Origin: Candidatus Scalinduaceae bacterium
Lineage (GTDB): Bacteria; Planctomycetota; Brocadiia; Brocadiales; Scalinduaceae
Direction of reading: 5' to 3'
DNA: 52,321 nucleotides
Assembly (NCBI GenBank): GCA_046759445.1
Contig: JBHICG010000017.1
Location: 1 to 52,321, forward strand
Notes under the pieces: model-generated
Seen by the model: only the letters and a program-made list of their open reading frames with translations
Told to the model about the DNA's origin: nothing
The model's database searches: none
In this document: positions 1 to 52,321 of the stretch, one piece after another
Numbering within the stretch: position 1 is the stretch's first letter
How the letters are laid out: each line of letters starts with the position of its first letter
Position numbers and translations under genes: made by a program

Positions 1-124
1 GTGACCACATATCGATAAACCACTTGTAGTCATGGAAGGACTTGACCCCTTCCCTCCCCTTCCCTAAAAGTGACCACATATCGATAAACCACTTGTAGTC
101 ATGGAAGGACTTGACCCCTTCCCT
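1..124. repeat. Two identical 55-bp direct repeats (1-55, 70-124) containing GGACTTGACCCC, with a duplicated CCCCTTCCCT between them
   Basis: gtgaccacatatcgataaaccacttgtagtcatggaaggacttgaccccttccct occurs at 1 and 70; the array may continue past the left edge. Confidence 0.9.
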
Positions 125-915
125 ACAAAACCACGATTTCTAAGCTCTTGAATTAAAGAAACATGAATTGTAATACGCTGATTCTCCCACCACATATCAG
201 GTACATTTATAACGCAATGGCCTTTTGGTTTTAATAAAGGCAACAGTTTTTCATAAATGTCCCCCATTGCTTTAGTGTATTTTTCTAATGGCATGGTTCC
301 TAAATCTCTATCATCTTGAGAATATTGTTCAACCTTCATGTATTGTTCATTTTTCCTATCTCGGCGTGATTTGTTTTTTCGTTTTCTATTTAAAAGATTA
401 GCATAAGGTGGTGATGTCCATATTAAACTAACCGTGTTTTCATCAAGGTAGGATGAAATATGTAAAGCATCATCTTGAATTGCTATTTGTTTTGATTTAT
501 TAAATAAATTCTGATTGATAAGGCGTTTTTTGCATATTTCAATATATGATTCCTGTAAATCAAAACCTAGTGCGTTTCTATTTAAGTCTTGTGCCGCAAC
601 AAGGGTTGTGCCACTTCCGACAAATGGATCTAAAACCAACTCACTTTCATGTGTAAATAATTCGACAACTTTCTTAGCTAGAGAAATAGGAAATGTAGCA
701 GGATGAACTTCCTTTTTTCGTATATCTCTTTTTTCATAAAAAAATTGCCATACACCCAATTGGCTTTTAAGCCACTCTTTGGCTAGCATGCAGTTAATAT
801 GTGTTTTTTTGCATTCACATGTTCGTTCATAGCCAATTTTCAGCTTGTGTCGAAATAGATCACTATCCTCTTTGATTGTATAATTCTTCTCAACCTGTTG
901 GGTTTTTTGTCGCAC
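64..915 (-). pseudogene. N4/N6 DNA methyltransferase, C-terminus apparently truncated by the repeat
   Basis: Motifs HPATFP, VLDPFVGSGTT (SAM binding) and TSPPY (catalytic); the last ~20 aa (VGKGSSPSMTT...) are read from the repeat. Confidence 0.7.
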
Positions 916-1193
916 GATTATCCTTTCAATATTTTATAGAAATTTGTTAAATTCAAATGCCCTGTATATCAGATTTTCTAAAATTATGCCAACAAACTTA
1001 CCCGCCCAACATTACTTTTTATGTTGCTGCAATATATAGCTAAACTTATCTTTTATTAGTTTCCTACCAATCTATTTATTTTACAAAACCTTATAAAATA
1101 CATGGTAAGTTGTTAGCTTTTGCCGTATAAACGTAAATATTTAACATTATATTGAATAACTACTTTGATAAAGTCAAGCCTTTACTACTCATT

Positions 1194-3425
1194 TCATTCA
1201 TCATTTAAAAAGGGCTTAAATTTTTCATAGAGGTTCTGTAGCTTCTTTTTATAATGTTCCACATTTTCATCCGGTTTCTTTGGATTCCATTCCGAAGCGA
1301 GTTTGCAATTATCAAACACCCTTACTTTACTATTTTTTCCTGTTACATAATAAGAAATCTGGTCACCAGGCTGATAGTTGCGTTTCGATTTAATAGCCAA
1401 TTCATATGCAGCCGCAGCGCTTCTCTTTTTGCTTTTTACCTTTTCACTGTAAGTAGAAAGAGATTCCTGTAAAGTCTCTCTTTTTACAAACATCTTTTTA
1501 TCCCACTTATGATTTTCAAGCTCATCGGTATATTTTTCCAGAAGATTACGCACCTCTTTGCCTTTTCCTTTAAGTAAGAGATAAATCATTTCTTCCATAA
1601 ACTTACGTTGAAATAACTCCAGCCCCCTGGAACGCAGTCCAGAACCCTTAATAATCATCCTGTCATCGTAATCAAGGAGCACATAATTCTTAATCTTATA
1701 GCTAAACATGGCCTTATATCTTCCAGCCAATTCGAGGTTTATACCTGCGGGTAATGTATTTGATAATTCTTCAACGAGTTTTTCTTCTTCCTTTTCCTTT
1801 GTAATGTTTTCAGGTGGTACAAAGTAAATACCGTCTGTATCAATCTCGATCACCTTACAATTACTATCCTCTAACCATTCAATCATGGACTTGATAAGGG
1901 CCCTTCCCTTTGCTGTCACCTTATTCGCCTTATCAAAATCACTGAAGTGACCATAGGCAAACCCCAGATAACCATAAAATGAATTTATAAGTATTTTAAA
2001 AGTTGCCTGAAGTGCGTCAAAATACATCTTTTCCGCCTTTGTTTTTGCAATATTAACCATTTCTTTTGCCTTCAATCGGAAATCCTTCAGGTCTTCTAGC
2101 AATGAGCGAAAGATATGAAGCTCATCCTTTTTTGGAAAATATTTGAAGGTCAGCATAATGGATGGATACAACGATTGAACATCGCAATACAGAATTCTAT
2201 TAACCACGCCCTGATAAAATATGTCAGTATATCCACCGGAATATTCTTTTGCCTGAGGTGGCTGGGGAATTGAATGATTTGAGCTTATGTACTCTCTTAT
2301 GAAAAGTGAATCAATCTTTGTTGCGTTACCCCTTATTATGACATTTTGAAACGAATAAGGAAAAATCTGGGTCTGGTAAAAAAAGCCTTGACTTAATATT
2401 TCACTTATAGCCCTGGTCTCTCTGACGTCGTCCATCGCATATTTTAGAAGCTCATCCGGTTTATTATCATAATACCAGTTTATCATTTCCGGCTTTATAT
2501 ACGTCCTTCCATGAGGGGCAACATTAAAGTGCTTTGCTATAACTTTTAAACCATAGCTCTCCAGGCTCCTGGCAGTAACATCATACATCTGTGCAAGTAA
2601 ATATGTATCTACAATATGACGACCGTACGCTTCAAATTTTCTGTAAGAAATTGCACGCTCTGCAATATTTAAACGAGATGGATGAGACTTTAGGATTTGC
2701 TTATTGCGACCAATAGTTAAAGGAACTTTATGTCTTTTTGCACGTGTTTCTATGTAAGTCAGATCAAAATTAAATACATTATGTCCCTCTATAACATCAG
2801 GGTCCTTTGAATTAATTTGTTCAACCATAATTTCCAGCATTTTCTTCTCATCAAATTCTTTTCCTGAAATTATATATTCCCATCCTCTGCTATCTGAAAG
2901 AGATATCACTGTAATTCTGTCTTCCTCCCTTTGAGGGTTTGAAAACTCATATCCCTCAGCACAATACGTTTCAATGTCAAGTTGAAGCCTAACCAAATCA
3001 CCAAACGACATTTCCTTAAATAGCGTTTGCCCTGTAAGAAGAAGGTACTGATGAACCGGGTCGTTTAAATAATAAAACGGCGTACCAAAACTTGCCGGAG
3101 TAGCGCCTGTGGTTTTCTTTAAATGTTTCATCAAATGTTGCAAATCAGTCCAATTGTTCAAGAAAATCAGGTATTTATAATATTCACCCCCCTTAAGCTT
3201 TTTTGCCTCATACGTACCCTTCCAACCATTTATATATCCTGTGTCTTCCAAAAAAATAAACGGTTTGAATGTTTCTATCCTGGATGTTACTTTATTTCCT
3301 TTACGAATAAATATCTCCATACTACTGTTACCATCATACTCCACTGCCGTAATAAAGGGTGTAGAATCATGTCCAAAGAGAATTTCGTTTTTGTGAAAAT
3401 AAACCTTTTGAAACTTCATATCCAT
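1194..3425 (-). CDS. polB: Family B DNA polymerase with 3'-5' exonuclease domain
   Basis: Exo motifs LDIET, GHNVFNFDL, YAMDD; polymerase motifs DVQSLYPS, KILINSFYG, IDTDG. Confidence 0.92.
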   Translation of the reverse strand: MDMKFQKVYFHKNEILFGHDSTPFITAVEYDGNSSMEIFIRKGNKVTSRIETFKPFIFLEDTGYINGWKGTYEAKKLKGGEYYKYLIFLNNWTDLQHLMKHLKKTTGATPASFGTPFYYLNDPVHQYLLLTGQTLFKEMSFGDLVRLQLDIETYCAEGYEFSNPQREEDRITVISLSDSRGWEYIISGKEFDEKKMLEIMVEQINSKDPDVIEGHNVFNFDLTYIETRAKRHKVPLTIGRNKQILKSHPSRLNIAERAISYRKFEAYGRHIVDTYLLAQMYDVTARSLESYGLKVIAKHFNVAPHGRTYIKPEMINWYYDNKPDELLKYAMDDVRETRAISEILSQGFFYQTQIFPYSFQNVIIRGNATKIDSLFIREYISSNHSIPQPPQAKEYSGGYTDIFYQGVVNRILYCDVQSLYPSIMLTFKYFPKKDELHIFRSLLEDLKDFRLKAKEMVNIAKTKAEKMYFDALQATFKILINSFYGYLGFAYGHFSDFDKANKVTAKGRALIKSMIEWLEDSNCKVIEIDTDGIYFVPPENITKEKEEEKLVEELSNTLPAGINLELAGRYKAMFSYKIKNYVLLDYDDRMIIKGSGLRSRGLELFQRKFMEEMIYLLLKGKGKEVRNLLEKYTDELENHKWDKKMFVKRETLQESLSTYSEKVKSKKRSAAAAYELAIKSKRNYQPGDQISYYVTGKNSKVRVFDNCKLASEWNPKKPDENVEHYKKKLQNLYEKFKPFLNDE

Positions 3426-3994
3426 TTAAACCTCACACCTTTACTATTAAAGGAAAGACTCCCTATGTCATAATTGTTTACACTCAACCTGTTATCTGAT
3501 TTTTCAATATAATGTCTAAGTATACTCTCAATAACTCCGTAATGAGTCATAAACAGGGATGTTTTCCCATTATATTTACGTAAAATCCTCTCAACAAAAT
3601 CTATTACTCTTTTTCTAAATGTATCACCGCTTTCACCTTCCGGGTAGAACTTCCATGTATGGTTTTTATGAAACATTATGATCTCCTTTACATCATCGAT
3701 CTTCCTACCAGTAAGCTGACCAAAATCTAATTCTCTTATATCTGTACAATAATTGACATTAACATTAACATTCAATTCCCTTAATAATATCTCAAGGCTT
3801 TTCCTGGCCCTTCTAAGGTCACTACAAAAAACTGCATCTAAAACAATACCCTTAAGTTTCTTAGCTCTGTTCTTTGTAGCAATTATCCCTTCCCGAGTCA
3901 AAGGAGAATCATTCTGTCCCTGTATAATCCTATTGACATTATCCACAGTCTGACCATGTCTTAGAAGATATAAGGTTGTTTTATTCTCAACCAT
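3416..3994 (-). CDS. Histidine phosphatase (phosphoglycerate mutase-like) family protein
   Basis: LLRHGQT, SDLRRA, RELDFG, THYGVI; overlaps the polB start. Confidence 0.9.
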   Translation of the reverse strand: MVENKTTLYLLRHGQTVDNVNRIIQGQNDSPLTREGIIATKNRAKKLKGIVLDAVFCSDLRRARKSLEILLRELNVNVNVNYCTDIRELDFGQLTGRKIDDVKEIIMFHKNHTWKFYPEGESGDTFRKRVIDFVERILRKYNGKTSLFMTHYGVIESILRHYIEKSDNRLSVNNYDIGSLSFNSKGVRFKWI

Positions 3995-4028
3995 AGAGTA
4001 CTACTGTAAGTGTATTAAATAAATAGAC

Positions 4029-4109
4029 AAATCCCCCTCATTCCCCCCACTTCTTGCTTTCGCATCGTGCCGATACGGTGCAAGAAGTGGGGGGGATACA
4101 GGGGGATTT
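4029..4109. repeat. GC-rich palindromic element (AAATCCCCC...GGGGGATTT family)
   Basis: aaatccccct..ccccccacttcttgc pairs with gcaagaagtggggggg..agggggattt; relatives at 8758 and 33282. Confidence 0.8.
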
Positions 4110-4219
4110 ATTTAATTTTAATAATAAGAGATTTTACAGAGTAATAATATAACATGCATTTTATTATTCGACAAATATTTGTCCTGTGCAAATAAACATA
4201 ATTTTTCAATTGATTTATT

Positions 4220-4390
4220 GCCGGTTCAATCTTGCACATTGAACCGAAACATTTAGGTTCAGGCTACAAGCCTGAACCAGCGTTAACTAGTTTCAGAATA
4301 TATATAAATCAATCCTGAATCAAGTTCAGGATCAAAGACCCTGAAACGGTACTGAAATACATTCAGCACAGGGTTCAGGGTGACAATACA
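4220..4390. repeat. Cluster of short REP-like palindromes
   Basis: cggttcaat/attgaaccg, ggttcaggct/agcctgaacc, atcctgaa/ttcaggat, accctgaa/ttcagggt. Confidence 0.65.
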
Positions 4391-4533
4391 TTGTTTCAGC
4401 AACAACTAATTACTATTCTATTCTTCTTCAAATTATTTTCCAGTAGAAATAAATCTTATTTGTACTCAATGCAAAATACACTGATTTCAATTTTACTTGA
4501 TAATTTAAGGTAATTTCCTATAGAATTGACTTT

Positions 4534-5727
4534 ATGAATCTGGTACCAAAAGAATTATTCGAATATATGGTTTCTATACGCCGCCGTATACACAAACATC
4601 CAGAGCTTGCATACCAGGAAGAAAATACTGCAGCAATTATTATAGAAGAACTAAACAAACTTGGTATAGAAGCAAATACAGGAATCGGAAAGACTGGTGT
4701 AATAGGTCGCATTTGTTCATCACATAATGCGGATCCCGCAGTGGCGTTAAGAGCTGACATGGATGCATTAGCCATTAACGAGAAAACAGGTCTTGAATTT
4801 GCATCTGAAATAAATGGTGTAATGCATGCCTGTGGTCATGATGGACACATTGCAATGCTCCTGGGAGCAGCAACTTTACTAAAGGAATCAATCAAAACTG
4901 GAAGTGTATTACTCGTATTTCAGCCAGCAGAAGAAGGAGGCGGCGGAGCTCAAAAAATTATGGACTCAGGATTACTTGCCAAAGCAGATGCAATTTTTGC
5001 CTGTCATCTGGACAGACATTTTAAGGTCGGAGAGTTAGTTGTACAGCAAGGTCCTATTTCGGCATTTACAGATAGATTCGACATCAACGTAAAGGGTAAA
5101 GGTGGCCATGCGGCACAACCACACGATACAGTTGATGCCATCGTAATAGCCAGTCTAATCGTAATGACTTTGCAGACAATCGTATCCAGAGAAGTAAACC
5201 CTATCCATCCATCTATCATATCAGTTGGCAAAATAGAAGGAGGTTCGGTACCCAACGCCGTAGCAGATAGTGCCAGACTTTCAGGTACAATACGTACAAC
5301 TGAAACACACGTGCGAAAACAGATAAAAGCAGGAATTCAACGCATCGCCAATGCGGCAGGCACACTCCATAATGCAGACGTTAAGGTTGAGTTTATAGAG
5401 GGGTATCCGTCTGTAATTAATACCATTGAAGAATCAAAGATTGCCCGACAGGCAGTCATAAATGCTATCGGAGACGAGGCGCTCGTTGATACCCAATACG
5501 TAACTATGGGAGGTGAAGACTTTTCCTTTTATCTTGAAAAAATCCCAGGATGTCTTGTAAGGTTAGGAGCACAGAAGGTTGGTCTTGAAAATGTTCCCGC
5601 ACACAGCTCTACCTTCGATTTTGATGAAAATGCTCTTGGTATTGGCGCTGTTTTCCTTGCAGAAGTTGCAAAATTATCTATTGACCATCTGATAAAGAAA
5701 ACGGCTGGCTCATCTTCCACCAACTAG
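4534..5727 (+). CDS. M20 family amidohydrolase (M20D type)
   Basis: HPELAYQE, LRADMDAL, MHACGHDGH, FQPAEEG, GGHAA, GEDFS. Confidence 0.93.
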   Translation: MNLVPKELFEYMVSIRRRIHKHPELAYQEENTAAIIIEELNKLGIEANTGIGKTGVIGRICSSHNADPAVALRADMDALAINEKTGLEFASEINGVMHACGHDGHIAMLLGAATLLKESIKTGSVLLVFQPAEEGGGGAQKIMDSGLLAKADAIFACHLDRHFKVGELVVQQGPISAFTDRFDINVKGKGGHAAQPHDTVDAIVIASLIVMTLQTIVSREVNPIHPSIISVGKIEGGSVPNAVADSARLSGTIRTTETHVRKQIKAGIQRIANAAGTLHNADVKVEFIEGYPSVINTIEESKIARQAVINAIGDEALVDTQYVTMGGEDFSFYLEKIPGCLVRLGAQKVGLENVPAHSSTFDFDENALGIGAVFLAEVAKLSIDHLIKKTAGSSSTN

Positions 5728-7886
5728 GGAGTGATATCTTTGATATGAGAAAGAATTTTCAAAAACCCCTTACTTTGTGTGGCTAACTTGTCCAGTTCTC
5801 TTATATGTTCATCTCTCAATTCCAATGATAATATCTCTTCACTCAACTGACTATTATCCATATTACCTGCTCCATACAACTTATCAGCAATAGCAACCTT
5901 AGCCTCAGCAGACAGATCAGAATTGATTATGACACCTCTTAGATTGACGTCCTCTCTACTTTCATTAGCCACCGTTTTCTGAAACAACCTGTCTTCTTCA
6001 CTCAGCCTTCCGACCACTTCACCTATATCTATCGATAATACTTCGGCAGTACGCCCTGTGACTGCTAGAACGCCTCGTTTAAATCCTAGGGTATCCTCTT
6101 CACTGGCCATGTGGGAGATTGTTCCCTTCTGCTGTGTTGTTAAAGATAACATCTTATTCCGCCTAAGATAAGTAAGAGTATAATGAGTAAGTTTTCTGGA
6201 AGAATCTACAATGTGAATATCTTTGCCTAAAAAACGTCTCCAAATATCATGTACTGCTTGTTCGAATACACCGTAATGAGTGCAGCCCAGAATAAGGGTA
6301 TCAATATTTTTCTCTATTAGAGGACGTAAATTTGCCTCAAGGATGGCTATAGTTCTTTCGTTCAGCGCCTTAGAATCCATTCTGTCAAACTCTACCATAT
6401 CAACTATAGTAGCTAACAACGGTGTTACAACGCTAAATATCTTTGCTTCTGGATCCTGATTTTTTATTTCCCGTATGTAGGCACCACTCTCTATCGTAGC
6501 TTTTGTCGCGATAATTCCTATAATCCTTGTCTTTATTCCCTTCGTTTTTCCAAAGCTTAAGGCTGCCTTAACAGCAGGTTCAATGGGACCAAGAATAGGA
6601 ATGGAAAATTCCTTAACTACCGTGGCTCTAGCATTAGCATCCATTGTGTTACAAAGGAGAACGATCTTAGCGCCTAAGTTATAAGCAGCCTCTACATATA
6701 TCCTACAAAGTTGCTTAATCCTTTTAGACGAACTTCCTCCAAGCCGCTTTGATAATACGCTGATTAAGACAACATCCTCTCTATCAAGACCTTTCAGCTT
6801 TGATAAATTCTCTTGTCCAATTGCAGGTGCAACTCCTGTGTCTAGGACTACGATTTGTCCATTAGGTTTATAGTCCCTAAACGGAAGGTACATCACGGCA
6901 AGAAGTCTTTTGATGGCCAGTATATCTTTGGCAATGGATGGCACCACCCCATATTTCTCATCAATTCTTGACACTTGTTTCCTGTAATGTTTTCCAGCCT
7001 TCGATATTTTAGAGACTAGTTCCTTCATCGCAATCGCGCCTCTTTTTGTCGCTCTCCACTCCTTCAGCCACATTAGTGCAGCATCATGATAGGGAGTTGC
7101 GAGTATTATTGCTTTATCTTTATCCCTTTCTTTTGTCTTCTTTTCCTCTTCCATTTGGTCATGTACTTTATACAAAGTATCAAGTAACTCTTTATCCTTA
7201 GGTGCCAGTAGATGTTTTAAAAGTAATGTTTTCAGCGCTTCATCCTCTACCCAGTTTAGTATCTGCTCATCAGTAGTTACACCATCCGGTTCAGGCCAGA
7301 AACCATCAGGACTCATAATGCGGTATTTGGTAAGTCTGTAACCTATCTCCCTTGAGAGCCTTGCTATCTCAGTCTTTGTCATGTGAAGTTCTACTGTTTG
7401 GGTTTGTCCTCTATTTTTATTAACATCTATCAGAGCTACGGCACAGCCAGCTCCCCCTAACTTCACATTATGAAGAGCATGGTACAAACTCTTTTCCATA
7501 GCTAATATCTCCACTTCCTCAAGAACCAGCTTTTCCACAATATCCTTTACATCCTCCAAAGAAGTCTTTCCAATTCTTTTAGGAAGATAGACTTGCTTGA
7601 TAAACTTTAGGACGCCCTGTCCGGGACCAAATGCAAGATTATGCTGAACAAGGAAGAGTTTAATTGGTTTGGTATTACCATCATCCATATTCAGGTCGAT
7701 TGTGTCTATAAATCTCTGCCTTGGCTCTTCCAATTGCTCGAATAAATGATGATGTATATTGAAGAAATTTTTATCTCTCTCTTGGAGAACGAGCTTGACT
7801 TTGGCGATACGACGATGTATTTTCCTTAAGGTAGTTGGTTTCTTTCGTTTTTTGCTAATTTCATGCTTTATGTGATCTGATGACAT
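5724..7886 (-). CDS. Fusion of a degenerate Glu-dehydrogenase substrate/dimerisation domain and a glutamate racemase (MurI-like) domain
   Basis: N-terminal VQHNLAFGPGQG, LGGAGC and PEPDGVTT align to GDH motifs; C-terminal LDTG, LCNT, IGIIATKATIESGAY and LGCTHYG are racemase motifs. Confidence 0.8.
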   Translation of the reverse strand: MSSDHIKHEISKKRKKPTTLRKIHRRIAKVKLVLQERDKNFFNIHHHLFEQLEEPRQRFIDTIDLNMDDGNTKPIKLFLVQHNLAFGPGQGVLKFIKQVYLPKRIGKTSLEDVKDIVEKLVLEEVEILAMEKSLYHALHNVKLGGAGCAVALIDVNKNRGQTQTVELHMTKTEIARLSREIGYRLTKYRIMSPDGFWPEPDGVTTDEQILNWVEDEALKTLLLKHLLAPKDKELLDTLYKVHDQMEEEKKTKERDKDKAIILATPYHDAALMWLKEWRATKRGAIAMKELVSKISKAGKHYRKQVSRIDEKYGVVPSIAKDILAIKRLLAVMYLPFRDYKPNGQIVVLDTGVAPAIGQENLSKLKGLDREDVVLISVLSKRLGGSSSKRIKQLCRIYVEAAYNLGAKIVLLCNTMDANARATVVKEFSIPILGPIEPAVKAALSFGKTKGIKTRIIGIIATKATIESGAYIREIKNQDPEAKIFSVVTPLLATIVDMVEFDRMDSKALNERTIAILEANLRPLIEKNIDTLILGCTHYGVFEQAVHDIWRRFLGKDIHIVDSSRKLTHYTLTYLRRNKMLSLTTQQKGTISHMASEEDTLGFKRGVLAVTGRTAEVLSIDIGEVVGRLSEEDRLFQKTVANESREDVNLRGVIINSDLSAEAKVAIADKLYGAGNMDNSQLSEEILSLELRDEHIRELDKLATQSKGFLKILSHIKDITP

Positions 7887-8202
7887 CTCAACCTCTTACT
7901 AGATTACCACATATATAAATTATTGACCAAAGGGGGTTAATTTATAACCTTACTTGTTAATTGATACGCATGCAATAAAAATCAAAATATTCGATTACTA
8001 TCTAGAGCCCAACGCAACTTTATAAAACTATTGTGCCATATGTAAAGAATTCTTTTTGCTAAATTATATTTCACACGGTCATAATTTAAGCTTTTTTAAT
8101 AAAAGGCTGAAACCCTGGCGTGTCGCCAAGGCAGGACTATATTCCTGGGGACTTAAGGATTTTGCCTTTTATTTCATTGCTTTCCTGCAAGAACTTCATT
8201 AA

Positions 8203-8454
8203 GTAAATAGTCTAATTTTTAACAATGAGGAAAGAGCTGATACCGTTAGAAGAGTAGAATTAGAGTTTGTTGTATCAGACGATAAAGTTGAAAAGGTTAT
8301 AGAAACTATTAGGAGTGTTGCTGCAACTGATCAAGGAGGTGATGGACGAACATACATATCAACTTTGGACGTTTCAATCCTTATTCATTCAGGTGATAAA
8401 CATCTGGGGGACGACAGTGAAAAAGGTTTATTGACTGATAAATTTGACAAATAA
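8203..8454 (+). pseudogene. 5'-truncated relic of a P-II paralog (copy of the 22517-22900 type)
   Basis: Not in the ORF track; reads ERADTVRRVELEFVVSDDKVEKVIETIRSVAATDQGGDGRTYISTLDVSILIHSGDKHLGDDSE*; no ATG; in-frame stop at 8200-8202. Confidence 0.85.
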
Positions 8455-8465
8455 GATGATGGCGC

Positions 8466-11400
8466 TTAATTCATAATTGCTTTTCTTGCACGCTCTGGTA
8501 AGGCGGATATTGCCCTCAAGAGGTCATCATTCTCAGATTTGGCGTTAGCAAATGAGCTAAAAAGATTGATAGCTTCCGCATATATGTCATTTATAATTAC
8601 TCTGATATTTTCATCTGTAATCTTGCCGGTATTCAACACCTTTTCCAGATTCGATATCAAAACGACATCTGTCCAGTAATCTAGCGGTATTCGCTTCATC
8701 AAATCATTACTCAGATAAGTAAGATGATCACGCACGGTGTTGAGTAAATCGTCTGTCAAATCCCCCCTCCCCCCCTTTATTAAAGGGGGATTAGGGGGGA
8801 TTACCATCCGAACAACCTCTCTGGATAGCTCGGCAACAGCGACACGTCCTATTGCCATAATGGAAGCCGCTGTCCTCATTTCAATCTTTCGTTCCTGTGA
8901 AATCTTGATAATGTCATCAAAAATCGCGCAAATATTATCCTCAAGCATGCCATTAATTTTTTTTAAGTTCCAACGTTCGTTTCTGAGATTTTGCACCCAT
9001 TCAAGATAAGACACATAAACACCTCCCAGATTTGTGCTGATATCGGGTGTTATAAAAGCGCCTTTTCTTGTCACAATTTTATCACCATCAGGAGTGATAG
9101 GTCCATTTGCGCCTTCTACTATAATTTTGGCCTTTACGTTATACGCATTCCTGTCTATGGCATTCTCAAGCGCAGCGAGGATCAGGAAGTCAACATCCAG
9201 GGCGAAAATACCCTCGTTTGTAATATCCCTTCCCCCCTGAAATCCTTTCAATAAGCCTGTGCCTGACGTATTCACATGTTTAAATACCGCATCTATGTCC
9301 AGACCATTAGGGTTATAGATACCACCACTGGCATCCGTAATGGCTACCACCTTTACGCCTGCATCGTGTAAAAATTTTGCAGGCGGCCTGCCGACATTAC
9401 CAAATCCTTGTATGGCAGCGGTTGCGCCTTTCAGATTTATGTTTTTATATTTGGCCGCTTTTTTTAAGGCAATAAACACTCCGCGCCCGGTTGATTCAAC
9501 CCTGCCGAGAGAACCTCCTTTAACGTCTGGCTTGCCGGTAACAACGGCAAGCGCCTGGCATTTTATTTCTGTATGCTTTTTTAATATCTTTATACATTTA
9601 TCAAGATAAGGAGTATCCACAGAGGATTCAGAATGCCTGCAAATTGAACGGAAATCATCGGCGATTTCTTCGGTTAATACAGTATCATCAGTAAGCCAAT
9701 CTGATAGGTCTTCTTTTTCTATAGAAGTCTTCAGGTATTCGTCTACAAACCATGCCATCTTTGTGGCATTTGTGTTGACGTCAGGCGCAGGTATGTCAAG
9801 ATGTGGCCCACACGCATTTCTGTTCTTCAATTCTCGGCTGTATTCTCTGATTATCAATGCGTCTTTTCGATCAAGATAGTTTTTTGGGTTTACTATAATA
9901 CCACCTTTTGAACCTCCGTATGGAATTCCTGCAAGGGCGCATTTCCATGTCATCCAAATAGCAAGAGCCCTGACTTCATCAAGTGATACTTCAGGATGTT
10001 CTCTGAAACCTCCTTTGGCAGGGCCACGAGCTGAATTATGGTGTACACGATAAGCAACAAATTCATCTTCCGTAAGCCGCATGGCCTCTATCCGTTCGGG
10101 AGTAAGTAATTTTTGTTTCAGAAATAAAGGAAGCTTAAGGATGTCCGCAACCACGGCAAATTGACTTTCTGCCACTTCGAGTGGACTTGTCATGGCAACG
10201 GCATGCTCCCGTATCTTTGCATATTCCTTAAGGGTAACACTGGGTACGGAAAACAATTGGCTGACTCTCTCAAATTCACCAATTTCTTTTTTGTAGTTAA
10301 TAATATTCTTCGCTACGTTATGTTTAATGTTGAGGAATTTTTCTAATTCTTCAACATTTGCGGCATTAAGGTTTATTTTATCCTTTACGTAACCTTTTGG
10401 CTTAAAGCGTATTTTTGTAGGAAGGTCATCTAAATGGTTAAGCGCCGTCAGTTCCTCACCAGCAAGGAATTTCAAACACGTTTCTCCCATTGTAGAAAGG
10501 TACGTTCTTGGAGGAGGAGTTTTCGTGCCAAGCCTTTTTTGTGCTGCAGCAACACTATGAAGGCCAAAGATAATCTTAGATTCCGCTTCATAGGCAAATA
10601 CATGGTCTAAAATCTGATTCGTGCCCTGGCAAAACACTTCATCTTCATACTTCCCTGCAATTCCGTCTAGGATGATGGTTTTTGAATCCCGCATCTTTTT
10701 CTTTATAAGGGCAACAGTATCAGGGCCAATATCGTATGCCTTCATCTTAGCGAAACGGCCCTTAATTTTATTCACCTTAACTTTTTCGGGATTTAGTCCC
10801 GTCAGCTTTGCCATAAGGTGGTCAACGGGAAGCGTTATGTCCACACCATATCCTTTTGCCATTTCCAGTACTATTGTCGCATTACGGAGGGCCTGTGCTT
10901 GTAAATCAGGGTCTTCTTCAAGCATACAGTTATCCACGTCATATCCCTGAACCTTAAGGAATGGAAATGCAACACCGCCAATGATAATCAGTTTATCAAC
11001 TTTCTCATAAACTATAAGGTTATTCATTGCCTCAACCTTGGCTAAGACGGTGGCGCCGCCAATAATTGCAACTACAGGTTTGTAGGGATTCCTCATGAAA
11101 TTATCAAGTATACTCAGTTCCTGATTAAGCAGGAATCCGGCCACTTTCTGGCCTGAAATAAACCTTGTTATCGGCCCGAGTGATGCATGGTGGCCTATAT
11201 GGGCTGTTACTGGATCGGCATTTACATAGATATCACAGTTAGTAGTATCGTGGAGTTGTCTTGCAAACTCCATAACCTCATTATCGTCCTCTGAGGTCTC
11301 ACCGCTGCGGAACATGACATTTTCCAGCAGAAAGACACCATCACCGCTTACGATGGACTTTGTTTTTCCCCCAATGCAGTCATCAGTTATGATAACCTCC

Positions 11401-11798
11401 TTATCTTTTGAGAGAAGCTTTTTGTCCCTTAAGATCTCTGTCAGTCTTTCTGCTACTGGTCTCAGGCTGTATGTTGAGTAAATCTCTCCATCAGACAGAA
11501 CCCCCACAGAGGTCTTCTTATCCTTAAAGAAGTTCTCCCTTCCACCGTTGTGTGATATTATAACAATCGTCCTCGCTCCCTGCTTAAGAATATGGCGAAT
11601 GTCCATGACAGTCGCCCTGATACGCCTGTCGTCTATAATCTTACCATCCCTGACGATGTCGTAGTTTACCCTTAAGAAAACCCTTTTGCCTTCTAAGGCC
11701 GACTTATGAAGATTTCGTATAGGCATCTTATTGGCATAAGGGTACCACTCAAACCCCACATCAGCCTGCTTTGCAATTTTCACATCTAATATCTCCAT
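8466..11798 (-). CDS. Multidomain protein: degenerate phosphoglycerate kinase + ComEA-like HhH + glutamate dehydrogenase + C-terminal extension
   Basis: PGK-like GKRVFLRVNYD, DDRRIRA, LLEN, YDIGPDT; HhH-like KINLNAANVEEL...; GDH motifs RGPAKGG, MTWKCA, GGSKGG, DIPAPDVNT, VVTGKP, IQGFGNVG, EGANGP, SYLEWVQN. Confidence 0.9.
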   Translation of the reverse strand: MEILDVKIAKQADVGFEWYPYANKMPIRNLHKSALEGKRVFLRVNYDIVRDGKIIDDRRIRATVMDIRHILKQGARTIVIISHNGGRENFFKDKKTSVGVLSDGEIYSTYSLRPVAERLTEILRDKKLLSKDKEVIITDDCIGGKTKSIVSGDGVFLLENVMFRSGETSEDDNEVMEFARQLHDTTNCDIYVNADPVTAHIGHHASLGPITRFISGQKVAGFLLNQELSILDNFMRNPYKPVVAIIGGATVLAKVEAMNNLIVYEKVDKLIIIGGVAFPFLKVQGYDVDNCMLEEDPDLQAQALRNATIVLEMAKGYGVDITLPVDHLMAKLTGLNPEKVKVNKIKGRFAKMKAYDIGPDTVALIKKKMRDSKTIILDGIAGKYEDEVFCQGTNQILDHVFAYEAESKIIFGLHSVAAAQKRLGTKTPPPRTYLSTMGETCLKFLAGEELTALNHLDDLPTKIRFKPKGYVKDKINLNAANVEELEKFLNIKHNVAKNIINYKKEIGEFERVSQLFSVPSVTLKEYAKIREHAVAMTSPLEVAESQFAVVADILKLPLFLKQKLLTPERIEAMRLTEDEFVAYRVHHNSARGPAKGGFREHPEVSLDEVRALAIWMTWKCALAGIPYGGSKGGIIVNPKNYLDRKDALIIREYSRELKNRNACGPHLDIPAPDVNTNATKMAWFVDEYLKTSIEKEDLSDWLTDDTVLTEEIADDFRSICRHSESSVDTPYLDKCIKILKKHTEIKCQALAVVTGKPDVKGGSLGRVESTGRGVFIALKKAAKYKNINLKGATAAIQGFGNVGRPPAKFLHDAGVKVVAITDASGGIYNPNGLDIDAVFKHVNTSGTGLLKGFQGGRDITNEGIFALDVDFLILAALENAIDRNAYNVKAKIIVEGANGPITPDGDKIVTRKGAFITPDISTNLGGVYVSYLEWVQNLRNERWNLKKINGMLEDNICAIFDDIIKISQERKIEMRTAASIMAIGRVAVAELSREVVRMVIPPNPPLIKGGRGDLTDDLLNTVRDHLTYLSNDLMKRIPLDYWTDVVLISNLEKVLNTGKITDENIRVIINDIYAEAINLFSSFANAKSENDDLLRAISALPERARKAIMN
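8758..8803. repeat. Palindromic element inserted in frame in the GDH fusion
   Basis: aatcccccctcccccctttattaaagggggattagggggga; encodes IPPNPPLIKGGRGD on the minus strand. Confidence 0.8.
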
Positions 11799-11899
11799 TA
11801 ATTAATTTCATATTAGCCTATAATATTTCAATATACTTTCGTTGTTAATGTTACTAGTTTATAAAGGCATCAATTTTATAAAATAAGATTTTATCTTCT

Positions 11900-12820
11900 T
11901 CAATTACCTTTAATTATACGCTCTGCAAGCTCAAATGGGAGCCCGGCTTTAAGGATTTTTGCCTTTACTGCCTCTGTATTATACTCTGATTTTTTAAGAG
12001 AAATTTTCTGTGTGTCGGTATCATAAATCATATAAGAGGCTTTAGGAGTGCCGTCTCGCGGTTGTCCAACCGAACCGGAGTTTATGTAGTAACGTTGGCC
12101 TGCATTCAATATAACATCGAATACTTCTAACCTTTCCATTGATTCCCTTTCAACCAGCATAAGCCTGTTATCGTATTGGTCTACAGGGATGAATACGGAA
12201 GCATTAACGTCTCTTTTTTGTTTTGTATATAGATATGCAGCTGGCTTATGAGTATGACCCGCAAAGGTTATGTTTGAATAGAGTAAATTATAATTTAAGG
12301 TTGCTGCATTTCTTAAATATAAATAACCCTGAGGGTAAGTAGGTGTGCTGTGGACTAATTCTATTCCATATTTTCTTATTTTTTTTCTAAGCCATAGGGA
12401 ATTCAGGAAACGGAAGTTTTCTTTTTGTAAGACTTTGGTCGTCCACTTTGCAGCGTTGCCTGCTGAAGAAACCATTACACTACATAACGAAGGCTGTCTA
12501 ATCACCTCTCTGTCATGATTTCCAGCAATTACTACAGCCTTTTTACCCATAGAAAGGATACAGTCAGTTATCTTCTTTTTAGATGTATCATTGATATTAA
12601 GCTCCTCTATAATTGCGCAAATTTCACTTTTCAAAGATGATTTGCCATTTTTCAGAAATTTTACGATAGTACAGCATTCGTTTGGGTTGGCGCCATAACC
12701 AACTATATCTCCCGGTATCAAAATTTTGTCTATCTGTTCATTATCTTCGTAAAGGGATAAAAAAACAGAGGCAAGCGCCTCCAGATTACTATGAATATCA
12801 GCAATGATTGCAAATTTCAT
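11900..12820 (-). CDS. Calcineurin-like metallophosphoesterase (YfcE/PPP-like)
   Basis: ADIHSN, GDIVGYG, GNHD, GHTH, NSGSVGQPRDG. Confidence 0.92.
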   Translation of the reverse strand: MKFAIIADIHSNLEALASVFLSLYEDNEQIDKILIPGDIVGYGANPNECCTIVKFLKNGKSSLKSEICAIIEELNINDTSKKKITDCILSMGKKAVVIAGNHDREVIRQPSLCSVMVSSAGNAAKWTTKVLQKENFRFLNSLWLRKKIRKYGIELVHSTPTYPQGYLYLRNAATLNYNLLYSNITFAGHTHKPAAYLYTKQKRDVNASVFIPVDQYDNRLMLVERESMERLEVFDVILNAGQRYYINSGSVGQPRDGTPKASYMIYDTDTQKISLKKSEYNTEAVKAKILKAGLPFELAERIIKGN

Positions 12821-12827
12821 CTTTACC

Positions 12828-13640
12828 TCACAATATTTTTTCTAATGTTTGTTTTAATTCTTTTGCCGTTGATATCCTGTTAGTTGGATCCTCTTCTAAT
12901 GTTGCCATTATGATATCTTCTAATTTTTGAGGGATTAATTCATTAAGTTTTCTTGGAGTGGTTTTTACTTCCTTCCATTTTTTATTGGTTAAGGTCTCAT
13001 AAATAACTGCGCCTAACGAATATATGTCCGACCTATCATCTAGGGATAGGAAGAATGCAATTGCTTCCGGAGGAACGCCTTCAGGTGGATTCCTTAAATC
13101 TTTTAACAAAGCTTCTTGTTCAGGCGAGGCATAATCTCTACTAATTCCTTTTATAAGTCCAGCTTTTTTTATTGCAAGTTCGTAATCAATTAAATAAACT
13201 GTGCATGTATTTGGTTTCAACATTAGGTGGCCAGGTTTAATATCGCAGTGTAAATAATTTTTTGAGTGTAAATAATCCAAAGGGTCACAAACACTTATAA
13301 AACATTTAATTATATCCTCTAATTGGTCGATAGAATTCTGGTTTGTTTTTTCTTTGAAATATCCAACAAAATCTATATTACTCATATGATCAAGTACGAT
13401 ATAATGTTGTGTGAGCACAAAATTTTCCCCTTTAAAAAGGGCATTTCGCCCATATTCATAAGCCCTAGGTATCTGCTTATGGTTTAATTGCAGTAATACG
13501 CAGTATTCATCTTCAAAGTCCAAGTTAGGGTTATATTTTATACCGAGCCGAGGGTCGTTATCTAAAACTGCATAGTTTGACTTATGCAAATCCGCATCAA
13601 CTTTGAATGAACTGAATATGTAATCCTTTATTTTGTACAT
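12828..13640 (-). CDS. Atypical Ser/Thr (Hanks-type) protein kinase, paralog 1
   Basis: HCDIKPGH, LIDYELA, YASPEQ, SDIYSLG; start placed at MYKIKDY (13640) by comparison with its paralog. Confidence 0.88.
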   Translation of the reverse strand: MYKIKDYIFSSFKVDADLHKSNYAVLDNDPRLGIKYNPNLDFEDEYCVLLQLNHKQIPRAYEYGRNALFKGENFVLTQHYIVLDHMSNIDFVGYFKEKTNQNSIDQLEDIIKCFISVCDPLDYLHSKNYLHCDIKPGHLMLKPNTCTVYLIDYELAIKKAGLIKGISRDYASPEQEALLKDLRNPPEGVPPEAIAFFLSLDDRSDIYSLGAVIYETLTNKKWKEVKTTPRKLNELIPQKLEDIIMATLEEDPTNRISTAKELKQTLEKIL

Positions 13641-13935
13641 AACTCTTATATATACTACACTCTTGAAAATTTGACAAGAACATAATAGATAATTTAGATT
13701 GAAAAGTCCTTGCAGATAGCAATATTTTGTAAGCTTCCAAGAATGTGATACTGGCTGGAATAAACCACACATCCAGTTAAAATTAAACGCAATCTGTTTC
13801 TAAAACTGGATATGTCATTAGTGACAGGTTTTTCACAATAAATGATTTCCTATAACTCCTTTTATCTTAAGTACTAATAAAATTATTAATGACAAATTTA
13901 ACGTGCTTAAAGTTATTTACAAGATTTTTGTTAAT

Positions 13936-13951
13936 TGGCCAAGAATATGCT
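13936..13951 (+). promoter_or_regulatory. Putative sigma54 (-24/-12) promoter for the amt-glnK-amt operon
   Basis: TGGCCAAGAATATGCT has GG-N10-GC spacing. Confidence 0.6.
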
Positions 13952-14300
13952 TGCTAATGCTATTTTGAAACAATGGAATATTAACGGGTTAAGTGTTTTT
14001 TTGTATTATGCATGCATTTCAACGTCTGCTTCGCATAAGGGACAACCATGAGGACCAAAAGTCTTGTCTTCTTTTTGATTGCGTGGATTGATGGGGATGA
14101 ACGCATGAGACTTTAATTGTATGGTGAACATTTTTAAGCAGAGAATTGGGGATATCATAAAGGAACCTATACAATAAAGAGTTATATATTTTACAGAAAG
14201 CTTTATACATAATTAAGAAAGGAGGTTTTTGTAGAATAAATTTTGTGATCTATGTAATGATAATTTTAAGAGTGTTGTAAAAGAAAAAGGAGGGAAATCT

Positions 14301-15860
14301 ATGGGATATTTGTATAGTAGAGCTAAAAGATCATATATGGTATTTCCAATCATATTTATATTATGCCTTTTTTATTTTGGTTCAAACATAGCGTTGGCTA
14401 GTGATCCAACAGGTGAGAGTATTTTTGCCTTGGACTTTAGGGGTTTAAATGTATCCGATAGTTTTTCATGGGTTTTATTGACTGGTTTTATGATATTATT
14501 TATGCAGGTAGGTTTCATATTTTTAGGAGGGTTCCTTCAGGCAAAGAATGTGTTGAGCTATATGACACATTGTTTTCTTGCCACCACGCTTGGCGCACTC
14601 ATATACTTGTTCGTAGGTTACGCATTCATGTTTGGAGGATTCGAATTTATGGATACACACCTGGGTGGAGGCAATTCATTCATAGGGTGGAGTGGCTTTT
14701 TGTTATTGGGTGAAGCTTATGATATAAGAACGGTAATGCTGTTCCTGTTTCAGGCTGTTATAGCTACATTTATAGGCAGCATAATCGCAGGCGCTGTTGC
14801 AGAGAGGATGAAGCTTATCGCTTATGTACTTTCATTTTTCTTTATTTATACAATTATCTATCCTTTATACGGTCATTGGATATGGGGAGAAGGATGGTTG
14901 TTCAACCTTCCATTTGGTGTTGGTGCAAGGGATTTTGCAGGCTCGGGAGTAGTTCATGCAATTGGAGGCTCTATAGCTTTTACGGGAGCCTTGCTTCTAG
15001 GGCCAAGGATTGGTAAATATAGTAAAGATGGCACTCCGGGATTTATACCAGGTCATAATGTTGGTTATATGATTCTTGGGACGGTACTCCTGGCGTTTGG
15101 TTGGTTAGGCTATGATGCCGGTAGTACCTTAGCTGCAGGAGATTTTCGTGCCTCCGTAGTAGCTGCAAATACTTTTATTGCTGGAGCAATGGGGGCTGTT
15201 ACAGTACTCTATTATACTTACCTGAAAACGGGCGCTTCAGATATAGGTGAAGCATGTAATGGTTTTCTGGCTGGCCTGGTTGCCATTTCCGCATCATGCG
15301 CTTATGTCGCACCGTGGGCTGCAGTTGCAATAGGGTTTTTGGGAGGGATAGTATACGTAACTTTCGTATGGTTTGTTGAACACAAACTTAAAGTTGATGA
15401 TCCTCTTGGCGCAGTATCGGTTCACGGCGCAAATGGTCTTTGGGGCCTGCTTTCCATAGGCATCTTTGCTGATGGCACTTATGGAGGAGTTTCTGGCGTA
15501 ATAACAGGAAATTTTGGACAGTTATTTTCGCAATTTATTGCATGTATAGTAGCAGTTGCCTGGGCGGGTGGTCTAGGTTGTCTAATGTACTATGTACTTA
15601 AAATAACTATAGGTATAAGGGTATCCGAAAAGGTAGAATTAGAAGGTCTGGATGTAAACCTCCACGGTTCTCCATGTTATCGACTTCGAGCAGGGGTTGA
15701 AGCTCCCTTAGGCGCAGAAGTAGAAGGTGCAGAAGTAGAAGAAGCGGAAGAACAAAGGGAAACTGCAATACTGGAGGCAGCATTTGCCAAGGACGCAAAG
15801 AGAGAGAAGATTTACTCAGAAAAACTTGGCATATGGATAACTGCAAAGCCGAAAGAGTAA
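14301..15860 (+). CDS. amt: Ammonium transporter (Amt), non-canonical gate, ~60-aa acidic C-terminal tail
   Basis: FMQVGF, GAVAERM, DFAGSGVVH, DDPLGAVSVHG; strong RBS aaggaggg. Confidence 0.95.
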   Translation: MGYLYSRAKRSYMVFPIIFILCLFYFGSNIALASDPTGESIFALDFRGLNVSDSFSWVLLTGFMILFMQVGFIFLGGFLQAKNVLSYMTHCFLATTLGALIYLFVGYAFMFGGFEFMDTHLGGGNSFIGWSGFLLLGEAYDIRTVMLFLFQAVIATFIGSIIAGAVAERMKLIAYVLSFFFIYTIIYPLYGHWIWGEGWLFNLPFGVGARDFAGSGVVHAIGGSIAFTGALLLGPRIGKYSKDGTPGFIPGHNVGYMILGTVLLAFGWLGYDAGSTLAAGDFRASVVAANTFIAGAMGAVTVLYYTYLKTGASDIGEACNGFLAGLVAISASCAYVAPWAAVAIGFLGGIVYVTFVWFVEHKLKVDDPLGAVSVHGANGLWGLLSIGIFADGTYGGVSGVITGNFGQLFSQFIACIVAVAWAGGLGCLMYYVLKITIGIRVSEKVELEGLDVNLHGSPCYRLRAGVEAPLGAEVEGAEVEEAEEQRETAILEAAFAKDAKREKIYSEKLGIWITAKPKE

Positions 15861-15964
15861 TCAAAAAGTAACAATAAAACAAATTTTAAGATGTTACTTT
15901 TCTTTACTGTTAATGTAAATTTGAGGTTTTATTATTTTATTGTTTTTGGCTAAAGGAGGTTTTT

Positions 15965-16303
15965 ATGAAAAAGATAGAAGCTATCATACGTCCTGAGAAA
16001 TTTGATATTATTAAGGATGCACTGACAGAGAAAGGTTATGGTGGAATGTCTGTTACAGAGATAAAGGGACATGGCAATCAAAAAGGCGTAAGTGAAGTAT
16101 GGAGGGGAAAGAGGTATAAAGTAGATCTACTTCCAAAGGTAAAGCTTGAACTCATTGTTGCTGATGATGTCTGCGATGACGTAGTAAAGACTGTTATTTC
16201 AGAAGGTCAAACTGGTAGTATTGGAGATGGGAAGATATTCGTTTCAGACCTATCAAATGTTTACAGGATCCGTACCGGGGAACAAGGTGATTCAGCCATT
16301 TGA
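15965..16303 (+). CDS. glnK: P-II nitrogen regulator
   Basis: [35 protein letters not shown]; adjacent to amt. Confidence 0.95.
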
Positions 16304-16390
16304 GAATGTAAACCTCACAATGTCTGCTCATAACTTTAATGAGTGCTGAGTGTAAAACCAAAGCCGGTAGAATATACTGAAAATACTATG

Positions 16391-16436
16391 ATCAGCGGTC
16401 AAAGTTTTATATACATACAACATTTTGACCGCTGAT
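16391..16436. repeat. 13-bp inverted repeat between glnK and amt (possible RNA hairpin)
   Basis: atcagcggtcaaa ... tttgaccgctgat. Confidence 0.55.
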
Positions 16437-16524
16437 ATTCTTATGAGCTTGTGATGTAATACGATTTTCTAGGTCTGATTTTAGAGACATTTTGCAGTTT
16501 TTAAATGTTCTGATAATGAAAGTA

Positions 16525-17907
16525 ATGATGAAAAAATGTATTATTTGGATATTGTTTCCAACTGTTATAGCTTGCGTGTTGTTTGCTGCCTTCCAAGACA
16601 CCGAAGCAAGTGAACCAGGAAGTGGTTTCATAATCCACTCAGAAATCAGAGATATAGAAGGGTTAAGGATATCTATTAACATTGCCTGGACGTTGTTATG
16701 TGGTTTCCTTGTCTTTAATATGCAGGCGGGTTTTGCGTTCCTGGGCTCAGGATTCTTGCGAAAGAAAAACACCTTAAACTATCTAACGATGAGTTTTATG
16801 GATTTTTGCGTTGGCGCCCTCATATTTTGGGCTTTTGGCTTTGCGTTAATGTATGGCGGCTCATCTGTTGCCTCAGGCCTTGACAAAGGAAATGCCCTTA
16901 TAGGTCTTAGTGGTTTTTTCCTGGCAGGCAATGCTTATAATGCTTCTACATCAGCTACATGGTTATTCCACATGATGTTTGTAGTTGCTACATGTACAAT
17001 TGTGGCAGGCGCTGTTGCTGAACGCTTTAAGTTCCATGCACACTTATTATACAGTATGATACTTTGTGGCTTCTTATACCCCATTTATGGTCACTGGGTA
17101 TGGGGTGGAGGTTGGTTGTCAAATCTTCCGTTCGGTTCTGGGATGAAGGATTTCGCAGGTGGAGGAGTGGTTCATGGTATAGGTGGAATTGTTTCTTTTA
17201 TAGGGGCATGGATGGTTGGCCCAAGGTTCGGCAAGTACAATCCTGACGGCACGCCAAACATCATTCATGGCCACAATCTCTCTTATATAGTACTTGGAAC
17301 ACTCTTTCTATTATTTGGTTGGTTCGGCTTCAATGTAGGAAGCACCTTGGCTGCCACTGATTTGAGGGTTTCAATCATTGCAACTAATATGTTCCTTTCT
17401 GCAATCACGGGGGCGATAACCCTTTTATACATTTCGTACATTAAAAACAAAAGATCTGACATTGTTATGGCATGTAATGGTGCTTTAGCAGGCTGTGTGG
17501 CTATTACGGCTTCCGGCGCTTATGTGCCCCATTGGGCTGCAGTGGTTATTGGCCTAACTGCAGGTTTCATATTAATGTCTTGCTTATATATTATGGAATA
17601 CAAATTAAGGATAGATGATCCCATCGGAGCTATTTCCGTTCATGGGGCAAATGGACTATGGAGCTTACTTTCTGTTGGTATCTTTGCCGATGGCTCCTAT
17701 TTGGGGGTAAGAGGACTGATAACAGGTTCTGGATGGCAACTTTTGTCACAGTTCATTGGATGTGTTACACTCATAGTTTGGACATTTTGCGCTGGTTATC
17801 TAATATTCCTGTTACTGAAGAAAACCATTGGTTTAAGAGTCCCTATCCAAGAAGAAAACGCTGGGATTGATTTATATGAACATGGGCTTTCTTGTTACTC
17901 TGACTGA
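16525..17907 (+). CDS. amt: Ammonium transporter (Amt)
   Basis: MQAGF, GAVAERF, DFAGGGVVH, WFGFNVGS, DDPIGAISVHG; start could be 16516, 16525 or 16528. Confidence 0.93.
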   Translation: MMKKCIIWILFPTVIACVLFAAFQDTEASEPGSGFIIHSEIRDIEGLRISINIAWTLLCGFLVFNMQAGFAFLGSGFLRKKNTLNYLTMSFMDFCVGALIFWAFGFALMYGGSSVASGLDKGNALIGLSGFFLAGNAYNASTSATWLFHMMFVVATCTIVAGAVAERFKFHAHLLYSMILCGFLYPIYGHWVWGGGWLSNLPFGSGMKDFAGGGVVHGIGGIVSFIGAWMVGPRFGKYNPDGTPNIIHGHNLSYIVLGTLFLLFGWFGFNVGSTLAATDLRVSIIATNMFLSAITGAITLLYISYIKNKRSDIVMACNGALAGCVAITASGAYVPHWAAVVIGLTAGFILMSCLYIMEYKLRIDDPIGAISVHGANGLWSLLSVGIFADGSYLGVRGLITGSGWQLLSQFIGCVTLIVWTFCAGYLIFLLLKKTIGLRVPIQEENAGIDLYEHGLSCYSD

Positions 17908-17934
17908 AAAATATTCTCTTCCTTATTTCAAAGG

Positions 17935-18199
17935 AGTGTAACAACAATGGAGGTAAAAGGTAACGGGAAGCAAAAAGTTGTTGAAGAAATATGGAGGAGG
18001 ACAAAGATACAAGGTCGAGATGTTACCAAAACTAAAGTTAGACCTGGTTGTTCCAGATGATGCTGTAGATAAAATAGTAAAGACAATAATAACTGAGGCA
18101 AAGACCGGTAGCGTTGGTGATGGCAAAATATTTGTGAGTGATGTAGATACTGCGTACAGAATTCGGACGGGTGAGGAAGGTGACGCTGCCATAACATGA
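17935..18199 (+). pseudogene. glnK: P-II (glnK) pseudogene with N-terminal deletion and a frameshift
   Basis: One frame gives SVTTMEVKGNGKQKVVEEIWR; an extra base near 17997 shifts to GQRYKVEMLPK...RIRTGE; the first ~27 aa are missing. Confidence 0.85.
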
Positions 18200-18295
18200 A
18201 ATAGTTTTCAAATGGAATTGGCCCAAACGAATTCTACTGGATTTTGGCAAATATATAGATACAACAAATAAAATGTCTAAGTGGGTGGATTGAAT

Positions 18296-18338
18296 AAAAC
18301 CTGTGTCTTACTGAGAAGACACAGGTTTTTGTTTTTTT
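18296..18338 (+). terminator. Rho-independent terminator
   Basis: aaaacctgtgtctt-actgag-aagacacaggtttt followed by a T tract. Confidence 0.85.
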
Positions 18339-18424
18339 GAGGAACAGTTTTTTAATCAAGTATACATTACTTCGAAATATTAATATTGTGTGAATTTAAG
18401 ATTACATTTATAGTGTAATAATCT

Positions 18425-18613
18425 ATGTATTTTCTGATAATATGTGAAAAAAAACGATTATACTACGAAACATTTGACGACAGAAAATCATTAGAAGAAC
18501 ACATAAACAGTCGTAAAAGTTTTTTTTATAAGAAATTTAAAAACAATCAGGCGTATATCGTAAAGGGAGAAGAAATCTTTACTGCCAAAAAGCACCCGGA
18601 TGAAACGGAATAA
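18425..18613 (+). CDS. Small hypothetical protein (62 aa)
   Basis: ATG-started ORF in an otherwise empty gap, co-oriented with the kinase; no recognised motif. Confidence 0.5.
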   Translation: MYFLIICEKKRLYYETFDDRKSLEEHINSRKSFFYKKFKNNQAYIVKGEEIFTAKKHPDETE

Positions 18614-18678
18614 GCATTTCTCTAAATAAATAATGCGATATCATGTATTAATTAATTTTTTCAATGAGGTTAATAATT

Positions 18679-19488
18679 ATGTATAAGTTAGGAAAATATC
18701 AATTTGAAAGTTTTAAATACAGACCCGGTCACAGGGCAAATTATGCTGTTTTAACCAAACCCGGAAATAGAGAATGGGGAATGAAGTACTCACCTACTTA
18801 CACTTATGCCAGTGAGTATGATGTGCTGAAGAAATTTTCTCATCCACAGATTCCAAAACGATATGATTCCGGGCGGGAGGAATTATTTGAAAACGATAAA
18901 TTGGTATTGAGAGAACATTTCATCGTCTTACAACATTTTGAAGGCGAGGACATTGTAGAATATTACAAGCAGAAGGGTCTACCAGATTCTGATGAGATAG
19001 AAAATATTGTTAAATACTTTGCAAGTATCTCCGAACCTTTACAATATCTCCATTCTAAGGGATATGCTCATACTGACATTAAACCAGGTCATCTTATTGT
19101 TGACCCAGATACGGGAACAGTTGGCCTAATTGATTTGGAGCTAGCCATAAAAACAGGAGAACTTATAAAGGGTGTGACCATAGAATATGCGTCACCTGAA
19201 CAAAAGCAGATGAACAATTTATTGAAAGATGTCACAGACAGCAGGGGTGAAAAGGCCGTTTTAAAGCAGGTGAAGGTTAATGGAAGAGCTGATTTATACT
19301 CTATTGGGTTAATATTGTATGATGTATTAACGGGTAAATTACGGGCAAATACAAACAATCCTCTAATAGAAATTAATAAAGCAATTCCACAGAAATTGAA
19401 TGAAATAGTTTTGGGACTCCTTGAAGATGACCCGTCAAACAGGATATCTTCGGCAGAGGAACTTAAAGAGGAATTAGAGAACGTGTGA
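18679..19488 (+). CDS. Atypical Ser/Thr (Hanks-type) protein kinase, paralog 2
   Basis: HTDIKPGH, LIDLELA, YASPEQ, ADLYSIG; collinear with 12828-13640. Confidence 0.88.
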   Translation: MYKLGKYQFESFKYRPGHRANYAVLTKPGNREWGMKYSPTYTYASEYDVLKKFSHPQIPKRYDSGREELFENDKLVLREHFIVLQHFEGEDIVEYYKQKGLPDSDEIENIVKYFASISEPLQYLHSKGYAHTDIKPGHLIVDPDTGTVGLIDLELAIKTGELIKGVTIEYASPEQKQMNNLLKDVTDSRGEKAVLKQVKVNGRADLYSIGLILYDVLTGKLRANTNNPLIEINKAIPQKLNEIVLGLLEDDPSNRISSAEELKEELENV

Positions 19489-19545
19489 AACCAGTGATTA
19501 GGAGGAAAAGAAGATTAGAAGTTGGGAGGATAAAAGATTTGAAAG

Positions 19546-19682
19546 ATGAGGAAAAACAGTAATAATATTTTAAAACATTTCAGGGACCCTGACGTATGTC
19601 AATTAACATTTAATTGTGCAATGAAAATATTTCCTCAAGAAGAGAAATATTCACTTGTTGATCAATCCGGCGATCATCCTAA
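19546..19682 (+). pseudogene. Relic of a four-helix-bundle (23S rRNA IVS-like) gene
   Basis: MRKNSNNILKHFRDPDVCQLTFNCAMKIFPQEEKYSLVDQ then frameshifted IRRSS*; preceded by degenerate gaagatta-type repeats. Confidence 0.7.
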
Positions 19683-19703
19683 CCTCTTTAATGCGTTCCA
19701 GAC

Positions 19704-20216
19704 ATGACTCTAGATAAAATAAATGCGGTTATTAATAACATAGAAAAGCTCAAAATGATAATCAGAGACCCAGAACAATTTCTTATAAATAAATATTATA
19801 ATTTAGGGGCCCCAAATGGATTTCGTATAGAACTCCTCACCGCAAGGAAATACAATCTAATTTGTGATAAACTTAAACAGTTTCACTTTGCACATTTTGA
19901 AACGACAGATAGTTGGTTAGAAAAAGAAAAAATGATAAACATGATTCCTGTCAAAAGAATAAGGGAAGTTGTTGCAAGCCATTCATTGGCAAAAAAACCA
20001 AAAAAACTTTTTTGCCCGTACTGTGAAAAATCTGTCATTCCAAAGCGGCTTCATAAATTGGATTTAGTGGATATTGTCCTTTTTCTAATCACTGGAGGTA
20101 TATGGGCAATCTTACTTTTTACGATATATATCTTCATAAGGAGATGCCCTGTTTGCAATTATAACATGAGAGGATTTAAGCCTCTTTCTGAAAACAAAAA
20201 GATAATAGATAATTGA
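19704..20216 (+). CDS. Hypothetical membrane protein with a split Zn-ribbon (LITAF-like layout)
   Basis: CPYC, a hydrophobic hairpin, then CPVC. Confidence 0.7.
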   Translation: MTLDKINAVINNIEKLKMIIRDPEQFLINKYYNLGAPNGFRIELLTARKYNLICDKLKQFHFAHFETTDSWLEKEKMINMIPVKRIREVVASHSLAKKPKKLFCPYCEKSVIPKRLHKLDLVDIVLFLITGGIWAILLFTIYIFIRRCPVCNYNMRGFKPLSENKKIIDN

Positions 20217-20235
20217 ATGTATGGTATTCGAAAGA

Positions 20236-20295
20236 GCCACTAAGTTACTAAGACACGGAGAAGGAAATAATGACTTATCTTAGTGTCTTGGTGGC
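20236..20295. repeat. Short inverted element built from 8-nt units
   Basis: gccac-taagttac-taagacac ... cttagtgtcttggtggc. Confidence 0.55.
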
Positions 20296-20320
20296 AAGAC
20301 TGTTTGACGGATACTCAATA

Positions 20321-20364
20321 ATAAGAGGCGCTGTCTATTTTTCATAATAGACAACGCCTCTTAT
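20321..20364. terminator. Hairpin between convergent genes, likely terminator
   Basis: ataagaggcgctgtctatt / aatagacaacgcctcttat. Confidence 0.7.
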
Positions 20365-20444
20365 CTATAACCTCGCCCTCACTGTTACTAATAACTCAAA
20401 CAAGAATCAAGGATTAGAATATAACACGTTAATCAATGACTTGC

Positions 20445-21791
20445 TTATCTCCTCAGCGTGCTTACGGATTCTAATTGTAGATGATAAGCAATCTCACCAT
20501 GTTGAGTGATATCGAGTCCCTTCTCTTCCTCTTCTTCCGTCGTCCTTAATCCTACAGTATACTTGACAATTAATACAATAATAATACATACGGCAACAGT
20601 AAATGCCCACGTAGCTAAAATACCCACACACTGCTTACCTAGCTGGGTGAGTCCTACCATATCCCAACCAATGAAAAATCCATACACTCCACTACCTTTA
20701 CCTGTTACTAATTCAGTGGCATAGAGCCCAGCGGCAAATGTACCGATCGTTCCACCAATAGCGTGTACTCCAACAACGTCCAGGGCATCATCAAAACCAA
20801 AAAGGGGTTTTAACTTAGTAACAGCAAAGTAGCAACCCACCCCGGCCATAATTCCAATTTGAACCGCACCCAGAGGGCCGACGAAGCCACTGGCAGGTGT
20901 TATGGTTGCTAATCCTGCAATTGCGCCCGTAAGTGCGCCCAGAAATGTTGGTTTCCCTGTAATTAACCATTCGCATACTATCCATACGAATGCAGCAGTA
21001 GCGGCAGAGGTATTAGTCGCCATAAATGCAAACGCAGCCCTACCATCAGCAGCAAGTGCGCTACCACCATTAAAACCAAACCAACCAAACCATAATAAAC
21101 CTGCTCCTAGACACACCATTGGAAGGTTGCAGGGCGGTGTTATATTTTTTCTCTTACGCGGCCCCAGCATCACGGCTAACGTAAGCGCGCCTGCTCCACA
21201 GCATACGTGCACAACCAGCCCACCTGCATAGTCCAAAATGCCCCAGTTGCCCATCCAACCACCACCCCATTGCCAATGACATATTGGATCGTACACAGCG
21301 GTTGCAAAAAGTGGTGCAAAGAGTAACATTGCGCTAAATTTCATACGACCCTCAACTGCCCCCAATACCAGGGCTACTGTGATAACGGCAAACATACACT
21401 GAAATATCATAAAGGTATACTCAGGTATGGTGTTGGCTATTTCCGAAATGGAATCAGGAGTTATACCACGCAAGCCAGTTTTAGCAAGACCTCCAATAAA
21501 ACCTCCATAATCAATACCAAAGGACAGTGTATAACCCCAGAAAATCCATTGAACACTTATGATAGAAATACACATAAAACACATCATGAGCATATTGACT
21601 ATATTTTTTACAGAACATAAACCTCCGTAAAACAAACAGAGGCCAGGAGTCATGAGGAGAACAAGCGCTGCTGAGGCGAGGATCCACGCATTGTCACCTT
21701 TATCAAGAGTACCCTCGTTTGCCCATGCCATAGAAGATGTTGTCACCATAAAGACAAATATTAAAATCGTTAAATAACCAATTTTTTTCAT
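20445..21791 (-). CDS. amtB: Ammonium transporter AmtB (canonical)
   Basis: LMTPGLCLFYGG, FQCMFA, DYAGGLVVH, WFGFNGGS, DDALDVVGVH. Confidence 0.96.
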   Translation of the reverse strand: MKKIGYLTILIFVFMVTTSSMAWANEGTLDKGDNAWILASAALVLLMTPGLCLFYGGLCSVKNIVNMLMMCFMCISIISVQWIFWGYTLSFGIDYGGFIGGLAKTGLRGITPDSISEIANTIPEYTFMIFQCMFAVITVALVLGAVEGRMKFSAMLLFAPLFATAVYDPICHWQWGGGWMGNWGILDYAGGLVVHVCCGAGALTLAVMLGPRKRKNITPPCNLPMVCLGAGLLWFGWFGFNGGSALAADGRAAFAFMATNTSAATAAFVWIVCEWLITGKPTFLGALTGAIAGLATITPASGFVGPLGAVQIGIMAGVGCYFAVTKLKPLFGFDDALDVVGVHAIGGTIGTFAAGLYATELVTGKGSGVYGFFIGWDMVGLTQLGKQCVGILATWAFTVAVCIIIVLIVKYTVGLRTTEEEEEKGLDITQHGEIAYHLQLESVSTLRR

Positions 21792-21879
21792 TCGTTTAAC
21801 CTCCTTTTAAAGTATCGTTCTGAACATCCTACTTTTAAATACCTTGTTTTAAAAATCATGTTACCACAATACATTATTT

Positions 21880-22230
<351 letters not shown>

Positions 22231-22264
22231 CTATTTTAACAATAACAGTTTTACAAGGAAAATT

Positions 22265-22280
22265 AGCATATCGTGTGCCT
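22265..22280 (-). promoter_or_regulatory. Putative sigma54 promoter of glnK-amtB
   Basis: Minus strand AGGCACACGATATGCT, GG-N10-GC, ~47 nt upstream of the glnK ATG. Confidence 0.7.
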
Positions 22281-22516
22281 AACCACGACAAACAATTATA
22301 TTGTTGCTTAAGTATTAATATATAAGACTTTATAATTCTCTTATTTTGAAAAATAATATCTGCCAATTTTGTATGGTCGGCTCATATACACCAATGAGTT
22401 TTTTGTAATAGTCAAATATTCGCCAATTATCCCACTTAATATAAGAGGTTTTGATAGCATAATCTGACTATATTATATTCTGCGGATTGTGTAATTCATT
22501 GATTAAAAACATTACC

Positions 22517-22900
22517 TTATTCACTCGAAATATCATTAGATAAGTCTTCTTCACTGGAATCGCCCAAATGTTTATCGCCAGAACTAATATGTATTGCATC
22601 GTCCAGAGTCGATATGTATATTCGACCATCACCTCCCTTACCAGTTGCTACAACCTTCCTAATAGTTTCTACAACCTTTTCGACTTTATTGTCTGATGCA
22701 ACAAATTCTAATTCTGACCTTTTAACGGCATCTACACTCTCCTCATAAACATTTCCTCGATATACCTGTTTAGTTGTTATTTTAGACTCTCCATATCCTA
22801 AGCCTTCTTTCGTCGTAATCCCATGAAACCCTAATTTATGTAATGCATCTTTCAATTCTATGGTTTTTTCAGGTCTTAAAATAACTTTGATAAGTTTCAC
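22517..22900 (-). CDS. Divergent P-II family protein with acidic C-terminal extension
   Basis: MKLIKVILRPEK, GYGES, VYRG, TGKGGDGRIYI; RIRTGE replaced by HISSGD. Confidence 0.88.
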   Translation of the reverse strand: MKLIKVILRPEKTIELKDALHKLGFHGITTKEGLGYGESKITTKQVYRGNVYEESVDAVKRSELEFVASDNKVEKVVETIRKVVATGKGGDGRIYISTLDDAIHISSGDKHLGDSSEEDLSNDISSE

Positions 22901-23450
22901 AATAAATCACCTTCCTTTCTGTTATTGATATAATACTTAACAAAGTCTGGAACTGTATTTTTTTAGCTATTCTAATCCTTCTTCCATGTACGGTCACAAA
23001 GTGAGAAAGCAATACGGACTAAAAGTCCTTGATTAAATGAGTTTTCGCCAGAATGGCGTCGAGGATTCATATAAGAAAGCGTCACGGATTTCAGCCCGTG
23101 AATATCTACCGTTATGGTTAAGGAGGAACATTCTGTAAGCCGTTTGGGCAGCTCAGGATTATAAGTAAAATCTAAAAGGTTAGAATAAAGATACCCGATT
23201 GTCTATGTATCAAATCCTACATCCCCTCAGGATGGACGAGGATGCTACCAAAGGCCTCGCCACAGCAAATCTTGCCCAAAGGGACACGACATTCCTTTAT
23301 CGAGCTGTGAGATAAGCTGTGCCATTTGGCCTCGCTGAATGAGTAAACATTCAACCGTAATAGATAGCAAAGTGGCGAAGCTAATTCAGCTTTATTGAGT
23401 TGATAGGCAGCGCTCTGCGCATCATACAAAGAAATAATATCTCGCAGCTA

Positions 23451-23477
23451 GATAAGTGGCGCTCCGCGCCACTTATC
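23451..23477. repeat. Perfect 12-bp hairpin, preceded by a degenerate copy at 23401-23428
   Basis: gataagtggcgc-tcc-gcgccacttatc. Confidence 0.7.
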
Positions 23478-23689
23478 ATACAAGCTAACGACTCACTCTT
23501 ACACTACAAAAACTATTCCTGTCTACGACATGCCATTGGCCTGACAGTTTTAAGGAATTTTGGTAACTACACCAAATAACTAAATAAACTTTTAGAACCT
23601 CAGCCGATTAGCCAAGATGACCTTGACTTGACAGCGGGCACCTAAATAAACCCTATATGCGCTTATGTAAGCATTGCGTAGCAACGCCT

Positions 23690-25078
23690 CTATGCATTTT
23701 CCTGAACCGGATAACATGAGGTACCATGAATGTGTATATCCAGGCCTCCCTTCTCAACATCTTCCGACACTCTCATCTTTGAATTATTCTTTTTACCGCC
23801 AATCAATGTGAATATTATATAAGCTAAACCACCAGCCCATACAAATGCGACGACACATGCAATAGCTTGCGAAAATAACTGCCCGTAATGCCCCGTTATT
23901 ACGCCAGAAACACCACCATACGAACCATCAGCAAAAATACCTATTGCGATCAACCCCCAAAAGCCATTTGATCCATGAACTGAGCATGCACCAAGTGGAT
24001 CGTCAACTTTTAATTTGTTTGCAATAAACCATACAGAAAACAAATATAATATGGACCCTAAGAATCCTATCAAAACTGCAGCCCAGGGCGCTACATAGGC
24101 ACACGGAGCGGAAATAGCGACCAGGCCAGCCAGAGCTCCATTACACGCCTCACCAACATCGGTCTTACCTTTCAGCAGGTAAGTAAGAAAAAGCACCGAA
24201 ACAGCCCCAATTGAACCAGAAAGGCATGTATTTGCAGCTATTACAGACATTCTCAAGTCCCCTGCAGCCAGGGTGCTTCCTGCATCGTAACCCAACCAAC
24301 CAAATGCAAGGAGTATCGTTCCAAGAATCATATAGCCTACATTATGGCCCGGTATATCGTTTATTGTGCCATCCTCATTGTATCTTCCGGCTCTTGGCCC
24401 CAGAAAACATGCGCCAACGAAACCAATTGTGCCTCCAATTGCATGTACTACACCTGACCCGGCAAAATCCCTTACGCCTGCGCCATATGGAAGATTCCAT
24501 AACCATCCTTCTCCCCATATCCAATGACCATATACAGGATAGATAAATATATACACAAAGAGAAACATCAGTACGTAGGAACAAAGTTTCATTCTCTCGG
24601 CAATGGCGCCAGCAATTATACTACCTATAAACGTTGCTATAACAGCCTGAAACATAAATAATAATATCACTCTAACGTCATAAGCTTCACCTAATAGCAA
24701 AAAACCACTCAAACCCATGAATGAATTACCTTTTCCCACATGCTGTCCTAGAAACTCAAACCCTCCAAACATCACCCCGAAACCTACAAACCAGTATATG
24801 ACTACACCAAGCGTTGTAGCGATAAAACAATGGGTCATGTAACTCAACATATTCTTTGCTGGAAGCAATCCTCCAAGCAATGCAAAACCCACCTGCATGA
24901 ACCATATCATAAAGCCAGTCAGCAGAATCCATGTAAAGTTATTAGATAAATTTATACCTCTAAGGTCTAATGCGAAGGTGCTTTCACCACTAGGATCTGC
25001 TGCTTCCGAAATACCGAACAATGCAAAAACTGTAATAACAGCAATTAATAAATAAATTAAAATATTTTTAAAATGCAT
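23690..25078 (-). CDS. amt: Ammonium transporter (Amt), non-canonical gate; close paralog of 14301-15860 without the tail
   Basis: FMQVGF, FQAVIATF, DFAGSGVVH, WLGYDAGS, DDPLGACSVHG. Confidence 0.95.
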   Translation of the reverse strand: MHFKNILIYLLIAVITVFALFGISEAADPSGESTFALDLRGINLSNNFTWILLTGFMIWFMQVGFALLGGLLPAKNMLSYMTHCFIATTLGVVIYWFVGFGVMFGGFEFLGQHVGKGNSFMGLSGFLLLGEAYDVRVILLFMFQAVIATFIGSIIAGAIAERMKLCSYVLMFLFVYIFIYPVYGHWIWGEGWLWNLPYGAGVRDFAGSGVVHAIGGTIGFVGACFLGPRAGRYNEDGTINDIPGHNVGYMILGTILLAFGWLGYDAGSTLAAGDLRMSVIAANTCLSGSIGAVSVLFLTYLLKGKTDVGEACNGALAGLVAISAPCAYVAPWAAVLIGFLGSILYLFSVWFIANKLKVDDPLGACSVHGSNGFWGLIAIGIFADGSYGGVSGVITGHYGQLFSQAIACVVAFVWAGGLAYIIFTLIGGKKNNSKMRVSEDVEKGGLDIHIHGTSCYPVQENA

Positions 25079-25279
25079 ACATTCCTCTCCTTTCTAAGTT
25101 ATATAAGTCCGATAAGAAATAAAATTAATGAAAATGCTTTGTGGTGTGAACGTATTTTCAGGTTTGTAATTGTATTAGGATGGTGCATATCAGGTAACAA
25201 ATAATGTATAAAGAATCCTCAGCAATATCTAAGCTTTTTAAATATGCAAAGAAAATCTAATATCTAAACCTTCAGTATG

Positions 25280-25295
25280 CGCAATGGATATACCA
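25280..25295 (-). promoter_or_regulatory. Putative sigma54 promoter of amt 23690-25078
   Basis: Minus strand TGGTATATCCATTGCG matches TGGYAY-N5-TTGC. Confidence 0.65.
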
Positions 25296-25849
25296 AAACA
25301 TGCAACAAGAAGAAATGAAATCTATAACACTTATTATGGCTATAACTTACATATTTTATACTGATTAAAACAGTTATCATAGACTATATTAATTATGGCG
25401 CAAAACTGCCTTACTTAGACCCATATTTTATTTAAGATACTGTATCAATATAACTTACAGCAGATGGGCAAAAACATGGTAGCTTTGTAATATTTTAGCC
25501 ATCTTGATTCTTCTAGTTTATGCAAATAATAAACATCCTTAATCGTTCATACTATTTGCCCTTAAAAAGATAGTGTCGGCAGATTCTTTCACAGTTATTT
25601 TGTGAGTATTTAACCAGCTCTTATTGAATTGGTCAAGTATAAATTAGAGTTTTTTTCGTTACATCTTTCTCCTTAACCGATCAAGTCAGTACTAAAAAAA
25701 GTTTTACGAAATGTAGCAAAAAATATTTTGCCAAAACTTGTCCCTGTATGTTTTGAACAGGGAATTGTCAAAAAATTCCAGTAAGGGTCTAATTCTGAAC
25801 AAACACCCTAATCAATAAAAATGGTTTAATTTTATCTCGTTAGATATAC

Positions 25850-26632
25850 CTACATAGTTTTTACTTCGTTCCATATAATATCCATTTCTTCCAATGAGCA
25901 TTCCTCTATATTTTTACCTGATTCAGCCAAACAGTTTTCTACCTTCTTAAACCTGTCTATAAATTTAGATATACCGCTTCGCAATAAACCTTCAGAATCT
26001 AATTTAAGAAATCTTGAAAGATTTACAATTGCAAATAACAAATCACCCATTTCTTCAGCTACTTGCCCTTGTTTCTTCTGACGTATTGCAACTTTAACTT
26101 CCTCCAGCTCTTCATCCACCTTTGCTATTACATCATCTATCATCTCCCAGTCAAATCCTACACGTGCTACCTTCTTTTGCAGTTTTTGTGCCTTCTGTAA
26201 TGCTGGTAAGTGTTTTGGAATATTATCTACTATTGATTCTTTCTTTTCCCCTTTTTGTTTTGTAGCCGCCTCCTTCTTCTTTATCTCATTCCATTGCGAT
26301 AGCGCATCACTGGCATTATCGAGGGGTTTATTACTAAAAACATGTGGATGCCTTCTTGTCATTTTTTCTAAACAAACATCCAATAAATTATTAATATTAA
26401 ATATATTATTATCATCTGCTATCTGACAATAAAAGATTATCAAAAAAAACAAATCGGCAAGCTCTTCTTTCAACTTTTCCGGATCTCTTGAATCCACTGC
26501 ATCAACAATTTCGTATACTTCTTCTATTAAACAGGATTTCAATGATTCGTGTGTCTGTTCTTTGTCCCATGGGCATCCTTCTTCCCCTCTGAGTTTTTCC
26601 ATTACTTTTATTAAATCTTTAAAAGCTTTCAA
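25850..26632 (-). CDS. mazG: Nucleoside triphosphate pyrophosphohydrolase MazG
   Basis: GCPWDKEQTHESL, EEVYE, EELADL, RRHPHVF, GFDW, EEMGDLLF. Confidence 0.95.
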   Translation of the reverse strand: MKAFKDLIKVMEKLRGEEGCPWDKEQTHESLKSCLIEEVYEIVDAVDSRDPEKLKEELADLFFLIIFYCQIADDNNIFNINNLLDVCLEKMTRRHPHVFSNKPLDNASDALSQWNEIKKKEAATKQKGEKKESIVDNIPKHLPALQKAQKLQKKVARVGFDWEMIDDVIAKVDEELEEVKVAIRQKKQGQVAEEMGDLLFAIVNLSRFLKLDSEGLLRSGISKFIDRFKKVENCLAESGKNIEECSLEEMDIIWNEVKTM

Positions 26633-26656
26633 GAAATTCTAAATCTCCTTCTATTA

Positions 26657-27067
26657 TCATTCCATTTCTTTCTCCAGAATTGTTGGAGCAATTATTTTCT
26701 TAAAACCAGCCCCTTTCGCTTCATCCATAATATTCACTACGAAACCGTAAGGCACCAATTTGTCTGCTTTTAAAACCAGTGTCTCATCTCCTGTATCCAA
26801 AATAGCCCTTCTGAGACTTTTTCCCAGATCTTTTTTATCAACTGGTTTATCCTGCAAAAACAACTGTCCTTCACGGGAGACGGTCAATACCATTCTTTCT
26901 ATTCTACTTGTTTCAGAATGTTTGGTAGAAGGCAACTCCAGCCTTATGTTTGGCTGTTCTACAAAAGTAGATGTAACCATGAAAAAAATCAAAAGTAAAA
27001 ATAGAACGTCCACTATGGGGGCAATATTTATGACTGGTTTTATGAAGCGTTTTTGACGAAACTGCAT
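26657..27067 (-). CDS. exbD: Biopolymer transport protein ExbD/TolR
   Basis: INIAPIVDVLFLLLIFFMV; KADKLVPYG. Confidence 0.93.
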   Translation of the reverse strand: MQFRQKRFIKPVINIAPIVDVLFLLLIFFMVTSTFVEQPNIRLELPSTKHSETSRIERMVLTVSREGQLFLQDKPVDKKDLGKSLRRAILDTGDETLVLKADKLVPYGFVVNIMDEAKGAGFKKIIAPTILEKEME

Positions 27068-27102
27068 AGTTACTTTTTTACATCAAACATCCCTGGCCGA
27101 AA

Positions 27103-27705
27103 TTAATCTTTAGTATAAAGTTTGTTTAAAAGCAACATTGAATATTTTTCCATCTCGAGTATCAGGTTATCAACTTTTCTATCAAAACTGCTGTAAGCAA
27201 TTAATGTCGGTATTGCCACGCTTAACCCTATTATGGTAGTCCTGAGGGCTTGAGCTATCCCCCCAGAAAATGCCTTTGTTTGCCCCAACCCTATCTCTGA
27301 TATTACGTCAAAGACCTGACTCATGCCAAGTACCGTTCCAAGCAATCCAAGGAGTGGGGCAATTGCCGTAATAACCTCCAGTATTATTAACATTCGATCC
27401 AATATCCTGGCTTCTTGTCTTCCTGCCGCCTGGATATCTAATACTTTTTCTTCTCTTGATAAATGATTATTCGCAATTGCTCGCTTAATAATACTGGAAA
27501 ATGGCCCCTTTACGGCATTACATCTTGCTGAGACGACTTGAATATCCTCTGGAGCTTTAATAGCATTTATCACATCTATTAATTCTGGTCTTATTATACG
27601 ACTTCTTCTAAGATTTATGGCTCGTTCCATGATAACCGCAAGGGACAGAACAGAACAAACAAACAAAGGTATCATTATCGGGCCACCGCCTAATAACCAC
27701 TCCAA
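27103..27705 (-). CDS. exbB: MotA/TolQ/ExbB proton channel protein
   Basis: GGPIMIPL, APLLGLLGTVLGM, GIAQALRTTIIGL. Confidence 0.93.
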   Translation of the reverse strand: MEWLLGGGPIMIPLFVCSVLSLAVIMERAINLRRSRIIRPELIDVINAIKAPEDIQVVSARCNAVKGPFSSIIKRAIANNHLSREEKVLDIQAAGRQEARILDRMLIILEVITAIAPLLGLLGTVLGMSQVFDVISEIGLGQTKAFSGGIAQALRTTIIGLSVAIPTLIAYSSFDRKVDNLILEMEKYSMLLLNKLYTKD

Positions 27706-27722
27706 TATATTTCCTCCACTTT

Positions 27723-29036
27723 TTAATAGAAATAGAAATTAAACCTGACGTTTATATAAGCTTCATTAACATAATCTGGAAACCTATTCAAGGTAGTATT
27801 TTGAACTGACGTTTGAATCTTAGATGCTAATAATACATTTCCGGCTGAATCGGCAATTACGACATCAATTATTTTACCTGAAGGAAGCGCCTTAAATTCT
27901 ACAATTATAGGTTTATACTCCTCTGTTACCCGATTAATAGATGCATCTGTACCGTATTGTAATAACCAATACCAGCTTATCTTATCTCTTATATGTTTAT
28001 AATATGGCGCATATTCATGTTTCTTTATATTAAAAGATTCCTCACCTTGAATTGACGCATTCGATATATCATCCTCAAAAAAAGGTGCATTATCATCGGG
28101 TGGTATATGATTTATTCTGGATTCAGGTTGGATTATCTCTTCCTGAACTCTGTTTGAAATGTTTTCCTTGCTTTCTTCAACTATTTCCTCTATTTTCTCC
28201 ATAGGAATGGATGCTACTCTCGTAAATTCTTCCTCTGGCTCAGGAATACTTTCTTTTTTTTCCTCCATAGTTTTTACTTCATTTTCCGTATTCTCATCAA
28301 TAGTTTTGATTTCTGAAATTACCTCTTCCGACTCAAGTGTAGGCGCTATTATGTCAATTTCGTCTGCTTGAGGATTAGAGTCCTCGTAAACATCCAGCTT
28401 TTCATCCTGAACTATTGATTCGTCCAAGGGCTCATCATGTATCTTAATTTCACTATCGGCTGGGATCCTTTCACTATTATTTACACTAGATAAATCTTCA
28501 ACTATTTTTTCAGTAACTAAAGGCTGGATATCTCCTCCAGTATCAATTTGGGAATCTTCTACCTGGGGTTTAACAGACGTAAGCTCTTCTGGAGCTTTTG
28601 CAAGTAATTCAAAATCACTTGTTAATCTGGGTTCATTGTTTATATTATCCTTTCCTGGATACATATCTTTTGCAATAGAACCTTTTTCTCCTATTTTATC
28701 AGTGTCTGTTTGGGGTTCCTCATCAGTAGTATTTTCAGACGTATCAACAAAAAGTTGTCTATTCTTTTCAGACAAATCTTCCTCATCCATTTTCTCTTCC
28801 TTTAATATTTCCTCTTCCTTCTCTCTTTTATCTTCTTCTCTGCTGGCTTCAAGGTCTATCTCAATTAAGTAGTTACTATCATTTGAGACATAATCATTAA
28901 CATTAAATCCCGACTTTAGATAGCGATTAAAACTAGAAGAAGAAAAGATAAATATAAGGTGCAATATACAGGATATAATCGTAAAATAGGCAAAAACCGT
29001 CTTCTTTTCATAATCATAGTACGGTTTTGAGTACAT
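27723..29036 (-). CDS. TonB/TolA-like energy transducer with a long acidic linker
   Basis: N-terminal TM segment with SxxxH (SCILH), Glu/Asp-rich middle, TonB_C-like end; upstream of exbBD. Confidence 0.72.
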   Translation of the reverse strand: MYSKPYYDYEKKTVFAYFTIISCILHLIFIFSSSSFNRYLKSGFNVNDYVSNDSNYLIEIDLEASREEDKREKEEEILKEEKMDEEDLSEKNRQLFVDTSENTTDEEPQTDTDKIGEKGSIAKDMYPGKDNINNEPRLTSDFELLAKAPEELTSVKPQVEDSQIDTGGDIQPLVTEKIVEDLSSVNNSERIPADSEIKIHDEPLDESIVQDEKLDVYEDSNPQADEIDIIAPTLESEEVISEIKTIDENTENEVKTMEEKKESIPEPEEEFTRVASIPMEKIEEIVEESKENISNRVQEEIIQPESRINHIPPDDNAPFFEDDISNASIQGEESFNIKKHEYAPYYKHIRDKISWYWLLQYGTDASINRVTEEYKPIIVEFKALPSGKIIDVVIADSAGNVLLASKIQTSVQNTTLNRFPDYVNEAYINVRFNFYFY

Positions 29037-29200
29037 ATTTTTTAAGCAGGCAAATTTAACTAAATATAAGGAATGTTATATCTATTGGCGATTTGTTATA
29101 AGATTCAAAATAGCAGTCAAAGTGTTATATTACTTAAGTGTAACGGTGAGATGTAGCAGGCATGCAACATATCTAACGAATATACTTAATCCTTAATTTG

Positions 29201-30178
29201 TTACTTTGATAAGACAGCAGGAGACTCTTCTTCTTTGTGACTTTCAATATACTTATAATAGTCACTATCAGTGCTTAAAAACAGACGAGTGTGTTTATTT
29301 ATTGTCTTCTCATATGTCTTAAGGGTCTTTGTAAAAGTATAAAATTCCGGTGCCCTCTTATATGCATCTGCATAGATCTTAATTGCCTCTGCATCTGCTT
29401 CACCTCTAGTCTCCACTGCCTTTTTATACCCTTCGGATTCAATCTCTTCCAATTCCTTCTTCATTTGTCCCAAGATCTCTGCTTCCATCCTTCTGCCTTC
29501 AGATTCATATTTATTTGCAATCCTAATCCTTTCCGAGCGCATCCTTTCGAATATCTTTGGAATAACAGTTGGAACGTAATTAATGTGCTTAATCCTGATA
29601 TCAATTAATTCTAAGCCGTATCTTTTGGCTAAACCTTCATTTGCCGAGTTTTTTATTTCTTCTACCAGTTTTGTTCTACCTTTACTAATTTGTACTTTCT
29701 TAGCCAGCTCCGCTTTTTCCAATTCCTCTGTAGTATAAATAAGTTTTCGATTTGTATCCCTAAGGATCTCATTTAATGGATACGAGCTAACTATATTCTT
29801 TACGGCAGATTCTATAACTTCATCCAGTACTCCTTGTCCCCTACCTTCCGTTCCTAATGAAGTGTAAAATTTTAATGAATCTATAATTCTCCAACGAGCC
29901 CATGTATTAATACCGATGTTTTCCTTGTCTCTTGTCAGGATGTCACTTGATTCTCCATCCCACTCGATGATTCTCTTTTCGAAATACCTTAACTCTTGAA
30001 TAAATGGTATCTTTAAATTTAACCCGGGTTCAGTCACAACCCTAACAGGTTTGCCAAATTGGGTAACCACGGCTTGAGATTTTATGTCAACAACGTACAA
30101 AGCAGCATTAGCTATGATAATTAACGCCACCACGACTATTATGGCTATTATTACAAATATCTGTATCTGCGGTTTCAT
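29201..30178 (-). CDS. hflC: Protease modulator HflC
   Basis: SPFH domain, QFGKP, ERMRSER, PEFYTF. Confidence 0.93.
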   Translation of the reverse strand: MKPQIQIFVIIAIIVVVALIIIANAALYVVDIKSQAVVTQFGKPVRVVTEPGLNLKIPFIQELRYFEKRIIEWDGESSDILTRDKENIGINTWARWRIIDSLKFYTSLGTEGRGQGVLDEVIESAVKNIVSSYPLNEILRDTNRKLIYTTEELEKAELAKKVQISKGRTKLVEEIKNSANEGLAKRYGLELIDIRIKHINYVPTVIPKIFERMRSERIRIANKYESEGRRMEAEILGQMKKELEEIESEGYKKAVETRGEADAEAIKIYADAYKRAPEFYTFTKTLKTYEKTINKHTRLFLSTDSDYYKYIESHKEEESPAVLSK

Positions 30179-31176
30179 TTTGTTACTTTATTCTCTCTAA
30201 GATTTAATAATGGTAAAATTCCTTTTTGTTCCTTGTCAATAATGTATATCTCTTCACATTCTGGTATTACCTTTTCCATAGTTTCAAGGTAAAGTCTTCT
30301 CCTTGTTACTTCCTTTGCCTTCTCATACTCCTTCCAAACAGCAAGGAATGCCCTGGTATCTCCAGTTGCCTCATTGATTCTCTTTATCTTATACCCTTCT
30401 GCTTCTTTAATTACCTGTTCCTTCTTTCCCATTGCGGCTGGTATAATCTTATTTCTTTTTCCCTCAGCCTCATTTATAATCTGGTCTTTCAGCTGCACTG
30501 CCTTGTTAACGGCATCAAAGGCATCCTTAACCTGTCCTGGCGGATCGACTCCTTTTAAGTTAACCACTTGTATATTAATCCCACAGCCATATGAATCAAG
30601 GACACTTTCTATTTTCTTCTCAACAATCTCTTCTATTTCCCTTCTGCCAACAGTCAATACCTCATCAATAGACCTATCACCCACAACGTTTCTCATTACG
30701 GCTTCAGAAACATCTCTTATAGCCCCTTTCACGTTCCTTACTCTGAAAAGGAAATTCTTTAAATCTTTAATCTTATATCTTACCACCCAATTTACCTCTG
30801 CGCAGTTTCTATCACCCGTCAACATTAAAGATACTTCTTTTGCTCCTCGAAAATCATAGTCAATAATACTCTCCACACCAGAACGTAAAGTTCTGTAACC
30901 AAATTCCTCGTTGTAAATACGCTTAACCTCTCCTATATAGGCTCTGTCGATCCTTAACGGCAACTTAAAATGCAACCCCGGCCCAACTGTCTTGACATAT
31001 TTACCAAACCTTAATATTACCGCTTCTTGATTAGCCTTAACTGTATATATTGAAGAATACCCGAGTATAATAATACCTATTATGAAAGCAACGGGTATTA
31101 TATACTTTTTAAAGGGTTCAATCTGTAAATTGATATTATCAAAATTGAATTCGGGTTGGTTTCTATTACCGTTCAT
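30175..31176 (-). CDS. hflK: FtsH protease modulator HflK
   Basis: LRFGK, GPGLHF, MLTGD, VTRRRLYLETME. Confidence 0.93.
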   Translation of the reverse strand: MNGNRNQPEFNFDNINLQIEPFKKYIIPVAFIIGIIILGYSSIYTVKANQEAVILRFGKYVKTVGPGLHFKLPLRIDRAYIGEVKRIYNEEFGYRTLRSGVESIIDYDFRGAKEVSLMLTGDRNCAEVNWVVRYKIKDLKNFLFRVRNVKGAIRDVSEAVMRNVVGDRSIDEVLTVGRREIEEIVEKKIESVLDSYGCGINIQVVNLKGVDPPGQVKDAFDAVNKAVQLKDQIINEAEGKRNKIIPAAMGKKEQVIKEAEGYKIKRINEATGDTRAFLAVWKEYEKAKEVTRRRLYLETMEKVIPECEEIYIIDKEQKGILPLLNLRENKVTK

Positions 31177-31339
31177 AATTTAATTTTCATAAAACTAAAT
31201 TGGCTTATTGTTGTTCATAAAGTAACTTTCAATCAAACACGCATTGAAATCTCCATAAATACTGTTCACAGAAATAACAATGAAGGAATAATACAGACAC
31301 AGTTTGAATGTGTCAAGCTAATTCTAAAGTCGTATAAAT

Positions 31340-31528
31340 TTATTTTAAATCATTCTTTTTCATATATTGTTGATGTTGCATGATCCTTACTTCAGCCCCA
31401 TCAGCAATTGCCTGTTTAAGGGCATCCTTGATATCTCCATAAACACCTTTAACTATACCCTTTCTTTTATTACTATTTATTTCATACCACTCTGCAACTA
31501 ACGTCATCGGACCTAATTTTTTTGCCAT
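31340..31528 (-). CDS. Small hypothetical protein
   Basis: Co-oriented, 11 nt after the AIR-synthase-like gene, with an RBS-like agga. Confidence 0.6.
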   Translation of the reverse strand: MAKKLGPMTLVAEWYEINSNKRKGIVKGVYGDIKDALKQAIADGAEVRIMQHQQYMKKNDLK

Positions 31529-31539
31529 TTTTATTATCC

Positions 31540-32547
31540 TTAGTAAATTTTGCTAATTTCATCTACTTCATAATAACATAAGTTTCTAATATCTCCATTA
31601 TGAATTATCTTCAACCCCTCTTCTTTACTAGTCAATTTGCCAATTATAGAACATTCAACGCCATTTTTTGAAAGTTTACTTAGCACGACTTCACTGTCAC
31701 CAGGATCTACTACTATCAACAGTGCTCCAGAAGCGATAACACCCATAGGATCCAGTTTATACTCAGAGCATAATATTTTTGTTTCCTCTAAACAATTAAT
31801 CTCTTCTGCATAAACAATAGCGCCGGTATTTGACACCCTGGTAAGTTCAAATAATCCTGTCGCTAATCCTCCCTCGGTAGGATCGTGCATTGCATGAATA
31901 CTGGCTACTTTATTTGCCAGAAGAGCCTCTTTTACAACACTAATTCCAGGATTATATAAAAAGTTTTGAACCTTTTTTGCAAATAAATCTCCGTATTTTT
32001 TAGATAATTCCTTTCCCTTTTCCCTTGCAAGAATTGCCATCCCCTCAATTGCAATACCCTTAGTCAATATAATCTCATCCCCTACCCTTGCATTTGAATT
32101 TGATACAAGTTTTTCTTTATCCACCTCGCCAAGCATGTGTCCGGACACGATAGGTCTATCTATACCATAAGTAATTTCAGTATGGCCGCCACAAAGAACT
32201 ATATCTAATTCTTCTGCAGCCTTTTTAATATCATAGAATACTTCCTTTACCAATTTGTCATCAGTTCTATTTTCCGGCAAGAAAATAGATGCAAGAAGCC
32301 ATTTTGGAGTTCCCCCCATCGTCGCTATATCATTTGCATTAACGTTAACCATATACCACCCTATTTTATAAGACGTAAAGGTAATCGGATCTGTTTTTGC
32401 GATAAGATACCTATCCCCAAAATCAATTACTGCAGCATCCTCACCAATTTTTGGGCCAACTATAATTCTTGGATCCTTTATCTCAACGGAATTTATCAAT
32501 TCATCAAGAAGTTCTATATTTAATTTGCCAACACGAAAAGGATGCAT
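31540..32547 (-). CDS. AIR synthase-related (PurM/HypE-like) protein
   Basis: GEDAAV, TDPIT, NDIATMG, GGHTE, MHDPTEGG. Confidence 0.9.
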   Translation of the reverse strand: MHPFRVGKLNIELLDELINSVEIKDPRIIVGPKIGEDAAVIDFGDRYLIAKTDPITFTSYKIGWYMVNVNANDIATMGGTPKWLLASIFLPENRTDDKLVKEVFYDIKKAAEELDIVLCGGHTEITYGIDRPIVSGHMLGEVDKEKLVSNSNARVGDEIILTKGIAIEGMAILAREKGKELSKKYGDLFAKKVQNFLYNPGISVVKEALLANKVASIHAMHDPTEGGLATGLFELTRVSNTGAIVYAEEINCLEETKILCSEYKLDPMGVIASGALLIVVDPGDSEVVLSKLSKNGVECSIIGKLTSKEEGLKIIHNGDIRNLCYYEVDEISKIY

Positions 32548-32550
32548 TTA

Positions 32551-33249
32551 CTATATTAACTCCCTTATGTCTCTTAATCCTATTTTTTCACGACTTGTAA
32601 ATGGCTCTCCATACTGTGTCCCAATCAACTCCCCATAATACCGCCCATAAGCATGCAATGACCCATTCACATGCTTCCATCTTTCTTCATTAAAAGCAAA
32701 TTGAGACTCGTAGGATTTCACCACCTCAACCTTTTTTTCAAACTCATCACTAATGTCAATAATAAAGGCTGGAGAAAAGTGAACTCTCAGGTGTGTCCAT
32801 CGATAATAAAAAATACGGCCAGGGTACCATGGTTCCCCTGCCATATCCGTTTTTGTCAGTTTCGCATAAAATCTTGCCGCTTCACCTATCTTCGCTGTCT
32901 GTATATGATCTGGATGAGCATCTTCCCAATAAGGCAGAAAAACAATCTCAGGTCTAATCCTGCGGATTTCTTCAGCTACTTTTTTTCTTGCCTCTATATT
33001 GTCAAAGAGATAACGGTTTGGAAAGTTAAGAGTTGTTCTACTGGTTAAGTCGAGTAAATGAGTTGCCCTTTCACATTCTTTGCGCCTTATCTCAGGTGTA
33101 CCATGTGGGGTAGGTTCTCCGTTGGTAAGATCTACAACATGAACATTATGACCAAGTTTTAATAATTTTAATATACTTCCACCCATACCCCCTTCTACAT
33201 CATCAGGGTGTGGTCCTATGGCTAAAATTGATACCCCAGAATCAGTCAT
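32551..33249 (-). CDS. bshB1: PIG-L family deacetylase, BshB1-like
   Basis: PHPDDVE, LTNGEPT, HPDH, YESQF. Confidence 0.8.
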   Translation of the reverse strand: MTDSGVSILAIGPHPDDVEGGMGGSILKLLKLGHNVHVVDLTNGEPTPHGTPEIRRKECERATHLLDLTSRTTLNFPNRYLFDNIEARKKVAEEIRRIRPEIVFLPYWEDAHPDHIQTAKIGEAARFYAKLTKTDMAGEPWYPGRIFYYRWTHLRVHFSPAFIIDISDEFEKKVEVVKSYESQFAFNEERWKHVNGSLHAYGRYYGELIGTQYGEPFTSREKIGLRDIRELI

Positions 33250-33281
33250 TTCACATTTATATTAAGCTAAAAAAGCAAGTT

Positions 33282-33333
33282 GACAAATCCCCCCACTGCT
33301 TTCTTGCGAAAGCAAGTAGTGGGGGGATTTGTC
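33282..33333. repeat. Palindromic element (AAATCCCCC family), may act as a terminator
   Basis: gacaaatccccccactgctt / aagtagtggggggatttgtc. Confidence 0.8.
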
Positions 33334-33912
33334 TTAGATATTAAAAAAGGTTTGTTTGCCTGGAATTGTAGCATCACTCAATATTTTGTTATCAACTAGT
33401 AGTTCTACTGCCTTCTCGGTCAGCATCTTACTATTTGTATAAAAACCTACATACCTTTCGTGATGCTTTTGTGAAGGTATTTCTTCTGCTATAAGTGAAA
33501 TATGGATATTTCTATTTTTTATAATTGATATCCAGTTGTCACGAATAATATCAGCATTTTTTGTTAGTATATGAATATTATCTTTAATTTTGCTAATGGG
33601 TGTATCTGCAACACCAACAACAAATATCTGGTCAGCATAGTCAGATAATTTTGTATATCTTTCACTATGTTCCTCAAATTTACTTAACTCTTGAAACCCA
33701 GAATATAATGAACATTGTTTTTTATGTAATTTCAAAGAATCTTCTATAACTCTGCTAATCATAAGCAAGGTTTTCATCGAGGTTGTAAAATGATATTCAC
33801 CATCAAGTAAATCCGTGTGAAGGTCTTCAAAAAGTAGACGTGGGTTTTTAAATTCTGTCAAGGCCCTTACTTCAACTATCAGATTATGGAAAAGGTTGTT
33901 TGTTTTCAACAT
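33334..33912 (-). CDS. Stand-alone DICT-like sensory domain protein
   Basis: SRVIED, GFQELSKF..RY, VVGVAD and ..W pattern recalled from DICT domains. Confidence 0.7.
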   Translation of the reverse strand: MLKTNNLFHNLIVEVRALTEFKNPRLLFEDLHTDLLDGEYHFTTSMKTLLMISRVIEDSLKLHKKQCSLYSGFQELSKFEEHSERYTKLSDYADQIFVVGVADTPISKIKDNIHILTKNADIIRDNWISIIKNRNIHISLIAEEIPSQKHHERYVGFYTNSKMLTEKAVELLVDNKILSDATIPGKQTFFNI

Positions 33913-33942
33913 AGGACATTTTCCGAAATTCTATAACATAAC

Positions 33943-35283
33943 TTATTCAACTTCAAACTTACCTTGCTTATGTTGATACTTGGGACTATCTATTTCAGCA
34001 ATCCTGTACATGTATTCCTGCACTGTGATATTATTGTACCAGTAACCCGTAAACCTCGCCGTGTTCATAAAGACGACAAATAAACCAACGACAAGACATG
34101 CATAAACAGCATAATGAATCTTTTTGCCAATGCCCACAACCTTCATATCAAGGGCGCCATTTACGGGACATGCGTTAACACAATCATAACAAGTTAGACA
34201 TTCGCAATTATAAACAGCCTTCTTATTCTCTACCACTATGAATACGGGACATGCCTTAGTACATTTCCCACAATCAATACATTTTTCTCTATCCCTAACT
34301 ATTCTTAAAGAACTAGCCCACCCTATGACACCAATCATTGCACCGTAAGGACAAAAATATCGGCACCAATAATTCTTGTTAAAAATGGAAAATACTAACA
34401 TCGTTAATATGACAACCGCTGCAAATGTAGATAGATTTAGGAAAAATTTTAACATCCTTACGTCAGCAACTTTCATGAATGGCACATTCGTAAACATGAT
34501 TTCAAGTTGTTGAGCTGGCATTTTAACCAAAATATTAATTACAAAAAAGGCCAGGATTGAATATTTCCATGCCCGTGCTATAGAGTCTTCCAAACGAGCA
34601 GGCCAAATCTTTCTTGGAAGAACAAAAGGCAAGACCAAAGCTATAACCATAAAAGAAATCATAACCATAAAAAGATTAAAAGATTTGAAATATAATATTT
34701 TAAACGAATCAAAATTTATAACCTCAAGTATCATCAAAGCTATAATAGGAGTCGCTATCATACTTAGACCACATGTTAATTTAACCGGAAATATTTCTAA
34801 CAAATTTTTAAGCCTGTTGTTAAATTTGGATTTAAGCCAATCTCCAAATCTCCATTCCCATTCTGATATTGTGCCAACCGGACATATCCAACTACAAAAG
34901 CCTCTTTGAAAAAACAATGAAGTCAGCAATATGGAAGCAAAAATAACAAAACCCGCAGGATGTATAGGATCGACCTTGCCTGCGCCCAAAAAATACTTAA
35001 GGCCCATAAAAGCGCCAATAGGTAAAAACGCCTCTACCCCTGGTGGCCTTGATACATATGTAGTAGCTCCGCCAGTTTCACAATATTGTACAAATAAATA
35101 AAACTTCCATCCTATATATATTGTCAAAATGAAGAATGCGATTTGGAAAATCCACCTAAACCGAAGGGAATTCATACTTGCAGGTGATTTCTTTTTTCTT
35201 TTATTCCCCACATTATCGTCAACTTGATACGTAGATTCTCTTTCTAAAACCCTGGAAGGAGAATCTTTTTTTTGTGAAACCAA
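33943..35283 (-). CDS. Membrane 4Fe-4S polyferredoxin (NapH/YccM-like)
   Basis: CSWICPVG, CRYFCPYG, CIDCGKCTKACP, CLTCYDCVNACP; TTG at 35283 has a ggag RBS. Confidence 0.88.
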   Translation of the reverse strand: MVSQKKDSPSRVLERESTYQVDDNVGNKRKKKSPASMNSLRFRWIFQIAFFILTIYIGWKFYLFVQYCETGGATTYVSRPPGVEAFLPIGAFMGLKYFLGAGKVDPIHPAGFVIFASILLTSLFFQRGFCSWICPVGTISEWEWRFGDWLKSKFNNRLKNLLEIFPVKLTCGLSMIATPIIALMILEVINFDSFKILYFKSFNLFMVMISFMVIALVLPFVLPRKIWPARLEDSIARAWKYSILAFFVINILVKMPAQQLEIMFTNVPFMKVADVRMLKFFLNLSTFAAVVILTMLVFSIFNKNYWCRYFCPYGAMIGVIGWASSLRIVRDREKCIDCGKCTKACPVFIVVENKKAVYNCECLTCYDCVNACPVNGALDMKVVGIGKKIHYAVYACLVVGLFVVFMNTARFTGYWYNNITVQEYMYRIAEIDSPKYQHKQGKFEVE

Positions 35284-35747
35284 AACATTTCTCCATTCTA
35301 AATGATAAATAAATAATCCATACAAGAATCTATCATGTAATATTTTTTCATTTTTACCATATATTCACCTAATTTATGTTAAACCCTCATGACCCTACGG
35401 ATTGCCACGAATTATGAAAAATCTAGATTCCCTGTTTGCTTGCCACGCGGGCAATACCACGGGAATGACAGACAATACAACAACATTGGTCATTTGCAAT
35501 TCCGCAACAGCAGCATTGCTTAGGTAATTCTACTCTGCGAGTAGAATTACACCCCGTACCTGATCGGGAATCTATTTTCGGATCAAAAATATTTTATAAA
35601 CCGTGACATGAAAGTGTCAAGTGTTTTGTTTATGAAACTACCAAACACTCTTTTTAGCTGTGCAATGAACAAAAATATTTTTGTTTGACTGTTACAGTAT
35701 GCTATATATAATCAAGTTTTCTATTTTATTAGAGTTTTTTGTGAGAA

Positions 35748-36800
35748 ATGATAAAACGACGTAAGGCAAGGTCTGTTCTTGTTGGTTCAGTAGAAGTTGG
35801 TGGTAATTCGCAAATTTCTATTCAATCAATGACCAAGACCCATACTACTGATATTGATATTACGGTAAAACAGATACACGAGTTAGAAAAACTCAGATGC
35901 CAGATTATTCGCGTAGCCGTTCCCAATGTTAGCGCAGTCAAATGCCTGGATGAAATTAAAAATAAAATACACATACCTTTGGTTGCAGACATACACTTCG
36001 GACACAATCTTGCCATTGCGGCTATTAAGCAGGGAGTAGATAAAATCCGGATTAATCCAGGGAACATGAAAAACAAAGAGAAATTAGAGGAAATTGTGCG
36101 TCTGGCAAAAAACAAAGGAATTCCCATTCGTATAGGCGTTAATTCGGGTTCTATTAGAAGCACTAATGGCCATGATGTAGATTTGGTCGAATTGATGGTA
36201 ACTACAACACTAAAGTATTGTGAACATTTTGAGTCATTAGGCTTTAAGGACATTGTAATTTCACTGAAGGCTTCGGATGTTTACAAAACTATGGAGGCAT
36301 ATAGATTAATAGCAAGGCAATGTGACTATCCGTTGCATCTAGGTGTGACTGCTGCGGGCACTCCAGAAGATGCAGTAATAAAGTCTGCTATTGGTATTGG
36401 AGGTCTCCTATCAGAAGGAATCGGCGACACTTTAAGAGTATCTTATACAGGCTCTCCGCATCAAGAGGTAGAAGCTGGGTACAAGATTATGGATGCTCTT
36501 GGATTATCAAAAAGCGCTAACACTGAAATATTATCATGTCCTACATGTGGACGTTGTGAGGTGGATCTCTTAAATATTGTTGACGAAGTAAAAAGAAGAC
36601 TTCCGTCACAAAGAAAGTCCATACAAATTGCCGTCATGGGCTGCATTGTTAATGGGCCTGGCGAGGCAATGGAAGCTGATATAGGGATTGCTGGTGGAAA
36701 AGGTTTTGGTTTTTTGTTTAAAAGGGGAGAAAAAGTGAAAAAAATCCCTGAAAGCGAAATGGTTTCTGCACTATTAGAAGAAATAGAAACGATAGAATAA
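35748..36800 (+). CDS. ispG: HMB-PP synthase IspG
   Basis: IQSMT, PLVADIHF, RINPGN, SCPTCGRC, MGCIVNGPGE. Confidence 0.97.
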   Translation: MIKRRKARSVLVGSVEVGGNSQISIQSMTKTHTTDIDITVKQIHELEKLRCQIIRVAVPNVSAVKCLDEIKNKIHIPLVADIHFGHNLAIAAIKQGVDKIRINPGNMKNKEKLEEIVRLAKNKGIPIRIGVNSGSIRSTNGHDVDLVELMVTTTLKYCEHFESLGFKDIVISLKASDVYKTMEAYRLIARQCDYPLHLGVTAAGTPEDAVIKSAIGIGGLLSEGIGDTLRVSYTGSPHQEVEAGYKIMDALGLSKSANTEILSCPTCGRCEVDLLNIVDEVKRRLPSQRKSIQIAVMGCIVNGPGEAMEADIGIAGGKGFGFLFKRGEKVKKIPESEMVSALLEEIETIE

Positions 36801-37948
36801 TGAAAAATGTAGTCATTCTAGGCTCAACTGGTTCCATTGGTAAAAATGCCTTAGATGTTATAAGGAACATACGCCACAAATATAAAGTTGTGGGATTGGC
36901 AGCAAATTCACGTTGGGAACTTTTAGCAAAGCAGGTGAAAGAGTTTAAACCAAAAATTGTTTCGCTTGCAGATGAAAGGTCAATAAAAGAACTAAAAAAA
37001 GATCTGACAGAAAATTCTGTACAAATCCTTACAGGGGAAGACAGCATAAAAGAGATGGTTTCCAAGGATGATGTAGATATTGTCATCTCAGCCATAGTTG
37101 GCGCTGCTGGGCTTCCTGCCGCCATGGAAGTAATCAAGAATGGGAAAACCCTTGCGCTTGCCAATAAGGAAGCCCTGGTAATGGCTGGTGGATTAATTAT
37201 GCCAATGGCAAGAGAAAAAGGCGTTAATATTGTTCCCGTAGATAGTGAACATAGCGCTATATTTCAGGCTCTGAGGGCAGGACATCCTGACGAGGTAAAG
37301 AAAATTATAATTACCGCCTCTGGAGGTCCGTTTTACAATTGTCCTAAAGAGAAGCTTTCAGAGGTTACACAGGAAGAAGCCCTTAACCACCCGACATGGA
37401 AAATGGGACAGAAGATAACCATTGATTCTGCAACATTAATGAACAAGGCGCTTGAAATCATTGAAGCAAAATGGCTTTTCGATATGAATTCAAAACAGAT
37501 TGATGTAATTATACACCCTGAATCAATCGTCCATTCGCTTGTAGAGTTCTGCGATGGTTCTGTGATTGCTCAAATGGGAATGCCTGATATGAAGGTGCCT
37601 ATCCAATTTGCATTGACATATCCTCATAGAGAGGATGGAAATGTTAAATCTTTAGACCTTGCAGAACTTGGCAATCTTACCTTCAAAAAACCTGACATGG
37701 ATAAATTTCCAGCGCTAAGATTAGGATACGAGGTAGCTGAAAAAGGTGGCACTATGGGTGCAACACTAAATGCTGCAAATGAGATAGCAGTCCAGGCATT
37801 TTTAGAAAGTAAAATCAAATTTACAGATATTACAAAAACAGCAGAATACGTTATGCAAAAACATAATTTTATAAAAGATCCAGATTTGCAAGACATCATT
37901 AACGCTGATGAATTTGCGCGTAAGGAGACGAAAAGATGCCTTTTTTAG
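36800..37948 (+). CDS. dxr: 1-deoxy-D-xylulose-5-phosphate reductoisomerase
   Basis: LGSTGSIG, LANKE, PVDSEHSAI, KITIDSATLMNK. Confidence 0.97.
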   Translation: MKNVVILGSTGSIGKNALDVIRNIRHKYKVVGLAANSRWELLAKQVKEFKPKIVSLADERSIKELKKDLTENSVQILTGEDSIKEMVSKDDVDIVISAIVGAAGLPAAMEVIKNGKTLALANKEALVMAGGLIMPMAREKGVNIVPVDSEHSAIFQALRAGHPDEVKKIIITASGGPFYNCPKEKLSEVTQEEALNHPTWKMGQKITIDSATLMNKALEIIEAKWLFDMNSKQIDVIIHPESIVHSLVEFCDGSVIAQMGMPDMKVPIQFALTYPHREDGNVKSLDLAELGNLTFKKPDMDKFPALRLGYEVAEKGGTMGATLNAANEIAVQAFLESKIKFTDITKTAEYVMQKHNFIKDPDLQDIINADEFARKETKRCLF

Positions 37949-39750
37949 GTATGTCAACTAACATCATTTTAGTAATAATTGGTATAGGCCTACTTATTTT
38001 CATCCATGAACTTGGGCATTTCATAGTAGCCAAAAAGATTGGTGTGAGGGTATTTGTGTTTTCACTAGGATTCGGTCCACCTATCTTTATGAAAAAAATA
38101 GGTGAAACAGAATATAAACTTTCACTATTTCCATTAGGTGGTTACGTAAAACTCGCAGGTGAGCAAACAGGCAAAGAGTGTAAAGGTGAGGAATGGGAAT
38201 TTATGTCAAAAAAACCTGGTCAACGTGCTGCTGTGCTCGCAGCAGGCGTTGTCTTTAATACATTTTTGGCATTTATTGCCTTTATCATTGCCTTCAGGAT
38301 AGGTGTCCCTTTCGTTACTGCAGAAATAGGCCAAACAATACCAGGGTGGCCCGCCTGGGAAGCTGACATAAAACCAGGTGACAAAATTATTAAAGTCAAT
38401 AAAATTCAAAACCCCGATTTCGAAGATATCTTTATCTCAGTAGCTCTTAATAATTCTCCTGAAGGTATTAATTTAGAGATAGAGAGAGAAGGAAAGACAT
38501 TTGATGTAAATGTTATACCAAGATATGACGCAGCATTTGGTATACAGAGGATAGGAATCGCACCAGCAAAAAGTTTGGAAGTAAATAAGCTCTTTGCCTT
38601 AGAAGGCACCGATTCGCCTGCACAAAAAGCAGACCTGAGAATCGGAGATAGGATAATAGCCGTTAATGGGGCAAAAATTACTACAGAAAATGAATTTAGA
38701 GAAATAGAAAAGGCAAATCCAGGCAAAGAACTTATTCTTACAGTCTCACGAGAGGGCAAAATGATTGAATTGGAGATTACACCATCAATTGTTTCCAGAT
38801 GGATGATTGGTCTTTCATGTGCCACAACAGAGATTATAGGTATTAAGATGGATAGCCTTGCGTATTCTTCAGGAATTAAAAAAGGTGATAAAATAGTTAA
38901 GGTAAATTCAAAAGATGTTAAAGGTTTTTCTCAATTAATAAATGCAATAACTAACTCACCAATTGGGAAAATCACATTAGAGATTCTAAGAGGTAATACT
39001 ACCAAAATAATAGAATTGACAAAATCAGATGAAGAAACAGTTAAGAAATTTTTCGATGGAATATCTTATCATTATGGACTGACAGTAGATTCAACGGTAG
39101 AAGGATTCCCCGCTGAGAAGGTAGGAATAAAACCGGGAGATCATATCACAGCCATAGATGGTAAAGACATATCGGAATGGAATCATCTCTTACAGTTCGT
39201 TACAAACAGCCATGGTAAGGAATTGGAGTTTACGTGGATTCGTGGCAATGAAAGGTTTGTCAAGAAAATCAGACCTAAAAAGGATAAACAAAATGCGCAG
39301 GGGCAAATAGGTGTCATGTTTGGAGAAAAAAAGATTGTGCGAAAATATGGCCTGATAGGAGCGTGCAAAATTGGAACATATAAAACGATTGTAAACGTCA
39401 AGAGGATTTATTTAACCATAAGAGGGTTTTTTACTAAAAAATTGTCTACTAAAGCATTAGGCGGTCCTGTTCTTATAGCTCAGGCTTCATATGAATCTGC
39501 CAAATCAGGGATTGGTAAACTTTTGTATTTCATGGCTATCATCAGCATTAACCTGGCCGTCTTGAACATATTACCTGTTCCCGTTCTGGACGGAGGTCAT
39601 CTCTTGTTTCTTGGAATAGAAAAGATAAAGGGTTCACCTCTAAGTGAAAGGACACTTGCAATTGCAAATTATATTGGTCTGGCCTTAATATTATCCCTAT
39701 TAATCTATGCAACAAAGAATGATATCATGCGGATCTTGAATATACTTTAA
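37936..39750 (+). CDS. rseP: RIP metalloprotease RseP with multiple PDZ domains
   Basis: HELGH, PLGGYV, NILPVPVLDGGH, about four PDZ repeats. Confidence 0.95.
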   Translation: MPFLGMSTNIILVIIGIGLLIFIHELGHFIVAKKIGVRVFVFSLGFGPPIFMKKIGETEYKLSLFPLGGYVKLAGEQTGKECKGEEWEFMSKKPGQRAAVLAAGVVFNTFLAFIAFIIAFRIGVPFVTAEIGQTIPGWPAWEADIKPGDKIIKVNKIQNPDFEDIFISVALNNSPEGINLEIEREGKTFDVNVIPRYDAAFGIQRIGIAPAKSLEVNKLFALEGTDSPAQKADLRIGDRIIAVNGAKITTENEFREIEKANPGKELILTVSREGKMIELEITPSIVSRWMIGLSCATTEIIGIKMDSLAYSSGIKKGDKIVKVNSKDVKGFSQLINAITNSPIGKITLEILRGNTTKIIELTKSDEETVKKFFDGISYHYGLTVDSTVEGFPAEKVGIKPGDHITAIDGKDISEWNHLLQFVTNSHGKELEFTWIRGNERFVKKIRPKKDKQNAQGQIGVMFGEKKIVRKYGLIGACKIGTYKTIVNVKRIYLTIRGFFTKKLSTKALGGPVLIAQASYESAKSGIGKLLYFMAIISINLAVLNILPVPVLDGGHLLFLGIEKIKGSPLSERTLAIANYIGLALILSLLIYATKNDIMRILNIL

Positions 39751-39833
39751 TTCCCCTATCTCCTAATCAGACAGGCTTTAGTAAAGGAGGTATCAGTCTC
39801 TTAATTAGAATATTTTAACCAATTTTGGAATAA

Positions 39834-39896
39834 ATTACGATTTACGATTTCAGAATTACGAATTTACATTTGAGATTTTGAATTTGCAATTTTGTA
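39834..39896. repeat. Tandem degenerate heptamers (TTTACGA-like) upstream of the four-helix-bundle gene
   Basis: ATTACGA TTTACGA TTTCAGA ATTACGA ATTTACA TTTGAGA TTTTGAA TTTGCAA TTTTGTA. Confidence 0.85.
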
Positions 39897-39915
39897 ATTG
39901 ATCAATTGAAAGATT

Positions 39916-40296
39916 ATGGACAAAGCTCAACTACAAAATAGAACAAAAAGTTTTGCAATTAGGGTTTTTAAGATGGCCGAAAAGTTACCTAAGTCAAAGG
40001 GTGCTGAAGTGATTACTTATCAAATTATAAAAGCATCTAGTTCAGTTGCCGCTAATTATAGAGCAGTTTGTAGAGCTAAATCAAAAGCAGATTTTATTAA
40101 TAAATTAAAAATAGTAGAAGAGGAATCAGATGAGTCTCTATTTTGGCTGGAATTTATCGCAGATTTGGAACTTATTCATAAGAAACTATTGAAGAATTTG
40201 ATTAAAGAAGCAGATGAGTTGGTATCTATTTTTACTGCTGCATTAAAGACTTCAAAAACAAATCGTAAATCTAAAATCCCAAATCGTAAATCATAA
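39916..40296 (+). CDS. Four-helix-bundle protein (23S rRNA IVS-protein-like)
   Basis: RTKSFA, QIIKASSSVAANYRA, FINKLKIVEEESDESLFWLE. Confidence 0.9.
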   Translation: MDKAQLQNRTKSFAIRVFKMAEKLPKSKGAEVITYQIIKASSSVAANYRAVCRAKSKADFINKLKIVEEESDESLFWLEFIADLELIHKKLLKNLIKEADELVSIFTAALKTSKTNRKSKIPNRKS

Positions 40297-40304
40297 ATCT
40301 AAAA
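40263..40304. repeat. Tandem heptamers (TCGTAAA-like), inverted relative to the upstream array
   Basis: TCGTAAA TCTAAAA TCCCAAA TCGTAAA TCATAAA TCTAAAA. Confidence 0.85.
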
Positions 40305-40339
40305 TACTCTTGTCCCGACTTGTTCGGGTTAGGAGGATT

Positions 40340-41008
40340 TTACATATCCCCGACCAGACACTCTGCTTCAACTGTCATTTCATTCAATTTTTTTTCTAAT
40401 AATAATCTGTATCTTTCTATATCTGCCTTATCAAGTTTTGGTGGTATTTCTATGGGATCTCCATAAATTACGATTGCCCTGGAAAAAGGCTTGGGTATAC
40501 GAAACCTGTCCCAGCTTGGAAGTTCCCAATAATTTGTCAGACCTAATGACACTGGAAATATAGGATAACTCGTCTTTTGCCCCAGAAAAACTATCCCTGG
40601 CTGGACAACAAACCTGGGACCTCGAGGACCATCAGGCGTAATTATAAAAGATGTGCCCCTTTTATTCTCTTTAATCATATTTAACAGAGCATTCATACCT
40701 CCTCTTGTCGTTGAACCTCGAACGGGGCTAAAACCTAACTGTTGAGCAATCTGCGCAATGTAATCTCCATCTGTATGGCGACTAATCAATACTTTTATCC
40801 CGAGATTCCTAGTAGCATATCCTGGCGCCAGCATAAAAGAATGCCAATATGCAAATATTACATTCCTACCCTGACGTTTAAATTTTTTAGGATAGTCACT
40901 TGGCCTTTCCTCTATTATAACCGTACTAAATAAAATTCTGGCAAAAGTAGAACCAAGAAAACCTATCACAAATAGTTTAATTCTTTCTAATTTTTTTTTA
41001 AAAAACAT
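40340..41008 (-). CDS. Lysophospholipid acyltransferase-like protein (DUF374)
   Basis: YWH, LISRHTDGD, VRGSTTRGG, ITPDGPRGP, SWDRFRIPKPF. Confidence 0.9.
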   Translation of the reverse strand: MFFKKKLERIKLFVIGFLGSTFARILFSTVIIEERPSDYPKKFKRQGRNVIFAYWHSFMLAPGYATRNLGIKVLISRHTDGDYIAQIAQQLGFSPVRGSTTRGGMNALLNMIKENKRGTSFIITPDGPRGPRFVVQPGIVFLGQKTSYPIFPVSLGLTNYWELPSWDRFRIPKPFSRAIVIYGDPIEIPPKLDKADIERYRLLLEKKLNEMTVEAECLVGDM

Positions 41009-41146
41009 TTTTACCCTCGTAAATACTATCCAACCGGGAAAACAGTCAAGTGGAAATTAAAAAAACCGAGATGTTTGCCTTTATTTATATGGTAGGGTAT
41101 TTTTCATTTCAAAAAGATATTGAGCAATTATGTCTTGATAATTAAC

Positions 41147-42985
41147 TTAATATCTTCGGAGATTAAGAAATGCACTTCTGATGGCAGTTTTTATTATAAA
41201 CGCTGTAATATGATATATTAATGCTAAGAAATTCTTATCCAGGACTAGTGATAAATATCTTACAAGCTTCTTTGTCTTGTTTACTTTTGCTATTTTATAT
41301 TTGGTAGTGATGGCAACAATTCTTTTAGTAGGTAGATGTTCCTCAAAATTTAAGATGTCTTCCAGATAAACTGTGATGCATCTGTAACCTATTAATTTTG
41401 TACTATTTGTTATTGATAGATTTGTTAAACTTCCATTCATAGTAAATTTAAAATCAACACTATTACCTTCAGAATGAAAGAACCTGAATATAATTTTCTT
41501 GCCGAGACTTTTTACTAACCTGGAGTCTCTAAATTCGGCATCGTTTATATTATTTCCCACAAGAGTTCTTAAATACTCTAACATGTAATCCTTCAAATCT
41601 TCACGACTGTTTCTATCATCATTTTTTTCATTAACAACAACAAATATTAAGCGATAAATAGTTTCATGAACCGTGTCTAGGATAGTATGATGGCGTGAAG
41701 ATTTGTCTACACCATAAAATTTCCCATAACAATAGACAAACATCTTTTTGAGTGTCTTCAGGTTTATCTTGTTGGGTTCTACCACAGTTCCAAAGTTATT
41801 ATACATATCCCATCTGTAGCTGTTTATGGAATCTTCATTTTTGTATTCCTCAAAGATGGCAGTTCCAGGATATGGGGTCATTACCATAAATGCGACTTGC
41901 TTCAATCCTAACATTCGGGCATACTCAGGATACCTCTTGATATCTTCTACTGTTTCATTTAGGTGTCCGATAATAAGATAGCCTTGTATCTTTATCTTAT
42001 AGTCATTCAATATTTCAATAGCTTTCTCGCATGTTTTTGGAGTTGTCCCTTTTCTAATTCGTTTCAGAGTTTCCAGATTCGGGCTTTCAATGCCAAGACT
42101 TACATGCCTGAGGCCAATATCGTGTAGTTTTTGCATTATTCGTTCTGCTCGTATTATGTCCGTGGTTCTGCTTTCCGTCCATATCTTGAAATTGGTCAAA
42201 TTGTTTTCAAACATCTGGTCGACAATCCTCTCCATCCTGTCAACGTCTGTTAATACGTTTGCGTCCCATATCTTAAGTATCTTGCGCTTTTTTGTGGTGT
42301 GTATCATCTTCAGTTCTTCAATCACATTTTCAGAGCTTCTATGTCGCCAGTTCTTGTTCACCATATCGTTTGAACAGAACGAGCACTTTATCCTGCAACC
42401 TCTTGAAGTAAATATGGTATCAAGAGAATAATCATTCGATTTATTTCCGAATCGTTTTGGTCTTATTTCACGAAGGGGATGAGGAACTACATCAAGGTTT
42501 GCAATAACATCTCTATCCGGATTATGAATGATATTACCGTTGTCTTTGAAAGATAAACCCAGAACGCCTTCTGATGGACCCTCATTTACAAGCTCCTTAA
42601 ATGTGAATTCTCCCTCACCCCTGATTACGGCATCCACGTAAGGAGACTTAAGTACTTCGTCTGGTAGCGCTGTAGGATGATAGCCTCCCAAAACCACGTA
42701 TAAATTATGTTTTTTGGCTATCTTTGCGTATTCTAAGGCATTAGTATAGGCGCCCGTCATGGAGGAAATGCCTATCATATCGGCGGGGTGAGTTTTTAAG
42801 TATCTTTCAAAGTCATGTAATGGATTTGTTGCATATATGTTTACGGGAATATTTATTGAATCAACATCATTCTTTACCATTCCTGCCAGATAGCATATTT
42901 CGATAAGATCTGAAAGAATCAATGCTTGAGGTATGTCAACTTTCTGTGGTGATTTTAATAAACAAACGTTTTTAAAATAACTCAT
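41147..42985 (-). CDS. Cobalamin-binding radical SAM protein
   Basis: VLGGYHPT, GEGE, TSRGCRIKCSFC (CxxxCxxC), LGIES, TPYPGT; start at MSYFK. Confidence 0.92.
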   Translation of the reverse strand: MSYFKNVCLLKSPQKVDIPQALILSDLIEICYLAGMVKNDVDSINIPVNIYATNPLHDFERYLKTHPADMIGISSMTGAYTNALEYAKIAKKHNLYVVLGGYHPTALPDEVLKSPYVDAVIRGEGEFTFKELVNEGPSEGVLGLSFKDNGNIIHNPDRDVIANLDVVPHPLREIRPKRFGNKSNDYSLDTIFTSRGCRIKCSFCSNDMVNKNWRHRSSENVIEELKMIHTTKKRKILKIWDANVLTDVDRMERIVDQMFENNLTNFKIWTESRTTDIIRAERIMQKLHDIGLRHVSLGIESPNLETLKRIRKGTTPKTCEKAIEILNDYKIKIQGYLIIGHLNETVEDIKRYPEYARMLGLKQVAFMVMTPYPGTAIFEEYKNEDSINSYRWDMYNNFGTVVEPNKINLKTLKKMFVYCYGKFYGVDKSSRHHTILDTVHETIYRLIFVVVNEKNDDRNSREDLKDYMLEYLRTLVGNNINDAEFRDSRLVKSLGKKIIFRFFHSEGNSVDFKFTMNGSLTNLSITNSTKLIGYRCITVYLEDILNFEEHLPTKRIVAITTKYKIAKVNKTKKLVRYLSLVLDKNFLALIYHITAFIIKTAIRSAFLNLRRY

Positions 42986-43148
42986 CTTACATTTAAAGAA
43001 TAAAACACAACACAAGAACCAGTACAGTCGTGCTTCAGATATAATACAATGCGAAATAACTACGCTTTAGGCTATATTATTTTACTCTTTGGGCAAGTTC
43101 TAGTGAGGTGATTTTATAAATAATTGAACATAATACAAGGAAAAACTG

Positions 43149-44735
43149 TCATCCTTGTTTGTCAAGTAATGAGTTAATTGATAAAAGAAGCGCGCATCTC
43201 TTACAGGCAATATCATCGCTTTCACAGAAATCCTTAAAAATCTGCAGAAGTCCCTGCTGTCTCCTGGCATTATTAATGACTTTTCTCTTCCGGATATCTT
43301 GACCAAAAATTCTACAACTCATAAATCTAGTAACATTATTAGGTGATAACTTTGGATGCTGTCTGTAAACCTTAAACAACCTGTCTTCTAGTATCGAATC
43401 ATCTCGCTTTCTAGCATAAGCTAATAAAACAGGGATAATTATATTTATAAATATGATGTTTTCCCTTTCTCTCCCAATCAACCTTTCTCGATTCTTTAAC
43501 CTTTTACCTCCAAATGTATAATAATAAGACCAATATTCATCATATAATTTCATAAAAACAGTTTCTATATTTTTAATGATGATTTTTGTTTGCTCCACTT
43601 CATTCGCATTACCATCTACTCTTTCAAAAGACTTTAATATTATTCTGAATATACCTTCTTCAAAATTTTCTGCCAGGAGAGAACTAATTGCCGCAATCCT
43701 TCTTGTTGGAAAATTACCTGGCCTGGTATATTTAAAACACCACAACTCTCCATTAATCGGCTTATTTTTAATATTATCTTTGATTGTGGACCATAATCCC
43801 TCAATTTCTTTGACATATTTAAGAGAATGTTTATCCATATTTTTGTATGAAGAAAGTTGATTTGGCAAAAGTCCGGCCATACCAAATAATAATGCCTGGA
43901 TCGTCTTATTTCTCTGATTAATGGACACGTCCAGTGGTATCAGACTTCTTATATCATTTACTGAAACTATGGATGCCAAATGTTGGAACTGCTCTTTATT
44001 ATTCTTGTATCCAAGGGATTCCATAATTGCCTGGTATAAGATTTGCTCAAAAGTCTGCGTTTTAAGTTGTTTTTCAAATATGCTTGTCTTAATCAAGATT
44101 CTTTCATCACCGGCAAAATCCAGAAAATACCCTATCCATTTATCATCAGAAATGGAACTCAAGCCCTTTTGGCATGGTCCTACATTAGCGCCCGCTGAAT
44201 GAGGATACTCTTCCACATCAATCATTTCTATAAGTCTATCCACCTCAAATTCCAGGTAGCTATACAACTCCAATTGAGGAACATAACCATTTTTCAATTT
44301 GATAAATTCATTTTTATTATTATTCCACATAAAAACATGCAGACACACATTTTCGTACTCCTCTTGTTTATGGTGTCCATGGCTTATCCAATCTTGTGAG
44401 TAGACGTGAATCTCGACATCTCCTTTTACGACACCCCTTCCTTCCAAAAGTATCTCCGCACCCTTAAAATCAGGGCCTTCCTCTACATTCCAATAACCAG
44501 GCGAAATAACCTCCAACCTTGATCCATCTACCGTATATAAATTCTCCTTCTTAAAATATTGTCCTGACCATATACATTTTACTAACTGCTCTTTAATCCT
44601 TTTGCCTTTTGGACCATAACGTAACTTCTCATCTTCCTTTATTCCGCAAAAATGTCTAACAATCTCACTGTATCGTGATGAACGAAAATTCTCGGCTTCC
44701 GCATAATCTTTAATATTAAACATAATCCTTTTCAT
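43149..44735 (-). CDS. DUF2851 family protein
   Basis: PGYWN..GPDF, GDVEIH, WISHGH, RPGNFPTRRIA, C-terminal Cys cluster. Confidence 0.85.
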   Translation of the reverse strand: MKRIMFNIKDYAEAENFRSSRYSEIVRHFCGIKEDEKLRYGPKGKRIKEQLVKCIWSGQYFKKENLYTVDGSRLEVISPGYWNVEEGPDFKGAEILLEGRGVVKGDVEIHVYSQDWISHGHHKQEEYENVCLHVFMWNNNKNEFIKLKNGYVPQLELYSYLEFEVDRLIEMIDVEEYPHSAGANVGPCQKGLSSISDDKWIGYFLDFAGDERILIKTSIFEKQLKTQTFEQILYQAIMESLGYKNNKEQFQHLASIVSVNDIRSLIPLDVSINQRNKTIQALLFGMAGLLPNQLSSYKNMDKHSLKYVKEIEGLWSTIKDNIKNKPINGELWCFKYTRPGNFPTRRIAAISSLLAENFEEGIFRIILKSFERVDGNANEVEQTKIIIKNIETVFMKLYDEYWSYYYTFGGKRLKNRERLIGRERENIIFINIIIPVLLAYARKRDDSILEDRLFKVYRQHPKLSPNNVTRFMSCRIFGQDIRKRKVINNARRQQGLLQIFKDFCESDDIACKRCALLLSINSLLDKQG

Positions 44736-45312
44736 GGCTAATCAACACTACTTTTCTTTTACTTATCACCATTGCTATTAATAACTGCACCAATATGCCT
44801 GCAATCCCATTTATTAATATATCTCTAATATCAAATTCCCTGTTGGGTAATATCCACTGGATAACCTCATCAATGGCACCAAAAACAAATACAATAAATG
44901 CAGATAAAAAATACACATAAACATTATTATTCATATCATGTGTAAGAGCTATATAGATTAATCCACTGAGTATTCCGTATTCTATAAAATGTGCCTGTTC
45001 CTCCGGTATGTCTACAACGTAGATAATCAATCCGTATAAACAACTAATTAATGAAAACCATAGATATTGACTCACACTATAACGTTCACGATTACTAATG
45101 ATATGAACCAAGACAAAAGACAATATTATCAAAAAGATTATGGCAATACCCAGATTAAAGTAACCCCTTAATATCATCTTCAAGAAATTTATAATAGGTC
45201 GCATTATGTAGAGTGTCGAATAAATAAGCGTAACGTAACAGGCTATCAAAGACCATACAAAAGACTTGTTTTGAAACCACATACTCAATGTCTTGGAATT
45301 TCTATAATTCAT
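44716..45312 (-). CDS. VanZ family membrane protein
   Basis: HFIEYGIL, DEVIQWILPNREFDIRDILIN. Confidence 0.85.
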   Translation of the reverse strand: MNYRNSKTLSMWFQNKSFVWSLIACYVTLIYSTLYIMRPIINFLKMILRGYFNLGIAIIFLIILSFVLVHIISNRERYSVSQYLWFSLISCLYGLIIYVVDIPEEQAHFIEYGILSGLIYIALTHDMNNNVYVYFLSAFIVFVFGAIDEVIQWILPNREFDIRDILINGIAGILVQLLIAMVISKRKVVLISHEKDYV

Positions 45313-45424
45313 TACCGTAACCCATTAACGTACTTCAAAAAAGAATTTTACTCTAATTTTTAGTAATCCATCATTCCAGTATTCCAAAATTCCAAATAGT
45401 TCAATATTTATACTGCAAGATTTA

Positions 45425-45637
45425 TTAGTAGCCATACCTGTTATCTGAAGCCCTATTATCCACATTTCCCGCATCGACATTATCCTTGGGTGTTTCACTG
45501 TCAGGACTTTTGTAATCAACATCTTCCAGCACAGGACTGGATTGTTGATAACTACTGCAGCTTATATTTCCTATCATAAAAAAACCAAGAATTGTTGGTA
45601 AGAGTATAGATTTTGTTATTCTATTTAATTTATGCAT
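45425..45637 (-). CDS. Small putative lipoprotein
   Basis: ggagga RBS, basic N-terminus, hydrophobic core, then NISC. Confidence 0.6.
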   Translation of the reverse strand: MHKLNRITKSILLPTILGFFMIGNISCSSYQQSSPVLEDVDYKSPDSETPKDNVDAGNVDNRASDNRYGY

Positions 45638-45773
45638 TTAAATCCTCCTATGTTAATAGTCAAATATACTTCTAAAATCTACCTGTATATACGGAGTCAA
45701 TTTCTCAAATAATAGAAAATTCTTGATTATGAGGATGGCAAGCTTCATACGATTATGGCCACTTTTTTTATGG

Positions 45774-45934
45774 TACCTAAATTGAGCGATTTTATATTAT
45801 ATATTACTGTAGCCGCAGTGCTTAAGTCCCGTAGATATTAGCAACGGGATAAGCATGCGTTTCTCATCATTTGATGGATCCACGTAAGACACGCAACCTC
45901 AAGGTTGCGGCTACAAAATCGCTCAATTTAGGTA
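45774..45934. mobile_element. MITE-like element with 20-bp perfect terminal inverted repeats enclosing a GTAG-type REP
   Basis: tacctaaattgagcgatttt / aaaatcgctcaatttaggta; inner tgtagccgca / tgcggctaca. Confidence 0.65.
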
Positions 45935-46099
45935 ATATGAAAGACTGTGGTCATAACGGTCATTGAATATACAAAACAAATGTGGTCTTTGCGTAGACGG
46001 TCCTACCAGGCATCAGGTTTGTCTCATCAGAAGATATGTAATATGTCTTAAATTCTAAAGCCCATAAAATGAAGACCCTCGATCATCTTAAGTATATTA

Positions 46100-46564
46100 T
46101 TATCTAGATGAAAATTTCACCACTTTAGGTTTTACTAAACTCTCAAAATCTTTATATGAAAGTCTAATCAACTCAGTGTGGGAACCTGCATTAAATGCAA
46201 TTTCCTCGTCTTCAGCCAAACTATTTTCCACAAAAACTTTCATATCATAAAGATTTCCAAAGGGTGGCATGGCGCCTATTTCACATTCGCGGAACATATC
46301 TTTGAATTCTTGCTCACTGGCAAGTTCAACATTGCTCGCTTCAGCCGCTTCCCTCAGAAGATTAAGATCTACCTTGTATGAAGCAGGCAAGACAGCCATG
46401 CTCATCTTACCATCTACTTTAACCATTACTGTTTTGGCCAATTCCTTTCCCGGGATATGTGCGGAAGCAGCAATTTCATTTGCGGTATAAGCGTGTGAGT
46501 GAGCGATAGTCACGTACTTGATGTTGTGGTTGTTAAGAAACTCTCTTAATTTTCTAACTGGCAT
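46100..46564 (-). CDS. YbaK/EbsC family aminoacyl-tRNA deacylase
   Basis: LAKTV, CEIGAMPPFG, FNAGSH. Confidence 0.92.
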   Translation of the reverse strand: MPVRKLREFLNNHNIKYVTIAHSHAYTANEIAASAHIPGKELAKTVMVKVDGKMSMAVLPASYKVDLNLLREAAEASNVELASEQEFKDMFRECEIGAMPPFGNLYDMKVFVENSLAEDEEIAFNAGSHTELIRLSYKDFESLVKPKVVKFSSR

Positions 46565-46930
46565 GATGGCCTCCTTCTCAAAATTATAAATTAAACAGCT
46601 TTATAATATGTTTTCATAGCATTTATTTTGCCCAAAAAAGCATTTTTAGAAAATATGGTAGTCTACGGTGCAATGGTTTAAGTCGTAAATAAATATCATG
46701 AACTTTACTGTATTTTCCGACAGAATAGAGCTTTTCCGCAACCTGTTCACCAAAGAAGATTAAGGTCGCTTACTGAACTTATCTTATAAAGATACATTCT
46801 AAAATCAAGGTAAAAACCTCCATATTAATTTGATTTATTTTAAATTAAAATTGAAAATGGCGCAGTATTATGATTGAATTGATTAAGTTATACCACTATA
46901 AAAAAACTTACTATAACGTGTTTTATAAAA

Positions 46931-48172
46931 ATGAGCGAAGATTGGAAAACAGAAGTAAATAAATGTTCAAAATGTGGTAAATGTCATACCGTTTGCCCGG
47001 TTTTCCTGGAAACTGGTGATGAAGGGATGGTTGCACGTGGGCGCATAAGTCTTGCTGAAGCCCTTAGAGATCAACAGATAGTTTACACTAACAAGTTGCG
47101 TGATTACGTGTATTCCTGTAAAAAGTGTATGAGATGTCGTACAGTTTGCCCATCAGGTGTAGACTACGAAAAGATTATTTCGGCATTGCTTCATGGGGTA
47201 GCCGAAAATATGGGCATACCTCTTTTACCAAAGATAATCTTCAGGTACGTATTACCCAGAAGGAAATTATTTGATACAGTTCTAAAGGTGAGCTCTAGGA
47301 TTCAGAGATTCATACCCACAAAGAAAAGTGGTCAAATGAGACACCTTCCACTTTTATTTATGGGTAAGAGATGGATACCTACTTTAGCCAAGAAAACGGC
47401 ATTACAAAAGCTTCGCAACACGAAGAAATTAAGAAATCCACGAATGAGGGTCGGTCTATTCACAGGATGCTTGATTAATTATATCTATGTGGACATTGCA
47501 GAAGCGGTGGTTGATGTCCTCAACAAGATGAACATAGAAGTTGTTGTACCACAAGGGCAATTGTGTTGCGGAACACCCTCATCCTCTATGGGTGATACCC
47601 AGTCCAGTAGAAAACTGGCAGAAGCAAACAGAAAGGTATTTGAATCACAAGAACTAGATGCAATAGTAAGTGCTTGTGCTACCTGTACAAAATCTATTAA
47701 AATGGATTATATACGTACACTGGGCCCCTCTTGGAAACCAGTTTCAGATAAAATCTATGATATCTCTGAATTTATTGATAAGTATATTGGTAACGAATAC
47801 AAAACAAAACCTGTTAAGGAAAAGGTGACTTATCATGACCCATGCCATCTTTTGTGGGTACGTGGTATATCTGATGAGCCAAGAAATGTCTTGAAGAAAT
47901 CATCCAATTTTGTTGAGATGGACATGGCGGATTCCTGCTGTGGCGGCGGGGGTATATTTACGATAATCCATTATAACCTTACATTAAAAATGCTCGAAAG
48001 GAAGATAACATCGATTGAAAGAAGTGGAGCTGATGCCGTTGCCACTAATTGCCCGGGTTGTGTAATGCAGATTGCTGATGGATTGGCAAATAAGAATTCT
48101 AAAGTAAGAACCACCCATTCAATACAAATACTTCAAGAGGCAATGAAAAACGGTGATATTAATAATCAATGA
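46931..48172 (+). CDS. Fe-S oxidoreductase, GlcF-like (two 4Fe-4S motifs plus two CCG domains)
   Basis: CSKCGKCHTVCP, CKKCMRCRTVCP, LCCG, YHDPCHL, SCCG, NCPGC. Confidence 0.88.
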   Translation: MSEDWKTEVNKCSKCGKCHTVCPVFLETGDEGMVARGRISLAEALRDQQIVYTNKLRDYVYSCKKCMRCRTVCPSGVDYEKIISALLHGVAENMGIPLLPKIIFRYVLPRRKLFDTVLKVSSRIQRFIPTKKSGQMRHLPLLFMGKRWIPTLAKKTALQKLRNTKKLRNPRMRVGLFTGCLINYIYVDIAEAVVDVLNKMNIEVVVPQGQLCCGTPSSSMGDTQSSRKLAEANRKVFESQELDAIVSACATCTKSIKMDYIRTLGPSWKPVSDKIYDISEFIDKYIGNEYKTKPVKEKVTYHDPCHLLWVRGISDEPRNVLKKSSNFVEMDMADSCCGGGGIFTIIHYNLTLKMLERKITSIERSGADAVATNCPGCVMQIADGLANKNSKVRTTHSIQILQEAMKNGDINNQ

Positions 48173-48236
48173 TATTTGTTATTATACAGATTGAAAATAA
48201 AAAAATTATAATCTGTTTTTTGAGGAGGCTTAAAGC

Positions 48237-49628
48237 ATGTTAAATTTTAATAAAAAAACGAACACTCTGGAACAACTTCATTATACTTACGATCTTCATG
48301 ACGTTGAAGAACCCCAACTTTATAGGGAAATTTATGACTATGATAAAATACCAAAGATACCTTTCAACCATAGAAGGGTTCCTATGCAACCACCTGATGA
48401 AATCTGGATTACGGATACCACATTTCGTGATGGTCAGCAATCAATGCCCCCCTATACCGTAAAACAAATAGTGGATATTTATGACATGTTACATAAGCTT
48501 GGAGGGCCAAAAGGCGTAATAAGACAGTGCGAGTTCTTCCTCTATAGTGATAAGGACAAAGAGGCAGTCAGAGAATGCCTGTCAAGAGGCTATAAATATC
48601 CGGAAGTCACAGGCTGGATAAGGGCTGTGAAGGAAGATTTTAAACTCGTAAAGGATATGGGATTAAAGGAGACGGGAATCTTAACTTCATCATCCGATTA
48701 TCACATCTTTAATAAGCTTAAGAAAACTAGACGGCAGGCAATGGATGGCTACCTTGCTGTAGTAAAGTCCGCTCTGGAAATCGGAGTCATTCCCAGATGC
48801 CACTTTGAGGATATAACAAGGGCTGATTTTTACGGTTTTATCATACCGTTTTCCGTTGAGCTTATGAAACTCAGTGAGGAAAGTGGGATACCCATAAAAA
48901 TCAGGGCATGTGATACCATGGGTTACGGTGTTCCTATTCCGGGCGCCTCTCTCCCTAGAAGTGTCCCGGGGATTATTTATGGACTCAATCATTATGCCAA
49001 GGTACCTTCAGAACAATTAGAATGGCATGGTCATAATGATTTCCATAAAGTACTCATTAACTCAACCTTTGCCTGGTTATACGGTTGCTGTGCCGCAAAC
49101 GGAACGCTTTTCGGTTTTGGAGAGAGAACGGGTAATCCACCTCTGGAGGCCCTTATAATTGATTATATCAGTTTAACTGGCAATGATGACTATGTAGATA
49201 CAACCGTAATTACAGAAATCGCAAGATACTTCGAGAAAGAGATAGGAATAAAGATCCCGCCAAATTATCCGTTTGTAGGTTCTGACTTTAACGTAACCCG
49301 TGCAGGCATCCATGCAGATGGTGTTATGAAGGATGAAGAAATTTATAACATCTTCAATACCGAAAAGCTGTTAAATAGACCTATCAAAATTGGTATTACT
49401 GACAAATCCGGACGCGCGGGTATAGTATATTGGGCAAATTCCTACTTTGGGTTGGATGGTAATAAAAAGATTCACAAAAACCATACGGGAGTTAATAAAA
49501 TTGCAGAATGGATTGAATCAGAATTTGCAAATGGACGTATTACGAGCATTTCTGATGATGAGATGCTTAATCAAATTAAAAAACAAATGCCAGAGCTTTT
49601 AAAGCTTACAGAAACATGTGAACGTTAA
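48237..49628 (+). CDS. DRE-TIM acyltransferase, Re-citrate synthase-like (LeuA family)
   Basis: ITDTTFRDGQQ, CDTMG, EWHGHND, GERTGN, TRAGIHADG; lacks the LeuA regulatory domain. Confidence 0.8.
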   Translation: MLNFNKKTNTLEQLHYTYDLHDVEEPQLYREIYDYDKIPKIPFNHRRVPMQPPDEIWITDTTFRDGQQSMPPYTVKQIVDIYDMLHKLGGPKGVIRQCEFFLYSDKDKEAVRECLSRGYKYPEVTGWIRAVKEDFKLVKDMGLKETGILTSSSDYHIFNKLKKTRRQAMDGYLAVVKSALEIGVIPRCHFEDITRADFYGFIIPFSVELMKLSEESGIPIKIRACDTMGYGVPIPGASLPRSVPGIIYGLNHYAKVPSEQLEWHGHNDFHKVLINSTFAWLYGCCAANGTLFGFGERTGNPPLEALIIDYISLTGNDDYVDTTVITEIARYFEKEIGIKIPPNYPFVGSDFNVTRAGIHADGVMKDEEIYNIFNTEKLLNRPIKIGITDKSGRAGIVYWANSYFGLDGNKKIHKNHTGVNKIAEWIESEFANGRITSISDDEMLNQIKKQMPELLKLTETCER

Positions 49629-49980
49629 GTCTTCTTTATTATTGTCGATTGTTTTGTTATTTTTCAGTATATGCACATAAATGAAATGTCAATAGATTTA
49701 GATACAAATATTCACAGAATAGATCAGGTACCGATACGTGGAGAATATTTCGGTATGCATGATTGTTGTACAACATTCGAAGTTTAACAATTGCGCGATA
49801 ATTTGTGTCCATCACTTTTACATCTTTATTTCTTTTGTACCATAGTGTGTGCTTTACTATGTTGTCGTTTTTATAAAGTGTATGACGTTAGATTTAGGAC
49901 TTCCTTACTCTCCTTTATGACAAGATCAGTTAGTTAAATCTTCTATTTGTTTTTTGGGTACAGGAAATATAACTACATTT

Positions 49981-50115
49981 TCATAATCATTCCAACCCTA
50001 GCGCCATATTATTGTCACTGCGAATCTTAAATATATTAGCTTCATAAAAATTAGAATTAGAATTATTTTAGTACTCACTATTAATTTTAATATTGACATT
50101 CTGTAATCATTACTG
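49981..50115. promoter_or_regulatory. Candidate Per/Fur boxes upstream of the perR-like gene
   Basis: tcataatcattccaa (49981), ttagaattattttag (50057) and ctgtaatcattactg (50101) resemble TTATAATNATTATAA; the AT-rich background lowers specificity. Confidence 0.45.
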
Positions 50116-50159
50116 TTTAATAATGCTTGTAGAATAATAGTTGAAATGTAGGCTGGATT

Positions 50160-50579
50160 ATGAAAACAATAGACAAAGTAGTGCATAAATTTAAAAGCAA
50201 AAAACTAAAGATTACTCCACAACGTTTAGGAATATTTAAGATTCTTGAAGGAAATTCTTTACATCCTTCTGCAGAGGATATTTTCAAAGAAATTAGAAAG
50301 GAATATCCAACCATATCTTTTACAACTGTTTACAAGACACTAGAAATGTTGGAGGCATTAGGTGAAATTTTAAAGATAACTATTGATAATGAAAGGAAAC
50401 ATTATGATCCAAATACAAATGCCCACCATCACATTATATGTTTAAAGTGCAGTAAAATATCTGATATTGAGGAATGCAACCTAAAACCAGAACTTCCAAA
50501 GGAAATACTTGATGAATTTACACCTTCTAGTTATCACATTTCTTTTTATGGAACTTGCGAAAATTGTCAACGAAAGTGA
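50160..50579 (+). CDS. perR: Fur family regulator, PerR-like
   Basis: KITPQR, HPSAEDI, TVYKTL, HHHIICLKC, CENC. Confidence 0.85.
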   Translation: MKTIDKVVHKFKSKKLKITPQRLGIFKILEGNSLHPSAEDIFKEIRKEYPTISFTTVYKTLEMLEALGEILKITIDNERKHYDPNTNAHHHIICLKCSKISDIEECNLKPELPKEILDEFTPSSYHISFYGTCENCQRK

Positions 50580-50700
50580 AAAACCATTCTGAAGACTTAG
50601 ATATAAGTAAAATAGTAATTCCCATAGTTAATAGCTTTTATAGATTGAATATTTAAATAAAGGAACTAGTAAAACTCTACTATCATTAGGAGGATAAAAG

Positions 50701-52321
50701 ATGACAAAAAAATATGAAGGAGCCGACCATGAATCTCTGGATTTACTTAAAAAAATGAAGGATAGAGGAATTGAGAGTTCGTATGACAGGTACGATGCCC
50801 AGCAGCCGCAATGTGGTTACGGTAAGCTTGGGCTATGCTGTAGACACTGCCAGATGGGGCCATGTAATGTTGATCCGTTTGGCAGAGGGCCTCAGAGAGG
50901 TGTATGTGGGGCTGATGCAAACACGATTGCGGCAAGGCATTTTGTGCGTTATTGTGCTGCCGGTACTGCTGCACATTCTGATCATGGCAGGTCAGTTGCC
51001 GAGCTTCTTATCGCAACGGCAAGGGGCGAGGCCAACGGCTATAAGATAACAGACACAAAGAAGCTGTTTGAGGTTGCAAAGGTATTTGATGTATCTACTA
51101 AGGACCGTAAGATTGAGGAGATAGCTGAGGAAGTCGGAGAGATGGCGCTTGCAGAGTTTGGCAAGGCTTATGGTACCCAGAAATTTACTACCCGTGCACC
51201 GATTAACAGACAGAAGGTATGGGAAAAACAGAATATTACGCCCAGGGCTATTGACAGAGAGGTTACAGAATCCATGCATCGTACCGGTATGGGTACTGAT
51301 CAGGACTATAAAAATCTCATAATGCATGCGTGCAGGACATCGTTGTCAGATGGCTGGGGTGGAGCGATGATAGCCACAGAGCTGCAGGACATACTCTTTG
51401 GGACTCCGAAGCCTACGCGTGGAACTGCAAATCTCGGAGTAATAAAGGAAGATGAGATAAACATACTCGTACACGGTCATGAGCCCCAGATGTCTGAGAT
51501 GGTTGCAGTGGCGTCTTCGGACCCAAAGATAGTAGAAGAAGCCAAGGCGGCAGGTGCAAAAGGGATCAGTATTGCGGGTGTCTGCTGTACGGCGGCGGAG
51601 ATGTTGATGAGGCATGGTATACCGCTTGCCGGTCATATGAAGTTACAGGAGATGGCGATTGCTACAGGCGCTGTAGAGGTTATGGTAGTGGACATACAGT
51701 GTGTTATGCAGGGGAATGTAGAGTTGGCCCGTAATTATCACACAAAGCTTATTACGACTTCTTCCAAGGCAAAGATAGATGGGGCGGAGCATATAGAGAT
51801 AAATGACGAAAATGCCTATGAGAAGGGGAGGGAAGTAGTAAGGTTGGCGATAAAGAACTATGCTAACCGTGACAAGACAAAGGTATATATCCCGAAGGGC
51901 AAGAAGTCTGCTGCAGTGATCGGTTTTACCCATGAAACCATAAAATATATGCTTGGAGGCAAATTCAGGGCATCATACAGGCCGCTTAATGACAACATCA
52001 TGAATGGCAGGATAAGAGGAGTAGTGGGTGTGGTAGGCTGCACCAGTTCAATATCATGGCCTGATCAACTGCCGTATATGGACTTGGTAAGTGCGTTGAT
52101 ATCTAATAATCTTCTGGTAGTACAGACAGGTTGTGCAGCGGCTGAGTGTGCCAGAGAGGGTATGATGGTGCCTGAGTTTATGGAAAAAGCCGGAGATGGG
52201 TTGAGAGAGGTATGTGAGGCGGTTGGAATGCCGCCTGTGCTTCATGCGGGTTCATGCGTGGACAATAGCAGGATACTCATATCGTGTTCGGAGATGGTAA
52301 ATGAAGGCGGGCTTGGTAATG
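50701..52321 (+). CDS. cooS: Anaerobic Ni-Fe carbon monoxide dehydrogenase catalytic subunit (3' end outside the window)
   Basis: Not in the ORF track; aggagg RBS and ATG at 50701; QCGYG..GLCCRHCQMGPC, GVCGA, AAHSDH, HGHEP, GVCCT, VDIQC, QTGC, GSCVDNSR. Confidence 0.95.
   Translation, partial: MTKKYEGADHESLDLLKKMKDRGIESSYDRYDAQQPQCGYGKLGLCCRHCQMGPCNVDPFGRGPQRGVCGADANTIAARHFVRYCAAGTAAHSDHGRSVAELLIATARGEANGYKITDTKKLFEVAKVFDVSTKDRKIEEIAEEVGEMALAEFGKAYGTQKFTTRAPINRQKVWEKQNITPRAIDREVTESMHRTGMGTDQDYKNLIMHACRTSLSDGWGGAMIATELQDILFGTPKPTRGTANLGVIKEDEINILVHGHEPQMSEMVAVASSDPKIVEEAKAAGAKGISIAGVCCTAAEMLMRHGIPLAGHMKLQEMAIATGAVEVMVVDIQCVMQGNVELARNYHTKLITTSSKAKIDGAEHIEINDENAYEKGREVVRLAIKNYANRDKTKVYIPKGKKSAAVIGFTHETIKYMLGGKFRASYRPLNDNIMNGRIRGVVGVVGCTSSISWPDQLPYMDLVSALISNNLLVVQTGCAAAECAREGMMVPEFMEKAGDGLREVCEAVGMPPVLHAGSCVDNSRILISCSEMVNEGGLGN

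Follow-up and report, generated by a model that had tools for sequence, protein, structure and literature searches.

Our analysis of a 52,321-nucleotide stretch of DNA (the window) from a MAG of a Scalindua-family marine anammox bacterium (G000) indicates that the region studied has two parts: a core at 11900-25078, the principal gene cluster for ammonium uptake in the host, and a glutamate dehydrogenase (GDH) part at 5724-11798. Our preferred reading, to which we assign a probability of roughly 0.7, is that a conserved supercluster of Amt and P-II genes with two kinase genes and a metallophosphoesterase (MPE) gene has been joined by two GDH fusions that were rearranged in as passengers. The inventory given in the first-pass annotation is real: Pfam and NCBIfam profile searches of the window ORFs, together with tblastn, recover four amt genes, three intact P-II genes, two P-II relics, two paralogous kinases, a phosphoesterase and two GDH-derived fusions, each of them close to or exactly where it had been placed. 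The same searches found no GS, GOGAT, GlnD or NtrBC domains in the 40 window ORFs, as had also been claimed.

The core begins with MPE and kinA on the minus strand, continues with amt1, PII1, amt2, kinB and hyp170 on the plus strand and ends with amt3, PII2, PII3 and amt4, again on the minus strand. The transporters are amt1 (14301..15860, 519 aa; PF00909 E 1e-99, TIGR00836 above cut-off), which has a C-terminal tail of about 60 aa and occupies the place of Kuenenia amt_1; amt2 (16492..17907, 471 aa; PF00909 E 1e-112); amt3 (20445..21791, 448 aa; E 7e-115); and amt4 (23690..25078, 462 aa; E 1e-100). Two P-II proteins of 112 aa are of GlnK type, PII1 (15965..16303; PF00543) and PII2 (21880..22218; PF00543 E 3e-31). 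The third, PII3 (22517..22900, 127 aa; PF00543 E 8e-20), is a divergent protein whose T-loop is longer and whose C-terminal tail is acidic (alignment A2); its place differs among relatives (L062, L063, L064, L068). A P-II pseudogene recognised by homology at 17938..18196 (plus strand) lacks about 25 N-terminal residues and is frameshifted near residue 47; its site holds an intact P-II gene in one Anammoxibacter-type locus, L067 (= L105). Altogether 11 kb of a 3.6-Mb genome holds four of the five amt matches and three of the four intact P-II genes, a crowding that is far from chance. To the right, the arrangement amt4-MazG-ExbD is common to the host and three relatives.

Clusters of this kind have been published: amt_1-nrp1-(hyp)-amt_2-nrp2-amt_3 of K. 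stuttgartiensis (KSMBR1_2627-2632) and scal00587-00596 of S. profunda, as far as the accessible text of the two papers goes. In both, gene content and order agree with those of the host, which adds to them a third, divergent P-II, a pair of P-II fragments and, at the left end, the two GDH-derived fusions. In the accessible text the flanking kinase, phosphatase and kinase appear as entries of annotation tables (KSMBR1_2624-2626; scal00593, 00597-00599), and we found no discussion of them there or in other literature, including searches by locus tag. The earlier statement that no such system had been described thus fails for the amt/P-II cluster and stands for the kinases and the phosphatase, which had been annotated and nothing further.

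What supports a link of the kinases and the phosphoesterase to Amt and P-II is synteny. Across three families, 16 of the 18 related genomes have the kinA-MPE pair adjoining amt1-PII1. Among 65 public loci, 43 could be tested for MPE behind kinA and 41 of these have it; a divergent amt stands beside kinA in 31 of 39 testable loci. For kinB, 28 loci are testable for an amt2 upstream on the same strand, which 17 show, and hyp170 comes after kinB in 18 of 32. The adjacency extends over the Scalinduaceae, a second family with Anammoxibacter-titled public records, and some members of a third, to which Kuenenia-titled records belong. It is kept in two orientations, kinA-MPE being inverted and co-directional with amt1 in L076, L077, L086, L088, L089 and L132. 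On the other side, Brocadia-titled loci carry kinA-MPE unlinked from amt (the divergent amt is missing in 8 of the 39 testable loci overall), and kinB there, outside the Scalinduaceae, comes 59-70 bp after a dCache-HAMP-PASx4 sensor lacking an output domain (3/3 loci inspected). Since kinB can stand behind such a sensor and kinA-MPE can stand away from amt, the module may be a general signalling device rather than one specific to Amt.

One could go further and suppose that the kinases and MPE have nothing to do with nitrogen, their position being a functionless inherited gene order or the kinases being of defence type. The kinases do match the PD-T4-6, MkoA and mad6 models at E 1e-20 to 1e-24, and the Brocadia-titled loci fit such a view, as do the low expression levels in the accessible parts of the two published data sets. 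As context for our preferred reading, and again from the accessible part of the source, amt_1, nrp1 and nrp2 of Kuenenia go up under NH4 limitation (amt_1 at 937 vs 80 RPKM); the adjacent kinase, phosphatase and kinase stand at 58.6/19.9, 38.0/6.1 and 21.9/9.4 RPKM, a 2- to 6-fold rise whose lack of significance (padj 0.24, 0.22, NA) counts against that reading. Against a role outside nitrogen metabolism, the PADLOC matches are limited to the generic kinase core, and the adjacency to amt is found in three families and persists where kinA-MPE is inverted. Moreover, defence genes are usually variable and not fixed next to housekeeping transporters, which counts against the defence reading. We consider a role outside nitrogen metabolism quite unlikely.

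The kinases themselves are minimal, atypical Hanks-type domains that share 44% identity. With start sites placed by orthologues, kinA runs from 13640 (12828..13640, minus strand, in an ORF reaching 13772; 270 aa, PF00069) and kinB from 18679 (18679..19488, plus strand, in an ORF from 18664; 269 aa, Pkinase domain). Their homologues are essentially confined to anammox bacteria, all organism-named matches being anammox lineages. An AF2 model of kinB (pLDDT 93.4) has PknB kinase domains as its best fold matches (TM 0.74-0.78), and, like PknB-type kinases, the two proteins have this fold and retain the catalytic residues Lys, Glu, Asp and Asp. In alignment A1 (21 sequences) K36, E46, H131xD133xK135, D152xE154 and SPE are invariant. 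Unlike PknB-type kinases, kinA and kinB are bare 270-aa domains without a sensor or membrane part, they lack the Gly-rich loop, and they have HxD..H in place of HRD..N and DxE in place of DFG, so that the catalytic loop reads HxDxKPGH, with His for the usual Asn. With the Gly-rich loop and this Asn gone, either protein may be a pseudokinase or a non-canonical transferase.

The phosphoesterase MPE (11900..12820, minus strand, 306 aa; PF00149 and PF12850) lies downstream of kinA with a gap of 7 bp, and its metal motifs (DxH, GD, GNHD, H and GHTH) show no variation among 15 orthologues. Structure comparison, made with a mediocre model (pLDDT 69), gives as closest structures 3rqz (an uncharacterised MPE), SapH (Ap4A hydrolase/phosphodiesterase) and YfcE; the nearest characterised relative is thus an Ap4A hydrolase/phosphodiesterase, and protein phosphatases of PP5 type come only 20th.

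How might P-II be controlled in such a locus? In the E. coli paradigm glnK-amtB is combined with uridylylation by GlnD (summary in PMC7438415). The host likewise pairs amt with a GlnK-type P-II, and the 17-residue T-loop of PII1 has Tyr at the Tyr51 position; it differs in having no detected GlnD, four transporters, and Ser/Thr-type kinases with a metallophosphoesterase in the locus. One proposal is that in anammox bacteria kinA and MPE replace GlnD as a modifying and demodifying pair, the T-loop being reversibly phosphorylated or nucleotidylated. The pair is divergent from, or in line with, amt1-glnK; no GlnD turned up in G000 or in 33 relatives of the kinase-carrying families, and a full-length GlnD occurs in 7/7 genomes of the sole anammox family without the kinase and MPE. 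Position 51 is Tyr in most P-II copies, and the resemblance of MPE to phosphodiesterases would fit the removal of a nucleotidyl group. Still, this complementarity counts as no more than one split between clades, and lacking GlnD is usual for the phylum, as 121 of the 151 Planctomycetota sampled are without it. The T-loops (alignment A2 and T-loop comparison) have no distinctive acceptor residue, one P-II2 group has Phe51, and in the Brocadia-titled loci kinA-MPE is away from any P-II gene. On balance we regard the replacement of GlnD as unlikely. Phosphorylation of P-II does have a precedent in cyanobacteria, where Ser49 is phosphorylated and PphA is the phosphatase (PP2C). As may hold for the host, these organisms do without GlnD and phosphorylate P-II instead of uridylylating it, but PphA is a PP2C, unlike the metallophosphoesterase of the host, and Ser at position 49 is not present in anammox T-loops.

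A different possibility is that the kinases serve as outputs of membrane sensors, with amt2 in the Scalinduaceae acting as an ammonium receptor that signals to kinB, hyp170 as a membrane anchor, and elsewhere the dCache-HAMP-PAS protein as sensor. The gene order around kinB is in keeping with this, both in the amt2-kinB and kinB-hyp170 arrangements counted above and in the dCache proteins found just before kinB. By the accessible parts of the reports (PMC5764959; PMC11152129), fusions of sensor Amts with signalling domains are established in anammox and other bacteria, among them Ks-Amt5 (Amt-histidine kinase) and Sd-Amt1 (Amt-HAMP-GGDEF), and another contig of the host genome carries a candidate fusion of Amt with a signalling domain. 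They tie a signalling enzyme to an Amt within this bacterial group, whereas the kinase in the host is a separate Hanks-type protein and not a fused histidine kinase or cyclase. Against the proposal, amt2 scores as an ordinary transporter (TIGR00836, 400 bits), and the dCache argument stands on three loci. The small membrane protein hyp170 (19704..20216, plus strand), without Pfam or NCBIfam match, has the pattern CxxC - hydrophobic stretch - CxxC; reading it as a LITAF-like zinc ribbon is a lead only, the Atlas leads being below the Atlas's own threshold. We hold the sensor-output arrangement to be possible but doubtful.

We turn to the GDH part. The first fusion (8466..11798, minus strand, 1110 aa; PGK+HHH_3+ELFV_N+ELFV) does exist, as first annotated, but its PGK-like domain is degenerate. 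This domain matches T. maritima PGK (1vpe) at E 8e-52, and R122, R170, K215 and GGGD are replaced across the fusion family, while the canonical PGK of the same genome keeps them all. The GDH half matches the hexameric T. maritima GDH (2tmg) at E 6e-103 with its motifs intact, and has an extra insert of about 60 aa and a C-terminal tail of about 115 aa. From these residues the protein is probably a regulated GDH that carries degenerate PGK-like and HhH domains. PGK-TIM is a known PGK fusion; the present protein, given the loss of canonical PGK residues beside an intact GDH domain, is probably not a phosphoglycerate kinase. The PGK-HhH-GDH architecture occurs, among 50 matches, in Scalindua-type proteins only, and the fusion ranges over the Scalinduaceae and one sister family, adjoining the cluster in the host alone.

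The second fusion (5724..7886, minus strand, 720 aa; PF02812, ELFV_N, and PF01177, Asp_Glu_race) joins a pseudo-GDH N-domain to a glutamate racemase domain. The former has lost its lysine motifs (PxKGG has become PGQG, and GGxKGG has become GGAG or GGAS). The latter scores 101 bits with TIGR00067, below the cut-off of 146.65, and keeps both catalytic Cys motifs, CNT and GCTHY. As pGDH-racemase is the sole racemase homologue in G000, it is probably, by homology, the cell's MurI. It is present in 21 of 24 Scalinduaceae.

It had been proposed that the whole 20 kb works as one island: the PGK-GDH and pseudoGDH-racemase proteins would form a heteromeric complex, to which ammonium status would be passed by P-II and reversible phosphorylation. 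All parts are indeed adjacent in the host, and the junction between MPE and the fusion as assembled is bridged by contigs in X1 and in X3, an independent study, one of the bridging contigs coming from another study's RNA library; an alternative junction at 11866 is seen in two runs from the source sample. Both fusion proteins come from the same family-level lineage, and a weak alignment suggests an insertion after ELFV_N in both. Yet the minus-strand run that had been described is a tight unit in kinA-MPE and is looser beyond it, with gaps of 101 bp from MPE to the PGK-GDH fusion and 580 bp from there to pGDH-racemase. This latter gap contains, on the opposite (plus) strand, a 5'-truncated P-II pseudogene fragment of PII3 type (8227..8439; PF00543 positions 49-98 only), with a stop just upstream, residues ~53-123 only and 69% identity to PII3 (tblastn), which marks a rearranged junction. 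Synteny with relatives ends just past MPE. The synteny search that had been suggested for the PGK-GDH fusion and its neighbours came out in favour of kinA-MPE and against the fusion, which has cluster genes beside it in 0 of the 16 relatives' loci examined and lies elsewhere among varied neighbours unrelated to nitrogen. The two fusion genes occur together in 18 of 24 Scalinduaceae genomes, against 18.4 expected by chance, and the sister-family genome G028 has the PGK-GDH fusion without the racemase fusion. Of the two GDHs, the canonical one is the closer match of the pGDH N-domain (E 1.7e-12, against E 4.7e-4 for the GDH of the fusion), and three anammox families carry the kinase/MPE/amt module without either fusion gene. 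We therefore regard the relay to a heteromeric GDH complex as very improbable; judged by gene order, both GDH fusions are passengers and not conserved members of the cluster.

Two observations speak against the label of passenger. pGDH-racemase abuts the cluster in 3 of 12 other Scalinduaceae cluster loci, beside amt4 and all in one genus, so that host and these three genomes of another genus show it beside the cluster in two configurations. Moreover, glutamate is handled by both fusions and is what ammonium assimilation yields.

More generally, in our preferred reading 11900-25078 would be the supercluster by which most anammox bacteria take up and sense ammonium, with a lineage-specific signalling module embedded in it: kinA, kinB, the kinA-coupled MPE and the putative zinc-ribbon membrane protein after kinB. 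The kinases, which we infer to be active, would together with MPE impose a reversible covalent or nucleotide-dependent control on Amt/P-II, or alternatively pass the state of Amt/P-II onward. In eukaryotes, Npr1 acts on Mep2 and CIPK23 on AMT1; these soluble Ser/Thr kinases acting on an ammonium transporter offer a possible working analogue, with homology to kinA and kinB limited to the kinase fold, and we know of no bacterial example of kinase control of Amt. The control could be likened to these, or to that of GlnD on GlnK, and its target may be P-II, Amt or something else. The part at 5724-11798 would then hold two Scalinduaceae-specific glutamate-enzyme fusions brought beside the cluster by a lineage-specific rearrangement, one predicted from its motifs to be a catalytically intact, hexamer-type GDH and the other the sole racemase homologue with an apparently dead GDH N-domain. 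The amt/P-II part was already published; beside it stand two small kinases and a phosphoesterase that are conserved but unstudied.

Our analysis indicates that this region most likely combines the already known ammonium-transport cluster of anammox bacteria, in which an undescribed, lineage-specific signalling module is embedded, with two family-specific glutamate-enzyme fusions that a rearrangement in this lineage placed beside the cluster. All the genes named by the first-pass annotation are present in the open reading frame (ORF) listing and in the Pfam/NCBIfam profile scans of the window. The four amt genes (amt1, 14301-15860, plus strand; amt2, 16492-17907, plus; amt3, 20445-21791, minus; amt4, 23690-25078, minus) each give a full-length match to PF00909 at 334-384 bits (cut-off 23.2) and score 362-431 bits with TIGR00836, above its cut-off of 343.3; on these two profiles all four products are predicted to belong to the Amt/Mep/Rh family. 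Three P-II genes are intact, PII1 (15965-16303, plus), PII2 (21880-22218, minus) and the divergent, 127-aa PII3 (22517-22900, minus), with PF00543 scores of 72-108 bits (cut-off 25) and with the T-loop and the GDG(K/R)I motif visible in the P-II alignment. The two P-II relics also hold up when three P-II proteins are searched by tblastn and the matches translated: the fragment at 17938-18196 (plus) has lost about 25 N-terminal residues and has a frameshift, the one at 8227-8439 (plus) retains the C-terminal two thirds of a PII3-type gene alone, and because both are truncated neither qualifies as a P-II family member. The 40 window ORFs scanned contain no GS, GOGAT, GlnD or NtrBC domain, as had been noted.

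The window holds four of the five Amt matches of the host genome and three of its four intact P-II genes. The fifth Amt domain lies on another contig (C15:444-1616) inside a 669-aa open frame, long enough to be a candidate for a fused signalling domain like that of the Kuenenia Amt-histidine-kinase sensor, and the same contig carries the fourth intact P-II gene (49898-50215). The host genome encodes hydrazine synthase, and the closest proteins and loci bear names such as Candidatus Scalindua.

The signalling genes are two paralogous kinases, kinA (12828-13772, minus) and kinB (18664-19488, plus), both with a Pkinase domain, and a calcineurin-like metallophosphoesterase, MPE (11900-12820, minus), recognised by Pfam/NCBIfam profiles. 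Across 20 loci fetched around kinase homologues, the kinA-MPE pair adjoins amt1-PII1 in 16 of 18 genomes, and the full order (MPE and kinA divergent from amt1, PII1, amt2, kinB and hyp170, a small predicted membrane protein gene, with amt3, PII2 and sometimes amt4 following on the opposite strand) is found in most Scalinduaceae and in both genomes of family f3. Scanning 185,579 species genomes with a sequence pattern yielded 65 loci, nearly all of them titled anammox (Scalindua, Anammoxibacter, Brocadia, Kuenenia, Wunengus), which are related lineages and not independent trials. Among the testable scan loci, MPE follows kinA in 41 of 43, one of the two exceptions arising from a 445-bp gap, and kinA has a divergent amt within 1.5 kb in 31 of 39, the exceptions here being mainly Brocadia-titled. 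For kinB, a same-strand amt lies upstream in 17 of 28 testable loci and a same-strand MPE in 3 of 28, and hyp170 follows in 18 of 32. Several genomes have the kinA-MPE pair turned round; all seven genes then share one direction of transcription, and the adjacency is retained.

Variations on this arrangement were seen. In one Scalinduaceae genome (L064, G004:C1:130000-149999) the cluster is reduced, with MPE split into two fragments, with amt2, kinB, hyp170, amt3 and PII2 missing, and with an MPE paralogue elsewhere on the chromosome. Many genomes of one Scalinduaceae genus carry a second MPE paralogue, about 63% identical, beside the kinA-MPE pair (L074, L075, L076, L077 and other loci), which matches two 'phosphoserine phosphatase' genes of the published S. 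profunda table. We also considered that the small ORFs upstream of kinA in Brocadia-titled loci might be hidden P-II genes and rejected this, since they have no P-II match and only weak matches to membrane-protein families.

When all window ORFs are compared with relatives, the common gene order stops immediately past MPE, and on the right flank amt4-MazG-ExbD is common to three relatives. Nothing left of MPE was found beside the cluster in relatives, including the genes at the left end of the contig (1-3994: a partial N6/N4 DNA methylase, a 743-aa family-B DNA polymerase and a histidine phosphatase). How, then, does the PGK-like/HhH/GDH fusion (PGK/HHH_3/ELFV_N/ELFV, 1110 aa, 8466-11798, minus) come to lie here? 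We fetched 13.5-20 kb around the fusion in 16 relatives, two of them of the same genus. With tblastn (E <= 1e-3), none of the 16 loci matched any of the other 13 proteins, and with blastn the fusion gene alone matches. The immediate neighbours, inspected at six of these loci, are not constant: three loci have UbiD, and HSP20/DnaJ, phosphoglucomutase, an epimerase or a transposase-like gene occurs at others. None of them is nitrogen-related. A 35%-identical 'fusion' match about 4.4 kb from kinB at another locus (L133) was set aside, as it covers query residues 24-461, the PGK-like half, only and is a separate pgk-type gene. The first-pass annotation had proposed that P-II and reversible phosphorylation relay ammonium status to a heteromeric GDH complex. 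Of this proposal, the association of kinase and phosphoesterase with Amt and P-II survives, as conserved synteny only, and the link to GDH fails, since no cluster gene stands beside the fusion in 16 of 16 relatives.

The junction between MPE and the fusion is genuine. Contigs of a possible source run span 11611-12917 and 5500-9529, and from a different study an RNA-library contig of 678 bases crosses 11370-12047 with 4 differences. Contigs from two source-sample runs (X1, X2) match the window from 11866 towards MPE and diverge before it, giving an alternative junction between MPE and the fusion; since they differ before 11866, a co-occurring strain lacks the fusion at this junction. Similar loose contig ends occur at 8757-8789, inside the 3' end of the fusion.

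Both fusions depart from the enzymes they resemble. The PGK-like domain matches T. maritima PGK (E 8e-52), and it has replaced ENLRF by ENVMF, AHR by AH(I/M), GGAKV by GGA(T/N)V, GGGD by GLHS and STGGG by STMGE, replacements that hold, or nearly so, in 11 of 12 fusion sequences (one sequence keeps two Arg). The changes strike the catalytic Lys, two 3-PG-binding Arg and both the GGGD and the STGGG loop, and the domain does not qualify as a PGK; the separate canonical PGK of the host genome keeps all these residues. The C-terminal GDH half does qualify as a GDH by sequence, with the PxKGG, GGxKGG, catalytic PK and PDV motifs and the GxGNVG nucleotide fold all kept and a match to 2tmg at E 6e-103; it also has a ~60-aa insert and a ~115-aa tail. 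Among 50 hits this architecture was found in Scalindua-type proteins only, complete with all four domains in 37 and partial in 3 more; the fusion is present in 21 of 24 Scalinduaceae and one sister-family genome and missing from all 15 genomes sampled in three other families.

The second fusion (ELFV_N/Asp_Glu_race, 720 aa, 5724-7886, minus) has lost the GDH lysines from its N-domain, which is closer to canonical GDH than to the GDH of the first fusion, and it keeps the CNT and GCTHY Cys motifs of a racemase. It scores 101-104 bits with TIGR00067, below the cut-off of 146.65, and is the sole racemase homologue of the 97% complete host genome. In three genomes of one other genus it abuts amt4. 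An insertion common to both GDH-derived proteins was considered and dropped, the MAFFT and BLAST alignment reaching only E 2e-4. Another anammox family has a 940-aa frame (G037:C1:1166031-1166738) that aligns at 31% identity with pseudo-GDH N-domain residues 13-243, and the dead GDH domain may be fused to other partners outside Scalinduaceae too. The two fusions are family-specific variants of GDH and, probably, MurI, and their dead enzyme domains are likely regulatory parts.

Turning to the module itself, kinA and kinB are 44% identical to each other, and alignment of orthologues sets their starts at 13640 and 18679, giving proteins of about 270 aa. The beta-3 Lys K36, alpha-C Glu E46, catalytic Asp D133 and metal-binding Asp D152 are invariant in 21 aligned sequences, as are HxDxK, a DxE replacing DFG, SPE and later Asp/Arg positions. 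The Gly-rich loop (GxGxxG) is absent from residues 1-35, Pfam kinase matches begin only at profile position 44-46, and the HxDxKPGH motif has His in place of the expected catalytic-loop Asn. The AF2 model of kinB (pLDDT 93.4) nevertheless predicts a Hanks-type bilobal kinase fold, the best of the listed matches being PknB kinase domains (ranks 1-17, with PDK1 at rank 18; TM 0.68-0.78). The 261 sequence relatives include, among the best 120, no named one from outside an anammox lineage. Membership of a defence system was rejected, PADLOC matches spanning the generic kinase core only.

In three anammox loci of other families the kinB orthologue follows, after 59-70 bp, a gene for a ~890-aa dCache-HAMP-PASx4 membrane protein with no output domain (L106:5255-7942; L099:1978-4656; L109:5261-7930). 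This position directly behind an output-less receptor suggests that the kinases are outputs of membrane sensors, and the two proteins may form a split sensor kinase. Aconitase follows kinB in two of these loci and stands one gene later in the third.

The metal-binding motifs of MPE (DxH, GD, GNHD, GHTH) are invariant in 15 orthologues. Its closest solved relative is 3rqz, an uncharacterised enzyme (E 5e-32), followed by SapH, an Ap4A hydrolase/phosphodiesterase, and YfcE; PP5-type protein phosphatases rank only 20th against a mediocre model (pLDDT 69). The signature of PPP phosphatases, the class implied by the Kuenenia label 'pphB', is GDxHG/GDxVDRG/GNHE. 'Ser/Thr phosphatase 2' and 'phosphoserine phosphatase', the names published for MPE-type genes, are not secured.

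What might the module act upon? A more ambitious proposal, which we consider doubtful at perhaps one chance in five, is that in most anammox bacteria the kinase pair and its partner MPE reversibly modify GlnK-type P-II or Amt channels by a mechanism undescribed in bacteria. Such a mechanism would take the place that GlnD occupies elsewhere and parallel the way Npr1/CIPK23 control eukaryotic Mep/AMT transporters. Comparison of T-loops with orthologues revealed no special phospho-acceptor in P-II; Tyr51 is kept in most copies, and position 50 is Ser in this genome and mostly Gln in orthologues. A profile search found no GlnD in the 97% complete host genome, the best TIGR01693 match scoring 56.7 bits against a cut-off of 519 and covering the HD region only. 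In a set of 40 relatives, all 7 genomes of family f2 have a full-length GlnD; this family is likewise anammox (6 of the 7 encode hydrazine synthase) and has the kinase in 0 of 7 and MPE in 0 of 7. GlnD was found in 0 of 33 genomes of other families, 32 of which carry the kinase. This complement is clean, yet it is one clade split, and GlnD is also missing from 121 of 151 sampled Planctomycetota; after this phylum control we no longer treat it as strong evidence and count it as weak.

In the window 21 matches to the sigma-54 consensus (<=2 mismatches) compare with 21.15 expected. A single site precedes PII2 (22265-22280), and relatives do not conserve it, a looser pattern matching just 1 of 12 and at a different distance. 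The kinA-amt1 spacer has no shared operator: the words that recur there, in at most 9 of 14 loci, are AT-rich or ribosome-binding-like. The promoter and terminator scan of 7700-14400 stays near shuffled counts (25 vs 21.2 and 8 vs 4.8) and is uninformative. Two RNA-library runs contain pieces of nearly every gene, which is compatible with expression and not proof of it; gaps (for example 16788-18115 in X3, the independent-study run) are uninformative, and contig depth cannot rank genes.

The claim that no such system had been described needs dividing. The amt/P-II cluster is already published, the accessible part of the S. profunda paper reporting four amtB and two glnK in one cluster, and the kinase and phosphatase have appeared as table entries only: the S. 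profunda fosmid table has kinase and 'phosphoserine phosphatase' genes arranged as they are in this window. We found no discussion of the kinases, the phosphoesterase or the PGK-GDH fusion in the searched literature, which excludes subscription journals, and the accessible text of PMC5764959 has nothing on them. In Kuenenia, the accessible text of PMC7438415 reports that amt_1, nrp1 and nrp2 rise when ammonium is limiting and raises the question of how P-II could act on these transporters at all; its tables show adjacent kinase/phosphatase/kinase genes rising 2- to 6-fold, non-significantly. Its supplement shows a hypothetical gene between nrp_1 and amt_2, KSMBR1_2629, up about 20-fold under ammonium limitation (411 vs 20 RPKM), whereas at the same position the window has a 189-bp gap only.

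Ammonium is both the fuel of anammox bacteria and their nitrogen source. The two fusion proteins matter less than the kinase module, and they show that the gene neighbourhood of a single genome can mislead. The kinase/phosphoesterase module, fixed beside amt-glnK in three anammox families, offers concrete candidates for how P-II could regulate the transporters; if the module's target is P-II or Amt, Ser/Thr-kinase control of ammonium transport would be known from a bacterium for the first time.

Follow-up and report, generated by a model that had tools for sequence, protein, structure and literature searches.

The window analyzed here, the whole 52,321-nt stretch of contig JBHICG010000017.1 from Candidatus Scalinduaceae bacterium, carries on its minus strand a gene (5724..7886) whose reading frame is open from end to end and whose ATG follows an AAGAGG Shine-Dalgarno sequence. 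Its product, P0001 (720 amino acids [aa]), consists of a pseudo-glutamate dehydrogenase (GDH) domain I, a GDH remnant, a MurI-type racemase domain, and a C-terminal region of unrecognized fold. A preliminary description of this locus, in which the quoted motif strings are all present in the sequence, had proposed a dead GDH paralog joined to a glutamate racemase, and both halves were confirmed. The domain I module (residues 16 to 217; 7236..7841, minus strand) was supported by Pfam, hhalign, alignment A2, and dN/dS over 8 pairs. Pfam recognized ELFV_dehydrog_N at residues 62 to 215 (33.1 bits; cutoff, 25.3; E = 5.1e-8), and in a profile-profile comparison between the family and GDH alignments, the check by which GDH homology of the N-terminal half was to stand or fall, residues 16 to 217 matched with 98.8% probability (hhalign; E = 4.9e-17). 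Residues 218 to 340 (6867..7235, minus strand) contain a TPY-motif insertion like that of P0003-type GDH, followed by a match to the post-Rossmann C-terminal part of GDH (alignments A1 and A2), with the Rossmann core absent; the register of this stretch is uncertain, as A2 places part of it differently. Residues 255 to 345 matched residues 434 to 575 of the Kuenenia fusion described below (BLAST E = 7e-5).

The MurI-type racemase domain (residues 341 to 590; 6117..6866, minus strand) was identified by Pfam, TIGR00067, PDB MurI sequences, and alignment. Residues 403 to 545 matched Asp_Glu_race (PF01177; 47.7 bits; cutoff, 31), and a PDB sequence search showed that the domain resembles solved MurI structures (2dwu; E = 5.8e-19). 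The remainder, residues 591 to 720 (5727..6116, minus strand), is a conserved, Scalindua-specific region that belongs to no recognized family, with zero matches in Pfam or PDB sequences, and all Atlas structure matches for residues 585 to 720 had a TM of <0.4. Scans of the window for Rfam families and tRNAs were empty, and a promoter and terminator scan of positions 5500 to 8700 returned nothing useful above shuffled expectation.

Three lysines mark an active GDH: as known from Clostridium symbiosum GDH, that of GG(S/A)KGG is catalytic, while those of GPxKGG and MxWKxA bind the substrate. In alignment A2, the canonical GDH of this genome (GPSKGG, MSWKCAL, and YGGAKGG) and the neighboring P0003 (GPAKGG, MTWKCAL, and YGGSKGG) keep all three, and P0001 has Q90 (GPGQGV), Y135 (KSLYHAL), and G147 (LGGAGCA) at these positions, so that the triple loss reported earlier holds. 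D201 is the retained Asp of PxPD. Pfam found no match to the NAD(P)-binding domain PF00208 in P0001 at an E value of ≤0.1; among the hallmarks of an active GDH, homology to domain I is thus present, while the lysines and the NAD(P) domain are missing. Judged from its sequence, the GDH half cannot be a dehydrogenase: every member of the family is without the catalytic lysine, and in the Scalindua form the substrate lysines and the NAD(P) domain are gone as well. The N-terminal similarity to the neighboring GDH described earlier is real (BLAST E = 1e-4) but weaker than that to the canonical GDH, which is encoded on another contig (E = 5e-13). The dead module is nonetheless under purifying selection as strong as that on the racemase, with dN/dS values of 0.08 to 0.32 versus 0.11 to 0.21 (NG86, 8 pairs) and mean pairwise identities among 19 Scalindua members of 66% and 65%, respectively. 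P0001 therefore offers a clear example from nature of an enzyme domain that has stayed under strong selection after the loss of its chemistry and of half its fold.

In the racemase half, both catalytic cysteines are kept, as previously described. Cys412 in the CNT motif (codon 6651..6653, minus strand) and Cys535 in the GCTHY motif (codon 6282..6284, minus strand) were located in the sequence, the family alignment, and the MurI alignment, and they line up with the Cys motifs that are catalytic in canonical MurI. Moreover, D349, C412, N413, T414, C535, T536, H537, and Y538 are the same in all 26 family members, which share only ~25% identity between clades. Canonical MurI (TIGR00067; PDB 2dwu, 2jfu, and 1b73) has in common with P0001 the Asp/Glu racemase fold, as recognized by sequence, the domain length, the cysteines of CNT and GCTH(Y), and the Asp of the first motif. 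It differs from P0001, which has 340 additional N-terminal and 130 additional C-terminal residues and a TIGR00067 score of 101.1 bits (93 to 104 bits in orthologs), below the curated equivalog cutoff of 146.65. The substrate side differs as well. In 7/7 aligned Scalindua members, the canonical DSGxGG motif reads DTG(V/I)AP, with S changed to T (D349-T350 in place of DS) and GG to AP, and the canonical GD....PYG loop is replaced by SVLSK-RLGG (SVLSKRLGG in P0001); the Glu of the GxxEP motif varies within the fusion family. Hence, P0001 displays the fold and the two cysteines of MurI without its equivalog score or canonical substrate-side motifs, and given these altered motifs, the substrate of the racemase, or its activity at all, is not assured.

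One could then view the whole protein as noncatalytic, i.e., a glutamate-sensing or regulatory pseudoenzyme in which the racemase fold acts as a ligand-binding module. The pseudo-GDH half does show that this lineage retains dead enzyme folds, and Brocadiaceae possess a MurI-like paralog with Ser at both Cys positions. However, where the lineage abandoned the cysteines, in this Ser/Ser paralog, both positions changed, and the invariance of both cysteines and of the adjoining N-T and T-H across such divergent clades is hard to explain without chemistry. We consider a fully noncatalytic P0001 very improbable.

The fusion is present in 24 of the 27 other Scalinduaceae genomes, with a length of ~720 aa, and in 8 of 47 Brocadiaceae genomes, with a length of ~920 aa (916 to 920) and a whole GDH that lacks only the catalytic lysine. 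Three Scalinduaceae genomes (89 to 96% complete) did not yield the gene, even by profile search. Among 1.84 billion cluster representatives, only four fused-family clusters and two fragments were detected; the next best matches were ordinary MurI-size proteins (256 to 311 aa; ≤137 bits). The order of the modules is identical in the Scalindua and Brocadiaceae forms, and both halves of the two forms group together in quick trees, the pseudo-GDH parts with an SH-aLRT of 99 (29 rows) and the racemase parts with an SH-aLRT of 92 (36 rows). P0001 belongs to an anammox-restricted family, which most probably arose when a GDH paralog was joined, once, to a glutamate racemase of the MurI type.

The Brocadiaceae form is exemplified by P0118, the exact sequence of Ca. 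Kuenenia stuttgartiensis, which appears in public records as "Strongly similar to glutamate dehydrogenase" or "aspartate/glutamate racemase family protein." Like the Scalindua form, it has lost the catalytic lysine (GGGMCG/GGGICG) and kept the Cys pair. Unlike the Scalindua form, it contains a complete NAD(P)-binding domain (PF00208; 127 bits) with a GxGxxG motif, the two substrate lysines (GPPKGG and TTLKLAL), a canonical DSGxGG motif, a near-canonical D....PFG loop, and an insertion of ~37 aa ahead of the CNT motif. Similarity between the tails of the two forms is not detectable (pairwise comparison not significant; E = 13). In addition, the Brocadiaceae fusion is always accompanied by the Ser/Ser MurI-like paralog (8/8 genomes), which Scalindua lacks. 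The racemase therefore did not replace the NAD(P) domain, as had been suggested: in Brocadiaceae it is appended to a whole GDH, and only the Rossmann core is missing in Scalindua. Comparison of the two forms indicates that the Scalindua protein lost this core through an internal deletion.

Upstream of the fusion gene lies the gene for P0003 (8466..11798, minus strand), a 1,110-aa protein composed of a PGK-like domain, an HhH motif, and an intact GDH, of which P0001 had been proposed to be a second subunit. The adjacency is peculiar to this genome. A P0003 ortholog lies beside the fusion ortholog in 0 of 14 related loci (~6 to 10 kb of flank each); in genome G066, a single contig carries both genes at a distance of 2.5 Mb, and in the two genomes of the same genus as the present one they lie on different contigs. 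Across the 27 other Scalinduaceae genomes, 19 carry both genes, 5 the fusion only, and 3 the PGK-GDH gene only, and all eight fusion-carrying Brocadiaceae genomes lack the PGK-GDH gene. The proposed pairing with the neighbor is thus unsupported, and the position of P0001 beside the PGK-HhH-GDH gene would reflect a recent local rearrangement rather than a conserved functional pairing. As for other neighbors, the fusion gene directly adjoins an Amt-PII-Amt cluster in genus g2, and in the window it has four Amt genes and one PII gene at distances of 6 to 17 kb. A KamA-family aminomutase gene and a gene for a 290-aa protein flank the fusion orthologs in most other Scalinduaceae; a functional tie of these two to the fusion was rejected, as this genome has the 290-aa gene on a different contig and yielded no aminomutase gene.

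A broader version of the subunit proposal holds that the dead GDH module coassembles with a true GDH hexamer, that of P0003 or of the canonical enzyme, and that the racemase is thereby tethered where L-Glu is made, allowing channeling, or that P0001 acts as a regulatory subunit in the manner of Thermus GdhA. Domain I forms the core and contacts of the GDH hexamer, and the GDH parts retained in P0001 match the N-terminal ~200 residues and the post-Rossmann stretch. The TPY-motif insertion occurs in the GDH of P0003 as well as in the fused forms and is absent from canonical GDH. Furthermore, RNA-library contigs, in themselves no proof of transcription, span positions 7796 to 8656 and so bridge the intergenic stretch between the fusion gene and the P0003 gene. 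On the other hand, apart from the lack of linkage and the loose co-occurrence, the quick tree does not group the pseudo-GDH with P0003-type GDH, at a poorly resolved node, and it is the canonical GDH, not the neighbor, that P0001 resembles more. In Thermus, gdhA and gdhB are adjacent genes; conserved linkage to, and co-occurrence with, a catalytic GDH, by which a GdhA-type partner would be recognized, were not found for P0001. The inactive regulatory GDH subunits invoked in the preliminary description do exist in Thermus thermophilus, where, according to the account in PMC9570180, the inactive paralog GdhA is kept under selection alongside an active GDH, as is P0001, and enters a heterohexamer. 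However, Thermus GdhA is a full-length, two-domain, stand-alone subunit, whereas the module of P0001 has domain II deleted and is fused to another enzyme. Adjacency to a GDH is not conserved for P0001; coassembly as in Thermus is putative, and we regard it as quite unlikely.

To our knowledge, the origin of D-Glu in the anammox cell wall is a question that has so far gone unexamined. Literature searches on anammox glutamate racemase and on Planctomycetes GDH-racemase fusions returned nothing on this gene, and searches on kuste3038 and on Scalindua GDH together with peptidoglycan found nothing. The present genome encodes MurD (432.9 bits), and the check for a separate canonical murI that had been recommended found none in it, which points to a plain enzymatic role of the racemase half rather than that of a sensor. 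The fused gene is the sole TIGR00067 match here and in 23 of the 24 other Scalinduaceae genomes with a match; marine Scalindua has no MurI homolog besides the fusion. This genome encodes just one further PF01177 protein (257 aa; contig C6), which was rejected as a canonical MurI because it is of the Asp-racemase/CuyB type (TIGR00035; 159.7 bits). Likewise, a standalone MurI in genome G080, encoded on a 3,003-bp contig, was not accepted as a genuine Scalindua protein; it is probably a binning contaminant, because its named relatives belong to Fidelibacterota/Marinimicrobia (57 to 69% identity). None of 92 genomes of the order yielded a Dat, and the two class IV aminotransferases of this genome score as IlvE and PabC, not as Dat.

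In Kuenenia, the standalone protein annotated as glutamate racemase (murI) carries Ser in place of both cysteines (ASNTPS and SSTHLP) in 4/4 genomes, and the same Ser/Ser state is found in all eight fusion-carrying genomes. A Ser/Ser MurI is expected to be inactive; a literature search on MurI Cys-to-Ser mutants found nothing relevant. No other MurI or PF01177 match was detected in the four Kuenenia genomes, and since the annotated murI is Ser/Ser, the fusion ("gdh_1") holds the only intact Cys pair there. The peptidoglycan of Kuenenia includes D-Glu, as reported in PMC4432595. Two database labels of this organism may therefore mislead, gdh_1 and murI: the former, counted as ammonium assimilating, cannot be a dehydrogenase, which affects how GDH copy numbers are interpreted in studies of anammox nitrogen assimilation.

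With about as much confidence as doubt, we interpret P0001 as the glutamate racemase at work in the cell, its pseudo-GDH part being a scaffold or regulator. Such an enzyme would provide MurD with D-Glu in Scalindua and, probably, also in Kuenenia. Alternatively, the racemase may be active without being the source of wall D-Glu, with DapF or another enzyme feeding MurD and the fusion acting on another substrate or making D-Glu linked to nitrogen or glutamate metabolism. The changed substrate-side motifs of the Scalindua form, the score below the MurI equivalog cutoff, and the Amt and PII genes near the fusion are in line with this alternative, as are four Brocadiaceae genomes that carry both the fusion and a canonical Cys/Cys MurI, which suggests that the fusion was ancestrally not the sole racemase. 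Conversely, glutamate racemases account for all of the best family and structure matches, the catalytic residues do not vary, and Kuenenia and the Scalinduaceae have no other Cys/Cys MurI. We judge a racemase devoted to something other than the wall to be unlikely, albeit a serious candidate.

Moonlighting by DapF is the main rival to P0001 as the source of D-Glu. Judging by gene content, the order must have some further source of D-Glu, because families f2, f3, and f5 (17 genomes) have MurD and no MurI or Dat matches. DapF is encoded in this genome (313.4 bits). The Chlamydia trachomatis enzyme racemizes glutamate, and its authors propose the same for the PVC group (PMC5885031), which faces the same problem of D-Glu supply in bacteria without a canonical MurI. 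DapF has another fold and is the product of another gene, and it is relevant to P0001 only as a rival D-Glu source.

If P0001 is a working racemase, its retained GDH parts, the N-terminal ~200 residues and the post-Rossmann C-terminal match, would correspond to domain I. Because these parts equate to the hexamer core, the pseudo-GDH module could serve as an oligomerization scaffold or as an allosteric module controlling the racemase, the oligomer and the ligand being conjectural. Carrying this further, a GDH-like hexamer, alone or together with a true GDH, might gate wall D-Glu according to glutamate/2-oxoglutarate (nitrogen) status, with the Ser/Ser pseudo-racemase of Brocadiaceae as a further regulatory partner. 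We consider this elaboration speculative and rather unlikely; if true, and taken together with the PGK-HhH-GDH neighbor, it would mean that the glutamate node of Scalindua is run by a set of fused pseudoenzyme modules.

Within the fusion gene itself, positions 5773 to 7547 are covered at ≥95% identity by metatranscriptome contigs of a single study (two runs), with 0 to 7 differing letters among the matches listed. The stretch at 4400 to 5161, which belongs to an M20 gene, is almost uncovered in the RNA runs. For Kuenenia, the supplement of PMC7438415 gives gdh_1 an RPKM of 31 to 39.

The gene for P0001, the fusion protein under study, is a single ORF on the minus strand (5724-7886; 720 aa) preceded by a Shine-Dalgarno sequence of good quality. 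P0001 matches the Pfam families ELFV_dehydrog_N at residues 62-215 (33.1 bits; cut-off, 25.3) and Asp_Glu_race at residues 403-545 (47.7 bits; cut-off, 31), and solved MurI structures match its racemase half, the best being 2dwu (E 5.8e-19). In a profile-profile comparison, the 26-member alignment of the fusion family (A1) matched a 12-member GDH alignment (A3) over P0001 residues 16-217 with 98.8% probability (E 4.9e-17). Therefore, a lack of GDH homology can be dismissed, and the N-terminal half is GDH-related, as the preliminary description had proposed. Alignment with the canonical GDH of the genome and with P0003, the neighboring PGK-HhH-GDH protein, bore out the claimed loss of all three GDH lysines, which are replaced by Q90, Y135, and G147; the PxPD aspartate is retained (D201). 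The racemase cysteines, both said to be kept, are present as C412 (CNT) and C535 (GCTHY). At the level of sequence, the description of P0001 as a dead GDH joined to a live racemase stands.

In the longer Brocadiaceae form, the racemase comes after a complete GDH, with domain I and PF00208 (127 bits); this form retains the substrate lysines (GPPKGG, TTLKLAL) and has Met or Ile in place of the catalytic lysine. Quick trees placed the Scalindua and Brocadiaceae forms in one group both for their pseudo-GDH parts (29 rows; SH-aLRT 99) and for their racemase parts (36 rows; SH-aLRT 92), with 7 and 6 Scalindua rows, respectively, drawn from the 19 in A1. Moreover, P0001 residues 255-345 align to the post-Rossmann C-terminal part of the Kuenenia GDH module (E 7e-5). 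In the simplest history, a racemase would have fused once to the C terminus of a GDH paralog, which then lost its catalytic lysine; later, in Scalinduaceae, the Rossmann core would have been deleted internally and the remaining lysines lost. A TPY-motif insertion common to the pseudo-GDH and the P0003-type GDH hints at a specific kinship between the two, at a tree node without support.

The dead GDH module is not decaying. Mean identity within the 19 Scalindua members is 66% for the pseudo-GDH and 65% for the racemase, and between the Scalindua and Brocadiaceae clades the pseudo-GDH is the best conserved part (32% versus 25%). Across 8 genome pairs, NG86 dN/dS ranged from 0.08 to 0.32 in the pseudo-GDH and from 0.11 to 0.21 in the racemase. 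Domain I of GDH builds the hexamer core, and the GDH parts remaining in P0001 (the N-terminal ~200 residues and a C-terminal helix) are presumably this domain; the pseudo-GDH may thus act as an oligomerization or scaffold part of the fusion.

Judged by the names that homologs carry, the organism belongs to Candidatus Scalindua / Scalinduaceae, the marine anammox Planctomycetota. A word-seeded search returned 114 other clusters related to P0001, all at 58-75% identity and of ~720 aa, some of 911-926 aa, and every name given among them was Scalindua or Planctomycetes. Among whole genomes of the order, the fusion gene is present in 24 of 27 other Scalinduaceae; the remaining three, 89-96% complete, lack it, also by profile search. 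A homolog of 916-948 aa (25-32% identity) occurs in 8 of 47 Brocadiaceae genomes, namely all 4 Kuenenia and 4 others, and the gene was found in 0/17 genomes of the three other families. When 1.84 billion cluster representatives were searched exhaustively with an HMM, only 4 fused-family clusters and 2 fragments emerged, followed by ordinary MurI-size proteins at ≤137 bits. Therefore, as far as these collections show, the fusion family is restricted to anammox bacteria. No paper discussing the GDH-racemase fusion was found in the literature searched (glutamate racemase, GDH fusion, anammox, Planctomycetes, and Scalindua), and the family is uncharacterized, with automatic labels only. As separate observations, five orthologs from genus g2 (P0104, P0105, P0077, P0103, and P0120) carry an extra ~200-aa C-terminal domain at about residues 712-911, whose weak resemblance to transglutaminase-core or papain-like folds (TM 0.40-0.47) is a lead only; the representative search also returned P0195, a 4468-aa protein in which HEAT repeats are combined with an alanine dehydrogenase/PNT module and a GDH-like module matching the pseudo-GDH profile at 117.5 bits.

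The genome encodes MurD (432.9 bits), and D-Glu is therefore needed. No separate canonical murI was found in this genome. Apart from P0001, only one protein matches PF01177, and it belongs to the Asp-racemase/CuyB type. By score, the two class-IV aminotransferases are IlvE and PabC, and Dat was found in 0/92 genomes of the order. The fused ORF is the sole TIGR00067 match here and in 23 of the 24 other Scalinduaceae with a match. Only G080 departs from this: its standalone MurI lies with FolC and amidase genes on contig C175 (L044; 3003 bp), which is probably a binning contaminant because the named relatives of this MurI are Fidelibacterota/Marinimicrobia. P0001 is most likely a glutamate racemase carrying a selected pseudo-GDH module, although its top NCBIfam match, glutamate racemase TIGR00067 at 101.1 bits, falls under the equivalog cut-off of 146.65, and two substrate-side motifs of the Scalindua racemase domain differ from those of canonical MurI. 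Furthermore, 17 MurD-positive genomes of families f2, f3, and f5 (G001-G016 and G091) lack both a Dat match and any MurI that reaches or approaches the TIGR00067 cut-off (the weak match in G001, at 33 bits, is interrupted by a stop); another D-Glu source therefore exists in the group. A candidate in those families is moonlighting by DapF, which is also encoded in the window's genome and whose Chlamydia counterpart is a documented moonlighting racemase (PMC5885031).

Cys-to-Ser changes are expected to cripple MurI. In Kuenenia, the standalone MurI-like protein, which public records call glutamate racemase, carries Ser in place of both catalytic cysteines (ASNTPS, SSTHLP). This Ser/Ser type is found in all 8 fusion-bearing Brocadiaceae genomes (L045:461-1261 in G049, L046, L050, L051, and L065-L068) and nowhere else in the order, and it may serve the fusion as a pseudo-racemase partner. 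The 4 Kuenenia genomes gave no further MurI or PF01177 match. A passage of PMC4432595 gives K. stuttgartiensis peptidoglycan as L-Ala-D-Glu-mDAP-D-Ala, and PMC5885031 describes the two-cysteine acid-base mechanism as that of canonical glutamate racemases. The supplement of PMC7438415 lists murI as KSMBR1_1293 (RPKM 18/36) and gives gdh_1 an RPKM of 31-39. The exact 916-aa fused sequence bears the product phrase of gdh_1, probably the published name of the Kuenenia fusion gene, in public records, and the tag-sequence match rests on that phrase.

P0001 had also been proposed to co-assemble with the neighboring GDH. P0003 (8466-11798, minus strand; 1110 aa), encoded upstream of P0001 on the same strand, combines a PGK-like domain, a ComEA-type HhH module, and a GDH that retains all three lysines; a canonical PGK and a canonical 412-aa GDH are encoded on other contigs. 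P0003-type fusions occur in 22 of 27 other Scalinduaceae (76-84% identity) and in G091 of family f5, yet no P0003 ortholog was found in 14 fusion-ortholog loci with about 6-10 kb of flank. The two genes lie 2.5 Mb apart on one contig in G066 and on separate contigs in the two same-genus genomes; their adjacency is peculiar to this genome. The 27 other Scalinduaceae include 19 with both genes, 5 with the fusion alone (77-94% complete), and 3 with PGK-GDH alone. PGK-GDH is absent from all 8 fusion-bearing Brocadiaceae, and G091 has it without the fusion. Moreover, the P0001 GDH module is closer to canonical GDH (E 5e-13) than to P0003 (E 1e-4). With 0/14 loci and loose co-occurrence, comparative genomics gives the partnership no support.

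In genus g2, the fusion ortholog directly adjoins an Amt-PII-Amt cluster. Its counterpart in the window (14301-25078) comprises four ammonium transporter genes (14301-15860, 16492-17907, 20445-21791, and 23690-25078), a PII gene (15965-16303), and two Ser/Thr kinase-like genes, apparently separated from the fusion by the PGK-GDH gene, a metallophosphoesterase, and a kinase. In most other Scalinduaceae (L052-L062, L025, L057, and L058; genera g3, g4, and other g1), LexA and a Y-family polymerase follow the fusion gene, and an uncharacterized 290-aa gene precedes it divergently, often together with a radical-SAM aminomutase of the KamA family (TIGR00238; 283 bits). The window's genome has the 290-aa gene on contig C19, and no KamA-family aminomutase was found there. 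RNA-library contigs (one study, two runs) span most of the fusion gene and the upstream intergenic stretch, which denotes presence in the library rather than proven transcription. Just beyond the M20 amidohydrolase gene, the minus strand at 64-3994 carries a 743-aa DNA polymerase of family B, a histidine phosphatase, and a fragment of a DNA methylase, which may be a mobile-element remnant close to the rearranged locus.

Follow-up and report, generated by a model that had tools for sequence, protein, structure and literature searches.

A gene named phosphoglycerate kinase (PGK) in the databases, carried by a Candidatus Scalinduaceae bacterium, raises the question of what a PGK fold does at the head of a glutamate dehydrogenase (GDH). 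The window analysed comprises 52,321 nucleotides of contig JBHICG010000017.1, and its translation gives an intact open reading frame (ORF) of 1110 aa with zero internal stops (Table 1). The first-pass annotation had described a triple fusion; its three domains stand, but the count was too low, since a 58-aa inter-domain insertion and a 117-aa helical tail have to be added. Pfam matches cover PGK at aa 33-448 (E 1.6e-76), HHH_3 at aa 473-531 (E 8e-12; 45.5 bits, cut-off 27), the GDH dimerisation domain at aa 580-688 (141.6 bits, cut-off 25.3) and the GDH NAD domain at aa 761-991 (225.8 bits, cut-off 23.4).

Table 1. Features of the fusion gene and of its related neighbour, in window positions
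Feature	Positions	Strand	Basis
Whole gene: pseudo-PGK, HhH, GDH with insertion, helical tail	8466..11798	(-)	ORF, Pfam, homologues
Pseudo-PGK domain, aa 24-458	10425..11729	(-)	PF00162, fold match, columns, dN/dS
ComEA-type HhH domain, aa 472-533	10200..10385	(-)	HHH_3, structural match, comparison to ComEA of this genome
GDH substrate/oligomerisation domain, aa 536-690 (K595, K619, K631, D673)	9729..10193	(-)	Pfam, alignments
Lineage-specific insertion of 58 aa separating the GDH domains, aa 691-748	9555..9728	(-)	Gap versus solved GDHs, hhalign, alignment
GDH NAD(P)-binding domain and C-terminal helices, aa 749-992 (D822-A823)	8823..9554	(-)	Pfam, structural/sequence match
C-terminal tail, helical, aa 993-1110, 117 aa	8466..8822	(-)	No family match
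Related neighbour gene, 720 aa: GDH core and Asp/Glu racemase	5724..7886	(-)	Pfam, hhalign, alignment, BLASTP

The fusion is genuine. An assembly artefact, named at first as a possible refutation, is rejected by whole ORFs in 20 independent genome assemblies, and single DNA contigs of runs X1 and X2, possibly the source of the window, span both domain junctions. In two RNA runs of a single study, X3 and X4, for which contigs alone were used, all bins of the gene are covered, which is not proof of transcription; X4 contigs also span the intergenic stretch. The same architecture is present in 34 further full-length 90%-identity clusters (identity 72-81%). Within the family (Scalindua group), 19 whole copies, 3 cut by contig ends and 1 frameshifted copy were found; one further copy occurs in a sister family, and none in 63 other members of the order. 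With 23 of the 28 family genomes carrying it, against 0 of 47 in the family containing the Brocadia and Kuenenia type genomes, the gene marks a marine anammox lineage.

The GDH part looks catalytically intact, as none of the 13 catalytic and coenzyme positions checked varies among the 35 homologues. The three lysines and the glycine motif reported at first sight are among these positions: the active-site lysines K595, K619 and K631, the catalytic Asp D673, the glutamate-specifying Ser S930 and the GxGxxG glycines G798, G800 and G803 are each found in 35/35 and align with stand-alone GDHs. The dN/dS of this part is 0.05-0.08. Both Pfam domains and the key residues place it in the small-type ELFV GDH family; the nearest stand-alone GDHs are only 41-46% identical, and the best solved-structure matches reach E 4e-102. 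We consider it probably a small-type, active, hexameric and NAD-linked enzyme: the best match of the coenzyme domain is the NAD-specific GDH 3k8z, with D822-A823 common to both, so that the coenzyme site looks NAD-type, sequence being a weak guide to preference. The small hexameric GDHs (Thermotoga 1b26/2tmg, Pyrococcus 1gtm, NAD-specific 3k8z/3k92) have the same two-domain fold and the same checked catalytic and coenzyme residues, but lack the 460-aa PGK-fold head, the HhH, the 58-aa insertion and the 117-aa tail, and their first beta-hairpin is full-length. This hairpin, which builds the two-fold interface, is 7 residues shorter in the fusion and therefore the assembly may be altered.

The first ~460 aa follow the PGK fold, as had been read from the sequence, given the Pfam match and a predicted, two-lobed model of the PGK part (pLDDT 86) with 1php as best fold match (TM 0.78/0.90, rmsd 2.7); this model leans towards PGK because the alignment used consisted mostly of canonical PGKs. 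The eight altered motifs quoted in the first-pass annotation are all present in the translation, some of the letters (T250, D378) being specific to this genome. Residue counts refer to 35 homologues, with 1php numbering counted from the alignment and residue roles taken from section 3 of PMC7729029. The Mg-binding Asp (1php D352, aa 415) is replaced by S, G or C in all 35 (S415 here), the glycine loop reads L413 and H414 in all, and the catalytic Lys position (aa 250) holds K in none (N in 30, T250 here), leaving no PGK Mg-nucleotide site. Asp is found at the closure position (aa 253) in 1/35, and the phosphate arginines in 4/35 (aa 86), 2/35 (aa 162) and 2/35 (aa 201), these positions being G86, M162 and I201 in this protein. 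Asp23 and Asn25 are swapped (N45 in 35/35, D47 in 32/35), and within the 3-PG site (Asp23, Asn25, His62, Arg65, Arg122, Arg170) the His alone is retained here. With neither the Mg-binding Asp nor the catalytic Lys in any homologue, the domain looks dead as a kinase, in line with the first reading.

Other positions are strongly held. K254 (K201), H83 and H200 are found in 35/35 and R59 in 34/35; A354, Y355, D356, G358 and F278 are invariant; the ribose-contact E385 is E in 30 and Q in the other five; and N occupies position 378 in 32/35. New invariants (R58, N84, R87) lie close to the cleft, and 164 of the 435 PGK-domain columns are invariant. Canonical PGKs (PF00162; 1php, 1vpe) share the fold at 33-37% identity and the adenosine-side contacts are largely kept in the fusion, but its domain replaces the Mg ligand, the catalytic Lys, the glycine loops, the closure salt bridge and most of the basic patch. 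As the phosphate arginines are mostly gone and the adenosine contacts mostly kept, a nucleotide would fit better as ligand than 3-phosphoglycerate. It could also be that the domain is a new enzyme, its cleft remodelled to catalyse a different reaction with a substrate that carries no phosphate, which would give the protein two functions: the replacements (N45/D47 swap, R58, N84, R87, H414, E439) are fixed rather than random, in 32-35 of 35, and a long stem is followed by strong constraint. We regard this as improbable, given that neither a substitute Mg ligand nor a new catalytic Lys can be seen, and that the earliest branch, G091, retains R86, R162 and R201, which were lost later, a pattern that fits a loosening site better than a catalytic one.

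Fusion, conservation, residue pattern and selection are established. The dN/dS of the PGK domain is 0.109 (128 of 190 pairs usable), or 0.106 in 11 genomes whose canonical PGK gives 0.072, and the IQ-TREE omega, obtained for this domain only, is 0.133; the other domains were treated with a Nei-Gojobori script, dropping saturated pairs. A quick tree gives a long stem (1.35 + 0.59 changes per column) with short branches thereafter. Neutral decay, raised initially as a possible refutation, is rejected by the dN/dS of 0.11. Among the best 120 of 1260 matches no close stand-alone pseudo-PGK was seen, those at 77-82% being fusion fragments and the next ones reaching at most 37%. Since a canonical PGK sits elsewhere in the genome (contig C76), the copy in the fusion was free to change. 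A working PGK, an artefact or a neutrally decaying remnant would agree with the database name and with a frameshifted copy in G088; these readings are largely refuted and very improbable, considering the dN/dS, the whole ORFs and the loss in 20 fusions of 103 of the 222 columns that 21 canonical anammox PGKs conserve, catalytic columns included. Conservation as read from the alignments indicates that the domain has some function, not which.

Because kinase chemistry has been lost while the domain is strongly conserved, the pattern of a pseudoenzyme regulator, the fused domain probably regulates glutamate turnover, and we give about an even chance to a pseudoenzyme-regulated GDH with its regulator in the same chain. 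That the PGK fold senses a metabolite and controls the GDH is plausible; activity, oligomer, ligand, allosteric coupling and direction are what we infer. In the ancestor of the Scalindua group, a PGK copy would have been fused in front of a GDH, lost phosphoryl transfer and then been retained. Its cleft would most likely bind an AMP- or ADP-type adenine nucleotide in Mg-free form, the other half perhaps also holding a small non-phosphorylated anion, and hinge movement may reach the GDH by way of the HhH spacer, the insertion and the tail, so that glutamate/2-oxoglutarate turnover would be adjusted to energy status. The AlphaFold2 model of the full-length protein (pLDDT 49, pTM 0.33) is too poor for domain packing, and a prediction of how the PGK-fold domain and the GDH part might pair, run without controls, scored 0.00 and weighs neither for nor against contact. 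Several observations speak against this regulatory reading: in this genome N378 is changed to D, altering a nucleotide contact, and the adenine-flanking Val (1php V321) is K383; L413/H414 could block the nucleotide pocket altogether; the gene of G088, of the same genus, is frameshifted within the PGK domain; and no copy was seen in 5 of the 28 family genomes (77-94% complete).

The domain might instead bind no small ligand and serve as a scaffold, giving the GDH oligomer stability or shape or offering a docking site to another protein. Many family-specific invariants lie outside the old cleft (e.g., N-terminal extension aa 17-24, insert aa 84-104), the shortened hairpin may mean a different assembly, and L413/H414 may fill the phosphate site. 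Yet cleft residues of both halves (R59, H83, H200, K254, Y355, D356) belong to the most conserved positions, and the cleft has gained invariant residues that are charged or polar, which makes a pure scaffold unlikely.

The HhH domain matches ComEA (8dss; Z 8.1, rmsd 2.4, 64 aligned residues) and has a dN/dS of 0.12, as might be expected of a trigger enzyme whose binding to DNA or RNA serves gene regulation or localisation on nucleic acid. In DNA-binding HhH domains, however, the contacting hairpins are of the Gly-hydrophobic-Gly type, and here no hairpin keeps both glycines in the consensus: the first has N/K/E at 490 and K/E at 492, where the genome's own ComEA has glycines, and the second G520 in 29/35 and T522 in 31/35. 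Several acidic residues are invariant as well, and we hold a nucleic acid-binding role to be quite improbable.

The insertion has a counterpart in the 720-aa neighbour and in a 914-aa family, and the alignments indicate for the neighbour and the fusion GDH a common ancestor, a GDH that already carried the insertion (hhalign probability 92.9, E 3.8e-7). The 720-aa protein is a dead GDH core, lacking lysines and NAD domain, joined to a racemase domain that keeps both cysteines (C412, C535). GDH domain I is retained and the final GDH helices probably are too, judging from BLASTP to the 914-aa family and a weak profile match (E 0.003 versus 0.32 in the control); the GDH-core part has a dN/dS of 0.13. 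The 720-aa protein is a candidate partner subunit that may co-assemble with the fusion GDH (as in GdhA-GdhB of Thermus) and couple glutamate racemisation to deamination, a proposal compatible with in-chain regulation. The two genes co-occur in 20 of 28 family genomes, but the fusion is found without the 720-aa gene in G065, G070 and G087 (92, 96 and 89% complete) and G091 (95%), the reverse holds in 5 genomes, and they are adjacent only in this genome (in other genomes, none of 20 loci of the fusion and 18 of the racemase gene shows them side by side). Moreover, the 914-aa relative is found in genomes without the fusion and would thus work alone or with an ordinary GDH. Such a heteromer is in our view unlikely. 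The combined reading, in which the PGK fold senses an adenine nucleotide and switches an NAD-GDH whose oligomer the 720-aa protein joins via its GDH core, is improbable; if true, energy status would gate the flow from D-/L-glutamate (peptides, cell-wall debris) to ammonium for anammox, giving a molecular handle on organic-nitrogen use by marine anammox. For marine anammox organisms, peptides have been suggested as an additional source of ammonium (PMC3655542, oligopeptide transport section).

The link to ammonium assimilation proposed by the first-pass annotation is doubtful because of the NAD-type match, the presence of GS, GOGAT and a stand-alone GDH in the genome, and an amt/P-II cluster that adjoins the fusion gene in this genome alone. 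NAD-type GDHs are mostly catabolic, and deamination, yielding ammonium for anammox and 2-oxoglutarate, appears slightly more likely than assimilation. A conserved amt/P-II context was rejected, as none of 20 orthologous loci matches any of the 18 window neighbours.

GDH stands where the metabolism of carbon meets that of nitrogen and, to our knowledge, the known bacterial GDH regulators are separate proteins; a PGK fold as fused GDH regulator would be a new solution and, within the literature searched, the first case of a dead bacterial PGK whose target is clear. The mammalian GDH antenna sits after the NAD domain, unlike the insertion in the fusion, which lies between the GDH domains and shows no sequence likeness to it. 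That antenna combines a ~50-residue insertion with nucleotide allostery on a small GDH (PMC9570180), and the Thermus thermophilus GDH is regulated by a dead GdhA and an AMP-binding dead APRTh (10.1101/2025.10.31.685773, PMC9570180). The likeness lies in catalytically dead enzyme homologues acting on a GDH, one of them binding AMP; in Thermus the regulators, with a GDH and a phosphoribosyltransferase fold, are chains of their own, whereas here a PGK fold would act in cis. In the kinetoplastid PGKL (PGK-CNB-HTH), a multidomain protein, the PGK domain is conserved and predicted to be inactive, and the Thermotoga PGK-TIM is likewise a PGK fusion (PMC7729029). PGKL, however, is eukaryotic and has no second enzyme, the PGK of PGK-TIM is active, and neither is joined to GDH. 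Among the papers listed for Scalindua, anammox, PGK and GDH, none concerns a PGK-GDH fusion by its title, nor was one on a GDH-racemase fusion in anammox bacteria found, subscription papers lying mostly outside both searches. The database label of the fusion, phosphoglycerate kinase, is an annotation trap in practice.

Promoter and terminator scans stayed at shuffle level (34 versus 27.1 +/- 5.4 and 10 versus 6.5 +/- 3.5). The tail gave no Pfam, Atlas or convincing fold match, generic helical bundles only, and holds an in-frame palindromic repeat at ~8757-8803.

The PGK-HhH-GDH protein (hereafter, the fusion) is encoded in a single open frame of 1110 aa spanning 8466-11798 on the minus strand, and all eight altered PGK motifs claimed in the first-pass annotation were found in its translation. 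Alignments to solved GDHs are interrupted between aa 689 and 749, which shows a 58-aa insertion within the GDH part; the 117-aa stretch C-terminal to the GDH had no family match. The same four Pfam domains recur in 34 further full-length clusters (72-81% identity), the named ones being assigned to Candidatus Scalindua, Brocadiia or Planctomycetes.

Coordinates of the domains of the fusion and of the racemase-bearing GDH proteins
Feature	Position	Strand	Source or records
PGK domain of the fusion	aa 33-448	minus	Pfam
HHH_3 domain of the fusion	aa 473-531	minus	Pfam
GDH domain of the fusion, first of two	aa 580-688	minus	Pfam
GDH domain of the fusion, second of two	aa 761-991	minus	Pfam
Racemase protein, 720 aa: lysine-less GDH domain I + racemase domain	5724-7886	minus	
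Degenerate GDH + racemase, 914-920 aa	L105:8013-10763		Kuenenia and Brocadiaceae records
Degenerate GDH + racemase, 914-920 aa	L107:8007-10757		Kuenenia and Brocadiaceae records
Degenerate GDH + racemase, 914-920 aa	L101:5842-8604		Kuenenia and Brocadiaceae records

In a survey of 92 genomes of the order, the fusion was carried by 23 of the 28 genomes of the window's family (19 whole, one frameshifted, and three, G076, G081 and G083, truncated where their contigs end) and, outside it, by G091 of family f5. It was absent from all genomes of families f4 (47), f3 (14) and f2 (2), in which only PGK and GDH genes of the separate kind scored. The fusion is real and lineage-specific, and the assembly artefact envisaged earlier is rejected, as 20 separate assemblies contain the ORF whole. 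Besides a canonical PGK (contig C76) and a stand-alone GDH (contig C7), the window's genome encodes GS, GOGAT and two more ELFV dehydrogenases. Neither half of the fusion had a close stand-alone counterpart within the best 120 matches of its search. Some irregular copies were observed: in G088 (C28:33707-37019, locus L031) a frameshift near aa 272 breaks the orthologue into pieces of 280 and 844 aa, which may be an assembly error or a real loss. In the protein collection, entry P0333 holds only the final 384 aa, and P0059 joins the PGK start straight to the GDH end, probably by mis-assembly.

Residue roles for the PGK active-site comparison were taken from a review (PMC7729029), which also describes dead multidomain PGKs in kinetoplastids. 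Structure prediction from a deep alignment gave a PGK fold (pLDDT 86; TM 0.78/0.90 against the canonical structure 1php). When 20 fusions are compared with 21 canonical anammox PGKs, the fusions retain 94 of the 222 columns conserved in the canonical proteins, have lost 103 and are mixed at 25. The Mg-binding Asp and the lysine that we take to be catalytic are missing in all 35 aligned homologues, each of which has Leu and His in its glycine loop. The closure Asp is retained in 1/35, the three phosphate arginines in 4/35, 2/35 and 2/35, and the Asp23/Asn25 pair is swapped. Judged by these active-site residues, the fusion is not a PGK and the domain is dead as a kinase, as had been proposed; that the protein is a working PGK or, on the other hand, an assembly artefact is extremely unlikely. 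By substitution rates, the domain is not decaying either: dN/dS is 0.109 (128/190 pairs once saturated pairs were removed, from 20 orthologues without the split copies), near that of canonical PGK (0.106 versus 0.072 in the same 11 genomes), which speaks against the neutral decay named as a refuting outcome. K254, A354, Y355, D356, G358, F278, H83 and H200 are invariant (35/35), R59 (34/35), N378 (32/35) and E385 (30/35) are mostly kept, and R58, N84 and R87 have newly become invariant. A new catalytic activity in the domain is considered improbable. A quick 46-row tree places the PGK domains of the fusions in a single clade with a long stem and short inner branches. Because G091, the earliest branch, has all three arginines with the Mg site already lost, the loss of phosphoryl transfer preceded the erosion of the 3-PG site.

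The GDH part looks intact, in line with the first-pass annotation, as 13 of 13 checked catalytic and coenzyme positions are invariant in 35/35 sequences. Its two domains have dN/dS values of 0.078 and 0.052, and 106 of the 166 columns conserved in 21 stand-alone anammox GDHs are retained (51 lost, 9 mixed). By every sequence feature tested, the fusion is a GDH. The closest structure to the coenzyme domain, 3k8z, is deposited as NAD-specific and has in common with the fusion an Asp-Ala pair (822-823), presumably a pointer to NAD, where the Pyrococcus enzyme has Asp-Ser. NAD-type GDHs mostly deaminate.

The most likely reading, at about even odds, is that the GDH carries its own pseudoenzyme sensor, whose ligand is probably an adenine nucleotide. 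Sensing of 3-PG may fit the ancestor of the fusion; since the 3-PG site eroded after phosphoryl transfer was lost, a nucleotide suits living members better. However, residue 378 is D in the window's own copy, and K383 of the family replaces the adenine-flanking valine of 1php, both contrary to a nucleotide. That the domain is a ligand-free scaffold is unlikely. As a sensor-bearing GDH, the fusion would work similarly to Thermus GdhA-GdhB-APRTh (10.1101/2025.10.31.685773, PMC9570180), although with another fold and in a single chain.

The HhH fold matches ComEA, which could suggest nucleic-acid binding, but the paired hairpin glycines of the genome's own ComEA are lacking; such binding is thus very improbable, and the HhH is interpreted as a spacer or an interface. 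Evolution is faster in the insertion and the tail (dN/dS 0.24), but both retain invariant cores. A short palindromic repeat with G/C runs (8757-8803) lies in frame within the tail (about aa 1001-1014) and has 11 other matches in the genome. It is worn in relatives of genera g1 and g3 and absent from G064-G067 and G091, which suggests that it entered a loop long ago as an in-frame insertion.

The neighboring racemase protein lacks the NAD domain, has both racemase cysteines invariant (9/9) and occurs in 25/28 family genomes. It contains GDH domain I and a counterpart of the insertion of the fusion (hhalign probability 92.9; 97.8 against a deep GDH profile), and the last GDH helices, weakly matched, are probably kept as well. 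A 914-aa form with a whole degenerate GDH is found in 8/47 f4 genomes, in Kuenenia, Brocadia and Brocadiaceae records. One insertion-bearing GDH is thus the source of two proteins, an active GDH carrying a dead kinase and a dead GDH carrying a racemase. A heteromer of the fusion with the racemase protein, compatible with a sensor role, is rather unlikely: both genes co-occur in 20 of the 28 family genomes, but the fusion stands alone in three (and in G091) and the racemase form in five, so that co-assembly is attractive, not obligate. In G066 and G067 the racemase protein is extended at its C-terminus by ~200 residues that belong to no known family, and the window's genome has a separate stand-alone racemase on C6. 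Upstream of the 914-920-aa form lie a CADD-like gene, a Rid-family gene and the gene of a 525-aa protein, which we take to be glutamate-synthase-like and for which an NCBIfam match at 1e-8 was not found.

The fusion is real, conserved, mis-annotated and undescribed in the literature searched, where no published account was found; passages of a Kuenenia paper (PMC7438415) present anammox GDHs solely as enzymes of ordinary assimilation. RNA-library contigs of one study cover the gene, a coverage that is no proof of transcription. In the Scalindua profunda transcript table (PMC3655542), the name phosphoglycerate kinase is also given to a second gene, scal01433, with a relative coverage of 2.05 and, estimated from reads over coverage, ~520 codons, a length which by itself would fit the PGK-HhH half.

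The first-pass annotation also proposed a link to ammonium assimilation. In the window, the fusion gene comes after a Ser/Thr kinase and a metallophosphoesterase gene, with four amt genes and three P-II genes next to it; none of the 20 orthologous loci, however, matches any of the 18 window neighbors, and gene context therefore lends the link no support. Recurrent neighbors elsewhere are an acyltransferase (9/20), a glycine C-acetyltransferase-like gene (8/20, with threonine dehydrogenase in 7) and a UbiD gene (6/20), and amt/P-II genes adjoin the racemase-protein gene at 3/18 other loci. The window's cluster (11900-25078) has two short Ser/Thr-kinase-like genes and one metallophosphoesterase with its amt and P-II genes; kinase genes likewise accompany amt genes in G064, G066 and G067, a hint that ammonium transport may be controlled by phosphorylation. 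A truncated P-II gene at 8227-8454 (plus strand; Pfam E 2e-6) retains its 3' part and lacks the start and 5' half; it shares 69% identity with the P-II at 22517-22900 and is perhaps a leftover of the rearrangement that placed the fusion beside the racemase gene. The window also encodes, at 33334-33912 (minus strand), a 192-aa protein that consists of a stand-alone DICT sensory domain.
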